Below are positions 1 to 64,000 of a stretch of DNA of 64,000 nt, in pieces (the first letter of the stretch is position 1; each line of letters opens with the position of its first letter). Location: the NCBI GenBank assembly GCA_965222225.1, contig CBDCTK010000002.1, positions 2,240,001 to 2,304,000 on the forward strand. The letters run 5' to 3'. A program made the translations under genes and the position numbers. The DNA is from Candidatus Poribacteria bacterium (lineage in GTDB: Bacteria; Poribacteria; WGA-4E; JAJDTR01). The notes under the pieces are model-generated. The model was given only the letters and a program-made list of their open reading frames with translations. It made no database searches and had not been told where the DNA came from.

Positions 1-1382
1 AATCCGACATAAACCAGCGAGGCGAGGATCATCATTGTGGTACATATTCCACCCGGTCGAGCAAATTTGGGCAAGAATCGGCGGTTGATATACAGTGTCA
101 GGGGAACATAGAGCGCCATCGCGAACCCACCCATGTAGGCGGCGTTGAAAAGGAAGCCCAGTTCGCTGACCCCCATCTGCTCCATGACGAAGGTGATTAG
201 GCAGCCGGCGATTATCCAAATGCCCGCTATCAGCATATACCACCAACTCAGTCCCCGTTTCCGCGCGCCCTTGAAGTTGGTGTACACGATGTCGGAAATC
301 GACCGGGAGACGCCGTCAACCAATGCAAGTTGTGTGCTGAATAGCGTTGCCACACCGACTAGCAAGAATATTGTACGTCCGGTACCGCCCCACACTTCGG
401 CGAGCACCTGCGCCTCGTCCCAAATCAGCGTTCCCTTTTCAGGTACAATCCCTTTGGGATGCAGTACGGCGAGGGCGCCAAAGATAAAGAGCATCATGGT
501 CACCGTGTTCAACGCCCAGAAGAAGAGGAGCTGATCTTTCTTCACATAATTCCACCATGCAGTGAAGCGCGTGCGGTTTTCTTCGGTTTCCTCGAAGACA
601 AAACCGGTGGAAGAAACCGTTTCGGTTCGACCCCGGAGCGGGTTTTGCAACTGTGGAAGACGCCCGCCCATACCAATGTTCTTGTCACGCAAGTAGAATG
701 TGTAAAACAGATTGGCTGTACCACCAGCGCCGGCAAAGACGAGCGCGATGAAGAGCGTCTTTACCGACATCCTCGGATCCTTGTATCCTATATTCACCAG
801 CCCACTGCCCAATTCTTTCCAGGTGTCAGCCGACCCGACGGCAATCACTACGGCAATAAGACCGATGGTTACAATCGCCACAAGCACTTCAATGGTTTTC
901 TCGACGGAATTATAGATAAGTTTGGGGCCAAACAGGATGAGCGTCACAGCCCCAAACGTAATCACTGTCCAAAATGTATCGGAACCCCAACCCGCTGGAC
1001 CAATGAGCAAGGCTTTCAGCGCAAGCCCGGCTGCGCGCCCCCAGCCGGGTGCAATCCAACTCACCAACGTCAGCAGAATAAACAACGGCGCAAACCCTCG
1101 CCATACGCGGCTATAACCGGTGTACACAGTTTCGCCCGTCACGATCGTCCAGCGTGCAACCTCGAAATTTACCCACAACTGGATGAAAATCCCGACCATT
1201 GCCGCCCAAACCATGCTCCCGCCATATTCAGCGGCGATTCTTGGCCAAATGACAATCTCGCCCGCACCGATGGATAGACCCACCAGTATCGCACCGGGGC
1301 CGGCTATCTTCCAAAACGGAAGCGTCTTCTCCGGTAAATCGGAGGCCTTGAGGTCGTCAAGCGGCTCATAGATTTTGCTCAT
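1..1382 (-). CDS. Nramp/YcsG-like divalent metal transporter, partial (runs off the left edge)
   Basis: Not in the ORF track. Manual translation from ATG 1382 (GGAGG RBS) gives MSKIYEPLDDLKASDLPEKTLPFWKIAGPGAILVGLSIGAGEIVIWPRIAAEYG...EVARWTIVTGET; multi-TM; GPG..GxGE motif of the family. Confidence 0.75.
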   Translation of the reverse strand, partial: MSKIYEPLDDLKASDLPEKTLPFWKIAGPGAILVGLSIGAGEIVIWPRIAAEYGGSMVWAAMVGIFIQLWVNFEVARWTIVTGETVYTGYSRVWRGFAPLFILLTLVSWIAPGWGRAAGLALKALLIGPAGWGSDTFWTVITFGAVTLILFGPKLIYNSVEKTIEVLVAIVTIGLIAVVIAVGSADTWKELGSGLVNIGYKDPRMSVKTLFIALVFAGAGGTANLFYTFYLRDKNIGMGGRLPQLQNPLRGRTETVSSTGFVFEETEENRTRFTAWWNYVKKDQLLFFWALNTVTMMLFIFGALAVLHPKGIVPEKGTLIWDEAQVLAEVWGGTGRTIFLLVGVATLFSTQLALVDGVSRSISDIVYTNFKGARKRGLSWWYMLIAGIWIIAGCLITFVMEQMGVSELGFLFNAAYMGGFAMALYVPLTLYINRRFLPKFARPGGICTTMMILASLVYVG

Positions 1383-1451
1383 GAACTCTCCTCCAAAATC
1401 GTTAGATGTTTATTGGCAGCAGCCAGTCGCTAAGCTCGACTTTGCACATTT

Positions 1452-1472
1452 GTAGGGTGCGCACTGCGCACC
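1452..1472 (+). repeat. GTAG-type REP hairpin GTAGGGTGCGCACTGCGCACC
   Basis: Identical copy at 7844-7864; variant GTAGGGTGGGCACCGCCCACC at 38666-38686. Confidence 0.8.
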
Positions 1473-1495
1473 AGCCTTTGTAAGCCCCAGAGGGG

Positions 1496-1532
1496 GATTA
1501 AGCGACCGAAAAGGGAGTGCGATAGAGATCCC
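1496..1532 (+). repeat. 37-nt GATC-capped element, followed by the right half of the MITE (1533-1600)
   Basis: GATTAAGCGACCGAAAAGGGAGTGCGATAGAGATCCC then CTTGCCCCGCATTAGTAAG..., matching 16583-16650. Confidence 0.85.
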
Positions 1533-1750
1533 CTTGCCCCGCATTAGTAAGATTTTATTAACGCTATTAATGCACTTCAAATATAGAGAAATGGTATTAC
1601 AAACCGATGGTTGGGGAAAACCATAGATTCTGAGAACTCCTAATTTCCGCCATTATTTCCTTCGCCTCCCCCGCTAGAAACGCCTTTGCAGCTAGTGCAC
1701 TAAGTCCCCGTCATACCGTATTTTATACGGTTTACCCGGCTCCTCTGTTT

Positions 1751-2569
1751 TCAAGCGTCTTCAGACTGTGCACCATTTTCTCGATTAACGATTTCTTTGG
1801 TATGACGAACGGGCGCCATCTCCAAAAATTCCCGCGTCTCAGGCGATAATTTGTCAAACATCTGTTGCGGATAATCCTCCGTGAGTTGGGAACCAACGAC
1901 ATGCAGTGGTCCGCAGCCCAAAAGAAACGCGATTCGATCTCGGTCGGTCGAATTCCACTTCATCGTCCCATGAGTAAGCTCCTCATTGACAATCACAACG
2001 TCGCCGGCTCTTGGCGAAACGTTGACCACACCCTGAGTGAGGCAGCCATCGGAGAAAAATTCTCCGTTATTGAACAGACTTCTGTGCGATCCCGGCACCA
2101 GGACTAACCCCCCGTCACCGGGCAAAACGTCGGTAAAATACCAGAAGACATTAAAGTAATCACACTGAATTTTCCCTTCGACGCAGTAGGTATGTCCCCC
2201 TTGCCAGTAGGGTTCGGGCCGAGGTCCCAGTTTGCCTGCGACAGGTTCCCTCAGGGAGGGCAGTCTTAAAGGCGCATCGTTATGTGTAGTGATTTTCAGG
2301 TGGGTGCTCGGCAACATACGCGGCTTGCGCACGGTCAGTTCTGTGATAATCGGCCAGATTGACAGATGCAGAGCCAGGTTCTCAAGCGCCTTGTCAAAGA
2401 CTAAAAACGGCAGGAAGTCTCCGGGACCAAACGGAATTTTGTCGGCTGACGCATCAATGTAGCGACAGACAGGATCTTGAGCGTTTGCCAACTCGTCGGA
2501 AGTGAGAGCGTTCTTGATGTGCAGGTATCCTGTCGTATCAAATAGATACCGCTGTAGTGGGGTCATCAT
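1751..2569 (-). CDS. PhyH-family (phytanoyl-CoA dioxygenase-like) protein
   Basis: YLFDTTGYLHIKNAL N-terminus; DGGLVLVPGSH; AGDVVIVNEELTHG. Confidence 0.8.
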   Translation of the reverse strand: MMTPLQRYLFDTTGYLHIKNALTSDELANAQDPVCRYIDASADKIPFGPGDFLPFLVFDKALENLALHLSIWPIITELTVRKPRMLPSTHLKITTHNDAPLRLPSLREPVAGKLGPRPEPYWQGGHTYCVEGKIQCDYFNVFWYFTDVLPGDGGLVLVPGSHRSLFNNGEFFSDGCLTQGVVNVSPRAGDVVIVNEELTHGTMKWNSTDRDRIAFLLGCGPLHVVGSQLTEDYPQQMFDKLSPETREFLEMAPVRHTKEIVNRENGAQSEDA

Positions 2570-2993
2570 TGAAATAGTGCCTCACTGCGTTCAACCGTAC
2601 CTGCTGACGCAGAGCCGCAAGTCTACGTAGGATTGGCTAGCGAACAGGTGATTTTGCGCTAGGAAAAAAGCCGGTTGAGTTCAACGATGCACTGAAAAAT
2701 CGCAATCACCCCAACCACCGGCAGATTATAGCAAAGCATCAAGAAATCCTCAAGCGAAAAGGCAGTCAAGCAAGTCTCAGTATTGACGTTTGTCCTCTGC
2801 AACGACTGGGAAGCGTAGAGTTAGAAGGATGGGAGATTCTCTTCGACCCTACACGCGAGATGCAAAGTGTATTCTCTTAACTTCCTTTAGTATGTTATAC
2901 TTAGTTTTCAAGTTGCCGGTAGGTTTGGACAATCTCCCGCGTGAACGCGAAAGATTGCAATTCTGTTCCGCGGCGCCAATTTAGGAAAGAAAA

Positions 2994-4808
2994 ATGGAGA
3001 CTCCCACAACCTCCAATCACGCTTTCACCGAAAGGGCTGAAGCAATTGCCAAATCGCTGTATCCGCATCAGATCGAGGGGATTGCGTTTCTGCTTGGGCG
3101 TCGTCGTTCTCTCCTAACGGACGACATGGGCTTGGGTAAAACCCGTCAGTCCATCATTGCCATGATCGAAGCCGAGCTCGATGGGCCCTATCTGGTAATA
3201 TGCCCCGCATCGGTGAAGCGGAACTGGGTACGGGAGATCGAGATTGTCCTGCCGGAAGCCCAAACCGCAATCATTGGTCCTGCCCCGTTGCCGGCGCGTG
3301 ATTTCCGCGGCTGGGTTGTCCTCAATTACGACATCCTCGGCAAGCATCTGGAAGGGCTAACGCAATTTAGTTGGTCGGGAATGGTATTCGACGAAGCGCA
3401 CTACCTGAAAAACCACCGAAGCCAACGTTCTCGCCACGCGAGCAAGCTGGTCAAGCAAACCGCGGGCGAGCCTGTGGTACACGCCTTGACGGGGACGCCC
3501 TTGACGAGTCGTCCCCGCGATCTCTTCCCGCTACTCCAACTCATCGAACACCCGCTTGGCAAGAGTTTTCTGAGTTTCGCGAAGCGTTACTGCGAAGGAT
3601 ATCAGGGAGAATACGGACTGGTCGCAGACGGCGCCAGCAACATCGAAGAATTGACCCTCCAACTGCACGGCATCATGCTCCGTCGGACTAAGGATGAGGT
3701 GCTGGATCTCCCTCCGAAATTCCGGACGTGGCTGGACATCGATCTGCACCCGCGTGCCGTCGAGCACTTCAACAAGGCGGTGCGTGAATTTCTTCTGACA
3801 ACGAACGATCCCTCAGAACTTTCGGATTCTCAAGAGGATGACGATTCGGAAGCCGGGCAAAGACGGCGGCGTGTTATCGGTCAATTGACGACCGCTCGGA
3901 GAAAGTTGGCGTTTGCGAAGTGTCACGATACAATCAAATTGGTCGAAAATGCGCTGGAACAGGACGAAAAAGTTATTGTGTTTTCAGCGTTCGTGAACAC
4001 GATTGAACGGTTTTCCAAGCGTTTTGGCGCCGAGGCGGTTGCCGTCTTCGGTGAAGTACCGGCTGAAGAACGCCAAGAACGGGTTGACCAATTTCAGAAT
4101 GACCCGGAAGTCAGAGTGTTTCTAGCCAATCTCCATGTAGGCGGGGTTGGGCTCAATCTGGCCGCCGCCCGGCAGGTGGTGTTCAACGACCTTGATTGGG
4201 TGCCGGCGAACCATTGGCAGGCGGAAGACCGAGCATACCGAATCGGCCAGACGGCGCCCGTCAATGTGACATACATGATTGCACGCGACACGGTTGACGA
4301 ATTTGTGCGGACCGTGTTGGAAACCAAAGCTCGGTTGATGGAAGATCTCGTCGAAGGCAAGGCGCTCGGCGTTGACTTGGGCACCGATGTCATCAGCGAA
4401 CTCAAACAGATGATGAAAGCCATCCCGACCCGATTGGACGAACTTTCGGGAAACGGTGGTGAGGAAGCCCAAATGAGCTCCGTGCTTCGAGAAGCCGGTG
4501 ATGCCTACATCAAGGAAAACGCCTCTTATCTCAACGAAGCCGTCCGGCGACAACTCCTGCCATATTCTCAGAAAGCGATTGAAACCCTGGCGAAAGTTCT
4601 CGCAGGTCCTGTGCGAACCGTGTATCGGGCGGAGAGCACGTCCAAACCGGGACAGTTATACCAGCTTGAGGTCGTCGGTGCAGACATCACGTGCGACTGC
4701 CCCGGCTTCACTCACCGAGGCAGTTGCCGGCATGTGCGCGTACTAAAACCGGTTTTGGTAGCGGACAAACCTTTACCGAAAGGTTACTCGCAAATGGAGG
4801 GGCTGTAA
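2994..4808 (+). CDS. SNF2-family helicase/translocase with C-terminal SWIM zinc finger
   Basis: DDMGLGKT, DEAH, LTGTP, QAEDRAYRIGQ motifs; C-terminal CDCPGFTHRGSCRH. Confidence 0.9.
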   Translation: METPTTSNHAFTERAEAIAKSLYPHQIEGIAFLLGRRRSLLTDDMGLGKTRQSIIAMIEAELDGPYLVICPASVKRNWVREIEIVLPEAQTAIIGPAPLPARDFRGWVVLNYDILGKHLEGLTQFSWSGMVFDEAHYLKNHRSQRSRHASKLVKQTAGEPVVHALTGTPLTSRPRDLFPLLQLIEHPLGKSFLSFAKRYCEGYQGEYGLVADGASNIEELTLQLHGIMLRRTKDEVLDLPPKFRTWLDIDLHPRAVEHFNKAVREFLLTTNDPSELSDSQEDDDSEAGQRRRRVIGQLTTARRKLAFAKCHDTIKLVENALEQDEKVIVFSAFVNTIERFSKRFGAEAVAVFGEVPAEERQERVDQFQNDPEVRVFLANLHVGGVGLNLAAARQVVFNDLDWVPANHWQAEDRAYRIGQTAPVNVTYMIARDTVDEFVRTVLETKARLMEDLVEGKALGVDLGTDVISELKQMMKAIPTRLDELSGNGGEEAQMSSVLREAGDAYIKENASYLNEAVRRQLLPYSQKAIETLAKVLAGPVRTVYRAESTSKPGQLYQLEVVGADITCDCPGFTHRGSCRHVRVLKPVLVADKPLPKGYSQMEGL

Positions 4809-4996
4809 ATACATAACCCAAATCAAGCCAATCATTGCTCGCGGTGGATTGACAATTCCACTGCACATCTGCGGGCGCGGCTTGGATACGTATATCCATG
4901 CCTCGCAGATTTTCTTCTTCAAAGCAGTAATCTCTGCGCCGACTTATGAATTGCCCGATCACACGGACGCCATAACCAAAAAATGGGGAGATTAAC

Positions 4997-7831
4997 ATGG
5001 AATCAGAACATAAACCGGCTGAAACATTATATTTAATAGACGGACACGCCCAGATTTTTCGCGCTTACTACGCCATCCGCGGAGGACTGCGTAGCCCGGC
5101 GGGGGAACCGACCCACGCCGTCTTTGGCTTTACGGGCATGTTGATCAAGCTCCTCTCCGAAATTCGTCCTCAGTACGTCGTGGCGGCACTAGATATGCCG
5201 GGACCGACGTTTCGTGACGAGCTTTACGACGAGTACAAAGGAACACGGGAAGCCACCCCTGACGATCTAATCTCGCAAATTCCTCGCATCTGTCAGGTGC
5301 TTGAACACTTCGCTATTCCGATAATTGGCGTAGAGGGATTGGAAGCGGACGACGTCATCGCCACGATTACGCAACGAATACTTGATGATCCTTCATGCGA
5401 AGACTTGTACATCCGCATCATATCCAAGGACAAAGACCTTGAGCAACTTCTCGGCGATCGCGTTACAATGTTCGACATCCATACGGATAAAACAATCGAC
5501 GTGGAGTCGCTTTGGACAGACAAAGGCATCACTCCGGCACAAGTTATTGACATGCTGGTGCTGATGGGCGATACAGTCGACAACGTGCCCGGCGTCGAAG
5601 GCATCGGTCCCAAGACCGCCACCAAACTGATACAAGACTTTGAATCAATCGACGGCATCTTTGCCAATATCGACAAAATTAAAGGCAAACGTCGGGAAAA
5701 CCTAGAAAAGGCGCAGGCTCATCTGCCCCTGTCACGCACCCTTGTAACACTGAAGCGCGACGCCGATTTCCCGTTTTCACTTGAGCAAGCGCGGGTCAAC
5801 CCGCTTGAACTTCAGAAGATCCTGCCGCTGTTTCAAGAGTTGGGCTTTAATCGCTTTCAGCTTGAGGTTGAACAACTTGCCGGCGGCGCCGAAGTCACCT
5901 CCGCTCCGAAGACTGGTGAACGTGAGACAAGAGAGGAGCGCGTCGCCGTTTTGGAGGAGCAAACGACAGCGATTCTGGAAAAAGGCGAATACGAAACCGC
6001 GGACGGGGGCGATTATACAGCCATCACGACACCCGATCAGTTGGAGGCGCTCGCTGCAACCCTCCGTGCACAATCAATTATCAGCGTTGATACCGAAACA
6101 ACTAGCTTGGCGCGGGATGCGGCGCTTTGTGGACTGAGTTTCGCATGGAAACCCGGACACGGCGTTTACGTCCCCGTTCGCTCGCCAAACCCCAGCGACC
6201 ACCTTGACGCCGAAACCGCCCTAACCGTCTTGGGCCCAATCCTGTCGGACGGCAATCTGCACAAGTGCGGACACAATCTGAAGTTTGACGCGCAGGTGTT
6301 GTTGCGAAACGGCGTAAAACTGCGCGGTGTGGTGTTCGACTCAATGCTTGCCAGTCTTCTGATTGATCCGGAGCAGCCGGGCCACCGGCTTGATACCGTC
6401 GCTTTGCTGCATCTGAACTACAAGATGATTCCGCTCTCCGACCTGATAGGAGAGGTAGATAAAGAGACCAGCATCGACACGGTTCCGTTGGCACAGGTCA
6501 CGAGCTACGCCTCGGAGGACACCGACATCGTATTGCGTCTCTATCATCACCTCCTACCAAAGCTGGAGGAAATGGGCATGACCGCTCTCGTGCGGGACAT
6601 CGAATCGCCTCTCGCGCCCATCATCGCGGAGATCGAGTTCAACGGCATCGTCTGCGACCCGGAGGAGTTGAAGCGTCAAGGCGACGTCATTAACGAGCGT
6701 ATCGACGCTCTCAGAAGCGAAATATGGGAGCTTGCCGGTGGCGAATTTCATCTTGAATCAACACACCAACTCGGGGATGTGCTTTTCAACAAACTCGGTT
6801 TTGAGCCCGTTAAAAAGACGAAGAGCGGCAGATGGGGAACGGATGTGACGGTGTTGGAACGGTTAACCGGGCAGGAGGATGCAAATGATCCGCCCACGGC
6901 AGTGCCGCGCCTCATTATCGAGTATCGTCAACTCACCAAATTGGCGAGCACTTACCTTGGGCAATTACGGAGCGCCGTGAACAAGGACACCGGGCGCATT
7001 CATGCAACATTTCACCAACTAACCACCGCGACAGGACGGTTGGCATCGCATGGGCCAAACCTTCAGAATATCCCGGTTCGGACGAAGGTGGGCCGCCAAA
7101 TTCGCAAAGCATTCAAAGCGCCTGAAGGCCGCAAGTTGATTTGCGCGGACTATTCGCAAATCGAACTCCGTTTGCTCGCACATTTCAGCGAGGATCCCAA
7201 TTTAATCGAGGTCTTTGAGCAGGGACTGGATATCCACACCTCCGTGGCTTCTCAGGTCTATGGAGTCCCGATTGAAGCCGTGACCCGCGAGCAACGTGAC
7301 CAAGCGAAGACCATTAACTTCGGAATCATCTACGGGATTTCTGCATTCGGACTTTCTCGGCGGATTAAGGGCATGGACATGAGAACCGCGACGTCGTTAA
7401 TCAACGACTACAAGGAACGTTTCCCGGGAATCGATGCCTTCTTGAACCGGTGTATCCAACACGCTTTGGAACACGGTTATGTTGCCACGCTGACCGGACG
7501 GCGACGCGCAATTCCGGAGATTCACTCGCCGAACCGAAACAGGCAGAGTCAAGGCGAGCGGTTGGCATTCAACACCGTAGTTCAAGGGAGCGCGGCAGAC
7601 TTAATCAAAGCGGCAATGGTCAACGTGCAGAACCGGATTGAACGAGACAGTTTGCCGCTGAAACTGTTGCTCCAAATCCATGACGAGTTGGTCTACGAAA
7701 CCCCCGATTCGCTCGCCGAGGAACACGCAGCCATCGTGCGTAACGAGATGGAACATGCGATGGATTTGAGAGTCCCTCTCCTCACCGATGTGGGGATTGG
7801 GGACAACTGGATGTCTGCCAAGTCGGACTAA
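4997..7831 (+). CDS. polA: DNA polymerase I
   Basis: 5'-3' exonuclease (LIDGH, EADDVIAT, GDTVDNVPGV), 3'-5' exonuclease DTETT, polymerase motifs DYSQIELR, KTINFGIIYG, QIHDELV. Confidence 0.97.
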   Translation: MESEHKPAETLYLIDGHAQIFRAYYAIRGGLRSPAGEPTHAVFGFTGMLIKLLSEIRPQYVVAALDMPGPTFRDELYDEYKGTREATPDDLISQIPRICQVLEHFAIPIIGVEGLEADDVIATITQRILDDPSCEDLYIRIISKDKDLEQLLGDRVTMFDIHTDKTIDVESLWTDKGITPAQVIDMLVLMGDTVDNVPGVEGIGPKTATKLIQDFESIDGIFANIDKIKGKRRENLEKAQAHLPLSRTLVTLKRDADFPFSLEQARVNPLELQKILPLFQELGFNRFQLEVEQLAGGAEVTSAPKTGERETREERVAVLEEQTTAILEKGEYETADGGDYTAITTPDQLEALAATLRAQSIISVDTETTSLARDAALCGLSFAWKPGHGVYVPVRSPNPSDHLDAETALTVLGPILSDGNLHKCGHNLKFDAQVLLRNGVKLRGVVFDSMLASLLIDPEQPGHRLDTVALLHLNYKMIPLSDLIGEVDKETSIDTVPLAQVTSYASEDTDIVLRLYHHLLPKLEEMGMTALVRDIESPLAPIIAEIEFNGIVCDPEELKRQGDVINERIDALRSEIWELAGGEFHLESTHQLGDVLFNKLGFEPVKKTKSGRWGTDVTVLERLTGQEDANDPPTAVPRLIIEYRQLTKLASTYLGQLRSAVNKDTGRIHATFHQLTTATGRLASHGPNLQNIPVRTKVGRQIRKAFKAPEGRKLICADYSQIELRLLAHFSEDPNLIEVFEQGLDIHTSVASQVYGVPIEAVTREQRDQAKTINFGIIYGISAFGLSRRIKGMDMRTATSLINDYKERFPGIDAFLNRCIQHALEHGYVATLTGRRRAIPEIHSPNRNRQSQGERLAFNTVVQGSAADLIKAAMVNVQNRIERDSLPLKLLLQIHDELVYETPDSLAEEHAAIVRNEMEHAMDLRVPLLTDVGIGDNWMSAKSD

Positions 7832-7843
7832 GAGTTCTCACTT

Positions 7844-7957
7844 GTAGGGTGCGCACTGCGCACCAGCATTTGAAAGCGCCAGCGTGCAATCAAGCGACCG
7901 AATGGTGAGCGATCAACTGAGATTAAACGAGCGAACAACGAGTGCGATAGAGAATCC
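7844..7957 (+). repeat. REP followed by stacked 37-nt elements (two 5' fragments and a full unit at 7921-7957)
   Basis: AATCAAGCGACCGAATGGTGAGC / GATCAACTGA / GATTAAACGAGCGAACAACGAGTGCGATAGAGAATCC. Confidence 0.75.
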
Positions 7958-8103
7958 TCGGCGATCGTCAAATCACCGATTTCCCCTCTTACTGCGCACC
8001 CCAGATGATGGTGATAAAAAACTCAGTTCCAAGGCGAATGGTGCTTATACAAATAGATTTGCAGCAAGTTCGAGGTTCTGTTGACATTTCATTGTCACCA
8101 GAT

Positions 8104-8161
8104 GGGCGAGGGGAAGATCCCTATCGCATTCGCTATTCGCTCACCTGATCCTCGCCCTTAC
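8104..8161 (-). repeat. 37-nt element (8114-8150) inside a GTAAGGGCGAG...CCTCGCCC hairpin
   Basis: Reverse complement reads GTAAGGGCGAG-GATCAGGTGAGCGAATAGCGAATGCGATAGGGATCTT-CCCCTCGCCC. Confidence 0.8.
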
Positions 8162-8197
8162 GATTACGCACACGCCTAACATAAATGTCAACGGAAC

Positions 8198-8890
8198 CTA
8201 GTGTGTTTCAGCAGGCGGTGGCGTATTTTGCTTTCTTCGCGCTAAACTCTCCCAAATTTCGTCACTCTCGACATAGCGTTTCAACTTGGCTTTGGGTTCG
8301 TCGAAAATTGGAGTGCCATGCCCGAAACAGATGAAATTAAATGCGTAGTTCAATAGTTGAGAGATGGAATTCCGCGCCATCTTCAAATCCCCAATATATT
8401 CGGGTGCATAGATTCCCAGATCTCCGTCAACGATGCCCGCGTCCTGCCTGCCGCCGGAAAGCATGTCACCGATGATTAGTCCGCCTCCAACCTCTCGAAC
8501 CAGCAAAACCGTCTCGGGAAAATAGACATCCGAAACGTAAATTGGGTCGATAAAATCCCACAATCGTCCACCGTGGACAAACGTCCCATCAAGAGATGTT
8601 TCGTACCTGTCGAGTTCAATTTCATTCGCCCAAATTTCACATCCCCAGCGCTGCCTGAAGACTTCGGATTCGCGCAGGTGAAATTCGCACGTCAGAAGGA
8701 TGTGTGTGGGAGTCCGAATCTGCTCAATCTCTTGGGCGTCACTTGAAGATATCGGCAGTGGATCGACTGTCACTGCCACATCTTCATCGGGAACATTTAT
8801 CAGATAGCTGTTCCATGGGTACGGCTCATTTCTCGCCGCTCCGTGAATCTCCGACCAGCCGTAGATATGGGAAGAAATCTGTCGTAGCAT
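8198..8890 (-). CDS. Metallo-beta-lactamase-fold hydrolase-like protein
   Basis: NSYLI, VDP, HILLTCEFHLR (degenerate HxHxDH), IIGD, CFGHG. Confidence 0.65.
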   Translation of the reverse strand: MLRQISSHIYGWSEIHGAARNEPYPWNSYLINVPDEDVAVTVDPLPISSSDAQEIEQIRTPTHILLTCEFHLRESEVFRQRWGCEIWANEIELDRYETSLDGTFVHGGRLWDFIDPIYVSDVYFPETVLLVREVGGGLIIGDMLSGGRQDAGIVDGDLGIYAPEYIGDLKMARNSISQLLNYAFNFICFGHGTPIFDEPKAKLKRYVESDEIWESLARRKQNTPPPAETH

Positions 8891-9010
8891 TTAGAATCAG
8901 CGTGAGAACGCCTCTATCTGGGGATGTATTATAGTCATTGCAACTAAGAATTACACATATAGGATTTGCGCTGTTCGGCTTGTAGTAGCACAATTTGTTG
9001 CGCGTCTTCT

Positions 9011-9151
9011 GTAGGAGCGATCAAGCGAACACTCAACTGAGTGGATAATGACCGCGATTAGGAGAGCGATCCCATAGAGATCGCTCTCCTAATCGCGAGC
9101 TCCTTCTGTTGCGACAAAATCCCTGAATCGCGAGCTGGAGCTCGCTCCTAC
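9011..9151. repeat. Inverted REP pair (REPIN-like); the left REP carries nested 37-nt elements and a perfect 19-bp stem
   Basis: GTAGGAGC-GATCAAGCGA... on the left, AATCGCGAGCTGGAGCTCGCTCCTAC on the right; stem 9053-9071 pairs with 9079-9097. Confidence 0.75.
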
Positions 9152-9196
9152 AACCCGTTTTGTATGGTGCGCACCAAGACGAAGCCCTGCCCTCCG

Positions 9197-12100
9197 CTAG
9201 CTGCCGACCACAATCTCAATCTCCTCATCAGTCAAGCCGTAGAGTTGATAGACAATCTGATCAATAAGCGTGCCGGTATGCTCAATGCGGGTGAGCAAAG
9301 GATTGAGTTTGACGAGGCTGGAATTGAATTCGCGCTCCAACGATTCTTGGAAATTTCGGCTTGATAGATCGACTCGGATGAGCCGATGGTTTTTCTTCAG
9401 GATACCAAGCAGTTGGTCAGAGGACAGATTGAAGTAACTCTGAATTGCTGTCTTGTTCTGAAGCTTATCAATCTTGACCTCTAGTTCCCGTTCCAACCAG
9501 CGGTGAAAGTCCCGAATTTCCTCACCTTTCGCTTTGTTCATCTCAAGCATCTGCTCCGCAAGGAAAGCGAGCAGGTCGTGGACGATGTCGGCACGTTCGG
9601 GATTGGCGGCGAGATGGTGTTTTACGAAACCGAGAACACAGTCAGTGCTACCTTTGTTGAGGCAGAATTCGTAGAGCGTTTTGGCTTTTTCGAGTTGGCG
9701 GTCGCGTTCGTCGGGAGGGGTGGTGAAGTTAATGCGGCGGATGGGCAAGTATTTCAAATACTCACGATATTCGATGTATCCTCCCCGAATGGCAATAGCT
9801 TCAAACAGTAGCTTATAGTACCAATCAAGGCATCTCGAATTCAGCAGTGATGTCACATAGAGAAGTGTAAGGTTGAAATGCTCGTTAGGAATGAGTGCGT
9901 ATATTGTATTCAGAGGGTAGAAGTAACTTTCATTCAGTCCTAGATCCGGAACAGCTGTCAGTGACGGTGCAATCCGCTTGATGAGGATTTTCTCGGTTTC
10001 CAAGACCTCAAGTGATTTAGCATTATATAGCTCGTTAGGTAGGTAATGAAGCCATTCACCTTCCCAAGCGATAGTGTATTGTTCAATATTTTCTCCATCT
10101 AGCATCTTTCGACAGGCCATTTTGACATATTCAGGCGCTGAAGCATAATGCCCTTCATCCAGCACTAGTGCCAGCCTTTTTGCTTGGCTACCAATACGGA
10201 TACACTGCTCTATGTCAAACATATCGTTTAAACTGGATGACAATTCGTCAAACCTCTTAATCAAATGATATAACCCATCTGAAAGACGCAGACAAAACAC
10301 GTTTTCGGGTGTTAGGTTGAACCTTGACTGAGGTATTCGGGCAGTGATTACCAGTTCACTGTTCCTATCGCTGATTAACTCCGGTGCATCTGGTGGAACT
10401 CGCACAACGAGGATTTTGTGTTCTGCGGAAGGCGTCCCTTTTTTTATTATCGGAAGACACGGGTAAGTTGTGGGATCCGGAAACACACGACATTGAGAAA
10501 CATCCACAAACTGTTCGATCTGTGTTTGCCCTAACAAGAAATCCCGAAGTGTTTTGCCATTAGCATAAATTGCAAATTTAATCGGTTGGATAAAACCGAA
10601 CATTCCACTCTTTCGCAGCAAACAAAGTGCTTGCTCGGCAAAAGTGATGTAAAGATCAAAACGCCCAGTTGCTGTGGTGAACTGCCTCAACAGGTAATTA
10701 CGAAAGTCAGGCTCAATATTGGTAACACTCACATAAGGCGGATTCCCTACAACCGCATCAAACCCCGGATTATCCTTCTCCCGTCCGTACTTGTCACGAA
10801 ACACTTCGGGAAACTCAATCTCCCAATGGAAGAACCGTCTCTCTGTCGCTATCTCCTGTGCCTGTCGATAGCAGAGCAGGTTCTCAAGGGTGTCGGTGTC
10901 TTTGGAGCGGAGTGCGTTCAAAGCTTGATGATAGACGGCGCGGGACACATCGTTTCCGAAGTAAACGCTCGTCCAGAGATTCGCCACCCCCTTGTGAAAG
11001 CGGAGCATCGTCTGGGCAATGTCCAATTCGTGTTCTTTCGCGTGGATCTGGTCTGCGGTGCGGCTCTCCGTTTCCTCAATCAGCAGGTAGTGTCCGATGG
11101 CAATGGCAACGGTGTCGATGAAAGGGAAGGTCATCGCAAATTCCGTCTGGGTTTCGCTGGTTCTACGGCGGCTCTTCTTCAGTTGCGGCAGGTGCGACAG
11201 GTTCTCTATCTTCGCCCCGATTAGCGAATTGCCGTAACGGATGTGATGGTCGAGGAACGAGAGCGGTTCGCCCTTCGCTACCGTGTGCAACCAGAGTGAG
11301 AGTTTCGCCAACTCCACCGCCATCGGGTTGAGGTCAACGCCGTAAACGCACGACTCCACAACGCGCCGGCGCCAATAGGCGAGTTCCGTCTCCTCGCTCG
11401 CGGTTTCGGTCATGAACGGCGCATCCGGGTTCGTAATTAGTTCCTCGGCGAGATAATCGACGACGCCGACGAGAAAGTGACCACTACCCGTGGCGGGGTC
11501 GAGAACTTTGAGCGATAAAATCTCTTTAACGCTTTTGTCCTTACAGAGCGGCGCCAGCGAGTTTTCGACGATGTAGCGCACGATGTAATCGGGCGTGTAG
11601 TAGCTCCCCGTCGCCTTCCGCTCGCCTTTGTCGGTCAGCAGATAAACCTCTCCCTCCCGATAGGCGACTTTCTGATTGGAGGATGATTTTGGCGTGACCA
11701 CTTCACGTCTCTTTTTTGAAGCGATGACCAAATCTTGGTCGGCAATTTGAGGTTGATATTCAAGCAAGCCCTCGTAGATATTCCCCAGATGACGTACGTC
11801 AAGGTCACGGTACGTGATACGTTTACTCTCCTCGGTACGCGTCAGGAGTTCGATAACCTGCGCCAGAGCATCGTTGCCAAGTTCGTACTTTTCAAGAAAC
11901 GGGTGATGCTCCGGATTGAAAAGCCCTCCGTTGTACTGCGGGATGAGGTCGTTCCAACCATCGTTAATGAGCGTAAATAGACCGCGTAGCCGCGCCCAAT
12001 AATCGCTTATCGTCGGAATAATCAGGTTGCCTCGATCAAGCGTTTCGTGAGTCGTCTCCGCGAGCGCTGCAAGGCTGTAGCGGGCGGCGTAGTCAGGGTT

Positions 12101-13021
12101 TTCGACCGGCAGCAGCCCTCGACTCTCGGCGTAGAGGATAAACAGGAGGCGGTACAACAGAATCAGAGAGTTGGCATGAATCTCGTCGAGCGGTGAATTG
12201 GCTCTGTCAAAACCGTTGCGGGGGAAATCGAGAAAACCGCCGATGAGCAAGCGTAAGGCATCGTAGACACGATTCTTCAGGTCATCGGAAACGGCGATGG
12301 TGTGTTGCCGACTCTCCGTCAATACGAGGTCAAGGAACGATGTCCCGCTCGCATCGGGGGTGAAAGCGTCGCGCCGAAAGAGACAGTAGAAATAGCGAAA
12401 GCTATCCAAGTCTCGGTTTTCGCTGAGAAGCGCGGCGAGGTCTACCTCATAGAAACTGTCAAGCCTATAACTAGTCTGACGATGGTAAAGCCGCCACTGC
12501 CTGCCGTTGGTCAAGACGCCCCACAGTTTATCCGCGCTCCGGAGATAGAAGTCTATCTGGTAGTTTGGATTTTGGTTGTTGAACGGGTCGCCTCGGCCCT
12601 CCGCCTTCCGATCCAGATTGCGAGACCACGCCTTGGCGTCGCCGACAGCGAGGGCGGTATTGAAGAACCGGTTGGTGTTGATGTGAGGCTGCGCCGCCTC
12701 GTGTGCATCCTCCGAGCCGAAGAAGGCATAATCGGGGCGTTTGGCTCCCTGCGGCGTTTGGAGAGTCGGTTGCACCTCGAAAACATGCCCTAACTGTTCT
12801 AGCACCGGCTGGATGAGTTCGTGTTCAATTTGTGCCTCATTGCGGCTCGGCGCATTCGGGGCGACAGCGTCGAAAACGTCCTTGATTTCGGCGTAATCCG
12901 ATTTAATGTCGGGTGTATCTAACCACTGCGGCTGTTCAACGATGAGGGAGTCGAGGTAGTAGTCCGAAAAGAGCGAGTGATTTTTAAAGGCGTCGGGTAT
13001 TTTTTTGGGGTTGATAGACAT
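9197..13021 (-). CDS. Type IIG (Eco57I-like) fused restriction endonuclease / N6-adenine methyltransferase with TRD
   Basis: N-terminal PD...DAK nuclease and LTNGRQWRLY; GSYYTP, DPATGSGHFL, NPPY; TaqI-C-like TRD (EKILIKRI...LLNSR). Confidence 0.9.
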   Translation of the reverse strand: MSINPKKIPDAFKNHSLFSDYYLDSLIVEQPQWLDTPDIKSDYAEIKDVFDAVAPNAPSRNEAQIEHELIQPVLEQLGHVFEVQPTLQTPQGAKRPDYAFFGSEDAHEAAQPHINTNRFFNTALAVGDAKAWSRNLDRKAEGRGDPFNNQNPNYQIDFYLRSADKLWGVLTNGRQWRLYHRQTSYRLDSFYEVDLAALLSENRDLDSFRYFYCLFRRDAFTPDASGTSFLDLVLTESRQHTIAVSDDLKNRVYDALRLLIGGFLDFPRNGFDRANSPLDEIHANSLILLYRLLFILYAESRGLLPVENPDYAARYSLAALAETTHETLDRGNLIIPTISDYWARLRGLFTLINDGWNDLIPQYNGGLFNPEHHPFLEKYELGNDALAQVIELLTRTEESKRITYRDLDVRHLGNIYEGLLEYQPQIADQDLVIASKKRREVVTPKSSSNQKVAYREGEVYLLTDKGERKATGSYYTPDYIVRYIVENSLAPLCKDKSVKEILSLKVLDPATGSGHFLVGVVDYLAEELITNPDAPFMTETASEETELAYWRRRVVESCVYGVDLNPMAVELAKLSLWLHTVAKGEPLSFLDHHIRYGNSLIGAKIENLSHLPQLKKSRRRTSETQTEFAMTFPFIDTVAIAIGHYLLIEETESRTADQIHAKEHELDIAQTMLRFHKGVANLWTSVYFGNDVSRAVYHQALNALRSKDTDTLENLLCYRQAQEIATERRFFHWEIEFPEVFRDKYGREKDNPGFDAVVGNPPYVSVTNIEPDFRNYLLRQFTTATGRFDLYITFAEQALCLLRKSGMFGFIQPIKFAIYANGKTLRDFLLGQTQIEQFVDVSQCRVFPDPTTYPCLPIIKKGTPSAEHKILVVRVPPDAPELISDRNSELVITARIPQSRFNLTPENVFCLRLSDGLYHLIKRFDELSSSLNDMFDIEQCIRIGSQAKRLALVLDEGHYASAPEYVKMACRKMLDGENIEQYTIAWEGEWLHYLPNELYNAKSLEVLETEKILIKRIAPSLTAVPDLGLNESYFYPLNTIYALIPNEHFNLTLLYVTSLLNSRCLDWYYKLLFEAIAIRGGYIEYREYLKYLPIRRINFTTPPDERDRQLEKAKTLYEFCLNKGSTDCVLGFVKHHLAANPERADIVHDLLAFLAEQMLEMNKAKGEEIRDFHRWLERELEVKIDKLQNKTAIQSYFNLSSDQLLGILKKNHRLIRVDLSSRNFQESLEREFNSSLVKLNPLLTRIEHTGTLIDQIVYQLYGLTDEEIEIVVGS

Positions 13022-13174
13022 TGATGTAGCCGGTCTTTGCTATAGACTCTTCGCCTTAGACGGACAGCAGTTGTTTGGTTCGTGATAACAATCCGCGATC
13101 GTCAAATCACCGAGAAGTTCTCCACCACGAAACCTTGGGGGTTCAATCGCGTAAGCCCTAACGCAGATTCTGGG

Positions 13175-13360
13175 TTAGTCCTTGTCGTTAAACCGGCTAA
13201 AGACAGCGATCAAAGGGAAACCCGCACAGATTATCAGTGCCCCGAGGGATACCACGCTTGCGTTCGCGCTGAGTAGACCTGATGCGATACCGAGGAGAAA
13301 AGCGGAAATAACGATAGTAATAGTGATATTCCAACGCATCTTGAACGTCTCCCATAGCAT
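13175..13360 (-). CDS. Small 2-TM hypothetical protein
   Basis: 61 aa with two hydrophobic stretches; no clear RBS. Confidence 0.35.
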   Translation of the reverse strand: MLWETFKMRWNITITIVISAFLLGIASGLLSANASVVSLGALIICAGFPLIAVFSRFNDKD

Positions 13361-13565
13361 ATCAATGTAGTATTTGTAGGAGTGAGAAAGTTAACGCTCA
13401 ACCGCGTTGCATCGTTTCATTTCCCATGGTTCAACTCTCTTGTTTGGGCTACGAGGCGTGGATTAGGATGCACCTTATCCGGTTTGTCGGAAATAGATCG
13501 CCCGTATTGACCCGCAGGGGCTTTAATAAGGAAAGAAACTCAGTTTCGGTGCGAGACGATATAGG

Positions 13566-13594
13566 TTGAATTTCGGCGGTGAAGGTGTTATAGT
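13566..13594 (+). promoter_or_regulatory. Sigma70-type promoter
   Basis: TTGAAT-17 nt-TATAGT with extended TGn, upstream of the ORF at 13631. Confidence 0.55.
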
Positions 13595-13630
13595 GTATTT
13601 ACCCTTGAGCCGAAAGGGGAAACTGGGACG

Positions 13631-13972
13631 ATGGAAGAATGGGTGAAAATTATCGCCCCCATGGTCGCGCCGCTAGTCGCGATTGCCGCACTCTGGTGGA
13701 AAATCACAACCTCGGTAGCAACAAAGGAGGATGTGAACAGGATTGCTGAGTACCTCCAAAAGCAGATAAATCAGTCGGTTGAATTAACGCTTGATTTGAC
13801 TCGAGATATTAGAGAGAACATGCGGCAGATGCGGTCTGAGATGAAGACGTTTCGTGCGGACATTAGCAAGCTCAATGATAAAATCGATACTAATTCCCAA
13901 ACCTTGCATACCAAAATAGACAGCCTAGCGAACGAGTTGCGCACGGAAATTAGAGAGTGGACGCGGTGTTGA
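13631..13972 (+). CDS. Membrane-anchored coiled-coil protein (DUF1640/CCDC90-like)
   Basis: N-terminal TM, VATKEDV motif, heptad coiled coil. Confidence 0.6.
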   Translation: MEEWVKIIAPMVAPLVAIAALWWKITTSVATKEDVNRIAEYLQKQINQSVELTLDLTRDIRENMRQMRSEMKTFRADISKLNDKIDTNSQTLHTKIDSLANELRTEIREWTRC

Positions 13973-13999
13973 TAGTTGAATGGGCGCTTTATGCTACGG

Positions 14000-14128
14000 G
14001 TCGCGATTCGGAGAAGATTCCTATCGATCAAAGAAGCGGATAGATCAACTGACCGGATAGGGAGGGCGATAGAGATCCCAATGCGATAGAAAATCCTACT
14101 CGCTATTCGCTCGCTTGATCGCTCCTAC
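14000..14128. repeat. REP (GTAGGAGCGAT..CTCCGAATCGCGAC, minus strand) containing three nested 37-nt elements
   Basis: Outer unit on minus (14014-14025 + 14098-14120), middle on plus (14026-14042 + 14080-14097), inner on plus (14043-14079). Confidence 0.85.
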
Positions 14129-14169
14129 GGAGAGGGTATTCCAAATTCAGATTATTGGAGGATGCGTCA

Positions 14170-15006
14170 ATGCCGAAAGTATTGACTGAAGACGCCATCG
14201 GACAATACCATCGGGAGGGTTACTTCTTCCCAGTCAGAATCTTGGACGATGAGCAGGTTGCAGCCAATCGGAGGCGACTAGAGGAATTTGAATCGCGTCA
14301 GGGAAAACCCGTTGAGGGCGCGCAGCGGAGCAAATCTCATCTCCTATTCAAATGGGTTGATGACCTGATGCGGGACTCAACGTTGCTGGATGCCGTCGAA
14401 GACTTGATTGGTAGGGATATCCTGTGCTGGAACACGATATTCTGGATTAAGGAGGCGGGAAGTCAAAGTTTCGTCTCTTGGCATCAGGACCTGCACTACT
14501 GGGGGCTTGATACCAACGACTTGGTCAGCGTATGGTTAGCGCTTTCGCCGGCGACGCTTGAGAGCGGATGTATGCGCGTTTTGCCGGACAGTCACAAGGG
14601 GGATTTGCTGCCTCACAACGACGAATACCAGCAGGACAACCTCTTGACCCGCGGGCAGGAAATTGCGGTGAAGGTTGATGAGACGAAGACTGTCGCTATG
14701 CCGCTAGAACCCGGCGAGATTTCCTTGCACAATGTGCGCTTGGCACACGCCTCCGGTCCCAACTGTTCCAACGACCGTCGCATCGGTATTTCATTGCACT
14801 ACATGCCCACCCACACGAAACAGACGGTTGGAGAATGGGATACGGCGGCGCTCGTCCGCGGCGAGGATCGATTCGGTCACTTCACCATTACGCCGCGTCC
14901 AGCCAAGGACTTCGATCCCTCAGCGGTGTTGTTTCACGAGAAGGCGACCAACGCCACTCGCAAGATTTTGTATAAAGACGCCCAAGAGGATCGGCACACG
15001 ATATAA
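14170..15006 (+). CDS. PhyH-family Fe(II)/2-oxoglutarate dioxygenase
   Basis: WHQD (HxD), ESGCMRVLPDSH, LAHASGPN, RR; GGAGG RBS. Confidence 0.9.
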   Translation: MPKVLTEDAIGQYHREGYFFPVRILDDEQVAANRRRLEEFESRQGKPVEGAQRSKSHLLFKWVDDLMRDSTLLDAVEDLIGRDILCWNTIFWIKEAGSQSFVSWHQDLHYWGLDTNDLVSVWLALSPATLESGCMRVLPDSHKGDLLPHNDEYQQDNLLTRGQEIAVKVDETKTVAMPLEPGEISLHNVRLAHASGPNCSNDRRIGISLHYMPTHTKQTVGEWDTAALVRGEDRFGHFTITPRPAKDFDPSAVLFHEKATNATRKILYKDAQEDRHTI

Positions 15007-15092
15007 CCGAGCCGCAGGTTGTTGGCAGACAATACGCCACAGTTCGGAAACCGCTAGTGCTTCGTGGTAGTAGCTTGGAGTTTGGTTTCGCT

Positions 15093-15172
15093 GGGATCTC
15101 TATTGCACTAACGCTTCTATCGCATTCGCTACTCGCTCATTTGATTCTATTCAGTCGTTCAACCCAACCTAC
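15093..15172 (-). repeat. Nested 37-nt elements in a GTAGGTTGGGTT-type REP
   Basis: Reverse complement: GTAGGTTG-GGTTGAACGACTGAATAG-AATCAAATGAGCGAGTAGCGAATGCGATAGAAGCGTT-AGTGCAATAGAGATCCC. Confidence 0.7.
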
Positions 15173-15203
15173 AGGTTAAAATCAGGAACGGCTAGAATTT
15201 ACC

Positions 15204-16430
15204 TCATCCATTCCAACTTTGGATAAAGTCCTCTACCTCAAATCCCCCTGGCATCTCCGTCAATTGATACCTCATCACTCTTTCCCTTCTATCGACGACG
15301 CACCGCTCAATCTCAGCTTCTATTTTCTCAAACAGGATTGAAAAACGCTCCCGGAGCTGATTCGCTTCCTCCTCGGAAAAACGCTGAGCAAAATCCTTAA
15401 TCGCGTGGAAACCGATCCGGTGCTCCCCTGTCGCAACAATCTGTTCCTCCAGTGAAAGATTGACGTTCTCCCGAGACTTCAACGTGCGCAGCTTGTCAAC
15501 CCACTTCGATAGGAACACGACGCACACCATCCGCCCTTCATCCCCCGGATGCAACGTTTCTAGTCCATTCATGAAAGCCGCTCTATCCCCCTTCAGGACG
15601 GCGCGAAGGGTAGACTCCACCACATCGCACTGTTCTTGGTACAACCGAGTGAACTCTCCAAACCGGTCGCGTATTCTTCGCGGGAGAGAATTGGTGAATT
15701 CCAATTCCCAGCCATGTGCATTAACAACCGGGAATACCGGACCGCCCAGAGCGCGATAGCCGAGATGAACCGTGCGCCGCAACTTCGTACTGTAGTTGCT
15801 GCCCCAGTGCAACATGAAGTGGGTATAGACAATCCCATCCCCCGCTTTAAGCTCGATTGGCGTGCCTCCCGGCATCGGCTGCTGCGGGTTCGTTAGCAGG
15901 TGTTGGTGTTCCTCCTCGGTATTTGGGCGGGAGTGGCTCCCTGGAACCACCCAGAATACACTGTCATCGTACAGCGGGATATTCCACTGAACATAACCGG
16001 GCGCGTTAGCCAGCATATCCATTTGCATACCGTTCAAGGGTGCTTGCGCAACGGGATTAACATCACGATGCCAACTGGCAGGCCCATGGTCTCGCGGGGG
16101 ACTGCACATCAGCGCCATCAATGTGACTGCGGCGTCTGACGAACGCATCAGTTGTTGGCTCACGCCTAGTGTGTTCTCATGCAGGCAAAACTCCACCGTG
16201 TCCGCGGTCTTTTCGTTAACGACCTCGTTGAAAAATACCCTCGGTTGGGCGGCAGTTTCCCAAGTCCCGCCCGGCGGGTCGTCCGGTTCGCGCTCACGCC
16301 GCCACACCGCCTTCTGTCGATCGACGAGGACTTCAAAACTCGTCCGGAGCGCATCCAATTGATCTGGCGGGATGACCTGCGGCAGTATGATGAAACCGTC
16401 ATCCAATAATTGCTGTGGGTTGACTTTCAT
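15204..16430 (-). CDS. PhyH-family dioxygenase with C-terminal helical extension
   Basis: WHRD, WVVPGSH, MLHWG, RRT; start placed at MKVNPQQ. Confidence 0.8.
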   Translation of the reverse strand: MKVNPQQLLDDGFIILPQVIPPDQLDALRTSFEVLVDRQKAVWRREREPDDPPGGTWETAAQPRVFFNEVVNEKTADTVEFCLHENTLGVSQQLMRSSDAAVTLMALMCSPPRDHGPASWHRDVNPVAQAPLNGMQMDMLANAPGYVQWNIPLYDDSVFWVVPGSHSRPNTEEEHQHLLTNPQQPMPGGTPIELKAGDGIVYTHFMLHWGSNYSTKLRRTVHLGYRALGGPVFPVVNAHGWELEFTNSLPRRIRDRFGEFTRLYQEQCDVVESTLRAVLKGDRAAFMNGLETLHPGDEGRMVCVVFLSKWVDKLRTLKSRENVNLSLEEQIVATGEHRIGFHAIKDFAQRFSEEEANQLRERFSILFEKIEAEIERCVVDRRERVMRYQLTEMPGGFEVEDFIQSWNG

Positions 16431-16472
16431 AGTTGTAAACCTTGAAGAGGTCTTCGGTGTTTGTGCTGCCAA

Positions 16473-16650
16473 TTTGTACCATTTCGCTTGAATACTATTG
16501 CCTACGATGTTTATCAATTATACTGTTATGAGATGACCGATACTAACCATTAACCCGTACGCCAAACCCGTTGGCGGGGCATCTTGCCCCGCATTAGTAA
16601 GACTTGATTAACGCTAATAATGCACTTCAAATATAGAGAAATGGCATTAC
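16473..16650 (+). mobile_element. MITE-like element with about 13-bp terminal inverted repeats and an uninterrupted central hairpin GCGGGGCATCTTGCCCCGC
   Basis: Left end TTTGTACCATTTCGCTTGAA, right end GAAATGGCATTAC; related copies at 18514-18731, 63850->64000, 1533-1600 (half) and 50013-50062 (end). Confidence 0.65.
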
Positions 16651-16693
16651 TTCCGATTCGATGCTCTGAACGTAACCTGAGGAAACGTCTCGC

Positions 16694-17536
16694 TCATGAC
16701 AGTCCCCAGATGTTTGCTGCTGTGCCCCCCAATATCAAATCTCGATCAGCACCCGTCAAGAACGGCAAGCCTTCTCGGATGAGCCTGAGTTCTTCACTCA
16801 ATGGGAGCCAATTGTGCTTGATGCGGTGATGACCGGGATACCCGGTGCCCCAGATTGCCCGTTCCGCGCCAAAAACGTTGAGTAGAGCCTTGATAAACGG
16901 ATGCACATCTTCAAACGGAAACGTCTCGCTAGATCGCCCCGCTATGTCCGATATCTTCACATATACATTCTCGTGCCGGGCGAGGGCTAGAATTGGCTCA
17001 AATGCCGACAAACCGCCTGATACCTCCGGATAGCCCATATGGTCGAGAATCAGTTTCAGGCGGGGATATTGTCGAGCAATGCACTCCACCTGATCGGCGT
17101 AGGCGGCATCAAGATGGAATTGAATCACCGCCTCACAGACAGCAAGCTCCTCCCACATGGCGCGATTCTGATCTGTGAGGAGAATCTTCTCGTCGGGATA
17201 GTAGAGCGGGTGGAACCGGAACCCGGCAAGGTTACGCTCATTAACCCAGTACCGGACGAGCTCGGCATTGTCCGCAGCCTGCGGATCAATCAGTCCATGC
17301 CCAACGAACCGGTCCGGTAAACGTGAGACAGAATCCGCAATGTAGCCGTTGTCCCATGTGGACCAGCTAGTCTGCACCAACACACACCAATCGACGCCAT
17401 GCGCATCCATTTCGGCTAGGAGTTCATCAGCGGTGCCCGGCTCGTCCGGATTTGAATTCCAGGTGGGCGCCGTCGGTCCGATTGGATATTTGGGCGGGTC
17501 AATCTCCCAGACGTGGACGTGCGTGTCAACAATCAT
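16694..17536 (-). CDS. Amidohydrolase_2 family protein
   Basis: DTHVH, LILDHMG, VYVKIS, WGTGYP. Confidence 0.9.
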   Translation of the reverse strand: MIVDTHVHVWEIDPPKYPIGPTAPTWNSNPDEPGTADELLAEMDAHGVDWCVLVQTSWSTWDNGYIADSVSRLPDRFVGHGLIDPQAADNAELVRYWVNERNLAGFRFHPLYYPDEKILLTDQNRAMWEELAVCEAVIQFHLDAAYADQVECIARQYPRLKLILDHMGYPEVSGGLSAFEPILALARHENVYVKISDIAGRSSETFPFEDVHPFIKALLNVFGAERAIWGTGYPGHHRIKHNWLPLSEELRLIREGLPFLTGADRDLILGGTAANIWGLS

Positions 17537-17569
17537 AAGCGATTTTCAAAGTCAAGGATGTGCGAAGGA

Positions 17570-18484
17570 CTATCTTTTCACGCCCGCCTTTGCTCCCTTT
17601 GAGCGCAGGTATCCGATCGTTTCTTTTCGGGCGCGATCTACGGCAAAATCGAGAGGCGTCCAGCCCAAATCTGTTTTGGCATTGATCCCCGCCCCTGCTT
17701 CTAGCAAGAGGTCGGCTTGTTCGATGAAGCCCGCCCATTCGGCGAGCGTGTGCATGGGGGTCCAATTTCCAGAGGCTTCACCTTGAGCGTTCACATCGGC
17801 GCCATGCTGTATGAGCAATTCGGTAATCCGAATGAAATTAGCTTTGGATCCTCGCCGCGGGCGCACAACCCAATGGAGCGGCGCCAATCCTTCGACATCC
17901 GTGGCAGTCGCACAAGACGGATTGTCTTCTAGCAAGTCCTGCACAACCCCCAACATTCCGAAGTGCGACGCAGTCAAGATGTCGATTTCTGCACCTTTCG
18001 CCAGCAGATAATCCATAACAGCCTCGGCTTCCTCGCTAGCGCCGTAGATAAGTGATGCGCACTGTAGCGGCGTGTAATCGCGGTAATCACGGGCATTGAT
18101 TAGATCGGGGGTTTCTTTGAGCATGTGTCGAACCACGTCCAGCAACCCCGCTCTAGCTGCCGTGAAGATGTCATATTCGGCGCCGTTGTCAGCCAGATAC
18201 TGTACGATTTTCCGATGTTGCGGGCGATGCCAAACCACCCTCTCTGCCGCAATCTGAATCAAGCTGCGCGCATCATTGTGTATCCGCGCATTGATGAGTC
18301 GACGGTCTCCTTCAATGAGAGTTTTTACCGTCGAAAACTCCCCTTTTCGGACAGCGTCGATTACCGCGTCCACTTGAGTTCCATAGTCATTTCTCTGTGC
18401 GTTTGAGGGTGAGATGGCGGCGTATAACATACCACCAAGCATGAGTGCCGCGCCAAGGATCGTGTACGTGACTTTCTGTCTCAT
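17570..18484 (-). CDS. Secreted ankyrin-repeat protein
   Basis: N-terminal signal/TM; TPLQCA, APLHW, TPMH, TPLDFA and GADVNA repeats. Confidence 0.9.
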   Translation of the reverse strand: MRQKVTYTILGAALMLGGMLYAAISPSNAQRNDYGTQVDAVIDAVRKGEFSTVKTLIEGDRRLINARIHNDARSLIQIAAERVVWHRPQHRKIVQYLADNGAEYDIFTAARAGLLDVVRHMLKETPDLINARDYRDYTPLQCASLIYGASEEAEAVMDYLLAKGAEIDILTASHFGMLGVVQDLLEDNPSCATATDVEGLAPLHWVVRPRRGSKANFIRITELLIQHGADVNAQGEASGNWTPMHTLAEWAGFIEQADLLLEAGAGINAKTDLGWTPLDFAVDRARKETIGYLRSKGAKAGVKR

Positions 18485-18513
18485 ATTCCGTCATATTCCG
18501 GTGAATCTCAATC

Positions 18514-18731
18514 CTAATCCCATTTCGCTTGAACAACATTGCGTATGATGTCTAATTATAACATTCTCTTCCTATGTAGGCGGCGGCCAAACGAGTGAAT
18601 AGCCAGTGCGATAGAGGTCCCCTTGCCCCACCGACTTTGCGTAGCGACAAGGCATCTTACTCCGCTCCACACATGTTTCTTTACTTGATTCACGCAATCA
18701 ATGCATTATCATTTTGGAGAAATGGCATTAG
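18514..18731 (+). mobile_element. MITE-like element with a 37-nt element (18585-18621) in its central hairpin
   Basis: TIRs CTAATCCCATTTC and GAAATGGCATTAG match at 12/13; no target duplication evident. Confidence 0.65.
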
Positions 18732-18892
18732 CAGTGGTTGGTGGAGCACAATGAATTGTGTTACTACACTATGCGGGGGTTTTGTGAGACAAGTGTCAGA
18801 GCGCTCCCACATACCCTTGTAATCTAGGGGCACGGTCGTCCCTATCCGCCTACTACACGTACAGGTCGCGACGCTTTCATTGGATTGTGCCC

Positions 18893-19834
18893 CTAATATC
18901 CCTTCTCTTTATCCACCACATTCTGCAACGGCTCCCCCTTCACATACCGGTGCAAGTTCTCGACAAACCGCGCCATCGAACGTTTTGGGAAATGCTGTGA
19001 GCCGCCCGCGCTATGGGATGTCAAAATCACATTGGGTAGCGTCCACAGCGGGCTGTCGTGCGGGCAAGGTTCCGTGTAAGTGACATCCAGTCCAGCCCCC
19101 GCCAGTTTACCGGACCGCAGCGCCGCGATCATCGCCGCCTCGTCCACCACCTTTCCCCGACTGACGTTGACGAGAAAACTACCCGCATTCAACCGGTCAA
19201 AGAGGTCTTGAGATAGCAATTTGTGCGTTTCCGCCGTGATCGGACAGCATACCATTACCACATTCGATTGAGACATGAGTTCGGGCAGATAGTCCATCTT
19301 CTCCAGTTGGTCGACGGATTCGGGCGGTTGCATATCTTCAGGATCGACGGCAATGACCCGTAACTCAAAGGCTTTCGCCCGATTTGCAATTGCCCGCCCG
19401 ATGCCGCCCAATCCGATAATGCCCATGGTCATACCCGCAAGCTCCAGACACGGCGCACCTCGCCACTGCTTGCTTTTCATGAATTCCAACTGTGTGTGGA
19501 TCTGCCGCGTCAGCGAAAGTAGCAGGGCAAACGCATGTTCGGCAATCTGAGGCCCAAATAGTCCGCCCGCATTCGTCAACACGATGTCGCTGTTCTTGAA
19601 TCTCTCGTACAGGTGCCCTTCAGCCCCGGCATGAGGCTGCTGAACCCACTTCAGTGCATCTGCGCGGTCAAAGTCGGATTCGGAGAGCAGACCGAACAGC
19701 ACCTCAACATCGGCGAGATGGTCTGCCTGCTTTTCCCCATCCGGTAGAAATGTCACCTCGGCCTCGGAGTGTGCATCTTTCAACAACCCCTCAACATCGG
19801 GGGCAAATCGACTGCCAATTAACACGCGAGTCAT
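18893..19834 (-). CDS. D-isomer-specific 2-hydroxyacid dehydrogenase
   Basis: GIIGLGGIG, VNVSRG, LDVTYTEP, TSHSAG; GGAGG RBS before MTRVLIG. Confidence 0.93.
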   Translation of the reverse strand: MTRVLIGSRFAPDVEGLLKDAHSEAEVTFLPDGEKQADHLADVEVLFGLLSESDFDRADALKWVQQPHAGAEGHLYERFKNSDIVLTNAGGLFGPQIAEHAFALLLSLTRQIHTQLEFMKSKQWRGAPCLELAGMTMGIIGLGGIGRAIANRAKAFELRVIAVDPEDMQPPESVDQLEKMDYLPELMSQSNVVMVCCPITAETHKLLSQDLFDRLNAGSFLVNVSRGKVVDEAAMIAALRSGKLAGAGLDVTYTEPCPHDSPLWTLPNVILTSHSAGGSQHFPKRSMARFVENLHRYVKGEPLQNVVDKEKGY

Positions 19835-20027
19835 CGTTATTCCTCCCTTTTGGATTACGCAAAGAGACCAAAATTTATCAGTCAACAGGATGTTGGAAGC
19901 ACACTACCGCTCCCCTCGGATTGCCAAATCCAAGGGGTCTGGATTTGGCAATCCAGACCGAGCAAGAAGCCGTGCGTTTTGAGTTTCCAGAATGCGCAAG
20001 TCCCATGTAACCTAAACTTGCTAGCTT

Positions 20028-21563
20028 TCAAAGATACCGTTTAATGAGATCGGCAATGTCATCATATCCCTTTTTCTCCGCCCAAGCGAGGGGCGTAGCC
20101 CACTCGGCGCCGGCAAGCGTGGAATCAGCGCCGCGCTCAAGATAGAGACGCGCGAGGTCGTACTTTCCCCAACGAACCGCCCAACCCAGGGGCGAAGATT
20201 GCAGCAGGTCGTCAATCACATTCAGGTCGGCGCCATAGTCGAGAAGGATGCTTCCGAAGGTAACGCGTTCAGGTTCGGTCATGATGGGTTCTCCCCATAC
20301 AACGCCGCACGCCGCCAGATCGTGAGCAAGCCGGTATCCGAAACGCCCTACCAGATTGGGGCTGGCGCCGTAATCCAAGATCATCCGAAAGATCTCGGGA
20401 TAGACAGTGCGGTCAAAGTCGCGAAATTTGCGGTGAGGGTTGGTGCGCCAAAGGCGAAGCGGTTGTTCAAGCAGATAGAACCAACGATTGTCATCCGGTT
20501 CCCAATCAAGTTGACGCAAACACATCCCCACGATATTCGGATCGCCCCCGCAGCCTGCCGCCCACAGAAGTTTTTCCGCAAGGGACGGGTCGTTGTGGAG
20601 GGCAACCGCAGCGGCGGAAGTTTCACCTTGGAGTCCGGCAGTTACCGGATCCAATACGCCACCGTATCTAAACAGCAATCCCTTCATTTTTTCATCGCGA
20701 TTGTTATACGCGTTGCCCACGGGATTGCCGCTCGCATAGATGCTGGCGTTGGGATCGGCGCCGCATTCAAGTAGGAGTTCGGCAATCTGAAGAAGACCAT
20801 CTCGTTCAGTGTCGGAGGATTGAAAGCGGTGGGAATCAAATGCGGCATACGCGCGAAGGTAGTCGAAATCACCGAGCGCAACCGCAGATTCAAGCGATTG
20901 TTCGCATCCCGCCTGAAGAAGGATGCCAGCGCAAATCAAGCAACCTTCGTTGAGAGGTCTGTTTCGACCGCGTACATTGTGGACAGCGCCGTCGAGAGGC
21001 GATTGCCCCTCGGGTGTGAGATGGGCAATATCGGCATTGCGTGCGAGTAACTCCTGAACAAGTTGGTAACGGCCGTGAGACGCCGCCGCATAAATGACAC
21101 TGCCGCCATTCCGATGACAGGCGTCGATCAATTCGGGCTGCCGACTGAGGATTGCTAGGGCATCCTCACTTCGCCCCTCTCGGACGGCTTCAAACAGCGC
21201 GTCATTTTCTTCGGTGATGCTGATGTTTTTGCAAGCGGCGAGTTTGCGTTTTTCGTCCTCCTCCCGCAAGATGTGGACAATCTCACCCATGCCCCGTTCA
21301 CGGGCGATGGTAAGTGCGCCGGTGGCATCGCGGTGGGGATAGATGCCGTGCGTGTGATTCGCGCCCGCTTCCATCAGGATGCGCACGGCGTCGGAGTGTT
21401 GATTCATGACCGCGTAGTGAATGGCTCGATGTTCATCGTCCTCCGCCATGTGTACGTTAATCAGATCGGGTTGCAGATCGAGAATCTGTTGAATTTTGGA
21501 GACATCGCCATCCCTCGCCGCTTCGCATAGGTCGGCGACCCTATAGGTTTCATTCGTCTCCAT
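20028..21563 (-). CDS. Ankyrin-repeat protein
   Basis: Multiple ANK repeats (AIHYAV, SPLDGA, SPLGWA, TPLAWA). Confidence 0.9.
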   Translation of the reverse strand: METNETYRVADLCEAARDGDVSKIQQILDLQPDLINVHMAEDDEHRAIHYAVMNQHSDAVRILMEAGANHTHGIYPHRDATGALTIARERGMGEIVHILREEDEKRKLAACKNISITEENDALFEAVREGRSEDALAILSRQPELIDACHRNGGSVIYAAASHGRYQLVQELLARNADIAHLTPEGQSPLDGAVHNVRGRNRPLNEGCLICAGILLQAGCEQSLESAVALGDFDYLRAYAAFDSHRFQSSDTERDGLLQIAELLLECGADPNASIYASGNPVGNAYNNRDEKMKGLLFRYGGVLDPVTAGLQGETSAAAVALHNDPSLAEKLLWAAGCGGDPNIVGMCLRQLDWEPDDNRWFYLLEQPLRLWRTNPHRKFRDFDRTVYPEIFRMILDYGASPNLVGRFGYRLAHDLAACGVVWGEPIMTEPERVTFGSILLDYGADLNVIDDLLQSSPLGWAVRWGKYDLARLYLERGADSTLAGAEWATPLAWAEKKGYDDIADLIKRYL

Positions 21564-21635
21564 GCTTGTTCCTCCGCTACTGCTCGCCTTGAAAAATCCA
21601 AATCAGTTTTGTACACAATCGAGTTTAAGGCGCAT

Positions 21636-22031
21636 CTACTTTTGTTTAGCCCCTCTCAACTCAAAAGCCTTAACTATGATGTACGCAATTAAGGCAAATA
21701 TGAAAATCACTAAGTACATCCAAGCAATTGCTTGAAGGGTTTCAATGATGGTTCGATATATCTCCAGTGTCCATCGTTCGTTATTCAACTCTAAAACCCG
21801 ATCGTCTTTGGTCGGTGCGCTTATATATCGTTCTAGCTGATGTACCCTCACACCACCCGAAATACCGACTACATAGGTGGCAAATTTCACATACTTATTC
21901 CACGCGCTGCTGATTTCCTCCTGAATGATGCGCCTAAAAATGGTGGATATTGGCTTATTAAACATCTTCACAACGCAAAATGAGACAAAAGCCGCTAAAA
22001 CGAATGTGACTAACAGTAATGAAAAAAACAT
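21636..22031 (-). CDS. 3-TM membrane protein; intact paralogue of the genes at 36535 and 36962
   Basis: Shared motifs KYVKFATYVVGIS and TIIETLQAIAWMYL..LIAYIIV. Confidence 0.8.
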   Translation of the reverse strand: MFFSLLLVTFVLAAFVSFCVVKMFNKPISTIFRRIIQEEISSAWNKYVKFATYVVGISGGVRVHQLERYISAPTKDDRVLELNNERWTLEIYRTIIETLQAIAWMYLVIFIFALIAYIIVKAFELRGAKQK

Positions 22032-22052
22032 ATATCCTCCACTTTTCCCGGA

Positions 22053-23222
22053 TTAGAACGAGATGCGTATCAATTCCAGAGAGAAAATCTCATCGGTCTC
22101 AGGCTGAACGCTGTCCGTAGAAGCGAACTCTTCGCCCCAGCCCCGTGTAAAACGGTGTGTGTACCAGATTCCCGCGGCAGATCCAACGACATTCGCCACG
22201 ACATAAAATTTCGTGTTCTCCCAACTGACATCAGCAAGGAGGAGGACTCCGCTGCCGGAGAGCGCACCGATGACCGCACCGAGAATTATCAATCTAGCAC
22301 GGCCTGTCGTGTACTCATCTTTGCCAGTCAATTGATAGCCGAGATATGTTCCTAGCGGCAAACCCAGTATGGAGGCGAACACATAGGCGCGCGGATGCTC
22401 AACTGTTTCAATCTGTCCCGAATCAATTGTGATGTCGCCCAAGCCGGCCAGGTGGGTCATTCCGGCTGCATAAGCACTGCCGACGACGCCTCCCAGAGAG
22501 ATGAGGTGCGCCCGACCTTGTGAAATGGATTTGTCTCGAATCAGTCTCGATGTCGCCCAGACGCCCGCTGGCACACCGACCATTGCGGACGCAGTGTAGA
22601 TTTTGGCTTGCGTCCAATTTTCAAGATTTTCAATGTCGAGAAGATACGGAATGGCGATGCCGTACAACCCTCCGACCAATCCGCCTTTGGTAATGAGATC
22701 GGTTTCGCCTTTCTCAAACCATCTGTGATCGCTGAGTGAGTGAGCGATTAGTCCGCTCAAAGGTGTGGCAAGCATCGCGCTAGCCAAATACGCTTTGTCA
22801 TTCTCGGATTCGAAAAAAATCGGAATGCCGAATCCATAAAGTGTGCCCGCGTAACTCCCCCATTGAATGAGTTTGGAACGGCCGGCGCCGAGCCGATAAT
22901 TTTCGGTGGCTTTGAGCGCGCCCCAAAACGTCCCGCCGCCCATCAGCAGTTCGAGTCCGATTATTTGCCGCGCGGATTCCATCTCTAGCATACGAGCCGT
23001 CCCCGGCCCATACAACAGAAGCCCATACAGCGTTGCATCAAACACCATTCGTTTCCTGCCCTCCTGTTGTTCCTCTAAGCTGACCTGTTCGTCAACGCGG
23101 TTTTCGAGATGACCCTCCGGTACAAGGTTGAGAAAGACGAAAATCGTGAAGCAACAAAGAACGGCAATAATATTGGGCGCCCTATTTCTGCTATTACTCG
23201 GCATGCTGGTAGGATTTTTCAT
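22053..23222 (-). CDS. Glycine-rich multi-pass membrane protein with internal repeats
   Basis: Repeated GR(S/A)xLI..GG helical hairpin units. Confidence 0.7.
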   Translation of the reverse strand: MKNPTSMPSNSRNRAPNIIAVLCCFTIFVFLNLVPEGHLENRVDEQVSLEEQQEGRKRMVFDATLYGLLLYGPGTARMLEMESARQIIGLELLMGGGTFWGALKATENYRLGAGRSKLIQWGSYAGTLYGFGIPIFFESENDKAYLASAMLATPLSGLIAHSLSDHRWFEKGETDLITKGGLVGGLYGIAIPYLLDIENLENWTQAKIYTASAMVGVPAGVWATSRLIRDKSISQGRAHLISLGGVVGSAYAAGMTHLAGLGDITIDSGQIETVEHPRAYVFASILGLPLGTYLGYQLTGKDEYTTGRARLIILGAVIGALSGSGVLLLADVSWENTKFYVVANVVGSAAGIWYTHRFTRGWGEEFASTDSVQPETDEIFSLELIRISF

Positions 23223-23765
23223 AATGTCCTATATGATTAACGTGATTCTGATGCAACTGTGCAATTTCTGACGCAGGTCGTGAAAGTTCGTCTCAGTCTT
23301 TTCAGCGAGATTACTCATGTCCGCATGGAACCCTTGAGAATTAGCATCTCCGAGTGTTTGCTCGTCAGCATATTGTCCCGGAACGACTAGTTGAGTCTTT
23401 AACGCGCGCCTCAAGTTTGTCTTCGCTCTGATTTAATCTCCGCCGGCTAAACCCCAAAGGCACAACGTAGAATATCGCAAATGCTCCCCACAGCTTGAAT
23501 TCATCAAGTAAACCTTCAATGAATCAGTATCTCCTTCTGCGATGCCACATTATCGGAGTTTGCGACAAATCTGACTGCACAAGTGCAACTATACCACATT
23601 CACATCGCTTATTCAACCCGCACCGGTCACATTCCCAGGGCAATCGCCTCTGATTTTTGGGGTGTGATCGCGTCCTCTGCCTCACTCTCGACTAGATGTG
23701 CTATGAATGGGGATGCAAAGGGAAGATCGGAAATCGGGGATTTGATGATTGTCGATTTCACAAGA

Positions 23766-23791
23766 AATCGCGACCGGGAGATCGCTCCTAC
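23766..23791 (-). repeat. REP GTAGGAGCGATCTCCCGGTCGCGA (uninterrupted form)
   Basis: Second uninterrupted copy at 40888-40912 on the plus strand. Confidence 0.75.
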
Positions 23792-23912
23792 AGTAGGTTT
23801 GTAGTAGCGATCCTCGATCATTAAATCGAAGATGGAATCCCTTCATTGCGCGTTTGGCTGGCCGTTCAACTGCGTGAGTCCTAAGACTAAACAGTTACAC
23901 CACCGATTTCAC

Positions 23913-25616
23913 TTATCGGGCGATCAGCATCGTCACCCGATGCGGCTCGGTTCCCGGACTCCGTTTCGGGGCTCCGTGAGCATCTCGTAGAGTAAACGGG
24001 TGATGAATGAGGATGTCCTGCACCCCGTCCTTGTTGAGGTCCACCAGCCAGGTGTATTCCCCGTCGTTGGGTAGGGCAACTGCCACCTTTTGAGGCTGCC
24101 GGGCGAATAGCTTTGGCCCCGGCACGCCGACATAGACACACAATTGCTTATGTGTCCACTCGATAAGCAGGTCTGAGCGTCCGTTGCCGGTCACATCCCC
24201 CATGAGCAAAGTCCTGTTGAATGCGCGCAGGTAACTCTTTTGAGTGTTCCGGCTCTCGTGCGTGCCTCCTCGAAGCACTATGTCCAGCGGCACCCACCCC
24301 GGCTCGCGATGGCTGGGCGCACCGTCCAACGCGATTCTGCGGGTGATGTTGGGATTGTCGCCGTAGAAGCCCCCTTCCATGTAGTAGAACTCAAGATCCA
24401 ACCAGATGTCGTCGCCCATAAACCCCTTGAGTCTCTTCCAGAGACTGCTCTTGAGGAAATCGAGACCGATGGTTGTGAGCATCACGTCGACCCGGCCGTC
24501 GCGATCGAAATCGTGCCGGTACATCCCGAGTTGGACGCTGTCGTCCGACCGGAACGCGGCGTTGACTGCCGGCGCGAACTCGGTGCCACCATCGGGTATT
24601 GGCGTGCCGAAATGCACTTCGTAGGCGGAACGCTTACTGGACATGTTCCTACCCTCTAGCGAGAAAACCACGAGATCGGCGACACCATCGTCGTTCAGGT
24701 CGGTTAACGAGTGCAGTACCTTCCCCAGCATGTCTCCGGTGGCGAGCGAAGAGAACTCGTCGGAGTCGAATGCCACATTGGTCGTGAAGCTCTCTGCCAC
24801 TGGAGAAAACAGCCCGTGCTTGTCCTGGTGATGAACCAAGAAGTGGTCCTCGTTCCAGAACACCAGGTCGTTGCGGCCGTCTCGGTTGTAGTCTATCTCG
24901 TGGACGCGGCTCTGACTCCAAGGGTTGTAACGATAGCCGTCGGCTCCGTAAATCCTACCCATCTCGGCGGGGGCACCGACCTTCACCGGATCGGCGAACG
25001 CGCCATCACCCACCTGGATGAACACCCAGAAGCCCGCGACATCCGGTACCACTAGGTCGTCGCGGTCGTCGCCGTTGAGGTCCCGAGTAATATCTACATG
25101 GGGGATTTCGCCGCTGCGAGGCGGGTTGAAGTTGGAAGTAACCTCCACCAGCGCACGCTCCGTCGCCGTTTCGGGGTCGAACCAGTTTAGGCGGCCGGGC
25201 TCGTAGGTAATCAACCGGTCGCGGCCACCGATGTTTGCGACGTCGACGAACAACACTTTGGGACGCAGCGTTGTGTCAAGGTACGTCTCCCAGGCGCCGT
25301 CGTCGAACGCGTAGATACGCAAGCGACGGTCGTCGTTGCCGTTGATGTTCACTACGGCAAGTTCTGCCATGGCGCCTCCGAGAAGAAACCCCGTTAATAC
25401 GGTCTGGCGTTTCGCGGATCCGATGACCACGTCGTACTGATTGAAAGTGAATTCCGCGGCGGCCTGATCGTCACCGGCGTATGCCATGCATTCCGATAGG
25501 AACGCTCCCAAAACCAGTATGGGGAACAGGCTTCGTGGATAATGCCTCGTGCAGATGGTTGCCAAGCTGGATTTTGCGGAAATCCGGCGTTTGTGGGATT
25601 GGTTTCGCTCTTTCAA
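23913..25616 (-). CDS. FG-GAP/VCBS repeat protein, probably secreted
   Basis: DLNGDDRDDLVV, DYNRDGRNDLV, DLNDDGVADLV, DFDRDGRVDV, DLNKDGVQDIL; start uncertain. Confidence 0.88.
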   Translation of the reverse strand: MKERNQSHKRRISAKSSLATICTRHYPRSLFPILVLGAFLSECMAYAGDDQAAAEFTFNQYDVVIGSAKRQTVLTGFLLGGAMAELAVVNINGNDDRRLRIYAFDDGAWETYLDTTLRPKVLFVDVANIGGRDRLITYEPGRLNWFDPETATERALVEVTSNFNPPRSGEIPHVDITRDLNGDDRDDLVVPDVAGFWVFIQVGDGAFADPVKVGAPAEMGRIYGADGYRYNPWSQSRVHEIDYNRDGRNDLVFWNEDHFLVHHQDKHGLFSPVAESFTTNVAFDSDEFSSLATGDMLGKVLHSLTDLNDDGVADLVVFSLEGRNMSSKRSAYEVHFGTPIPDGGTEFAPAVNAAFRSDDSVQLGMYRHDFDRDGRVDVMLTTIGLDFLKSSLWKRLKGFMGDDIWLDLEFYYMEGGFYGDNPNITRRIALDGAPSHREPGWVPLDIVLRGGTHESRNTQKSYLRAFNRTLLMGDVTGNGRSDLLIEWTHKQLCVYVGVPGPKLFARQPQKVAVALPNDGEYTWLVDLNKDGVQDILIHHPFTLRDAHGAPKRSPGTEPHRVTMLIAR

Positions 25617-25651
25617 TTCTGTTGTTATAAAATGTAACTCTGCTTTGCGGC

Positions 25652-25706
25652 GATCAACCGACCGAATAGGATCAAATGAGCGAATAGCGAATGCGATAGA
25701 GATCCC
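25652..25706 (+). repeat. 37-nt element inserted after nt 18 of another copy
   Basis: GATCAACCGACCGAATAG + GATCAAATGAGCGAATAGCGAATGCGATAGAGATCCC. Confidence 0.85.
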
Positions 25707-25763
25707 TCTTCATTGCCCGTCTAATGACTTCAGGGTTGTTACTCACCACTAAACACTTATAAT

Positions 25764-26552
25764 TTACGATTCCCAGATAAAAACCTGTTTCTCGTAGATA
25801 ATTTCAAATCCGTTGCGCTCCAGATTCCCCAGCGATGTTTTAAGCATGGTGAGGGTTTGACTGCACGCGACTTGGCATCCGAGTTCAGCGGCTCGATTCA
25901 AGCGTGCCTTGATGAGCACATTTTGCCCGCCTTTTCCTCTGTGTTCTTCAGCCGTTGCTGCCGAACAAAGGCAGGCGAAACTGTCGTGTGTCCCCAGTAT
26001 TGCGGCACTGACAGGAGTACGATCTTCATACGCCAGAAAGTGCTCAAACCCGGGCTGATCAACGCCGTCAAAGAAAAATGAACAACCCCAAGGACTGTAG
26101 ATATGGGTAATCGCATCGGCGTGGTTTTCGACCTCCCGCCGAGAGACACGCTCCACTCTGAGATGGGTTTCGTGTGGTGTTACTTTTTCAACGGGACGAA
26201 TTAGCGTAGGGTACTGTGTCCCCTGAAACGGCTTAAGACCGTTGTCTAGCAGCCACTTGACGATTTCTTCTTGCTGGGGATTCGGACTAAGCCAGAAGAA
26301 GAATCGCTCAACCTGTGCCCCTTTCAATGTGTTCAGAACCTTTAAGAAATCGGTCTGAGACACTGTTGTCCCGCAACCGAAATAAAGGGCGGCGTTTCTG
26401 TTGGCTGATGGATACGGCGAGGACGCCGAAGGTGGATCTATCGTGATGATAGCATCCCCAATATTTTCGTACCTGTGTGTGCCGCCCTTCGAACAACTGA
26501 ATTCTTTCTGCTCAAGGACTTTGAGATGTTTGGCGATTTCATAAGGTATCAT
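25764..26552 (-). CDS. GNAT-family N-acetyltransferase
   Basis: AATAEEHRGKGGQ acetyl-CoA motif; SLGNLERNGF; start uncertain. Confidence 0.8.
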   Translation of the reverse strand: MIPYEIAKHLKVLEQKEFSCSKGGTHRYENIGDAIITIDPPSASSPYPSANRNAALYFGCGTTVSQTDFLKVLNTLKGAQVERFFFWLSPNPQQEEIVKWLLDNGLKPFQGTQYPTLIRPVEKVTPHETHLRVERVSRREVENHADAITHIYSPWGCSFFFDGVDQPGFEHFLAYEDRTPVSAAILGTHDSFACLCSAATAEEHRGKGGQNVLIKARLNRAAELGCQVACSQTLTMLKTSLGNLERNGFEIIYEKQVFIWES

Positions 26553-26932
26553 TTCATTTTTCAATCGGGCTTTCAAAAGTCAAGCGGTAACCGTCGGGAT
26601 CTTTGAAATAAAAGACATCCATGTCGTTGCCAACAAAGGGTACGCCTACTTGAATACCGCGTTAATTGAACTCTCGGTGCGCCGCTTTGGCATCATCACA
26701 AATGAAATATAGCGTAAGTCCACCTCAGGATTCGCGCGAGCTTCGCCCTGAGACTTCTGCAGCATCAGCGCTCTGTCGCCGTGCTGAATCCAGCACTATT
26801 GCAATTCGTCATCTTTCTCCCACTTTTCTTGCATTTCGAACCCGAGACCATCAACGTAAAATGCGACCAATCTCTCCACATCCGCAACGGCGAATAAAGG
26901 GACTGTCTGAGCAATTTTGACCCGTGATAAAC

Positions 26933-29809
26933 TCATGAGATTCTCCCATTTAAAAGTGGTTTCAAAAACTGTCCGGTATAAGATTGTTCAACGCTCGCGA
27001 TTGCTTCCGGCGGTCCTTTTGCAATCACATTGCCCCCGTTGTGACCGCCTTCCGGACCGAGGTCAATCACATGGTCTGCGGTTTTAATCACGTCAAGGTG
27101 GTGTTCGATGACGATGACCGTGTGGCCCGCATCGACAAGCCCGTTCAGCGCGTCGAGTAGTTTTTGGATGTCCGCCAGATGTAGTCCGGTCGTCGGTTCG
27201 TCAAGAATGTAGAGGTTATGTTTGCCGCGTTTGATTTTGCCGAATTCGGTCGCAAGCTTCACGCGCTGCGCCTCGCCGCCCGAGAGGATGGTGGCGGGAT
27301 GACCCACTTTGAGATAGCCCAGCCCGAGAGTGTTGAGCACGGACAGTTTGTGCACAATGAGCTTCTCATTCGCAAAGAATTCGACGGCGTCTTTAACCGA
27401 CATATCAAGCACGTCGGCAATGGTTTTGTCTTGATACGTGACCTCAAGGGTTTCATCATTGTAACGCGCCCCTTTGCAGGTGGGGCACGGAACTTCAACG
27501 TCGGGCATAAACGCGAGGCTTGTCTTGATTACGCCATCGCCCGCGCACTCTTCACAGCGACCCCCTTTGACGTTGAAGCTGAACCGGGAAACTGTGTAGC
27601 CGCGTTCTTTGGCTTCGGGCGTGGATGCAAAACATTTACGGATGTTGTCGTAGAAACCGATGTACGTCGCGGGATTTGAGCGCGGGGAACGCCCGATGGG
27701 AGACTGGTCGATGTTGACGACATCCCCGAAGTATTCGTGGCCGACAATGTCATCGTGATCGCCGGAAAACACCCGACTGTCGTGGTATAGGTTATAGAGT
27801 TTCTTGTAAAGTACTTCGTGAATAAGCGTGCTTTTGCCTGATCCGGACGCCCCCGTGATGCAGGTAAAGACTCCGATTGGGATCTCAACGTCAATGTCGT
27901 TGAGGTTGTTCGCACGTGCGCCTTTGATGTGCAGCGCCTTAGCGTTCTTTTTACGGCGTTGGCTCGGCACGTCAATCGTCCGTGTGCCGCCAAGGTATTG
28001 TGCGGTTGGTGATTCACGGCAGTCCAAGACCTCTTTGAGGGAACCGCTCGCGACGACGTGACCGCCGTGCACACCCGGACCTGGTCCCATCTCAATGATG
28101 TAATCAGCAGCGCGAATGGTTTCCTCATCGTGTTCGACGACGATGACGGTGTTGCCGATGTCGCGCAGGCGTTGTATGGTGTTTATCATCTTGACGTTGT
28201 CTTTGGGGTGCAAACCGATGCTAGGCTCGTCAAGCACATAGAGCATTCCCATAAGCCCAGAGCCGATCTGCGTGGAGAGCCGAATGCGCTGAGATTCACC
28301 GCCCGAAAGCGTACCCGACGGGCGATTGAGGCTGAGGTAATCGAGGCCGATACCGATAAGAAGCTCCAGGCGGGATGTGATTTCAAAGATAATCTGTGAG
28401 GCGACCTTCTCCTGTTTGTCCGGTAGTGTGAGTTTGTCCAGAAAGGATAACAGCTCCGGCAGGTGCATTTCGCCGAGGTTATGTATATTGTAATCCTCGA
28501 TAGTGACCAAAAGGCGCTGTTTTTTGAGTCGCTCACCGCCACAGTCCGGACAAAGGTTCTCAACCATCACCTTGCGCAGGTAATCCTCCATGCGTCCGTG
28601 AGCGGCACCTTGTTGTCGGTAGCGACGATAATGGCGCTCAATCTGGTTGATGACGCCATCGTAGCGAAACTCGCGTCCGATGTATCTGGCGGCGGACTTG
28701 GATTCAGGGGGCTGTTCAACGACAACCCGTTCCCCTTTTGTCCCGTACAGGAGCAAATCCTTAACCTCGTCGGACAGGTCTTTATACGGCGTGTCGAGAT
28801 CGAAATTGTATTTCTTCGACAGACTGTAGAGAATGCGTCCTCCCCATGAATTGACATTGTACTGTAGTGCCTCCTTGACAAAGGCGCCCTCGCGAAGACT
28901 GCGATCTTTGTCCGGGGCGACGAGGTCGGGATGCGCTTTGAGATAGGTGCCCAAGCCCGAGCAGGTGATGCAAGCGCCCGCGGGATCGTTGAAGGTGAAC
29001 ATGCCGTGGTGCATACGGCCCGCGACAACATGAACCGAAGAACCTCCGAGTTTATCGTAAAAGGCATCGGTGGCTTTCGCTTCTGTGGGGTCAAGCACGT
29101 GAAAACTTAAGAAACCTTCACCGATGACTTCAAGACCGTGCGTCAGCGAGGTGACAATCTGTTTGTCGAGCCCCTTGCGGATGACAAAGCGGTCAACGAT
29201 TACTTCAATGAGGTAATTCTCCCCTTCGTCAAGGTCTATTTCTTCGCTCAGGTCGTGCATCTTGTCGTCGATACACAAACGGCGGTATCCTTTGGTGCGA
29301 ATGTCGTCGAAAAGATAGGCGTAGTCTTCGCCGTAGATTTTGAGCACTGGGGCGCGGACTTCAACTTCGGTGCCTTCAGGCAGCGAAAGCATGTGTTCCA
29401 TCATCTGATGAGGCGTCCACACCTTGACCCTCTCCTTGGTTATGGGGCAGCGCGGCTGTCCAATGTTCGCAAAGAGCATCCGCAGGTAGTCGTACAGGTC
29501 CGTCATGGTGCCCACGGTCGATCTCGGGTTCTTCATGACCGTTTTCTGTTCGATTGAGATGACGGGCGAGAGACCGTTCACGAAATCGACATCAGGTTTC
29601 TTAAGCTGGGAGACAAATTGGCGGGCAAAGGTGGAGAGCGATTCCATGAAACGCCGCTGTCCTTCGGCGTACACCGTGTCGAAAGCGAGGGAGGATTTCC
29701 CTGAACCGCTTACGCCGGTGACAACAACGAGCTTGTCGCGCGGGATTTCGAGGTGGACGTTCCGCAGATTGTTCTCGCGAGCGCCTTTGACTTCGATGGT
29801 TGATCTCAT
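26933..29809 (-). CDS. uvrA: UvrA-family excinuclease ABC subunit A (divergent copy)
   Basis: [35 protein letters not shown] zinc finger, [18 protein letters not shown]. Confidence 0.9.
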
Positions 29810-29833
29810 CTCTGTAAGCAGCCAACCTTTGAT

Positions 29834-30774
29834 TTACAACAGCTCAACAGCGTCTTCGTCGTAATAATACGCAGGCTCTTCAACTTTGATTCGGCTTTTC
29901 TCGGTCAAGTGGATGGAGTTTGATAGCTTTTCGATGATGTCCTGTCGAACAAGCCATTCACACGCTTCTTCAAGGCCGCCGCCCTGAATCTTTTTGCGAA
30001 AATAACCGTTGATCTCCGATAATGAGCACACCTCTGCACATTCCGTGAGATAGTCGAGCAACGGGCGAAAAAGGCGATCTGTTTTTTCTTCGAGATACCC
30101 GTTCACTTGACTCAGCACGCCTCCAACGGTCTCGCGTGTTTTTTACTGGTTAACAAAGTCGGTGTAGACAGCAGTGAAGAATTGGGGATTGTGTTTGAGG
30201 GCTTGATGGATAACCTCGCGCGCGGGCGCTTCATCTTGTGAAGGATGACTTCGACAGACGCCAACTCCCGCACAACGTACATGAGCCACAAGAAACTGTA
30301 TTCGTAGTCCTCTTTGAGGTAGAAGTATTTCTCCGCCTTGTTGAGCAACGGGATGAGATATGAGGCGTGTCTCATCAGTTGAAGCGCCTGATCGCGCGCA
30401 CCAATGTGATCGATTGTGCTATACCATTGGGTTACCGAGTCGTCTTTGGTAAATAAAAGGGTGCTCGTGGAGAAGCTGAAGTCGAGCCAGCCACCGGCAA
30501 GTTCTCCTTCGATGCTGCGCTTGAACCTGCTGCGCGGTATGCGTTGCGCATGGATGTTTACATCGTATTCGCAGAGAGTAACATCCCCTTCCTTTTGTCC
30601 GTCCTCCATTATGAGCCATAGGTCGATGTCCGAGTTTTTCCAGACTTCGTCGTAGGACAGGCTGCCAAAGAGGATTGCCGCAACTACGGTCCGGTCTTTT
30701 TCGAGTTTCTCGACGAGCGACGATAGCGCTTGCTGGTAGCGTTCTCGGGTTTCTTGGCTCGGGGAATCGGGCAT
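29834..30774 (-). pseudogene. Pol-beta-type nucleotidyltransferase domain protein with a frameshift and a nonsense codon
   Basis: FGSLS..SDID motif. A frameshift near 30236 gives DEAPAREVIHQALKHNPQFFTAVYTDFVNQ*KTRETVGGVLSQVNG (TAA 30143-30145), joining the two ORF-track fragments. Confidence 0.8.
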
Positions 30775-30846
30775 AACGCACCTCACATAGCAACTCGCTG
30801 ATACCGGCTAAAGCCATCCCATCTCAATTCGGCGATTGTCGCCCCT

Positions 30847-30945
30847 GTAGGAGGATCAAGCGAGCGATTAGCGAGTGCGATAGAGATCCCAAGACGATAG
30901 TAGATCCCACAGTAACTGCGATAGAGATTCCTTCCGATTCCTGAC
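30847..30945 (+). repeat. REP with a 37-nt element (30854-30890) and two extra 3'-end fragments
   Basis: GTAGGAG-unit-..GATAGTAGATCCC-..GCGATAGAGATTCC-TTCCGATTCCTGAC; same host REP as 59962-60035. Confidence 0.8.
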
Positions 30946-30999
30946 AGGTGAAAATCGCTTACAGGTTATTTACTGATAACGCGGTATCTCTTGCGCTCT

Positions 31000-32628
31000 T
31001 TAAATTCCGATGGCGTATCCATCGCGACGCGGATCGGCGCCTCCCATCAATGAACCTTCGTCTTGATCGACGGCAATTCCCTGTCCGCCGCCCACGCCTG
31101 CCGTCCAGTCGGGCAACGCGCGAACATCATGCCCTCGTGCGGCAAGCGCGTCCCTGACCTCGACGGGGACACGACTTTCTATCCCAACACTGATGCCAGG
31201 CTCTTCAAGCCGAACCCGTGGCGCTTCAATGGCGGCTTGGATGTTCATGCCGTTCTCAATGAGATTCAGGATCATCTGCGGCGTGGTCTGCATGATTCCG
31301 TGACTGCCCGGCGTTCCAATCAGGGCGAAGAGATTGTCATCTCTCCAGATTTGGCACGGAGAGAGGCACATCTCGATTCGTTTGTGCGGGGCAATAACGT
31401 TCGGACTTTCGGGCAGAAGGTCGAACCAGTTCATGAAGTTATTCAGAAACATCCCCGTCCCGCCAAGAACCACGCCCGATCCGAAGGCAGATCCGAGGCT
31501 CTGGGTCACTGCAACGGCATTTCCTTCCGCGTCGATCACGTCAAAGTGCGTGGTACACTCATTAATCCACTCGCTCGGATCGCCTTCCACCACTTCCCCG
31601 GGCAGCTTGCTCTTCGTGTAGCGCTCACCGCCGCTTACTGCTGCTCGGTCGCCGATGCGTCCCCGTTGGGAGGCGGCATAACCCTTGGAAAGCAGACCGG
31701 AAATGGGCGGATTTGGGGCACAGGTGTACGCCGCGCGGTCGGCGCTTGCGAGTTTTATCGCCTCGATGAGCAGATGCAGATAGTTCGTCGAATTGTGTCC
31801 GAGTTCACTCAGGGAGTCGTTTTCCAGTATGCTCAGCGTTTGAAGATATTGGAATCCGGCGCACGGCGGCGGCGGGCAGTAGATGTCATACTCTTTATAA
31901 GATCCCGAAATCGGGGTCTCCCACCGCACTTCAAAATCCGCCAAATCTTTTTCCGAGATTAAACCGTCGTTCTCACGGGAAAACCGGGCAATCTCTTTAG
32001 CGATGTCACCGTGATAGAAGGCCTCCTTTCCACCTTCAATCACCCGTCGGAAGGTGCGTGCAAGATCCTTTTGCACCATGACTTCACCGGGTAGCGGCGT
32101 TCGTCCGCGAGCCATAATCACCTTTCTAGCGGTCGGCGCGAAATTGGGCGCGGCTCCCGCCATGAAGTCCGCGTTCTTGACCGTAACGGCGTAGCCGTTC
32201 TCGGCAAGTTCAATCGCGGGCTTGAAAATGCCGGCGAGATCCATGTCTCCGTATCGTTCCAGCAGCGCCAGCCATCCGCCGCACGCCCCGGGCACCATAC
32301 CCGACCTGATGCCAACCTGATTCGCCCGTGGCGTCGAGTAGGCCTCAAGTACCGCCCCATACGGACTCATGCCCATATAGTCCAGCACGCGCCGCGTCTT
32401 CTCTTTGGCGCTATACATGATTAGGTAACCGTTGCCCGCCATGCCGGACATGTACGGTTCAACCACGTTCAGGGTCGATGCAACGGCGACCATGGCATCG
32501 AAAGCGTTGCCGCCCTGAAGAAGGATACGCGCTCCTGCTAGGCTTGCCAGCGGATGGGCACTGGTGACCATACCTCTTGTGCCTGTCACTGTTGGACGAT
32601 GCGTGAGACCGTGTGACGGAAATGCCAT
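31000..32628 (-). CDS. ggt: Gamma-glutamyltransferase family Ntn-hydrolase
   Basis: GGNAFDA, VVEPYMSG, catalytic TTHF, GTPG, GADPRRDG. Confidence 0.92.
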   Translation of the reverse strand: MAFPSHGLTHRPTVTGTRGMVTSAHPLASLAGARILLQGGNAFDAMVAVASTLNVVEPYMSGMAGNGYLIMYSAKEKTRRVLDYMGMSPYGAVLEAYSTPRANQVGIRSGMVPGACGGWLALLERYGDMDLAGIFKPAIELAENGYAVTVKNADFMAGAAPNFAPTARKVIMARGRTPLPGEVMVQKDLARTFRRVIEGGKEAFYHGDIAKEIARFSRENDGLISEKDLADFEVRWETPISGSYKEYDIYCPPPPCAGFQYLQTLSILENDSLSELGHNSTNYLHLLIEAIKLASADRAAYTCAPNPPISGLLSKGYAASQRGRIGDRAAVSGGERYTKSKLPGEVVEGDPSEWINECTTHFDVIDAEGNAVAVTQSLGSAFGSGVVLGGTGMFLNNFMNWFDLLPESPNVIAPHKRIEMCLSPCQIWRDDNLFALIGTPGSHGIMQTTPQMILNLIENGMNIQAAIEAPRVRLEEPGISVGIESRVPVEVRDALAARGHDVRALPDWTAGVGGGQGIAVDQDEGSLMGGADPRRDGYAIGI

Positions 32629-32958
32629 ATTCTGTAACCTCTCCTTCAGTGTTTCCCGATTAAAGCCCGGTACCAAGTCCACAAATCCGGCGTTAGCCTT
32701 AAATATAGGGGACATCGATGACTTGGAATAACTCAAGATGCCGTAATATACAAGTATCACGTCGCAAACCTCCTGTCAAGCACGAAAACTTTCGAGGAAA
32801 GGTGGAAGCAGGGAAGATTAGAAGGATGTGAAACATGATGCGTGAAATCACCGGACAATGAATGGGGGTGCAAAGGAAATACGGAAAACTGATGATTTGA
32901 TAATCGTCGATTCCCCAAGGATCGACGAAGATTCCACGCACGGATCTGGGATTTGAAA

Positions 32959-32987
32959 TTGAGAAGTCAATTTGCTTATGCTATAAT
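32959..32987 (+). promoter_or_regulatory. Sigma70-type promoter
   Basis: TTGAGA-17 nt-TATAAT with extended TGn. Confidence 0.6.
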
Positions 32988-33094
32988 GGCACACGCCATT
33001 TTCAGGTGCCATCCGCGCGTAAATTCAAAATACGGTACAAACGTCTTTTTCACCAGCATTAGGATATTTCAAACAATCAAGGAAACAGAACTCC

Positions 33095-34930
33095 ATGAAA
33101 ACGAAAACGGTTCAATTCACTATTGTAATCTCTATCGTTCTCGCTTTTGTAATGGCGGCGGCTCTTCCTCAGGTTTCGCATTCGCAAGGGTATTCAATAC
33201 GGATAGCTCTCCCGGAAGCGTCCGAATCCACCGTGGACTATATCTTTGAGGCAATCGGGGTTCCCGGTGTTGAGTTTCTGGAAGTGACTGCCAGCAATGA
33301 CCTCGGGCATTACGCCGGGAACACTCGCAGCCCTGATGGAGAGAAAACCATCGGTTTTACACTGATTAACGGGATTTACTCGACTTACGATTTCCCCGAC
33401 TCCAACAATACGTATCTATATGGGCTCAACAATAGGGGTCAAGCCGTGGGATTCTACGAGGAATCGGACGAGGTGGCTCACGGTTTAATCGTGGCGGATG
33501 GCGAAATGACCCAATTCGATTTCCCGGGGGCATCGGAAACCTATATCTTTGGGATTAGCGAAATTGGGCAACTCGCCGGGAACATCGCCGATGCCTCCGG
33601 TGTCATTCACGGGTTCGTGGACGATGCGCAGCTAGATTTTCCCGGTGCAGCGAGGACGTATGCCGATCATATTAACTCCGCAGGGGTTTCCGTCGGGAGT
33701 TACGTAGATGCCGATGGAATACATCACGGTTACAAGCGCGATGCCGGCGGCAACTTTACCACTTTGGAGTATCACGGCACTCCATCCAATCTAGAATATC
33801 TTTACGTGAACGCCATCAACGATGCCGGTGTTATCGTGTACAGAGCCAAAGAGATTGGCGATGTCGATCGTTCTTATGTGATTCTGCCGGGGGGTACGCC
33901 GAAGGAGTTGCGAGCGCCCGGAGGTGTCAATACCGTTGGACGCGACGTTAACGCGAAGGGACAAGTTGTCGGTTACTATGATATGCCAGACGGGGAAAGA
34001 CGCGGATTTATCGCCAAGCCCGCGACTATGGGTTATGTGTTCGAGACAATCAAGGTCCCCGGCGTGGATTTTCTGGAGTTGACCTCAACAAATGATCTTG
34101 GGGATTACGCCGGCAACACTCGCGCCTCTGATGAAGCGAAGGTTGTCGGGTTTACGCTGATCGATGGCGTGTTTTCCACTTACGATGTCCCAGACTCCCT
34201 CTCCATAGGCTTCTACGGTCTCAACAACGCTGGGCAGACCGTGGGCTTCTTTCAAGACATGAGCGAGGTCGCCCACGGTGTGGTCCTGCAAGATGGCGAA
34301 TTGACGCAATTCGATTTTCCGGGAGCAGCCGAAACGGAAATCTTCGGTGTTAGCGAGGCGGGTCAACTGATTGGCGACATATCTGATGCGGCTGGCGCCA
34401 TCCACGGATTCGTGGGAGATGAACAGTTTGATGTGCCCGGAGCCATGACAACCTATGCCGACGATATGAATGCTGCGGATATCCTAGTTGGCAGCTACGT
34501 TGACGCGGACGGGATATATCACGGCTACATGCGCGACGCCGATGGTAGCTTTACCACTTTCGACACCACCGGTAACTTGTCGAACCTCTAGTATCTCTTC
34601 GTGAACGCCATCAGCGACGCTGGCGTCATCCTGTTCAGAGCCAAAGAGGTAAACGATGTCGAACGCTCTTATGTCCTCAGGCCGAACAGCGAGCCTACGG
34701 AATTGCGAGTCCCCGGCAGTGTCACCACCGTCGCGCGCGACATCGATACCGAGGGGGGTATAGTCGGTTACTATGACACTATGGACGGCAGCAGACACGG
34801 TTTCATTGCCAAACCCGCTCTGAGCGAGAGTGGGCAGAATGTCACCGGCATCTTCTTTACTACTCTCTCCAAAGGCTTGAACATGCTCTCAGTGCCCTTA
34901 CAGCCGCTTAGACCGATAAGGGCGCGCTGC
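33095..34930 (+). pseudogene. Secreted tandem beta-repeat (HAF-like) protein with a premature stop and a truncated C-terminus
   Basis: Two repeats of about 260 aa. Repeat 1 NLEYLYVNAIND aligns with repeat 2 NL*YLFVNAISD (TAG 34589-34591); the frame continues in ORF 34601. Confidence 0.8.
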
Positions 34931-35096
34931 CTATTGGGATGGCCGCAACAGTCAGGGAGAACGGGTTTCAAGCGGCGTCTATTTTTACCAACTGTCCACG
35001 CCATCTTTCCATCAGATGAAGCGGATGGTAATAATGAAATAGTATCTTTGCAAAGCAGGGAGAATCGGTTATTTGATGAATCGCCGATGAATTCGT

Positions 35097-36362
35097 ATGA
35101 GCGGATTAGACTACGAACAAATCAGTAATACTACAGAGATTAACAAACGCAGCGTCTCGGTATCTCGATTGCCAAAAGGCATTGTTCTGCGCGAGCGGTT
35201 GGGCATTGTTGCAAGTGAACACCTTGATGGTCAGATTGTGCACCGCGCCCGAGATCCCGAAGGCGGCTTATTTGAATGCCGGGCGACGATCGCGCCCAAT
35301 GGGGATTTTCTCCTGATGTTTCCCGATGGCGGTCACTACGGTGGGCAATCTGAAAAGGTCAACGATATGCTCGCCTACCGATCGTCCGACGGTGGGGCGA
35401 CTTGGCAAGGCCCCCACGTCGCCTTCGATATCGACTACAATCAGCACGGGTTTATCCCCCTCACTCCCCGCGGCACAGAACGGATTTATGCCTTCGGCAC
35501 GCAACCCGTCTGGGATAACGAGCGTATAAACGGCTTAAAAAAAGCCGATGGTCTGCACGAAAACGCGCCCATCGGCTTTCGATATTCGGATGATGACGGA
35601 CACACCTGGTCCGACCTCACGCTAATTGCTCCCACCAATGATCCCGGTTTCCGCGGGATGTCCGTTATGCGCATGTGCGAAACCGATGCCGGTACTTGGC
35701 TGCTCGGCTCACACGAAGCCGATTGGTCTTACAAACCGTTGATGACGCGGCAGTACATTTTGCGTTCCGAGGATGGCGGACAGACCTGGAACGTTGCTCC
35801 CTACAAACGCCGCGGCGGCTGGTGCGTCCCCCAATTCAATCGTATGGACGAGGGTCGGCCCATCAGCCTCGGAAACGGTCACGTTTTTCTGATGACTCGC
35901 ACCTGTGAAGGTCATCTCTGGGGGCTATGGAGCGAGGACGACGGTAGAACTTGGACTCACCCACAGCCGACGCCGCTCGTGCATCCCGACGCGCCACCGA
36001 TGCTGTTTCACTTGTCCGATGGCAAAACCCTCGTCGCTTTCCACCACAACCGATACAGCGATTTCAACTACACCGGTCTCAGCAGCGAAAAATCCGAGGT
36101 CATGAAAGATCGTTCGGAAATTTGGTTGGCAACGTCTACCGATGGCGGACACACGTGGAGTGAGCCGCGCTTTGTATTTGCCAACGCCTTGAGCGAAGCC
36201 TTCGCAAGACCGTTCCGAAACTTCCAGTGCTCCTACATGGATTGTGTCGTCAGCAACGGCATGCTGAACCTGTTTGTCCCTCACCGCTGGCAACGTGTTC
36301 TCCATCTTACCATTAAGGAAAGCCAGATTCAAAATCTGCTCACCGAGAGTGATTTGCGATAG
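35097..36362 (+). CDS. Sialidase-like BNR/Asp-box repeat protein
   Basis: SSDGGATW, SDDDGHTW, SEDGGQTW, SEDDGRTW, STDGGHTW. Confidence 0.88.
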   Translation: MSGLDYEQISNTTEINKRSVSVSRLPKGIVLRERLGIVASEHLDGQIVHRARDPEGGLFECRATIAPNGDFLLMFPDGGHYGGQSEKVNDMLAYRSSDGGATWQGPHVAFDIDYNQHGFIPLTPRGTERIYAFGTQPVWDNERINGLKKADGLHENAPIGFRYSDDDGHTWSDLTLIAPTNDPGFRGMSVMRMCETDAGTWLLGSHEADWSYKPLMTRQYILRSEDGGQTWNVAPYKRRGGWCVPQFNRMDEGRPISLGNGHVFLMTRTCEGHLWGLWSEDDGRTWTHPQPTPLVHPDAPPMLFHLSDGKTLVAFHHNRYSDFNYTGLSSEKSEVMKDRSEIWLATSTDGGHTWSEPRFVFANALSEAFARPFRNFQCSYMDCVVSNGMLNLFVPHRWQRVLHLTIKESQIQNLLTESDLR

Positions 36363-36369
36363 AGCAATC

Positions 36370-36480
36370 CATCAAGCGCGTGAATAACAAAGGGATTCTC
36401 TATCGCCCTAGGACTTCTATCGCACTGGGATTTCTACCGTCCTCGCTACTCACTCCGTTGATCTATTCGCTCGTTTGATC
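36370..36480 (-). repeat. Nested cluster of 37-nt elements
   Basis: Full unit 36427-36463 sits after nt 17 of another unit; an extra 3' fragment and an opposite-strand 5' fragment are also present. Confidence 0.8.
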
Positions 36481-36534
36481 TCATCAGATTGTCGAGCCCT
36501 ACTTCGCCATCCACCTGCCGCAACCAGAGGATAT

Positions 36535-36940
36535 ATGTCTTTTGAACTGTACTTTTTAGTCTCATTCGTTACGGCAGGATCCGTCTCGTTTTGCGTTGTG
36601 AGTGTGTGCGAAGCGCCACTATCCATCCTCATGCGGCGCATCATTCAGAACGAAACCAGTCGCACGTTTACAAGGTATGTGAGATATGCGACCTATCTGG
36701 TTGGCATCTCACACGGCGTGACAGTAGATCCGCTAGGATTTGAACTCAGGGCACACATCTTTAAGCATGATTTCATTCACCATGTTTCCAATTACCCAGA
36801 GTGGTGGGTGTGGCTGATATGGATACTGACAATCATCATGCAATCCCTTACCGCAATAGCTTCTATAGTATTTAGTGTATTTAGTGTTTTTCATATTCGG
36901 CTTAATTGCATACATCACCGTTAAAGTGGGAGAAAAGTGA
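36535..36940 (+). pseudogene. 3-TM membrane protein paralogue, frameshifted near the C-terminus
   Basis: GTATTTAGT tandem duplication at 36868-36885; the other frame gives YLVFFIFGLIAYITVKVGEK*, matching the 21636 paralogue. Confidence 0.7.
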
Positions 36941-37326
36941 CACTTGAAATTAGGAGGAACAATGTTTTTTGAACTGGATTTCATAGTCTCGGTCATCGTA
37001 GCGGCAATCGTTTCTTTTGGCGTTATGATGGTGTTTGCACGCTTGATTTCTACCATCTTTGGGGACATCTTTCAGGACAAATTCCGCATAAACAGTGCGT
37101 TTATCAAGTACGTCAAATATGCCACCTTTTTGGTTGGTGTTTCGAGAGGCGCAATAGCATATCAGTTACGATTTAATATATGGTCACACTACGACACAAT
37201 TAAAGAGATTGCCCCGAACCTTGATTTTGATCGGGTTGCATTGCTGACTGCAACATACGTAACCATCATCGAAACGCTCCGAGCGCTTGCTTATATGTAT
37301 TTGGCGCTATTCTTAATAATCCTTAT

Positions 37327-38575
37327 GGGACTTAGTAGTTAACTGCTTTTTGGTCGATTTGCTTGCTTTTCTCTTCTTAATGTACAATCATTTTAGACAG
37401 TGTTCGGAATCTTGATTCACACTAAAATACATCTCTATAAGAGAGAAATGGAGGCATATCATGTTGACCAAGCGTTTGTACATGCTCGCGGGAGCATTGC
37501 GGGTTATCTGCGGGATTTTAATTTCCAACACTATGGGATTTTCAGCACACCATGATGTTGTCGTTGACAGAATATACCGATAGCCAAACAATTCATGTGG
37601 CTCAGGTGAAGCATTCATCAAAAAATCTTATGAAAATCTCATCATCTTTTCTGCGATTATATTTCCAGCAAGACTCCATGATATACAGTGGCAGCCACTT
37701 CTTGCTGTAGTGATGATGCGTTCCGTAGAATGACCTCTTGACACAAGCCCAAAACGACTCGATGGTGTTGGTGTGAGTTACGCCGTCCTCAGAAACATAT
37801 CTCTCTTGGTGATGGATAACATGTCTTTCGATATCTTCGTCCAGACTATTGTAAGAGCGAAATTCATCAGTCATAAGAATAGACTCATCGGGTGAGACAT
37901 TGCTAAGGATGAATTCTCTGATATTTTCACCAGATAGAACCTTCATGAATTTAGCAACCACCCGACCGCCTCTCTCGACTACGCCGATGACGGGAGATTT
38001 ATTTGTGCCTCTACCTCTCTTAGATTTTGCTCTGGGTTTGCCGCCGACATAGGTTTCGTCCGCTTCAACTATCCCTTTCAGCAATTCATCACTATCACTC
38101 ATTTTCTCACGGAGGCGCATTGCCATATACCAAGCGGACTTTTGATTCATGTCCAAGTCACGAGCAAGCTGACAACTCGATATGCTTTTCTTGGCATTGG
38201 AAAGAATTGAGATAGCCAAAAACCATTTCTGGAGAGGTATCTTGGTACCATGGAAGATGGTTCCTGCTGTAGCCGAAAAGCTAGATTCACAATCGTAGCA
38301 ATTCCAACCAGTAGTAATGTCGTTTTTGTTCTTGCGTCCAACTTTTTCACTGCCACAGTGGATACAGCAAACACCGTCCTTCCAACGTTTTTCCTCTATA
38401 AATCTGAGACAAGATTCTTGATTTGGAAACTCTTTCATAAGATTCAAAATGTCCATAGCAAACTCCTACGAGAAGAATAGTCACTATGGACATCTACGTG
38501 TGACGAAAAGATTTACGACAGGGTACCAAGTTTTATGTTTGTCGTCAGTCTAAAAGCTACAAGCTACTAATTCCG
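37327..38575 (-). mobile_element. IS1595-family insertion sequence, copy 1 (1249 bp)
   Basis: Imperfect TIRs CGGAATTAGTAGCTTGTAGCTTTT / GGGACTTAGTAGTTAACTGCTTTT; 8-bp TSD ATCCTTAT at 37319-37326 and 38576-38583. Confidence 0.95.
37602..38456 (-). CDS. IS1595-family DDE transposase
   Basis: Zinc ribbon CIHC..CYDC, EADETYVGG, MTDE, HTNTIESFW. Confidence 0.95.
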   Translation of the reverse strand: MDILNLMKEFPNQESCLRFIEEKRWKDGVCCIHCGSEKVGRKNKNDITTGWNCYDCESSFSATAGTIFHGTKIPLQKWFLAISILSNAKKSISSCQLARDLDMNQKSAWYMAMRLREKMSDSDELLKGIVEADETYVGGKPRAKSKRGRGTNKSPVIGVVERGGRVVAKFMKVLSGENIREFILSNVSPDESILMTDEFRSYNSLDEDIERHVIHHQERYVSEDGVTHTNTIESFWACVKRSFYGTHHHYSKKWLPLYIMESCWKYNRRKDDEIFIRFFDECFT

Positions 38576-38665
38576 ATCCTTATTGCATACATCATCGTTA
38601 CGGCGCGAGAGAAGAGTGACACCTGAGATTAGGACAATTCATGTTTAGCTCGACTTAGTAAAGTT

Positions 38666-38810
38666 GTAGGGTGGGCACCGCCCACCATCTCTTGTAGGGT
38701 GCGATAAAGAGAATGAATAATGAGAGCGATAGCGATCTTACCAGCCTTTGAAAGCACTAGCGCGATCAAGGGAGATCAAACGAATGAACAGCGAGTGGGA
38801 AAGAAATCTC
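38666..38810 (+). repeat. REP cluster with degenerate 37-nt elements (38703-38739 and 38764-38810)
   Basis: GTAGGGTGC-unit-ACCAGCCTTTG versus the uninterrupted GTAGGGTGCGCACTGCGCACCAGCCTTTG at 1452. Confidence 0.65.
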
Positions 38811-38833
38811 TGAAAAGCGTCGATAACCGCGTG

Positions 38834-40803
38834 TCATGGATAGAATTGGTAGGTCTCCACATTCAGCACGATGCTCAGGATACTCCAGATACTGCCCATG
38901 AGAAAGTCGCCCAAGACAAGCCCCAAGAAAAACGGGACCGCGCGGCGGTAACTTCGTATGCCGCCGTTTTTGAGGATGAGCCACTTTGCCACCGTGCACA
39001 CGATGAGCGGCACCAAGAGATCTCCCGGCAACTCTCCGCCGCCAGCTATCAAAAATCCCAGCGGGTGTAAAGGCATCCAAAAGACTCTGGAGCGCAAATA
39101 GGCGAGAAGCATCATCGCCGAGAAACCCGCACCCATGAACGTTACGCCCAGCCAGTCGGTGTTCGTGGGATAGTAGATCCAATCCTTCAACCACCCGTAC
39201 CACCGTCTTCCGTGCCCCAGTGCCCAGGGCCCGAAATAGCCCGAAGCCGCGCCATGATTATAGTACATGTGGAGTTGAATCCAGAAGGAGACAAGCACGC
39301 CAACGCCGGTGGCAATGAGAATCGCGGCAAACATCTTTCGATGAGAGAGATTGGCTTGATCCGCGATTTTGAATCCTTCTAATTGGTGAGGCATCTGCTG
39401 CGGGCGGTACTCGCTGTTGAAAAAGCACACGGTCAGCGATGTCAGGTTCTGGGGTCCCAGCCGTCGAGTGCCCAGCCATTGGCTGAGCATCGCGCGCGGT
39501 GCGTACCCGTAACAGGCGAACACCCCCGCCTCCGCGCGAAGCCGGGTCATTACGGTTGGCGCAATCAGGAAGAGCAGCCCGAACGTGGAAGCCACCCAGA
39601 ACGTCATACCCGCCCGTCGGAGCAGGATAGTCAGCACGATAAGCCCCACAACCAGCCCCCACACCGCGGCGCGATACGGAAGCGGCTCCTCCGAATCATC
39701 AACATCGATTCGCCAGCCCAACGCGCGCTTTACCACACGTATGAAGTGCCCCTTCCCGGTCCAAAAAACGAAAACGCAAAGCCCCAAGAAGCCGCCGAGA
39801 ATCTGCTCACGATGGAAAGGGAATCGCGGCAAAGCATCCCACCCCATAATGTCGCCCAGCGTAAGTTGAACCCGGTACAAGCCGCAAAAGAAAGTGGTGG
39901 AAAGAAGCATATCCAGAGGCATCAGGAATAGAATTCCGACCGCGTAGGGGTAAAGCGAGAGACGAATCAAATCACTGTCATCCGCGAAGAAACTCAAAGG
40001 ACCTTCGGTGACGGTGTAGTATGTACGTTTGACCGGGACAAATGGAACCTGCGGGAAGTGCGTATGCAGCCCGTTAAGCAGACCGATGCCCGCGGCGATG
40101 CCGAGACCTAACCACATCCCCCTATTTTGGAAAAACCCGCCTTTGGGTTTCGTCATTTCCAACGCGAGTTGGGCGATTGGGTAGGTTAACCGTTCGTGCT
40201 CCGTCCATTGGCGCCGCAGGATGGTGTTCAGGCACAGGAAATTGAACGCCAAAACCAGAAAAACCAACAACCACGCGAGCACTACCGGAGCCCACACCCT
40301 CAGATGGTGCTCCAGATAGAGGGTGGACTCACCCTCGTAGAAATCGCGCAAAGCCAGTTCGTCCGAGACGGTGAGCCATCGGGGGATATGCCGGATAAAC
40401 AGTTCCTGGAACTCATTTTCGGGCGTGGCAAACCAGAAGGCGTATCCCAAGATCGACAGTATCGCTTGCAGAATATCCCCGGCGGACATCGTTGTCGTAA
40501 TGCTCAACATCACGTAAAGCATCAAGAGCTCGCCGTGTCGAAGCGCGATGCTCGGGAGGAGTAGGCGAATCAAGGAATTGATTATCATCACCGCCGTCAA
40601 GATGAAGATGACGTTGGACAGCGGCACTATCCAAGTGGGAAAGGTATAACGCACCAGTTCCATCTGCAGCAGAAAATAGCAGTTGACGGGAACCAGGATT
40701 AGCGTGATGAGTAGTAGCCGCGGCGTAAGACCGGGGTTCTTCTGTTGTGGGATCTCTATCGCCCTCCCTATTCGGCCGGTTGATGGTTGAGATTATCGGA
40801 CAT
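38834..40803 (-). pseudogene. DUF6785/DUF6784-type (OPT-like) polytopic membrane protein; 5' end disrupted by a 37-nt element
   Basis: LRRQWTEHERLTYPIAQL, RLRAEAG, WMPLHPLG, PFFLGLVLGD motifs. The frame extends upstream of 40663 (QQKNPGLTPRLLLITLILVPVNCYFLLQ) up to the insert. Confidence 0.75.
40749..40785 (-). repeat. 37-nt element inside a coding sequence
   Basis: Reverse complement CATCAACCGGCCGAATAGGGAGGGCGATAGAGATCCC. Confidence 0.85.
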
Positions 40804-41122
40804 ATCTTTCAAAAACAGTGTCCAGTGGAGAGTCAAAAGTGTTTCAACTCGCCGCTGACCACTACTTTTCCGACAAGATTTCCTGGAGTAGGAGCGATCT
40901 CCCGGTCGCGACATCCTGTCGCAAGCAAAATTTGCCTCGGCAGAAGACGAGAAATAATTCGCGCTACTACACACGAATTGTGCAAGTTCCAAATGTATTA
41001 TTCTTGGTTGAATTGACTATAAAAGCCTTTCAACCTTCACTAACCACACTTTTGCGGCAGAATCTCCTTGAGAGAGTAAAACGTGAATAACAAAGGGACA
41101 AGGATCGGTGGGCAGTATGGAG

Positions 41123-41352
41123 GGGATTTCTATGGCAATTCTATCACATTCATTGTCCGTTCGCTTAATCCTTCGCGATTCGCTCAACTGATCGGTGCAA
41201 AGAGTATATTCAACCACCAAATCCAAGACACTCTTTGCTTTGCAGAGGTGTTCGTAGGGATTTGTCCAATCCTAGCACGTCTGTACGTTGTGATGAAGGG
41301 GTTGCATAACAACGAAGAATCTCTATCGCAGTCGATATTTGCTCCCTTGATG
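41123..41352 (-). repeat. Degenerate 37-nt elements (nested at 41123-41193; single at 41316-41352)
   Basis: Reverse complements GATCAGTTGAGCGAATCGCGAAG-GATTAAGCGAACGG... and CATCAAGGGAGCAAATATCGACTGCGATAGAGATTCT. Confidence 0.65.
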
Positions 41353-41444
41353 GCAGCCAATAACTTTCCTTTATAATTACTATCTCATAGAATCCGTATT
41401 CCTTAGTCAAAAACAAACAGTAAAACAGAGTTAAGCGCCCGTGG

Positions 41445-41484
41445 CGGATTGTAGGGAACGCAGATCTGCGTTCCCTACAATCCG
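41445..41484. repeat. Perfect 40-bp palindrome with a GTAG-REP core; possible terminator or stabiliser
   Basis: CGGATTGTAGGGAACGCAGA/TCTGCGTTCCCTACAATCCG, 60 bp downstream of the giant ORF. Confidence 0.8.
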
Positions 41485-41543
41485 AAATCTGTCGCAGATA
41501 AACGTAGACTTCTTCCTAGTCACTAATCACTAGCCACTGCTTC

Positions 41544-44500
41544 TCAATCCGCCGGCTGCGGCGCCAGTCCTGGCTCCGGAATTGCGGGCTGTTCGGTCGT
41601 ATCGTGCTCTTGGCGTCCACGCTCGTGGAATTCGCCTCGAACATCCGGACTGAGCGTCCGCCAGATGAGCAACTGTTTACGAATCAAATTCAAGAACCGA
41701 CGATTCACGCGCTTCCACGACGCTATCTCGCCGCTCTCGCGGGTTATATCAAGATTGATCTGGTACAGTTCCTCCTCTTCCCCGCCAACGGGCGATGTCA
41801 TGAACCGAATGGATTGGCTCACGCCCAAATCGTACGGCGCCAACCACACCATCATACTCACGGCGTACGATTCCTTTTCATTGTCTCCAGAATCCTCTAT
41901 GAACCGACTGAATCCAACCTGGTTCGTGTAGAAATCACTTGCCGACTCGTCCGCGTGCGCATCAAAGTAGTCGCGCATGAAAATGTTCAGACCGAGAGAT
42001 TCTTCCGACAGCACCGTGAACGGCAGGTTGAAATGCCATTCATCGCCCGTAGGTTCCGGCAGCTTCCATTTCCGTTCCAGATCGGGAACCGCCATTCGGC
42101 TCGCTTTAATCGCCGGGTATAGTGTACTACCCACCACCACTATCATTACGATAATCGTCGCCACGACCGTGGACATGGACGAGTAGTTTAGGGTCAGACC
42201 GGCTAACCATCCGAAATGTACCAGCAGCGTCGCCACGACTTGACCCATCAGGTAACCGAGCACCGCGCCGATAATCGCATAAACACACGCCTCCGCGAGG
42301 AACAGAAACGCGATATGCACCGGCGCCAATCCGACGGAACTGTAGATGCTAATCTCTCTTATCCTTTCGTAGACCGCGCCAAGCATGGTGTTTAACACAA
42401 TCAGTGATGCAATGAGAATCGGAATTAACAGGTTCCCCATGCCGGAGAAGGAGGTCATCCCGATTGAGCTATAAAGATAGGTGTTTTTGTCTCGAGCGAC
42501 GAAGAAATCAAGCGCGATCCGGCCCATCAGCGGCGCCATAATGAGATCGAGTTTGTCAACCGCCCCCGGAATCGGCGGGTCCTCGGGCTGGGGCTCCATG
42601 TTGACAGCCACGGAGCGCAGCGTGCCGCCTTGGTTGATAATCACCTGATACGGCAAGATGGCAATACTATCGGGCGTCAAATGGATGTACTTCTGCAACT
42701 CGCTTGTGCTGCTCTGATTTCCCTGTGCGCCGCGCGAACTTTGCTGTTTCATCAATTGTTGATCGATGGGTGTCAGTTCCTCCCCATCGTTGTCGGTCAA
42801 ATCCTTAAACCCGATTCCGAGCACCCCGGTCACGGTAAAATCCGCGCCGTAAACGGAGACGGTCGCTTTCCCCATGTCGGATTCGACAATTCCTAGCAGA
42901 TCTGCCACGCCCTTTGGTAGAACACAGGCATAGGGCCATCGGGTGGGCCATTCGTCTTGATCCGCGGGATTAAACCATTTGCCATAGTAGAGATAGCGAT
43001 TGATGCCGGTGATTCGTGGCTCGGCGGCGCTCATTCCAACTAGCATGTTGGCTGAGAAGGTATAGGGTTGACCGCTCAATGCGTCCTCCGGCGGCACGGG
43101 ATCTTTGAAGTTGGGGGTGCGCCTCAATTCAACAAACGATTGATCGCCTGTACCCGATGATTGATACCAAGCGCGAGGTCCTACCGCGTTGTGAACCATC
43201 AACACCGACGACGGCTGATAAACCTTCAATTCATCCCCGTCCTTCTTGACTATGTATGTGTTCCTATTGCCAGAGATTTCCCATCTGTCTTCACCCGTAA
43301 CCGGCTGAATTACCGTCTGAGGCGAAAGGAGGAACCCACGTCTATCGAATTCCTGATGCAAATTCGTGGAAATCTCCTCCTCCGCTAATTCGCCCTGAAG
43401 TTGTGAATCTATGCTGAACAGGAATGTCGGCTCGGCGCTGACGCTTGCAAGAGCTCCTGCTTCGCTCAACTGAGCAATGGCATCCTCAATCTCGTCCGAT
43501 GACGTGCCTCGCCTCTTCAGCATCAACCGATAATCAAGCTCGGGAAGTTGTGTTTTTCTCAGATCGTTCATAATCGAGCTGATGACTGGTGCTTCAAGCG
43601 GGCGCCAGTATTGATCTCGAATCAACATCCCGGTGTAACGCGGTGTCACGGCTGGCAAGTTCGTCTTGTTGGGGCGCATGAATGTTCGCACAGAGGTAAA
43701 CGAGATTACGGTAAAGGTCAAAATCACCAGCGTGGCGCATGTCAGAATGGTGCGGCCTTTCCGTTTTCGCATGTTGGACACGCCGAGGCTGAACGCCGCG
43801 GCGGACGCCGCCAGACGCCCCACGTCCGCTTTGTAGACTTTCGAGCTTTCCTGCCTAATTTTTTCGAGTTGCTCCTCAAATTTCCGCAAGATGATGACGA
43901 TCACGAATATGGTCAGCACAAGGACGACGAAGGCAATAAGAATGATGACGGGGGTGGTCGTAATCTGAAACGCGGGGTGCACCTGTGCCAAGAAGAAGAA
44001 CACAATGATGAAGATCGCAGCTGCGCCGCCAATCCGTTTGTGCACGTCGGGTGATGCAAAGAGCAGGCGCTCCATAAAGTAGGAGAACGGCAGGAGTAAG
44101 GCTAGATAGAACATGACCCCATTGACGACATCGTTGCCCGTTTTCTTGACATCCGGATAGGCGCGCGATTCGTATCCCCACGCCGCTCGCGCGAGTTTCA
44201 TTGCCGTGGAATATTCTTTCTTGGCGAGAGCCGTTTCTGCTTGGTCCAAGTGTTCGTGTGCAAAGAAATGGAGCTGATCTAACCGATCACTGCTGATACC
44301 GAACCGTTTGTAGAGACTCGTACGGTTCTCGTCGAGCCACCACATATCTCGGACGACGACGTAGGGCGTGACGCGGATGGAGCCGTTCTCGCGGACGACG
44401 AACCCCGAGCCGGTATAGAGTGCCGGGTTTTTGGCGCCGCTCTTGCCCGCTTTTATGAGCAGGAGTCGTTGGCCGATTTGGCCGTAAGACATTGCAATCT

Positions 44501-47500
44501 TTATACGTGCATCCGGCTCGGAATAGACGAGCGCAATCGGCTCGGTGGCGGATACGCCTTGTTGCTGCCACGGTTTGGACATACCGTATTTTTCCGGTGG
44601 ACTGTCACTTAAGCCGTCGAACACCTGCAGTTCTCGCAGTGTGCGCAGGTATCGCTGATCGACGAGATCGTAGATGGTTGTGGAAACGCACGGGAAAACG
44701 ATGACACGGCAGCCTCGTCGCCGGTTTTGAATCCGGAGTTTGTTGGATGTCAGCTTGGCACCGAAGTTACCCAAATCCGGCGCATAGACGATATCGCCGG
44801 AGTCGGAGTCAAGGAGGTAGGCATCAACTTCCTGCAGGCCTCCTATTCGGTGTGTTGCTCGCCCCTCCATCGCAAGTCCCGGCACATCAAATTGAGCTTT
44901 GTTGTTTCCCATGGCAACGAGGTCGCCGCGAACACCCATCATGGTCTTGTGTTTGCGTCGTATAGCGACAATCGGATAGGGAACCGGCGTGTTTGGCAGC
45001 GCGCTCTCTCGGGCATCGTACTCCACGACATCACCGAACAGGTTGCAGTAGAAGTTTCCCACTTTGGCGCCGGTAGGCATCTTGGGATCCAGCATGGCTT
45101 GAATGAGGATGCCGGTAAGCGTTTTCACCTGCTTGTGCAAATTACCGTCATAGGTGAGATCCATTCTGTCAATTGTATCTAACGGGGTGTCGGTCAGCAG
45201 TCGTCCATCTCCGATTGTGGCGAACGTGATGCCGGTTTTGCCTATCAACGTGGCGACTTCGCTGTCAAAGGCGATTTTGCCGGGGATGTAGGTTCGCCAC
45301 GTTTTGGCGCCGGTGGCGCCAATGGCGTTGACGAAGTTCGTTTCGCCTCCAAGCCCAACGATTTCGATTAACGTTTGGATATCTTCAATTTCGTCGGGGC
45401 TTAGTTGAGAGGAATCTTCGTGACGCAGGGCAAGCATCATCGGCAGCCGGTTGAGGAGGCGAATTGTGTTTTTGCGTGTACGCTGCCCCTCGCGCAGGTC
45501 GTCTTGGATAAATCGCTTGACTTCGTTGCGGATGTATTCCATGTCTTTGAGCATTTCGTCCGAGGGCTCGCCGCGGGTTTGCATCTGTTCAAACTGCATC
45601 TTCATCAAGCGGGAGACATCGGTCAGGGCAACCAGCGATTCGTAGTGGTCGGTAATCAGGGTCTCCAGCGATTTTCCTTCAATGGCTTTCTTCGTCTCAA
45701 TCTCGAAAGCGGCTTCCCATTGGCTGTTCATGACCGCTTGTCGAATTTGGTCGTCAGTAAAACTCCAGAGCTTGCCGATGCGTACGCCGAAGTCGACATC
45801 GTTGGCGTACTGCATGAGTTTATTGCCGATAGTGGCAAACTCTCGCCGCAGCACGAATTCGGGCTGCTGGTCGTAGAACCATCCCTTGTTGAATACGGCG
45901 AATTTGTCGCTCTGTGTGGAGAGATCGACTGAAATAAATAAGGAGGTGTAGTAGCGATTGAATAGGTCTTGAAGGGAGATGGCTTGCTCAACGGCGGCGA
46001 TATTTCGGTCATATTCCGATTTGCTGAATCGGGCAAGAATTGCGACGCGGGACTGGATATTGCGGATGCGTGAGTTTCGCAGGGTGAGCATGTTGTCGCG
46101 GAGCAGGATTTTTACGTCGTCCGGGAAGTCGCGGTCAAAGTTGTCCAGCCCGTTCCTCAGGTTCTGGAGTTCCACAATATCCTCACGCGCCTTCTGTTTG
46201 ACAAACTGGAGCAGCCTGCGTTCTTCAAGGTGGGCAACAATCTGATCGCGCGCTTCAAAGGCAGATTCCACTTCGTCACCCTCTAGGTAGTGACGCAACA
46301 CGAGTATCTCTTCCTCAAAATACGGACGATTTACCGACGCATGCCAATCCGACTCCAGTAAGGATTCCAGACGCACCCGCTCAAGTCGCGCGTTCCGCAT
46401 GGCAATTTCAAATATTCCCTGTTTATCCTTCGTCAACTCCTCAATCAGGATGGCATGGGATTCCTTTATCACTCCGCCACCGGCAGTCTCGTGAACATTC
46501 GCCAACTTCTGACGCAGTTGTGTCTGAATCCCCTTTAGTCGACTCAGAATGGCTTTACTGAGAAACAGCCCAAACGTCTCGTCGACATTATCAGGCATGT
46601 AGTCACGTTGCGTATGCAATCGGCTTATACTCGCCTTGATTGGTGATTCAAAATCCGCGTCCGGAGAAATTCTTTGAATGGCGTTCTCAAGTTGAAGTTT
46701 TTCTTGGGCAATATAATCGTCTAAGGTTCTATTCGCCTGCCTAGCGCGATGCACAACGTTACGCGCGTCCTTCATAGCATTCAAACCGTGGAAATCGAGG
46801 TGTCGGTCTAGCAGCCGTTCCGGGGCGTATTGGAGCGCGAATTTTCTGGAATCGGAAAACTCCCAATCTGCTAGGTATCCAGACAGCCGTTGCAAATCTT
46901 CGGCTTCGCGTGTGCCAGCCAGATCTGACGGAATCGGGAGATAATAGGCACCATCTTGCCCTTTTTCCGGTTTGAGGTAGGAATCATCCGGCTGTCGTCC
47001 GTAGCTTCCGCCGACACGTCCCACATTTAAATCGGCTTCCAATTGCTCCAACACCCACGCGTCCAACCGCGCCATAGGCAGCGCAACGTTGTCTACCAAC
47101 TCCAATTGTGCTTCTCGAGATGCCGCCAACGCCATGGTCTGAAGTCCATGCATTCGGTCAACGACCACGCGCAAAAATTGTGTGGTTTGCAATGCGTCTT
47201 TCTTGAATTTGACGAGATTGGTTTCAAGAGTGGACTTCTCCTCCTGCGTATACCCCTGCTTCTCGCGTTTTTTCACGACTCGACGGCGCCTTTTCTGCTT
47301 CTCTTTGAAGTCTCTTTGTTTGTTGCGCAATGAGTTGATCCGGTTGTACGTTGTTCCAACATCGGCTACCGTGGATTTCAGTGATTGAATGGCATCGTCA
47401 AGTTGGTGGACTTCGTAGAAGAATTCGGGGGGCAGATCGACAAGCACGCTGCGGTCAATCGAGAGAAGCAGTTTTCGACTCAACTCCTTGAACGGGCGGA

Positions 47501-49226
47501 GATCGAGTCCCAGCCCTTTTGCCATTCCACCCATGGTCGGAATCCCGGGGGCTTCGCCTGAATTGATGTTGAAGTCCGCCCTCGCGATAATGTCTTGACC
47601 TATTCCGAACATAAAGAAACGCATACCCGCAAGCCCTTGGAAGTGCCCGTCTGTGGCGACGAATAGCATGGAGCGTCCAGGACGGTATTCCTCTTTGCTG
47701 AGGATGCGCGCGACCTCCAAAAGCCCGGCAACTCCGCTGGTCGGATCGGCGCCCGGAGCAAGTGATGGGATTACGGACATGGAGTCGTAGTAGGCAGTGA
47801 CGACAACCATCTCGTCTTTCAAAATTGGGTCACTGCCTTCCAAGAATCCGCGGATGTTTTGTCCAATCCGGCGTTCCCACGTCATGGTAGAGTTCAGACG
47901 AACCATTAACGGCTGTGGTTGGGAATTCGGATTGGCGTTCTCTACATCGGCTTCGCCTAACAGCTTAAGTAACAGGTCCGCATCCGTTCTTGAAATCCAA
48001 AACCGCGGGATGTTGGCAGGGACGGTCAAGAATTTGTTCTCGGCTTCGCCGCGAATAGTGGTTTCGGGTTCTATGAACACAACCGCTTTCGCGCCAAGCA
48101 TGGCGGCATTTATCCACTGTGTGCCGGAATTGAAGTCTACAAGCAAAACGCTTCCGCGCGGAATGAAGAGACTGGATTCGGAGGAGGCAACGAACTCGCC
48201 CTCTTCATCAATTGAACCGTCGTTGTTATTGTCAACCCCATCGTAGGCATCGCCAGGTGTTTCGTCAACATACCCATCGACATCGTTATCAATGCCGTCA
48301 CTGTCCCAATAGACTATGTCGGCGAGTAATGGAATTTCACCATACTCGTCTATCTCGCTGTCTTCGTTGTTGTCAACTCCGTCTTCGGTTTTCTGCAGGT
48401 GGCTATTGAGCACATCGTCGGTGATACTTCCGACGGTAACGCGATGCCGGTGGGCAATGTTTTCCAGCGTATCGCCCTTCTGGACAGTGTACCAGAATCC
48501 ACCGATGTCTTTGCCGTTGAAGTCCTCCAGAGTGGCGTCGCCCCCGTAGAAGAGCGGGGCGCGTAAACCGCCAGTGGGAACGAAAACCGTGTTGTTCGTC
48601 GTTAGCGCAACTTCGTCGGGCTCGTCAATTTCGCCATCCCTGTCGTTATCTTGTCCATCAGTGGCTTGATCGCGCAGATATTGATTATGAGAATCTTCAA
48701 GAATGGAACGGGGCTCTACCTGATACGACTTGGCAATGGATTCCACGGTTTCGCCGTCTTGCACGAGGTGTTTGATCCCCGTGGGCAGTAGGGAGGTGCG
48801 GACGAGGTTGGGCCACACGGGCCATATTTTTACGGTCTTGAGTACCTCATCGTTTGAGGAAAGCACCTCCAGTCTTCCGTCGCCGTGGTCAACGGGAACA
48901 GCTATCCGAAATTCGCGGCTCTCGACGTTCTGTAAGCCGGTTTCGACGAACCGATCGAACACGTACTTGCTTGCGGCAGCCGCTTCGGGATAACCTGTGA
49001 CCCGACTCTCAAGGCTAGAGAGCCGCGCAATATCCTTTCGCATTCTGCCAATATCAACTTCATCCCGAATTTTAACCGCGATTTCAGAGAGACCGACGGT
49101 CGAATCCGTTTCCGCAGTCAGAGGTTTGGGCACAAAGGGCAATGTGATTAAACTAATGCATAAAATATAGAGAACCCTATTCTTGAGTACAGTCCGAAGT
49201 TTATGTTTGTTTCTGAGAGTTTTCAT
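41544..49226 (-). CDS. 2560-aa membrane protein: signal peptide, 2 LysM-like domains, acidic DG.DN repeats, M28-peptidase-like domain, coiled-coil inserts and FtsX-like permease domains
   Basis: HLVQDGETVESIAKSY, YTVQKGDTLENIAHRH; DGVDNNEDSEIDE repeats; TAYYDS..PGAD; NMRKRKGRT; VYERIREISIYSSVGLAP. Confidence 0.85.
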   Translation of the reverse strand: MKTLRNKHKLRTVLKNRVLYILCISLITLPFVPKPLTAETDSTVGLSEIAVKIRDEVDIGRMRKDIARLSSLESRVTGYPEAAAASKYVFDRFVETGLQNVESREFRIAVPVDHGDGRLEVLSSNDEVLKTVKIWPVWPNLVRTSLLPTGIKHLVQDGETVESIAKSYQVEPRSILEDSHNQYLRDQATDGQDNDRDGEIDEPDEVALTTNNTVFVPTGGLRAPLFYGGDATLEDFNGKDIGGFWYTVQKGDTLENIAHRHRVTVGSITDDVLNSHLQKTEDGVDNNEDSEIDEYGEIPLLADIVYWDSDGIDNDVDGYVDETPGDAYDGVDNNNDGSIDEEGEFVASSESSLFIPRGSVLLVDFNSGTQWINAAMLGAKAVVFIEPETTIRGEAENKFLTVPANIPRFWISRTDADLLLKLLGEADVENANPNSQPQPLMVRLNSTMTWERRIGQNIRGFLEGSDPILKDEMVVVTAYYDSMSVIPSLAPGADPTSGVAGLLEVARILSKEEYRPGRSMLFVATDGHFQGLAGMRFFMFGIGQDIIARADFNINSGEAPGIPTMGGMAKGLGLDLRPFKELSRKLLLSIDRSVLVDLPPEFFYEVHQLDDAIQSLKSTVADVGTTYNRINSLRNKQRDFKEKQKRRRRVVKKREKQGYTQEEKSTLETNLVKFKKDALQTTQFLRVVVDRMHGLQTMALAASREAQLELVDNVALPMARLDAWVLEQLEADLNVGRVGGSYGRQPDDSYLKPEKGQDGAYYLPIPSDLAGTREAEDLQRLSGYLADWEFSDSRKFALQYAPERLLDRHLDFHGLNAMKDARNVVHRARQANRTLDDYIAQEKLQLENAIQRISPDADFESPIKASISRLHTQRDYMPDNVDETFGLFLSKAILSRLKGIQTQLRQKLANVHETAGGGVIKESHAILIEELTKDKQGIFEIAMRNARLERVRLESLLESDWHASVNRPYFEEEILVLRHYLEGDEVESAFEARDQIVAHLEERRLLQFVKQKAREDIVELQNLRNGLDNFDRDFPDDVKILLRDNMLTLRNSRIRNIQSRVAILARFSKSEYDRNIAAVEQAISLQDLFNRYYTSLFISVDLSTQSDKFAVFNKGWFYDQQPEFVLRREFATIGNKLMQYANDVDFGVRIGKLWSFTDDQIRQAVMNSQWEAAFEIETKKAIEGKSLETLITDHYESLVALTDVSRLMKMQFEQMQTRGEPSDEMLKDMEYIRNEVKRFIQDDLREGQRTRKNTIRLLNRLPMMLALRHEDSSQLSPDEIEDIQTLIEIVGLGGETNFVNAIGATGAKTWRTYIPGKIAFDSEVATLIGKTGITFATIGDGRLLTDTPLDTIDRMDLTYDGNLHKQVKTLTGILIQAMLDPKMPTGAKVGNFYCNLFGDVVEYDARESALPNTPVPYPIVAIRRKHKTMMGVRGDLVAMGNNKAQFDVPGLAMEGRATHRIGGLQEVDAYLLDSDSGDIVYAPDLGNFGAKLTSNKLRIQNRRRGCRVIVFPCVSTTIYDLVDQRYLRTLRELQVFDGLSDSPPEKYGMSKPWQQQGVSATEPIALVYSEPDARIKIAMSYGQIGQRLLLIKAGKSGAKNPALYTGSGFVVRENGSIRVTPYVVVRDMWWLDENRTSLYKRFGISSDRLDQLHFFAHEHLDQAETALAKKEYSTAMKLARAAWGYESRAYPDVKKTGNDVVNGVMFYLALLLPFSYFMERLLFASPDVHKRIGGAAAIFIIVFFFLAQVHPAFQITTTPVIILIAFVVLVLTIFVIVIILRKFEEQLEKIRQESSKVYKADVGRLAASAAAFSLGVSNMRKRKGRTILTCATLVILTFTVISFTSVRTFMRPNKTNLPAVTPRYTGMLIRDQYWRPLEAPVISSIMNDLRKTQLPELDYRLMLKRRGTSSDEIEDAIAQLSEAGALASVSAEPTFLFSIDSQLQGELAEEEISTNLHQEFDRRGFLLSPQTVIQPVTGEDRWEISGNRNTYIVKKDGDELKVYQPSSVLMVHNAVGPRAWYQSSGTGDQSFVELRRTPNFKDPVPPEDALSGQPYTFSANMLVGMSAAEPRITGINRYLYYGKWFNPADQDEWPTRWPYACVLPKGVADLLGIVESDMGKATVSVYGADFTVTGVLGIGFKDLTDNDGEELTPIDQQLMKQQSSRGAQGNQSSTSELQKYIHLTPDSIAILPYQVIINQGGTLRSVAVNMEPQPEDPPIPGAVDKLDLIMAPLMGRIALDFFVARDKNTYLYSSIGMTSFSGMGNLLIPILIASLIVLNTMLGAVYERIREISIYSSVGLAPVHIAFLFLAEACVYAIIGAVLGYLMGQVVATLLVHFGWLAGLTLNYSSMSTVVATIIVMIVVVGSTLYPAIKASRMAVPDLERKWKLPEPTGDEWHFNLPFTVLSEESLGLNIFMRDYFDAHADESASDFYTNQVGFSRFIEDSGDNEKESYAVSMMVWLAPYDLGVSQSIRFMTSPVGGEEEELYQINLDITRESGEIASWKRVNRRFLNLIRKQLLIWRTLSPDVRGEFHERGRQEHDTTEQPAIPEPGLAPQPAD

Positions 49227-49606
49227 AATGTTTTATTTCGATCTTGATTAGCCTTTCAGGACAAAATCTCGCAAATGCCGGTGCGCCTTATACAACACCC
49301 GCTCCTTTGCGGCACTTAACGGCCTACCCATTTCAAGACGATGGAAAATCGGTGAATTGGTAATCAACGAAAGTTTTTCGTTCGCTTGCCCGAACGATTA
49401 TTTTATCATTTTCTTCCCGTGATTGTCTCCCTAAATTGCTAACATGTATTGTAGAGTGGGATCTGCAATCGTCAAATAGCAGATATCCCATCTAACTGTC
49501 CACCATTTCAGTGTCGGGAAAGCATTTCCCGCCTAAAGTGCCTCTATCAAAAAATCCAAAAACCGAGTTTTGGTGAAAAAACTCGGTCTCTCTTCCATTT
49601 TCTGTG

Positions 49607-50012
49607 CTACTTGACAACCACCATCCGGCGCACCTGCGAGTAATTTCCTGCGCGAAGTTGGTAGAAGTAGACACCGCTTGCAACTGATTCCGCATTGTCG
49701 CTGCGGCCGTCCCAATATGCGGCGCGTCCCCTATCGGTGTAGAATCCCGTGGGTTGATGCCCCAGATTCAACTGTCGAACCAAGACACCCTTACTCTCAT
49801 AGATAGAAATTTGGACATCGGCATCGCTGGCGAGGCGGTACGGTATCCAGGTCTCCGGGTTAAACGGATTCGGGTAGTTTGGCAGGAGCATTGTCTCCCT
49901 CGGCGTCAGTGCTGCCAATAGGCTTTCCAAGAACCAAACTCCCCTCCGTGATGCCGCATCCGTGAGAGCCAAACCCTTCGTTTGTTCTAGCCACTGAATT
50001 GTCGCGGTTGGG
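49607..50012 (-). pseudogene. Orphan C-terminal FlgD-Ig/T9SS-like sorting domain (gene remnant)
   Basis: LLPNYPNPFNPETWIPY..AAYWDG..VASGVYFY; no N-terminal region, and the break coincides with a MITE end at 50013. Confidence 0.75.
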
Positions 50013-50486
50013 CTTATGCCAATTCTCCAAAATGACAGAGCATTAATTAGGATGAATCAAGCGCCTGTTTGACGAATAGACAGTATAGCCATTTCCGATC
50101 ATAAGACGACTGTAGAACACGGATTCCATCGTGAGTGGATGGTGGCATAAGGTGGATTGGAGCCCCACAATCGTCCCGACAATGATGCGAATCATCGAAC
50201 CGGCAGCTTGACAAAGGTTGCCAACGGAGCGTCGATTCAAGCAACGCGCTGGCATTTTCTGAAATGTAGGTTTCCTTTGCTGGTGCGGGTTCTCCGGAAT
50301 CCTAATGCCGACAAAATGCCAACAAGAAAAAAAGTTGCGCTGCGATGGCGGTTTGTCCTGGTGCGAATGACATTGGCGATCGTTCTGGGTAAAAGAGGGT
50401 GGCGGGCAAAGCCGACCTTGCTCGGCCAGCGGAACTCATGCCCGATGCCTGCCGATGTCGTTCTATTGCTGTAGGGAGTTTGCTAT

Positions 50487-50536
50487 GGGATCTCTATCAG
50501 GACTTGCTATCGCCCTCCTTATTTGGTCGGTTGATC
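50487..50536 (-). repeat. 37-nt element plus extra 3'-end fragment
   Basis: Reverse complement GATCAACCGACCAAATAAGGAGGGCGATAGCAAGTCCT-GATAGAGATCCC. Confidence 0.75.
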
Positions 50537-50654
50537 GCACGCGACAACTAGTGGTCAGTGGCCAGTTATTGTAATCGACGCAATTCGGTTTTTAGCCGTC
50601 AAATTTAGTCCACGTCGGGGCAAGATGCCCCTCCCACCGGGTTGAAATGCGGAT

Positions 50655-50714
50655 GGTGGGCAGGGGATCTATATCGCACTCGCTATCCGCTCGTTTGATC
50701 GGTGCGCACCCTAC
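50655..50714 (-). repeat. 37-nt element (50664-50700) in the loop of a GTAGGGTG REP
   Basis: Reverse complement GTAGGGTGCGCACC-GATCAAACGAGCGGATAGCGAGTGCGATATAGATCCC-CTGCCCACC. Confidence 0.88.
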
Positions 50715-51372
50715 AACATACTGTCGCAGTTTATGCGTTACTACTTGAAAAGGGCGTCGAAGCTTGTCGTAGCTTGGCTTCGTGCATGATTTTTGCACCG
50801 TGATGAGCGTGCGATTCTGTGCGATTTTCTGCGACTATAAATTTGACCCCTCTCCCCGCGACGCTGAAACGACTGCCCAAATGCGTGTCAGGCGCTATAA
50901 CTGGACGCCGCCGAGATCCACTCGTTTTCCGACAAAGCCGGCGCGGACAAGGGGCAAGAACAGTTGAACAGGACAGAAGATTTAGAAACAGATTCGACAT
51001 TTTACTCTGTTGTTTTTTTCCTATTATCACGGCAATGAACCGCGCGCAAGGGTGACCGGATTGAGTTCGCGGCGAATCGCTCTGAAGGCATTTTCACTTC
51101 TCCAGTTAGCGCGGAAGCCTTTGACAACGCGGGTGCAGCGGATGCGCAGGTGAACAGAGTGCATACGAGACACATAGGAGTTTCGTCCCGGCGGCGTAGC
51201 GCCGGCAGGAGTAGGGTCGCGATCAACGTTAACCGGCTACATTATACTATACATGTGTATAGTTTTCAATTATAAAACGTGGGAATTATCGCAATCAATT
51301 TGAACGCATAGGGCAAACTCGCCTTGCTGCAGCAGTTTGATTCGCACACTTAACTCGGAAGAAGCGAATTGT

Positions 51373-52032
51373 TTAAGTGTCGTCGTCCGATGGAGCGTTC
51401 ACGCTTTCTTTGTTTCCGGATGTTGGCTCCTGTTCAACGGGTTTGCCTGCAGCAAGCATGACCGGTTGCGCCTCGGAAATCCTTTCGCTCTCTGTTCCGC
51501 CAAATTCCGCCACCAATATGGCTTTGGTTATCTGTTCCAGCGCTTCATTTGTAATCTTCAGCTTGTCGTCCAACCCAGTTGCCACTACGGTTTCGAGATC
51601 CACAGCCTCCGATGCGCGCGTTAGTAGTCTTTCATGAGCCATCCCAACCTCCTGCGTCAGTTTCGATAGCTTGAACACATGCTCCATCGTCTCCGATAAC
51701 TTGGTATATTCTGCCCCGTCGCTTTCTTGGATGGAATCCGTAAGTTTACTCGCATAGTTACGCATTATCCCAGCCACTTTGGTTTCGACATCCAACCATT
51801 TGCCGTTCGCTTCGCGCGCTTTGTCAAGTCTTTCCTGCGCGAGCTCATCTTTTGTCGGCTGATGCCAATCGTACTGCTTCGCCCAGCGGCGTATGGTGTT
51901 CGCATTTACCTGGACGGCAAGTTGGCGGCTGATTTCGGTAGCGGACACTCCTTGCAGCCACAGTCTCTTCGCCTCAGAAACGACTTTTTCAGGTGTTTTC
52001 GGTTTTCTTCGCTGCACGATGGCATTTTTCAT
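51373..52032 (-). CDS. HTH protein resembling a phage terminase small-subunit N-terminus
   Basis: EAKRLWLQGVSATEISRQL..NTIRRWAKQYDW followed by a helical region. Confidence 0.55.
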   Translation of the reverse strand: MKNAIVQRRKPKTPEKVVSEAKRLWLQGVSATEISRQLAVQVNANTIRRWAKQYDWHQPTKDELAQERLDKAREANGKWLDVETKVAGIMRNYASKLTDSIQESDGAEYTKLSETMEHVFKLSKLTQEVGMAHERLLTRASEAVDLETVVATGLDDKLKITNEALEQITKAILVAEFGGTESERISEAQPVMLAAGKPVEQEPTSGNKESVNAPSDDDT

Positions 52033-52325
52033 GTTGTATGTCTCTCATTAGACATCTGTAGGTTGGACGTAAACTGGAAACGCATCGGGTTGCCGGTTCA
52101 AGCAGCGGTGATTGGTGCGCACACTCGAAGGTTGGTGATACCCGATTCGAAACGCGCAATGAATCGCGCTGCAACCAATTATCAGCTCACTCAAACTTCA
52201 ATTTAGGCAACGAATTAACGAGGTCCACCGTCTGCACACTGACAAGGGAGGAAACCGGCTACATATATCGGAGGCGGAAAACTACTTGGAATATCACTCC
52301 TACGTACTAACGTACTAAGCGTTGT

Positions 52326-52706
52326 TTAAATGTGGGTACTACTCAGTCTTGGGAGTTGCGGCATGAACGCTCTCTCCCTCAATATGGCGTATTCAACCTG
52401 CCTTGCCACATATCGCGGATTTATTTTTTCTCGTATATCCACCCCGATGCATGGGATCCCCTTTTCTTTCGCACGGTTTAGCTCCCAAGATACCCACTTT
52501 GAATGCTTAACGGAACCTGACCTCAGTAACAGCACGAAATCTGCTTTTTCCAGTTCAGTTTCTACCCTCTCCTGCTTATTCTCCGAATCGTTATCTATTA
52601 AGTCGATGAACGAGTCCCCAAACTTCGAGAGCACACACGACAGTTGGACGAGTGAATCTCTGTTGATAAAGTTGTCCCTCGTTGTGTAAGACACAAATAC
52701 ATTCAT
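52326..52706 (-). CDS. TIR_2-type domain protein
   Basis: VFVSY, ADFVLLL, SKWVSWEL (catalytic Glu); ATGA overlap with the upstream gene. Confidence 0.85.
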   Translation of the reverse strand: MNVFVSYTTRDNFINRDSLVQLSCVLSKFGDSFIDLIDNDSENKQERVETELEKADFVLLLRSGSVKHSKWVSWELNRAKEKGIPCIGVDIREKINPRYVARQVEYAILRERAFMPQLPRLSSTHI

Positions 52707-53158
52707 TTACCAAATACTCCGAACTCATAACATAACCACATCATAAGTCCTATAGCAATTAAAACATAGTAAAGTACCATTGACCAATTAAAAAGCGCTT
52801 TCCACCGCGATACTTCGATTGATTGTCGCGTGTAGGTTGTACAATTGTTCCGTTCAGCAATGGTAAACCTCCTGTCTTCCAATTGACTTCGTAATCGTTT
52901 TTGGAAATAGTATGCCGTGGCATCAGAAATCCAGAATCCTACGCAGATCAATAAACCGAGAAAAAACACGGCGTGATTTAGGGGATTTTCGGTGAATTTG
53001 ACTACTAAGCCTACTGCAATCCCGATAAAACCTACACAGAGTTTTTTATACTCAAAGCAACTCTTGCTTATTTGAAGAATGGCCTGGTGAAGTTGGTCTA
53101 CATCTTTCCAATCCAACTCATCTTCACAGGATGTTTTATGCTCATTAGATATATTCAT
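52703..53158 (-). CDS. 3-TM membrane protein, candidate effector
   Basis: Three hydrophobic helices; SCFEYKK and FWISDATAYYFQKRLR motifs. Confidence 0.75.
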   Translation of the reverse strand: MNISNEHKTSCEDELDWKDVDQLHQAILQISKSCFEYKKLCVGFIGIAVGLVVKFTENPLNHAVFFLGLLICVGFWISDATAYYFQKRLRSQLEDRRFTIAERNNCTTYTRQSIEVSRWKALFNWSMVLYYVLIAIGLMMWLCYEFGVFGK

Positions 53159-53630
53159 TAGATATATTCATTAGGTAATTAAAGGGATTTTATTCTGGCC
53201 CATCTGCCTCAAGTGCTGTTAAATCCTCAACACCCGCCATAGCGGCGAGTGCACGTGTATAAACCCGTAACTGTTCCTGCAAATCTGCTAATTCTTCTCG
53301 AAATTCTCGGACTTTCTCGGGGTCTTCAAACGCGCATTCCAGACTTAGCTTGTGCCACTTAGCCGTGAATGGTCTTACCACCTGATTCAATACTACAACG
53401 GCTATCTTTGTAAACTCAAAGCAGCCGGGCCCCTTTCTTTTTATTACTTCTCTGGTTAGTGGGAACAAAGAATAGACGCTATCTAACGCAGTTTCCTCAT
53501 CACCAGAATCGGCCGGCAGCGGTTGAGTCGTGATCCGTGTCAATAGTTCAATATATAACTCCCAAGCCGCTTCTTTATCTAGGTCTTGTATCTTAAATTC
53601 CGCTTGCAAGAATTTGACGTTAATCTTTAA

Positions 53631-54879
53631 CGGAATTAGTAGCTTGTAGCTTTTAGACTGACGACAAACATAAAACTTGGTACCCTGTCGTAAATCTTTT
53701 CGTCACACGTAGATGTCCATAGTGACTATTCTTCTCGTAGGAGTTTGCTATGGACATTTTGAATCTTATGAAAGAGTTTCCAAATCAAGAATCTTGTCTC
53801 AGATTTATAGAGGAAAAACGTTGGAAGGACGGTGTTTGCTGTATCCACTGTGGCAGTGAAAAAGTTGGACGCAAGAACAAAAACGACATTACTACTGGTT
53901 GGAATTGCTACGATTGTGAATCTAGCTTTTCGGCTACAGCAGGAACCATCTTCCATGGTACCAAGATACCTCTCCAGAAATGGTTTTTGGCTATCTCAAT
54001 TCTTTCCAATGCCAAGAAAAGCATATCGAGTTGTCAGCTTGCTCGTGACTTGGACATGAATCAAAAGTCCGCTTGGTATATGGCAATGCGCCTCCGTGAG
54101 AAAATGAGTGATAGTGATGAATTGCTGAAAGGGATAGTTGAAGCGGACGAAACCTATGTCGGCGGCAAACCCAGAGCAAAATCTAAGAGAGGTAGAGGCA
54201 CAAATAAATCTCCCGTCATCGGCGTAGTCGAGAGAGGCGGTCGGGTGGTTGCTAAATTCATGAAGGTTCTATCTGGTGAAAATATCAGAGAATTCATCCT
54301 TAGCAATGTCTCACCCGATGAGTCTATTCTTATGACTGATGAATTTCGCTCTTACAATAGTCTGGACGAAGATATCGAAAGACATGTTATCCATCACCAA
54401 GAGAGATATGTTTCTGAGGACGGCGTAACTCACACCAACACCATCGAGTCGTTTTGGGCTTGTGTCAAGAGGTCATTCTACGGAACGCATCATCACTACA
54501 GCAAGAAGTGGCTGCCACTGTATATCATGGAGTCTTGCTGGAAATATAATCGCAGAAAAGATGATGAGATTTTCATAAGATTTTTTGATGAATGCTTCAC
54601 CTGAGCCACATGAATTGTTTGGCTATCGGTATATTCTGTCAACGACAACATCATGGTGTGCTGAAAATCCCATAGTGTTGGAAATTAAAATCCCGCAGAT
54701 AACCCGCAATGCTCCCGCGAGCATGTACAAACGCTTGGTCAACATGATATGCCTCCATTTCTCTCTTATAGAGATGTATTTTAGTGTGAATCAAGATTCC
54801 GAACACTGTCTAAAGTTATTGTACATTAAGAAAAGAAAAGCAAGCAAATCAACCAAAAAGCAGTTAACTACTAAGTCCC
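53631..54879 (+). mobile_element. IS1595-family insertion sequence, copy 2 (1249 bp)
   Basis: Same TIRs as copy 1; 8-bp TSD ATCTTTAA at 53623-53630 and 54880-54887. Confidence 0.95.
53750..54604 (+). CDS. IS1595-family DDE transposase (protein identical to copy 1)
   Basis: Identical 284-aa translation in the ORF track. Confidence 0.95.
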   Translation: MDILNLMKEFPNQESCLRFIEEKRWKDGVCCIHCGSEKVGRKNKNDITTGWNCYDCESSFSATAGTIFHGTKIPLQKWFLAISILSNAKKSISSCQLARDLDMNQKSAWYMAMRLREKMSDSDELLKGIVEADETYVGGKPRAKSKRGRGTNKSPVIGVVERGGRVVAKFMKVLSGENIREFILSNVSPDESILMTDEFRSYNSLDEDIERHVIHHQERYVSEDGVTHTNTIESFWACVKRSFYGTHHHYSKKWLPLYIMESCWKYNRRKDDEIFIRFFDECFT

Positions 54880-54955
54880 ATCTTTAATGTTTCTAAGCCA
54901 TGGTCTGCGAGCCATCCTTTAAGGTCCATGCTTTTTCTCCTTTCGGTGAGCTTGA

Positions 54956-55516
54956 CTAGTGGGTTATATTACATATTTTACACTTGGTGTTATACTTCAT
55001 CATGTCTTGTGAATTCTTGATAAGTTCCGCCCTTGATGTCCTCGCATCAAAGGCGTCATCAATCCACTCTCCTAGTTGGCTAGATTTAGATGGATATGAG
55101 CGATAACGGGTATAGCAATTCTCTTCTCCTTCTTCCCAATTCGCTTTAAATCGTGGGGGAAGATGCGCACTGTTTCCTTGGCTGGGAAGTAGGATTCCAA
55201 TAAGACCATTCGGTAAGGTTGCCCCTTGAGTCAACGAACTCTTGATTTCCCAATCTACAAATCGCCGACTATGGGTGCAGCTACCTATCAGGACTATAGT
55301 GACTGTTGTGTCTTGCAGGTATTTCTTCCTGATTTGCCCCATAACATAGTCTGTGTTTGTGCTCTCAATAAAATCATCGTTGTCATTTGCCCCAAGCACG
55401 AACGGAGTGAATACCCGCGCTTGGTTGCCAAAGCAGTCAATAAAATCATCAACTTCAGTCTTATCCCCTTTATAATGAGAAATGAAAACCTTGCGACGCG
55501 TTCCATTGTATGGCAT
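54956..55516 (-). CDS. ThsB-like TIR domain protein (MTH538/DUF1863 type)
   Basis: RKVFISH, IRKKYLQDTTVTIVLIG, RRFVDWEIKSS, NGLIGI. Confidence 0.88.
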   Translation of the reverse strand: MPYNGTRRKVFISHYKGDKTEVDDFIDCFGNQARVFTPFVLGANDNDDFIESTNTDYVMGQIRKKYLQDTTVTIVLIGSCTHSRRFVDWEIKSSLTQGATLPNGLIGILLPSQGNSAHLPPRFKANWEEGEENCYTRYRSYPSKSSQLGEWIDDAFDARTSRAELIKNSQDMMKYNTKCKICNITH

Positions 55517-55981
55517 GTTAATATGTGCTCCGACCTTGTGTTTGTTCGTTTAGGCTAGAACCGACCATAGCAAAATCCTTGACAACATGGCATGAAGCAT
55601 GCCATTGATAATCAATATAGTGTCTACTATTGTATCCTTTACGTATTTCGGCCAAAGCAGCCATGTTTCGTAAAATATGCGTCCTTTACGACGCTCTCGC
55701 TTGAAATCAAATTATGTTGAATCCCCACAAAATGCGGTTGTTCCGCTAAACGCATCTCGGGTATGATTCAAGAAGCTGGATGGTGCTCTTTTTCGAGTTT
55801 GCAAGGAATATCCAAATCCCTTGGGATGGCGCGCCTCGGTGGTCGGCATCATCCAACCAACGACTGGTGGTCGCTAACCGTCGTTGGCTGGACAACACGA
55901 CAAAATGATTTTGGCACAAAGCGAAAAATGGACGTTGTTTTTTTGCCAAATAACTTCTACTTATAGCCAACATCCAAACGA

Positions 55982-56854
55982 TCAGAATCTCCGTTTGAGT
56001 TTTCCCCAAGTGGTGGACAGTTTGCCTGCGGGATCGACTGCGAACGAGCCGCGCACATTCTTATTAATCTCATCCTCACTAAACGCCCAGTCGTAGACAC
56101 GGTAGATGGCGATTGAGCAATTGCAGGTACGCGCCGCTTCGGCGCGGCTATGCGAGAAAATACTGTGTAACGACATGTCGTGCTTTTTATTCCACTTAAC
56201 ACTTGGTCCCGTCTTTCCGACCTTTTCGCCGTCAATATACGAAGTGAAACTGCTCCCGCTTTCAAACACCATGTGCACCCAGTGCCACTCCTGTTCGCCA
56301 ATCCCTATCCCGTGAGTTCCTTTGGGCCAGTCGTCACGCAGGCCTACGGCACCTTGAGCGATGCTTATGCCGCCAAAATCTCCATTCCCCGAATCGTCCA
56401 GCCAAATCCGGAAGTTTTGCACGGACTCTCTCGGCGCCGCTTGAATTCCGACGAGATGATGTTCTCCCCCTAGCTTGGGGCCATTCATCTTCATGAGTAA
56501 GCCCATGGTGAAATCTTCAAGGTTCACGACGGGCGTCTTGGCGCCCGGCGCGGCGTTGCTGAAAGTCATACCGGATGCGTCGGCAGTGTACCACGCGGTG
56601 TCTTCCTTAAAGCCAAGAGCTTTAATCGAGATGACACCCTGTTCAAGAACGGGTATGAGGTTACTGTGCTCCAATTCCCCGCCCGCCTTACCGGCGTTTC
56701 GCCAGACCTTATCTTTCTTGTCTTGGTCGGTCTCGACAGGGTTAAAGTAGAGCACCGCTCCGGGTACCGACTGAGAAAATGCCGTTGAAATTGTCATCGC
56801 AATACCAACCATCATAATGCAAATAGCGATGGCACGCATTGTGTATTGTGTCAT
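55982..56854 (-). CDS. Secreted LamG-like jelly-roll protein with C-terminal FAVDPAGKLSTTWGKLK motif
   Basis: Signal peptide; WHWVHMVF..YIDG; YRVYDWAFSEDEI; GGAGG RBS. Confidence 0.8.
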   Translation of the reverse strand: MTQYTMRAIAICIMMVGIAMTISTAFSQSVPGAVLYFNPVETDQDKKDKVWRNAGKAGGELEHSNLIPVLEQGVISIKALGFKEDTAWYTADASGMTFSNAAPGAKTPVVNLEDFTMGLLMKMNGPKLGGEHHLVGIQAAPRESVQNFRIWLDDSGNGDFGGISIAQGAVGLRDDWPKGTHGIGIGEQEWHWVHMVFESGSSFTSYIDGEKVGKTGPSVKWNKKHDMSLHSIFSHSRAEAARTCNCSIAIYRVYDWAFSEDEINKNVRGSFAVDPAGKLSTTWGKLKRRF

Positions 56855-57258
56855 GCTGCTGTCCTCCGAATAAATCTGTTGGTTTCTGAACGTTTCAATG
56901 GGTAGATTATTGGTCACTGCTGTATCAAAATTGTACAACATAATGCTTATAAATTCAAGCGTATAAGCGCAACGAAGGGACTGGAAGAATGGAAGGGATG
57001 CAACGATTAGTGGTCAGGATGTGAGAGAAGAGATGATTTGTTTTCTTTCTAGCCGATGAATTGCATGACTACAAACCAATCGTAGCCGCGGAAAAGGGGA
57101 ATCGACACTCTTCCATCTCAAATGGAAGATAGAATCCTTTTGAACATCGTAGATTGCGCCCTAAGCCTACCACGCCGGTCATCGCTTCCAATCTTTCATC
57201 CTTCCAATTCTCTCCCTTCCATCCTTCCTTTCTTACATTTCTTCAAATTCGCATTTAT

Positions 57259-57287
57259 TTGACGCGAACTCGGTTTTCTGTTATGCT
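57259..57287 (+). promoter_or_regulatory. Sigma70-type promoter
   Basis: TTGACG-17 nt-TATGCT with extended TGn. Confidence 0.55.
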
Positions 57288-57373
57288 AACCTTTGTCATT
57301 TTTCTAGCGTAATTCCATTAACATTTACCGCAGCATGGACGAATCGTATCACCCAAAGGAGGGTAGATTCCCA

Positions 57374-58636
57374 ATGTCTCTTGAAGAGCGCGCGGATCTT
57401 TTTAACCGAGCGGTGTTGGACGATGCAATGGATGAATACGGTCTGATACGCCACTCCCTAACCTATCCGGATCGAAAACCGATACCGTACGAGCTACTGG
57501 AAGGTGTCCGAGAAAACACCGAACAACGGAAGCGGTCAGGTCAGAAGTGGCATCCCCACGCCGGAACGCCGGCGTATGCCATGTATGAAGACGCCAATTA
57601 TGTCGGCAACCGCTACCTATTGTCACAGGCGTGGCGCTGGATGGCAATGAGGGACGAAACCGCCCGGCGAGATGCCGAGAAGGCGTATCACGCCACGATG
57701 TACGCCTATCACGAAGGCCGAAAGATTGATCCCGGCTACTGGCCCAAACCTTACGGTGGGCTAAGAGGAGACTACACGGTCGATAAGGTATACACCGAGA
57801 CTAGCGTGGATCAGGCTTACTCTCCCGTGATCGCACTATGGCGGTACTACCAGCATTTGGCAACCGACGACGAGAAACAGGCTATGGCAAAAGCCGTACA
57901 GGAGCACGGGCACTGGTGGATCCGGCACGACTACACCTACGACTACCTCGGAGAGGTGTGGAAGGTGTTCGAAGGTCGCATCGGCAGCCCGAGCGGCGCT
58001 TTGAAAATCCCCATCGGCATGCACATCGCCTATCAGATTACAGGGGATACGGTGTTGTTGGATGAGTGTGTGCGCATCGTGAGGCAGGCTGTGAAGGATG
58101 GCGGGTTGTCAATGCACCGAGGACCGCGCGGCGAGATTAAGGAGTTGTATCACTGGGCGGAGATGTACGACTATTTCATGCGCGAAACCGATCTGCAAGA
58201 CGAAGCCGAATGGGAACGTCTCATCCGCGAGTGCTGGCGGGCTGGCAAGAGCGCGGTTCAGGAGGATGGATTGTGTATCGGCATGGGGTTCTTCACGGGT
58301 GACGGCACCTTGGAGAAGTACGAACCGGGACCTATTGACGACGTGCACCACGGCTACTGGAAGACCGATGCGGGACATCCCGCCTCCACGGCGCAGATTG
58401 CCTGTTTGGCGATGCTCATCCATGAGCTGGGTTACGACGATGACGCCGCGGATGTCGGGGTAAGGTTACTGGAGAACATCACCGAAGCGCATACCGGCAA
58501 ACGATTTGCCTACACCAGCGCCGAACAGATGCCGCCCGAATCGCGGGAAAAGCCGGCGCAGGAGTTCTTCAACACTCGCACCGTGGTGTTTTGGCTGGAT
58601 GCGTACTGGCGCGGGAAGCTGCACGGGGCGTTATAA
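57374..58636 (+). CDS. Hypothetical protein, probably an alpha/alpha-barrel (glycosidase-like) fold
   Basis: AAGGAGG RBS; helical, rich in Trp/Tyr/acidic residues; TSVDQ motif. The fold is an inference. Confidence 0.6.
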   Translation: MSLEERADLFNRAVLDDAMDEYGLIRHSLTYPDRKPIPYELLEGVRENTEQRKRSGQKWHPHAGTPAYAMYEDANYVGNRYLLSQAWRWMAMRDETARRDAEKAYHATMYAYHEGRKIDPGYWPKPYGGLRGDYTVDKVYTETSVDQAYSPVIALWRYYQHLATDDEKQAMAKAVQEHGHWWIRHDYTYDYLGEVWKVFEGRIGSPSGALKIPIGMHIAYQITGDTVLLDECVRIVRQAVKDGGLSMHRGPRGEIKELYHWAEMYDYFMRETDLQDEAEWERLIRECWRAGKSAVQEDGLCIGMGFFTGDGTLEKYEPGPIDDVHHGYWKTDAGHPASTAQIACLAMLIHELGYDDDAADVGVRLLENITEAHTGKRFAYTSAEQMPPESREKPAQEFFNTRTVVFWLDAYWRGKLHGAL

Positions 58637-58777
58637 GAATGGCTAAGAGCCGGTTGGAATACAGGGTGGTTAGGCAGCTTTTGGGCATTTGAGTTGCTAT
58701 ACATCTTGAAAAGTCCATCGACGATTTGATGATTGAAGATTTGACGCTGGGGCTTACAGAGATGCAGGAGAAATTGC

Positions 58778-59935
58778 ATGAAGATTACAGACGTTAAACC
58801 CATTCCGGTTTGGGTGGGAAGCAGAAATCAACTCGTGGTCAAGGTGGAGACCGACGAAGGCATCTACGGCTGGGGAGAATCAGGCGTATCAGGCAGAGAA
58901 CTGGCAGTGGCCGGCGTGATTAAGCACTACCGCGAGTTTCTCATCGGTCAAGACCCCATGTGTATCGGCGCGCTGTGGCAAGATATGTACCGCGGTCAGT
59001 ATTTCGAAGGCGGACGGGTGCTCACGGGCGCCATCTCCGCGGTTGACATCGCGCTCCACGATATCGCGGGCAAAGCGTTGGGCGTACCGGTGTACCAACT
59101 ACTAGGCGGAAAGCAGCGAGATCTCGTGCCGTGCTTTGCGACGACATTTGCTGCGCCCGGCCCCGGGCTGATTGACGAGGTAAAACTCCTGATTGAAAAA
59201 GGCTGGAACGTTATCCGCACCGTGCCGGGCCACCCGCCCGTAGAGGATGCGGCCATTTTCGAGCCGCGCGAATCGCTCGCCTTAACCGCGTCGTGGCTAA
59301 CCAAGGTGCGGGAGGAGGTGGGACCGGAGCCTGTGCTCGGCATTGATTACCATTGCCGTTTAAGCGTGGCGGAGGCGGCGTCGTTTTGTCAACGGATGCC
59401 GTCGGGCACCCTAGATTTCATTGAGGAACCGATTCGTGACGAAACGCCGGAGGCATACGAGTCGCTGCGGCAGATAGTTGACGTGCCTTTCGCTATCGGC
59501 GAGGAGTTTTCCAGCAAATGGGCTTTTCTGCCCTACATCGAACGAGGCATCACCAACTTTGCGCGTATTGACGTCTGCAACGTGGGAGGACTAACGGAAT
59601 CCATGAAGGTCGCAAGTCTGGCGGAATCTCACTACATTGACTTGATGCCGCACAACCCGTTGGGTCCCATCTGCACCGCCGCAACGGTACACTTGGCGGC
59701 GGCAATTCCCAACTTCGCTTGGCTGGAGGTGCGAAATTCGCCGACGGAGCCGACTGGTCCTCAGGATCTCGATCTATTTCCGGTGCAAATCACGCAGGAG
59801 GGGCCGAACCTTGTTGTGCCCAATCAACCGGGCTTGGGCGTCGAGTTCAATGAAGAACTAGCGATGGAGCAGACCTTTGAATTCTGGGAGGCGCCGCGGC
59901 TGCGACGGCGCGACGGCTCCTACACCAATTGGTAA
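58778..59935 (+). CDS. Mandelate racemase/galactonate dehydratase-like enolase superfamily enzyme
   Basis: VETDEGIYGWGE, DIALHDIAGKALGVPVYQLLGG, IDYH, FIEEP, IGEE, PHNP. Confidence 0.92.
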   Translation: MKITDVKPIPVWVGSRNQLVVKVETDEGIYGWGESGVSGRELAVAGVIKHYREFLIGQDPMCIGALWQDMYRGQYFEGGRVLTGAISAVDIALHDIAGKALGVPVYQLLGGKQRDLVPCFATTFAAPGPGLIDEVKLLIEKGWNVIRTVPGHPPVEDAAIFEPRESLALTASWLTKVREEVGPEPVLGIDYHCRLSVAEAASFCQRMPSGTLDFIEEPIRDETPEAYESLRQIVDVPFAIGEEFSSKWAFLPYIERGITNFARIDVCNVGGLTESMKVASLAESHYIDLMPHNPLGPICTAATVHLAAAIPNFAWLEVRNSPTEPTGPQDLDLFPVQITQEGPNLVVPNQPGLGVEFNEELAMEQTFEFWEAPRLRRRDGSYTNW

Positions 59936-59961
59936 TACTATCGCTTCTACGCACTTCGCCT

Positions 59962-60035
59962 GTACGAGGATCAAGCGACCGGATAGGGAGCGCGATAGAG
60001 ATCCACTCCAATAGAGATTCCTTCCGATTCCCGAC
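59962..60035 (+). repeat. REP with a 37-nt element (59969-60005) and a 3' fragment
   Basis: GTACGAG-GATCAAGCGACCGGATAGGGAGCGCGATAGAGATCCA-..ATAGAGATTCC-TTCCGATTCCCGAC. Confidence 0.8.
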
Positions 60036-60118
60036 AATACGATAATGCAACGACTCACTTTGACCTCTGCTCCACTGACCACTGGCAACTGACCACTGCT
60101 TCACTAAAGGAACTACTA

Positions 60119-61198
60119 ATGAACAAAGGGAAACGGGGTTGGAGCCACTCCAATCTATCCAAACCCGCGGCGGATATCGACATTCGCTACGGACACAACC
60201 TCTTGAAACAGGAGAGCGAGACCTGGCCCTCATACGCCGTTGTCTCAACACCGAGCGCCTTTAAGACGGCCCAATCTCACTTAGGGAAACAACCTGCCGG
60301 CGTAGGTTACGCTTCCTATCTGGATCACGGTCATCTGCAGGAAGTTACCGACGGGTTACCGGAGGAGGTCAACCTCATTGTCGGCGTCGGAGGGGGCACG
60401 GCGCTGGATGCGTCAAAATACGTGGCGCTCAAGCGGGATTTGCCGCTAATATTGGTTCCCACAATTTTATCAACCGGCGCCATCATTCACGGCGTCCTGG
60501 CGATATGGGATGGGCGCGTCATCGTTGGCGGCGGCAATAGCTGGCCCTGGATCGATTGCGAGCACGTTCTCATCGACTATGAAGTGGTTCTTAGTGCGCC
60601 AGCTCACCTTAACACCGCGGGACTGGGCGACATTCTTTGCAACTACGCCAAAATCGCCGAGTGGCAACGAAACCATAGACTCGGGCTTGAACCGCTGTAT
60701 GACGAAGGGGTCGTTTCTGGTGTGGAGGATTTTCACCAAGATTTCACCGATCACTTCCACGCCTCGCTTGACACCGAAGGGAAGCTTACACCGGAGAGCG
60801 TCCGGGTCATCGGCAAAGCGCTGCAAGAACGTGACGAACGGGAGCGATCCCTTGCGACCACGGTGCAGAGCGGCGACCATGACTTCGCGTTTGCTCTCGA
60901 ACTCCTGTGTGACAGGGGTTGGATTCACGGTGAACTGGTCGCTATGGGAGCGGTCATCATCGCTTGGTATTGTGACGCCGATCCTCAACGTCTTCTTTCG
61001 AGGCTTGACAAGTGTTTGGTGCGGTACCGCCCCTCGCAAATGGAAATCTCGCGCGACACCTTGCGCCGGGTGCTTGAGTACCTCCCCGTATACATGACAG
61101 ATCCGGTTCGAGGGGAGGGGAGCTCATCGATTCTTCGTCACGAACCGATCGTGGGAGCGAAATTTGATGAGATGTGGGGGTTTTTGGAAGAGAATTAA
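60119..61198 (+). CDS. Iron-containing/glycerol-1-phosphate dehydrogenase-like alcohol dehydrogenase
   Basis: GVGGGTALDASK, VPT, AGLGD, GDH, IHGELVAMG. Confidence 0.85.
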   Translation: MNKGKRGWSHSNLSKPAADIDIRYGHNLLKQESETWPSYAVVSTPSAFKTAQSHLGKQPAGVGYASYLDHGHLQEVTDGLPEEVNLIVGVGGGTALDASKYVALKRDLPLILVPTILSTGAIIHGVLAIWDGRVIVGGGNSWPWIDCEHVLIDYEVVLSAPAHLNTAGLGDILCNYAKIAEWQRNHRLGLEPLYDEGVVSGVEDFHQDFTDHFHASLDTEGKLTPESVRVIGKALQERDERERSLATTVQSGDHDFAFALELLCDRGWIHGELVAMGAVIIAWYCDADPQRLLSRLDKCLVRYRPSQMEISRDTLRRVLEYLPVYMTDPVRGEGSSSILRHEPIVGAKFDEMWGFLEEN

Positions 61199-61330
61199 TT
61201 GAGATAATTCAATCGTATTTTTAGGACCTTGGTCTTGATGATTGTACAATCTCTAACAGCGGATTTGGCTGTCTTTCTTTATCAGATACGTCAGCTAGAT
61301 TGTGGATTGTTTTGAAAGGAGCTAGATTCC

Positions 61331-63820
61331 ATGAAAGATTATCAACCTCTCGATTTGTCTGCGTTGTGTAACGCCGGTCTGGATATACTGAACGATGGCG
61401 CGAGTGTGCCAATCGGAGAGCAGACGCTTCGCGGCTTGCCGTTCATCGTCGGCTCAGCCGATCCGGAGCGCGGCGGGGTCTGTCTCATCGCTTTCGATGC
61501 CAAGCGCGGGAATGTGACTATCCCTATCAATCAATCCGCCCGTCGCGTGATTATCGCGCATACCTTGCTTGAGTCGGAACTATCGGAAGGAGGGGCGTTG
61601 GCAAAGCCGATTGCAGACTACGTCTTCCGGATATCGTGCGGCGATGAGGTTCGCGTACCCATCCGTGAGAGATTTGAGATTGCCGTTCCCTCCTATGGCG
61701 GTTTGCCGTTCCGTGCACTTCCGGACCAACTGGATTCACTCTACCCGCGCAATGAGGGAAAATGGAGAGACGCCGGACACCGACAGACCGAGGTAACGCA
61801 AGGCAGACCGCGCGGTTTCTTTCTTTGGTCATGGGAAAATCCACATCCCGATACCCCCATCAAATCGCTGGAGGTCATCCCGACCGGAACACGTTTTGTC
61901 ATCGGAGCAATCACACTCGGACATGTAGACGAACATCCCTTTGTACGGCAGGGCCGTCGCGAAACGCGCATTATCCTAACCAACCCGGAGGACGCGGAAA
62001 AACCGTTCGACCTTGATGTGGAGGTAGATCGAGGGCTCGCAACCTATGTCCACGCCTTGCCGGAGGCTTCTGCGGATGATTTTGTCGACGATTCCTTCAA
62101 AGGCTGGGGCGAGGCACAGAACTCGAAATCTAGCCCCGCCTACACCGAGATTGCGGCGCTCCCCTCTGCGACGGTGACGGTTAAGCAAGGGGAGGAGGAG
62201 GTCGGTAAGGTTAAATGGAGGGATGTGCAAGAAAAAGGTTCCGTCGAGATACCGCGGATGCGCGTGGAACTGCTTGACCGCGGCAGAAATTGGGTGCACG
62301 TCACTGTTCTTGATGAAGAAACCGACAAGCCCGTGCCGTGCCGAGTTCATTTCCGATCGCCCGAAGGCATCGCTTATCAGCCGCACGGTCACCACAATCA
62401 GGTCAACTCGAATATGGAGACTTGGCACATTGATGTAGGCGGCGATGTACGCATGGGACAGATTACTTACGCTTATATAGACGGCACCTGCCAAGGCTGG
62501 CTGCCGCGCGGCGAGGTCATCGTCGATGTCGCACGCGGGTTTGAATACGAGCCGCTTCGGACGCGAGTAAAGGTTGAACCGGGGCAGCGCGAACTCACAC
62601 TGCGCCTCAAACGCTGGATCAACATGAACGAACAGCAATGGTTTAGCGGGGATTCGCATGTTCACTTCCTCTCCACGCAGGGCAGCCATACAGAGTCGCA
62701 GGGCGAAGACCTGAACGTGGTCAACTTGCTGCAATCGCAGTGGGGAAGCCTCTTCACAAACACCGAGGAATTTACGGGCAAGGCGAGCGTCCTGCAGGAC
62801 GGCAATAACATTGTCTATATCACGCAGGAGAACCGCCAACACTTCCTCGGACATTTAATCCTTTTGGGGCTTAAGAAACCGGTCATGCCGTGGTGTAGTG
62901 ATGGCGCCGGAGAAGCCGAACCCGGCGGAACGTTGGAAGTCACTATGAGTGACTGGGCGGACCAGTGCCATGCGCAAGGCGGTACCGTGATTATCCCGCA
63001 TCACCCGAATCCGAACGGCGAACCGGCGGCGCTAATTGCCACCGGCAGAGCGGACGGCGTCGAAATGCTGCGCCACGATCCGTTCAATCACCTTGAGTAC
63101 TACCGTTACCTAAACTGTGGCTATCGTTTACCGTTAGTTGGCGGCACAGACAAGATGTCGAGCGATGTACCGGTAGGCATTTATCGCACGTACGCTCGCC
63201 TCTCTGAAGACGAGGAATTTAATTACGACAACTGGTGCAAGAACGTCGCCCGCGGACGCACGTTCCACAGCGGCGGTCCCATCATCAACCTGACCGTAGA
63301 AGGCAATCAGATAGGCGACACGGTACAGATGTCCGGTCCCGGCACAGTTGAAGTCGAGGCATGGGCGGAGAGCATCTTCCCGATTCACACGCTTGAGCTC
63401 GTCCAAGCCGGGCGCGTGGTGGCATCAACAGAAGACGCGAAGGGCGCCCGACGATTGGAATTGAAGGCGAAGGTGAAGGCGCCTGGACATACGTGGGTGG
63501 CGGCAAGGTGCGGCGGTCCCAACTATACGAGCGTCCAGCACCATGACGGTTGGCAGCGCGGCATATTTGCGCACACCTCCCCGGTCTATATCGCTTGCGG
63601 CGGCGAATGGTGGATGTTCGACAAAGACGCGGCGCAATATATGCTTACGCTCATTGACGGCTGTCTGACCTACATCCGCGAGACCGCCCCGCTACACGAG
63701 CAAGGCACGGCGACACACCATCACGGCGAGCCGGATCACGCTGCCTACCTCGAACGTCCCTTTATCGAAGCGCGCGAGGCAATCCATCAACGCATGCACA
63801 AGCTGGGTATGCCTCACTAA
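61331..63820 (+). CDS. CehA/McbA-family PHP-like metallohydrolase
   Basis: RGFEY, SGDSHVH, LGHL, PHHP, GGTD, AHTSPVYI. Confidence 0.85.
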   Translation: MKDYQPLDLSALCNAGLDILNDGASVPIGEQTLRGLPFIVGSADPERGGVCLIAFDAKRGNVTIPINQSARRVIIAHTLLESELSEGGALAKPIADYVFRISCGDEVRVPIRERFEIAVPSYGGLPFRALPDQLDSLYPRNEGKWRDAGHRQTEVTQGRPRGFFLWSWENPHPDTPIKSLEVIPTGTRFVIGAITLGHVDEHPFVRQGRRETRIILTNPEDAEKPFDLDVEVDRGLATYVHALPEASADDFVDDSFKGWGEAQNSKSSPAYTEIAALPSATVTVKQGEEEVGKVKWRDVQEKGSVEIPRMRVELLDRGRNWVHVTVLDEETDKPVPCRVHFRSPEGIAYQPHGHHNQVNSNMETWHIDVGGDVRMGQITYAYIDGTCQGWLPRGEVIVDVARGFEYEPLRTRVKVEPGQRELTLRLKRWINMNEQQWFSGDSHVHFLSTQGSHTESQGEDLNVVNLLQSQWGSLFTNTEEFTGKASVLQDGNNIVYITQENRQHFLGHLILLGLKKPVMPWCSDGAGEAEPGGTLEVTMSDWADQCHAQGGTVIIPHHPNPNGEPAALIATGRADGVEMLRHDPFNHLEYYRYLNCGYRLPLVGGTDKMSSDVPVGIYRTYARLSEDEEFNYDNWCKNVARGRTFHSGGPIINLTVEGNQIGDTVQMSGPGTVEVEAWAESIFPIHTLELVQAGRVVASTEDAKGARRLELKAKVKAPGHTWVAARCGGPNYTSVQHHDGWQRGIFAHTSPVYIACGGEWWMFDKDAAQYMLTLIDGCLTYIRETAPLHEQGTATHHHGEPDHAAYLERPFIEAREAIHQRMHKLGMPH

Positions 63821-63849
63821 TTGCCTGAGAGTACTGAGGTGAATCATAA

Positions 63850-64000
63850 GTTATACCATTTCGATTGATTAACAGCGCATATGATTTTTAATCATATCAT
63901 TCTCTTTCTCCGTGGGCGGGGATCAAGCGAGCGAATAGCGAGTGCGATAGAGATCCCCTTGCCCCGCATCGGTAAGATTTGATTAACGCTATTAATGCAC
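63850..64000 (+). mobile_element. MITE-like element (cut by the window edge) with a consensus 37-nt element at 63921-63957
   Basis: Left end GTTATACCATTTC; GCGGG-unit-CTTGCCCCGC; the downstream arm matches 1533-1575 and 16583-16625. Confidence 0.75.

Follow-up and report, generated by a model that had tools for sequence, protein, structure and literature searches.

Which kind of DNA is a sequence of only 37 nt that recurs throughout a genome, between genes and inside other repeats, and how does it reach new sites? The window, i.e. the whole stretch that was analysed, comprises 64,000 nt of the Candidatus Poribacteria bacterium MAG GCA_965222225.1 (contig CBDCTK010000002.1, positions 2,240,001-2,304,000). 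We give a probability of about one half to the reading that the copies belong to a Candidatus Poribacteria family of mobile DNA elements, very small, non-coding and non-autonomous, which act as single-stranded DNA. Repeated hundreds-fold in some sponge-symbiont Poribacteria genomes, the sequence behaves like a mobile element that would be among the smallest known.

Copies in the window and in the genome

The original prediction of a dispersed 37-nt element, made from the letters of the window, was borne out: its 37-mer matched four times with at most 3 mismatches (25670+, 30854+, 50664-, 63921+) and not once in 100 dinucleotide-preserving shuffles of the window. An nhmmer profile trained on 10 window copies and scanned against the window gave 24 matches at E<=10, of which 15 reach E<=1e-2, which amounts to 15 clear copies and 9 fragments (Table 1). 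Profile matches lie at or adjoining 18 of the 19 predicted positions; the last one, 9019, had no match at E<=10 and reads by eye as a decayed composite lying within a GTAGGAGC REP. All five hairpin hosts that had been named are as described, and the window also holds the uninterrupted forms of hosts that had been announced. One arrangement is a triple nest, in which an outer minus-strand copy is interrupted after position 23 by a plus-strand copy, which is itself interrupted after position 17 (14026-14042 and 14080-14097) by a full copy at 14043-14079 (E 1.5e-9).

Table 1. Copies of the element and empty hosts in the window, by position.
Feature	Position	Strand	Basis
Empty REP1 GTAGGGTGCGCACTGCGCACC; more empty REP1 start at 7844 and 38666	1452..1472	+	sequence reading
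Full 37-nt copy in MITE hairpin, between ..CCCCAGAGGGG and CTTGCCCCGC	1496..1532	+	nhmmer E 1e-9, model 1-37
5' fragment, model 2-23; another fragment, then full copy at 7921	7889..7910	+	E 2.7, weak; partly by eye
Full copy, tail AGAATCC	7921..7957	+	nhmmer E 2e-7; covered by other-run contigs
Full copy within hairpin, between GTAAGGGCGAG and CCCCTCGCCC (8104-8161)	8114..8150	-	nhmmer E 3.5e-8
Triple nest within REP2 GTAGGAGC..TCCGAATCGCGAC (14000-14128)	14013..14120	-	profile and sequence reading
Copy (model 2-31) and 3' fragment behind REP3 GTAGGTTGGGTTGAAC (15159-15174, -)	15093..15145	-	E 1.3e-4 and 4.6
Empty MITE hairpin host GGCGGGGCATCTTGCCCCGC; GCAT absent from filled forms	16574..16593		paired with filled copies
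Decayed copy, model 4-37, in MITE hairpin GTAGGCGGCGG..CTTGCCCCACC	18588..18621	+	nhmmer E 6.4e-4
5' fragment (1-18) abutting full copy 25670-25706; no host remainder found after full copy	25652..25706	+	full copy E 2.7e-10
Full copy 30854-30890 behind GTAGGAG, then two 3' tail fragments	30854..30931	+	E 7e-11; fragment 30917-30931 E 3.5
Nest: 5' fragment (1-18), degenerate full copy, two 3' remainders	36392..36480	-	weak E values; by eye
Two decayed copies in composite containing REP1	38715..38809	+	E 5.4 and 1.3, both weak
Full copy, no recognised host repeat	40748..40784	-	nhmmer E 6.7e-9
Empty REP2 GTAGGAGCGATCTCC; second empty REP2 at 23777-23791 (-)	40888..40902	+	sequence reading
Decayed copy, model 1-31, adjoining another 5' fragment	41140..41170	-	E 0.5
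Copy, model 2-36	41317..41351	-	nhmmer E 9.1e-4
Copy with 8-nt tail variant (CAAGTCCT after core 1-30), then 3' fragment	50507..50536	-	E 2.1e-3
Full copy centred in REP1 palindrome, between GTAGGGTGCGCACC and CTGCCCACC (50655-50714)	50664..50700	-	E 2.8e-10
Full copy, then tail fragment	59969..60004	+	nhmmer E 2e-9
Full copy, 0 mismatches to the predicted consensus, in MITE hairpin between GGGCGGG and CTTGCCCCGC (63916-63967)	63921..63957	+	E 1.4e-11

An adapter or assembly artefact had been named as one, unlikely, way in which the prediction could fail. The copies are no assembly artefact: short-read contigs of independent runs match the window with 0 differences over 7289-7987 and 12431-14112, the latter being the contig of run X15 at the triple nest. 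Genome-wide, the profile found 712 matches with a cutoff of E<=1e-3 and 884 with E<=1e-2, i.e. approximately 700-900 copies. Among 568 near-full-length matches, the length is 37 nt in 514 and 38 nt in 44, the remaining 10 being longer or shorter, so that the predicted near-constant length holds for the whole genome. High copy numbers are restricted to two genera (g1 and g4) among 176 Poribacteria genomes, with 14 element-rich genomes (10 of g1, 4 of g4).

Sequence, edges and fold

The consensus GATCAA-NN-GA-NY-GRATA-RN-GA-NN-GCGATAG is followed by a tail of 7-8 nt; a conserved 30-nt core and a lineage-specific tail thus usually make up the 37 nt, in which no coding capacity is possible. The edges are sharp, as seen from an information content of at most 0.47 bits/position in the flanks compared to 1.3-2.0 bits at conserved element positions. 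The core contains a hairpin, in which 2+2 base pairs flank a tandem G.A/A.G step, with GRATA as loop; compensatory changes preserve this hairpin on just one of the two strands. Covariation among the 514 copies (436 distinct) is strong at pairs 7:23, 8:22, 11:19 and 12:18, position 12 being invariably a pyrimidine and position 18 invariably a purine. Wobbles (G:T or T:G, 264) outnumber mismatches (A:C or C:A, 23) in these copies, and therefore one strand folds. Among 150 distinct copies taken from other MAGs, pairing holds for 96.5% of the cells versus 66.2% in shuffles and double-sided changes number 187 versus 36.5; 0 of 500 shuffles reached the observed value of either measure, and in slid controls only 23.5-61.2% of the cells pair. 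By itself, the hairpin is predicted not to be stable, with a DNA minimum free energy of -1.6 to -2.9 kcal/mol that is not better than in shuffles.

Tandem G.A steps are a common RNA motif. Together with the tolerance of G:U-type wobbles on just one strand, they would suit an RNA route, in which nicked or single-stranded targets receive the element by reverse transcription of a small structured transcript. We consider this route very improbable. A reverse transcriptase is an unlikely enzyme here, RVT_1 being found at E<=1e-5 in only 4 of 10 g1 genomes (the match in G000 is weak, 27.5 bits) and 2 of 4 g4 genomes, although a gene that is missing from a MAG may still exist in the organism, the MAGs being approximately 93% complete. 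Furthermore, copies in co-directional spacers are oriented nearly independently of the neighbouring genes (221 co-oriented versus 188 opposed), and the Rfam search of the window matched no family.

Hosts, insertion sites and empty sites

The 514 copies lie after a GTAGG REP arm (134), abut another copy (109), occupy one MITE site (39) or are found elsewhere (232). Their hosts are GTAGG-tagged REP arms, MITEs, CRISPR repeats and other copies, the REPs belonging to at least four different families, and in a CRISPR array 4 of 12 repeats are interrupted. Hairpin hosts, which the original prediction regarded as the target, are indeed present but represent a large minority rather than the rule; a perfect flank stem of at least 6 bp surrounds 26/514 copies versus 6.4 expected. 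Targeting is only partly hairpin-directed, and a weak G-[C/G]^G preference is present in all settings besides.

An empty paralogue is available for 109/514 copies. In 42 clean filled/empty pairs, insertion occurred without target duplication and replaced 2-4 target nt from a G onward (2 nt in 16, 3 nt in 17, 4 nt in 7, and 5 nt and 1 nt in one pair each; first replaced base G in 40/42), which agrees with the loss that had been predicted. Filled and empty sites exist both among paralogues and between species: the proposed comparison of orthologous loci revealed the same REP3 loop filled in G006 and empty in G005, and a triple nest in G002 versus a single copy in G001. Where copies interrupt copies, the halves of the split host still belong together (39/48 cells pair versus 24.6 expected; 0/2000 shuffles reach 39). 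Sharp edges, pairing host halves, empty sites and the lack of coding capacity support the predicted minimal non-autonomous element, and we regard it as highly probable that the element is a mobile inserted one, for which transposition and enzymatic writing both fit.

Against the reading as a mobile element, neither a transposition event nor an intermediate was seen, the lone hairpin is unstable, and some of the copies are due to hitch-hiking inside larger repeats, e.g. behind TAGGGTGC, where 14 of 24 copies are identical in sequence. Such identical copies in identical larger repeats, as well as the strict constraints at positions 12 and 18, would also be expected of a non-mobile binding or regulatory motif, selected by the host and spread via larger-repeat duplication and gene conversion. 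However, the same site is occupied by different element variants in different host copies, copies interrupt copies whose halves still match, and the CRISPR array and the filled and empty alleles in orthologous spacers are also difficult to reconcile with it. As the fold is also too weak for a terminator and gene ends are not preferred (about 17% of convergent and of divergent spacers alike carry a copy), we judge this explanation to be the least probable of those considered.

Composites of a 5' fragment and a full copy deserve separate mention. The expected host remainder is present in 46/107 of them, whereas none was found in 61/107, which is not what simple insertion of a mobile element predicts. 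Many of these composites resemble an aborted copy followed by a restart, as would arise without a dedicated enzyme if a replicative or repair polymerase stalled at hairpin-prone DNA, switched to an existing element as its template, copied this and returned a few bases on. The association with hairpins and REPs, the replication-strand bias of the orientation and the small, variable junction loss are consistent with such templated insertion. Nevertheless, hundreds of copies have identical edges whatever the flank, and element position 1 is not set by the target (in three pairs, assessed by eye, the copy starts with A and the empty site has G). Template switching predicts variable lengths and dependence on microhomology, but neither variable copy ends nor junction microhomology predicting the insertion points was seen. 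Since the covariation with its purine/pyrimidine constraints moreover suggests recognition by a protein, we see little probability in this explanation.

Strand, orientation and gene context

The element inserts in one orientation with respect to both GTAG-tagged REPs and other copies. GTAGG occurs in the left flank of 157/514 copies, compared to CCTAC in just 18/514, and its distance to the junction peaks at 9 nt with 65 copies and at 8 nt with 23. A 5' fragment of another copy lies upstream in the same orientation in 137/514 and in the opposite one in only 5, and neighbouring copies up to 300 nt apart are direct in 198 and inverted in 52 cases, with no preferred inverted spacing. The folding strand is the C-rich strand in 70% of copies (p = 2e-26), in 66% of those without a recognised host, and for REP families the bias is 64-76%; the element and the REPs of the same genome both follow GC skew in their orientation, and the replication-strand bias of both is identical. 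The C-rich strand was taken as the leading-strand template on two grounds only, namely GC skew, whose sign reverses several times over the contig, and a gene-strand bias of 56%. Copies are mostly intergenic, with 107/709 inside genes, although crude ORF-based genes cover 82% of the contig.

Proposed mechanism and candidate enzymes

Returning to the mobile single-stranded DNA element, we suggest that the GATCAA..GATCCC strand would move, that a protein supplied in trans would recognise its hairpin, and that this protein may cut G-[C/G]^G sites that become accessible where DNA prone to hairpins is single-stranded at the replication fork. For the catalyst, our best guess is a RAYT/IS200-type HUH Y1 enzyme, genes for which occur in all element-rich genomes (Y1_Tnp in 10/10 g1 and 4/4 g4); that movement is HUH-driven is, however, a tentative view which we hold with less than even confidence. 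Y1_Tnp is also encoded in element-free genera (7/7 g6, 8/10 g3), which counts against it. So do the variable loss of 2-4 nt, not predicted by precise Y1 transposition as in IS608, and a strand bias opposite to the one published for IS608, given our GC-skew-based strand assignment. The REP3-associated RAYT clade is present in 55/176 genomes and only 2/4 g4, with just a C-terminal fragment in G000. As to the co-occurrence that the original prediction proposed to test, among Y1_Tnp, the RAYT clade and RVT_1 no enzyme tracks the element across genomes. Several REPtron-like Y1 genes of the window's genome are flanked by copy-carrying REPs, but none was found that is flanked specifically by the element.

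That no Y1 clade follows the element would rather suit another dedicated enzyme, of a type so far not associated with such elements, e.g. a nuclease-ligase, recombinase or topoisomerase-like protein, which cuts the target strand at two nearby points and puts the 37-mer in place of the intervening segment. Replacement of 2-4 nt from a G fits two cuts better than one, in the composites without remainder a full copy seemingly replaces a resident copy from an internal cut to its 3' end, and restriction to two genera among 176 genomes is the pattern expected of a rare accessory gene. No candidate gene was found, though, and what adjoins the clusters of the element in g4 is a RAYT besides metabolic genes of ordinary kinds; we consider such an enzyme unlikely.

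Comparison with known systems

IS1397 and IS110-family elements are kilobase-sized, carry their own transposase and mostly generate target duplications. The element shares with these IS elements, which target REP hairpins (cf. the reference list of PMC3116915), the insertion into REP palindromes at fixed points, but it has 37 nt and is non-coding. IS200/IS605 elements (IS608, ISDra2) are portrayed in sections of PMC6006769 as carrying tnpA and inserting with precision 3' of a target of 4-5 nt, of which nothing is lost. The absence of target duplication, a strand-specific hairpin and the coupling of orientation to replication are common to both, whereas the element loses target bases, and its strand bias, with the folding strand mainly on the C-rich strand, appears reversed compared to IS608 as presented in PMC6006769.

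Like REPs and their RAYTs (REPtrons), the element is high-copy, intergenic, hairpin-forming and strand-specific, with single-stranded DNA as presumed substrate, and it resembles the GTAG REPs of the same genome in replication-strand bias; Y1 genes exist in all element-rich genomes. Unlike REPs, it lacks a GT[AG]G tag on the 5' side of its stem, and this stem of 2+2 bp with a G.A step differs from the 7-20 GC-rich pairs of the REP definition given in a section of PMC6006769; it also sits inside several REP families, and no Y1 gene was found that has the element specifically at its flanks. With REPINs it shares being non-autonomous, high-copy and presumably mobilised in trans, but these are inverted REP doublets and the element is a single 37-mer, whose neighbours are mainly direct.

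The kind to which the element belongs is not wholly without precedent, the cyanobacterial small dispersed repeats (SDR) being a close analogue and the closest known kind. SDR4, SDR5 and SDR6 of Nostocaceae reportedly have conserved ends around a variable hairpin with compensatory changes, and are said to be nested in MITEs and in one another. No sequence similarity is known to us between SDRs and the Poribacteria element. According to passages in PMC4390886, SDR5 was inserted between the third and fourth base of GCGATCGC; an excerpt of PMC13756078 gives its length as 21 nt and SDR function and mechanism as still unknown in 2026, and the relevant part of PMC5861425 states that, among HIP1-rich cyanobacteria, SDR-like repeats were not found outside Nostocaceae. 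The Poribacteria element is longer (37-38 versus 21-27 nt), replaces 2-4 target bases and belongs to another phylum, in a genome that is not HIP1-rich (117 sites versus approximately 86 expected); its orientation follows GTAG REPs and GC skew. Nevertheless, it is, like SDRs, very short, dispersed, mostly intergenic and nested, with a compensated hairpin, and its insertion, like that of SDR5 as far as the quoted passages describe it, is precise, at a constant position within a short host motif.

A dispersed 37-nt element

The dispersed 37-nt repeat is an inserted, non-coding element that folds on one strand, has a defined orientation relative to REPs (hairpin repeats) and to replication, and replaces 2-4 nt of its target. 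The 37-mer quoted in the original prediction is real: it has four matches in the window at up to 3 mismatches and none in 100 shuffles, and families of eight copies on both strands were also grouped by an independent repeat finder. A profile made from ten copies of the window gave 24 matches there, 15 of them at E≤1e-2. It agreed with 18 of the 19 loci originally listed, where matches lie at or beside the position, and failed at 9019, which by eye is a decayed composite. The five named host hairpins and the three uninterrupted hosts are present in the window as described. In the whole genome (5.70 Mb, two contigs), the proposed profile scan yielded 712 matches at E≤1e-3 and 884 at E≤1e-2, and the expected nearly constant length held, with 37 nt in 514 of 568 near-full-length matches and 38 nt in another 44.

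Conserved positions of the element hold 1.3-2.0 bits of information, and one base outside it the value is at most 0.47 bits. The consensus reads GATCAA NN GA NY GRATA RN GA NN GCGATAG AGATCCC, in which terminal symmetry is limited to GATC at positions 1-4 and 32-35. The core is less variable than the final 7 positions. An 8-nt tail, NAAATCC[C/T], marks one subfamily, and in the second element-rich genus, g4, a tail T[C/T]TT[C/T]NC follows the same 30-nt core as in g1, the genus of the window's genome. Outside the window, one array consists of five head-to-tail 38-nt units (30-nt core plus TCTTGTAG) and a sixth partial unit, with stem variants differing among the units. It looks as though each insertion had recreated a ..GTAG target for the next one. 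Rolling-circle copying as the source of tandem arrays was rejected because the 38-nt units differ in their stems.

Two element-bearing stretches of the window (7289-7987 and 12431-14112) are covered without difference by contigs of independent public runs, so that the copies are not an artefact of this assembly. This run evidence consists of Logan contigs, which break at repeats; the joints given for them result from cross-mapping between copies. The public runs containing the stretch include sponge metagenomes; Candidatus Poribacteria is a phylum of sponge symbionts.

A fold conserved on one strand

Four variable position pairs covary among the 514 full copies, 436 of which are distinct.

Base combinations at the four covarying position pairs of the element (514 copies)
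Pair	Main combinations	Wobble
11:19	GC 261, CG 111, AT 104	GT 17
8:22	CG 289, GC 88, TA 84	TG 18
7:23	AT 120, GC 105, CG 93	GT 171
12:18	CG 280, TA 158	TG 58

Over the four pairs, G:T or T:G occurs 264 times versus 23 for A:C or C:A, and this excess of wobbles indicates selection to pair on the GATCAA..GATCCC strand only, hereafter the folding strand. Between the two 2-bp stems lies a tandem G.A/A.G step formed by the invariant dinucleotides G9-A10 and G20-A21, and the hairpin loop is GRATA. The pair types are also restricted, position 12 always being a pyrimidine and 18 always a purine, and T almost never occurring at 7 and 11. For 150 further distinct copies, an independent set drawn from other MAGs of the Poribacteria, 96.5% of the cells pair versus 66.2% in shuffles, and double-sided changes number 187 versus 36.5; none of 500 shuffles reaches either value, and slid controls pair in 23.5-61.2% of the cells.

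The nearest-neighbour folding energy of the element amounts to -1.6 to -2.9 kcal/mol, and shuffles are equally good. An intrinsic terminator or stable hairpin was rejected on these energies. Covarying pairs combined with a weak predicted folding energy rather suggest that a protein reads or stabilises the fold. No Rfam family matched the 64-kb window at gathering score.

Insertion and target scar

For 109 of the 514 copies, an empty paralogue with contiguous flanks exists elsewhere in the genome. Of 42 filled/empty pairs aligned to the junction, the filled site lacks 2 nt in 16, 3 nt in 17, 4 nt in 7, and 5 nt and 1 nt in one each, and the paralogue pairs have no target duplication at the junctions. 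Both junction features claimed at the outset, the usual loss of 2-4 nt and the missing duplication, are hence borne out. Replacement begins with a G in 40 of the 42 pairs, or in 30 of 32 contexts after removal of redundancy; examples of empty sites, with the replaced bases between slashes, are GTAGGGTGC/GCA/CTGCGCACC, GTAGGAGC/GA/TCTCC and GGCGGG/GCAT/CTTGCCCC. In 82% of the copies a C or G precedes the junction, and in 62% the next base out is G, a weak target preference of the form G-[C/G]^G. A model in which GATC sites are cut and ligated was rejected by reasoning, as the REP2 junction sequences do not fit.

Filled and empty orthologues, which the original prediction proposed to compare, were found between species of g1 with about 85-89% identity in genes: one relative (G006) has a copy in a REP3 loop, and another (G005) has GTTGAAC-GGCA-CCAACC at the site. 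An orthologous MITE in the same spacer holds three nested copies in the relative G002 and one in G001, and the window's genome is without that MITE in the orthologous spacer. Furthermore, different element variants occur at the same site of different members of a host family, and some composites have clearly multiplied as larger units.

The element also inserts into itself. Directly before 137 of the 514 copies lies the 5' part of a like-oriented copy, compared to only 5 copies preceded by an oppositely oriented one, and these nested-host 5' parts end at discrete positions (10-12, 17-19 and 23). In split hosts, 39 of 48 cells show pairing of positions 22 and 23 in the 3' part with 8 and 7 in the 5' part, versus 24.6 in shuffles, and none of 2000 shuffles reached the observed value. 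Since the halves still pair, the split parts were evidently once a single copy. In the motif test, 61 of the 107 composites made of a 5' fragment plus a full copy have no host remainder, and in the composites inspected by eye the right arm of the host directly adjoins the full copy.

Hosts and genomic context

GTAGG lies at most 17 nt upstream of 134 of the 514 full copies; a further 109 abut a 5' fragment of another copy, 39 occupy one MITE site (CCCCAGnGnGG) and 232 lie elsewhere, many of the latter in lesser repeat families. The left flank carries GTAGG in 157 of the 514 copies and CCTAC in only 18, so that insertion has one orientation relative to the GTAG-tagged REPs, and the distances from GTAGG to the junction cluster sharply, with 65 copies at 9 nt, 23 at 8 nt and 20 at 16 nt. 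Perfect flank stems of at least 6 bp were found for 26 of the 514 copies versus 6.4 expected, which is a four-fold enrichment yet uncommon. Hairpins are a favoured, non-obligatory target of the element.

Crude ORF-based genes cover 82% of the contig, but only 107 of 709 copies lie mostly within them, and the ORFs overlapping copies, mostly 102-141 aa long, are probably spurious. Relative to neighbouring genes, 221 copies are co-oriented and 188 opposed, and divergent and convergent spacers carry copies equally; this near-independence of gene orientation and the equal use of both spacer types argue against a role in a transcript.

The coordinates of further features are collected in the following table. 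The MITE-like repeat listed there has a central GGCGGGGCA..TGCCCCGC hairpin; many copies exist in this genome, and copies of 74-90% identity in G005 and other g1 genomes. At the CRISPR-Cas locus, Cas7/DevR (E 2.3e-64) and Cas1 (E 1.2e-69) are encoded, together with a weak Cas5 match below the Pfam cut-off. The array beside these genes has the 37-nt repeat GTAGCAACCATTGCCCCGATGAAAAGGGGACTGAAAG, and of its 12 repeat starts, 4 are broken directly after ..GATGAAAAG by element composites and the other 8 are intact; further element copies are found between the cas genes. That the element arose from a CRISPR repeat was rejected, as by eye it does not resemble the CRISPR repeat of this genome. The two IS1595-family copies are inverted and 100% identical and bracket about 15 kb including a low-GC segment; together with the TIR gene they may form a composite transposon carrying a defence gene. 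The window also encodes ankyrin-repeat proteins and PhyH-type dioxygenases; eukaryote-like repeat proteins are typical of sponge symbionts.

Coordinates of features in the window and on the large contig (C2) of its genome
Feature	Location	Coordinates	Remark
MITE-like repeat, ~175-215 nt	window	16473-16650, 18515-18731, 63853-64000, 1533-1600	
Spacer with the MITE-like repeat in G001 and G002	window	4811-4971	site empty in the window's genome
PhyH-type dioxygenases	window	1751-2569, 14155-15006, 15204-16517	
Ankyrin-repeat proteins	window	17570-18484, 20028-21563	
IS1595-family IS copies, 1251 nt	window	37325-38575, 53631-54881	DDE_Tnp_IS1595, E 1.2e-36
Low-GC segment	window	52-56 kb	42.8% GC
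Thoeris ThsB-like TIR gene	window	54956-55516	in the stretch noted with the low-GC segment
Tandem array of 38-nt units	C2	1578373-1578590	L169:1374-1591
CRISPR-Cas locus	C2	2702925-2707800	L168:5926-10800, outside the window
RAYT remnant	C2	1545609-1545947	C-terminal, without HUH region, 42% identity
Y1 (RAYT/IS200-like) genes	C2	3080261-3080740, 3727535-3728017, 3836111-3836929	
Y1 (RAYT/IS200-like) gene	C2	3088889-3089344	in-frame stop
Y1 (RAYT/IS200-like) gene	C2	2564289-2564729	no element within 2 kb, no repeats seen beside

Replication-strand bias

The dominant orientation of the copies flips with the sign of the GC skew in 400-kb bins. By a local skew measure, the folding strand lies on the C-rich strand in 70% of the copies (p = 2e-26), and the same bias amounts to 66% in copies without a recognised host. 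The GTAG strands of three GTAG REP families give 76%, 64% and 72%, random GTAGG pentamers 51%, and long genes prefer the G-rich strand at 56%. If the G-rich strand marks the leading strand, an assignment made from GC skew, the folding strand is mostly on the leading-strand template. A caveat to this assignment is that along the 5.6 Mb of C2 the skew changes sign at least six times, with the element orientation flipping along; this pattern suggests that the contig contains many inversions or assembly joins, or that its replication is laid out unusually.

Distribution

Among 41 relatives, all ten g1 genomes have 309-840 pattern matches and all four g4 genomes 115-134. A g2 genome accounts for 2 more matches, lying on tiny contigs, no match was found in the remaining 26 relatives, and the reversed pattern matched nowhere among the 41. 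Phylum-wide, matches occur in 19 of 176 genomes: 14 (g1 and g4) hold more than 100 copies, 5 hold 1-15, and the other 157 have none. The genus g4 belongs to another family than g1, and identical stem variants are found in both; g4 lacks the main REP host of g1, and its copies sit in REP3 hairpins. In a scan of the genome collection, all matches among those listed are titled as Candidatus Poribacteria MAGs. Annotated plasmid and phage records (blastn, 11-base words) and IMG/VR viral contigs (pattern scan) contained no match, and there is hence no sign of a viral or plasmid vector in these collections.

Candidate enzymes and mechanism

The element may move as single-stranded DNA, and a trans-acting protein would then handle it at exposed, hairpin-prone DNA. 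As catalyst, a HUH Y1 enzyme ranks first, albeit as a tentative choice. Such enzymes act on single-stranded hairpins, they accompany the element wherever it occurs, and the REPs that they act on show the same strand bias. However, the target-base loss is variable, and there is no co-distributed clade: the co-occurrence with Y1 or RAYT (REP-associated Y1) genes considered in the original prediction did not emerge, as the distribution of the element is matched neither by Y1_Tnp nor by the single RAYT clade examined. Y1_Tnp genes occur in all g1 and g4 genomes and also in the element-free genera g6 (7 of 7) and g3 (8 of 10). Template switching as the source of the insertions and an RNA-mediated insertion are weaker explanations.

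Several specific drivers were considered and rejected. A 180-aa RAYT of g4 sits among element copies (9 in 14 kb, 13 in 10 kb), but this REP3-associated enzyme is flanked by its own REP3 repeats. Moreover, its clade occurs in 55 of 176 genomes irrespective of the element, is widespread in element-free genera and is absent from 2 of the 4 g4 genomes. The genome of the window retains a remnant of this clade in element-dense surroundings (20 copies in 20 kb). Its other Y1 genes were rejected because each lies amid a different REP family and none is directly flanked by the element; some REPs flanking Y1 genes carry element copies. For three of the five Y1 genes on C2, the flanking REP family differs from gene to gene (GTAGG types, GTAGTAGGC.., CACAATCTAACAGATTGTG), which points to several REPtron-like loci in one genome. 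A reverse transcriptase was rejected since only 4 of 10 g1 and 2 of 4 g4 genomes have one. Among the genes adjoining the g4 element clusters, only a RAYT and metabolic genes were found.

The 61 composites without host remainder suggest a reaction that cuts twice and replaces the intervening segment. That the 37-mer is the substrate of an undescribed reaction of this kind on single-stranded DNA, cutting in two places and replacing, is on balance unlikely, and we give it a chance of about one in four. In such a two-cut replacement, an enzyme acting in trans would recognise the protein-stabilised mini-hairpin with its tandem G.A step, and exposed single-stranded DNA would be opened 5' of a G. Subsequently, 2-4 nt would be removed or, within a resident copy, everything to the 3' end of that copy, and the element would be ligated in. 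If true, this would be, among the bacterial mobile DNAs that have a chemistry of their own, the smallest class; two genera of Poribacteria would share it horizontally, it would be able to disrupt CRISPR arrays, and the cyanobacterial SDRs would probably be explained as well.

Cyanobacterial SDRs were reportedly described in 2008, and since then it has been an open question how repeats of tens of bases move. The Poribacteria family provides a much better handle, with up to 840 pattern matches per genome, a one-strand structural signature, a G-initial scar of 2-4 nt and a replication-strand bias. With so clean a distribution within one phylum (14, 5 and 157 genomes), it is feasible to identify the enzyme by comparing genomes. 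In uncultured sponge symbionts, this "parasite of parasites" is remodelling not only REPs and MITEs but CRISPR repeats as well, and an enzyme able to write a constant tag of 37 bases into hairpins of single-stranded DNA would also be interesting in practice.

Comparison with known systems

REPINs consist of two inverted units at fixed spacing that form a long hairpin. Neighbouring copies of the element within 300 nt are mostly direct (198, versus 52 inverted) without a spacing peak, hence the element is not REPIN-like. MITEs have terminal inverted repeats and a target-site duplication and are usually longer than 100 nt, whereas the element measures 37 nt and loses 2-4 nt without duplication. 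CRISPR repeats are regularly spaced with unique spacers between them and adjacent cas genes; the element is dispersed, and the real CRISPR repeat of the genome is a different 37-mer that the element interrupts.

PMC6006769 defines a REP by GT[AG]G followed, after 0-2 nt, by a stem of 7-20 bp that is paired throughout. In contrast, the stem of the element is preceded 5' by GATCAA, and its 4 Watson-Crick pairs are split by the G.A/A.G step. A RAYT-REP system would include a cognate, co-occurring Y1 gene flanked by the repeat, but the Y1 genes found here are flanked by their own REPs. As the same paper describes, IS200/IS605 elements insert precisely on the 3' side of a fixed target of 4-5 nt, their active strand lying on the lagging-strand template, and IS608-type elements have a strand bias opposite to that of the 37-mer as assigned above from GC skew. 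The element, however, has a weak target preference, loses bases, and has its folding strand on the C-rich strand in 70% of the copies. No literature on dispersed repeats in Poribacteria was found.

We rate the element as a variant of a known but unexplained kind, the closest described one being the SDRs, with which it has its behaviour in common and from which it differs in lineage and size. Elhai is said to have described SDRs in 2008 as dispersed repeats of 21-27 nt, nearly all intergenic. Copies of the element are mostly intergenic, and their length of 37-38 nt lies outside that range. As reported for SDRs, conserved flanks surround a hairpin kept by compensatory mutations, copies are nested in MITEs and in other copies, and insertions are polymorphic between relatives. 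SDR5, for example, has 21 nt and a function still unknown in 2026, according to PMC13756078, and inserts precisely inside GCGATCGC, according to PMC4390886. PMC5861425 reports no SDR-like repeat outside Nostocaceae among HIP1-rich cyanobacteria. The lineages differ, SDRs belonging to Nostocaceae and the element to Candidatus Poribacteria. Additional to the shared behaviour are the element's target scar, orientation rule and strand bias.
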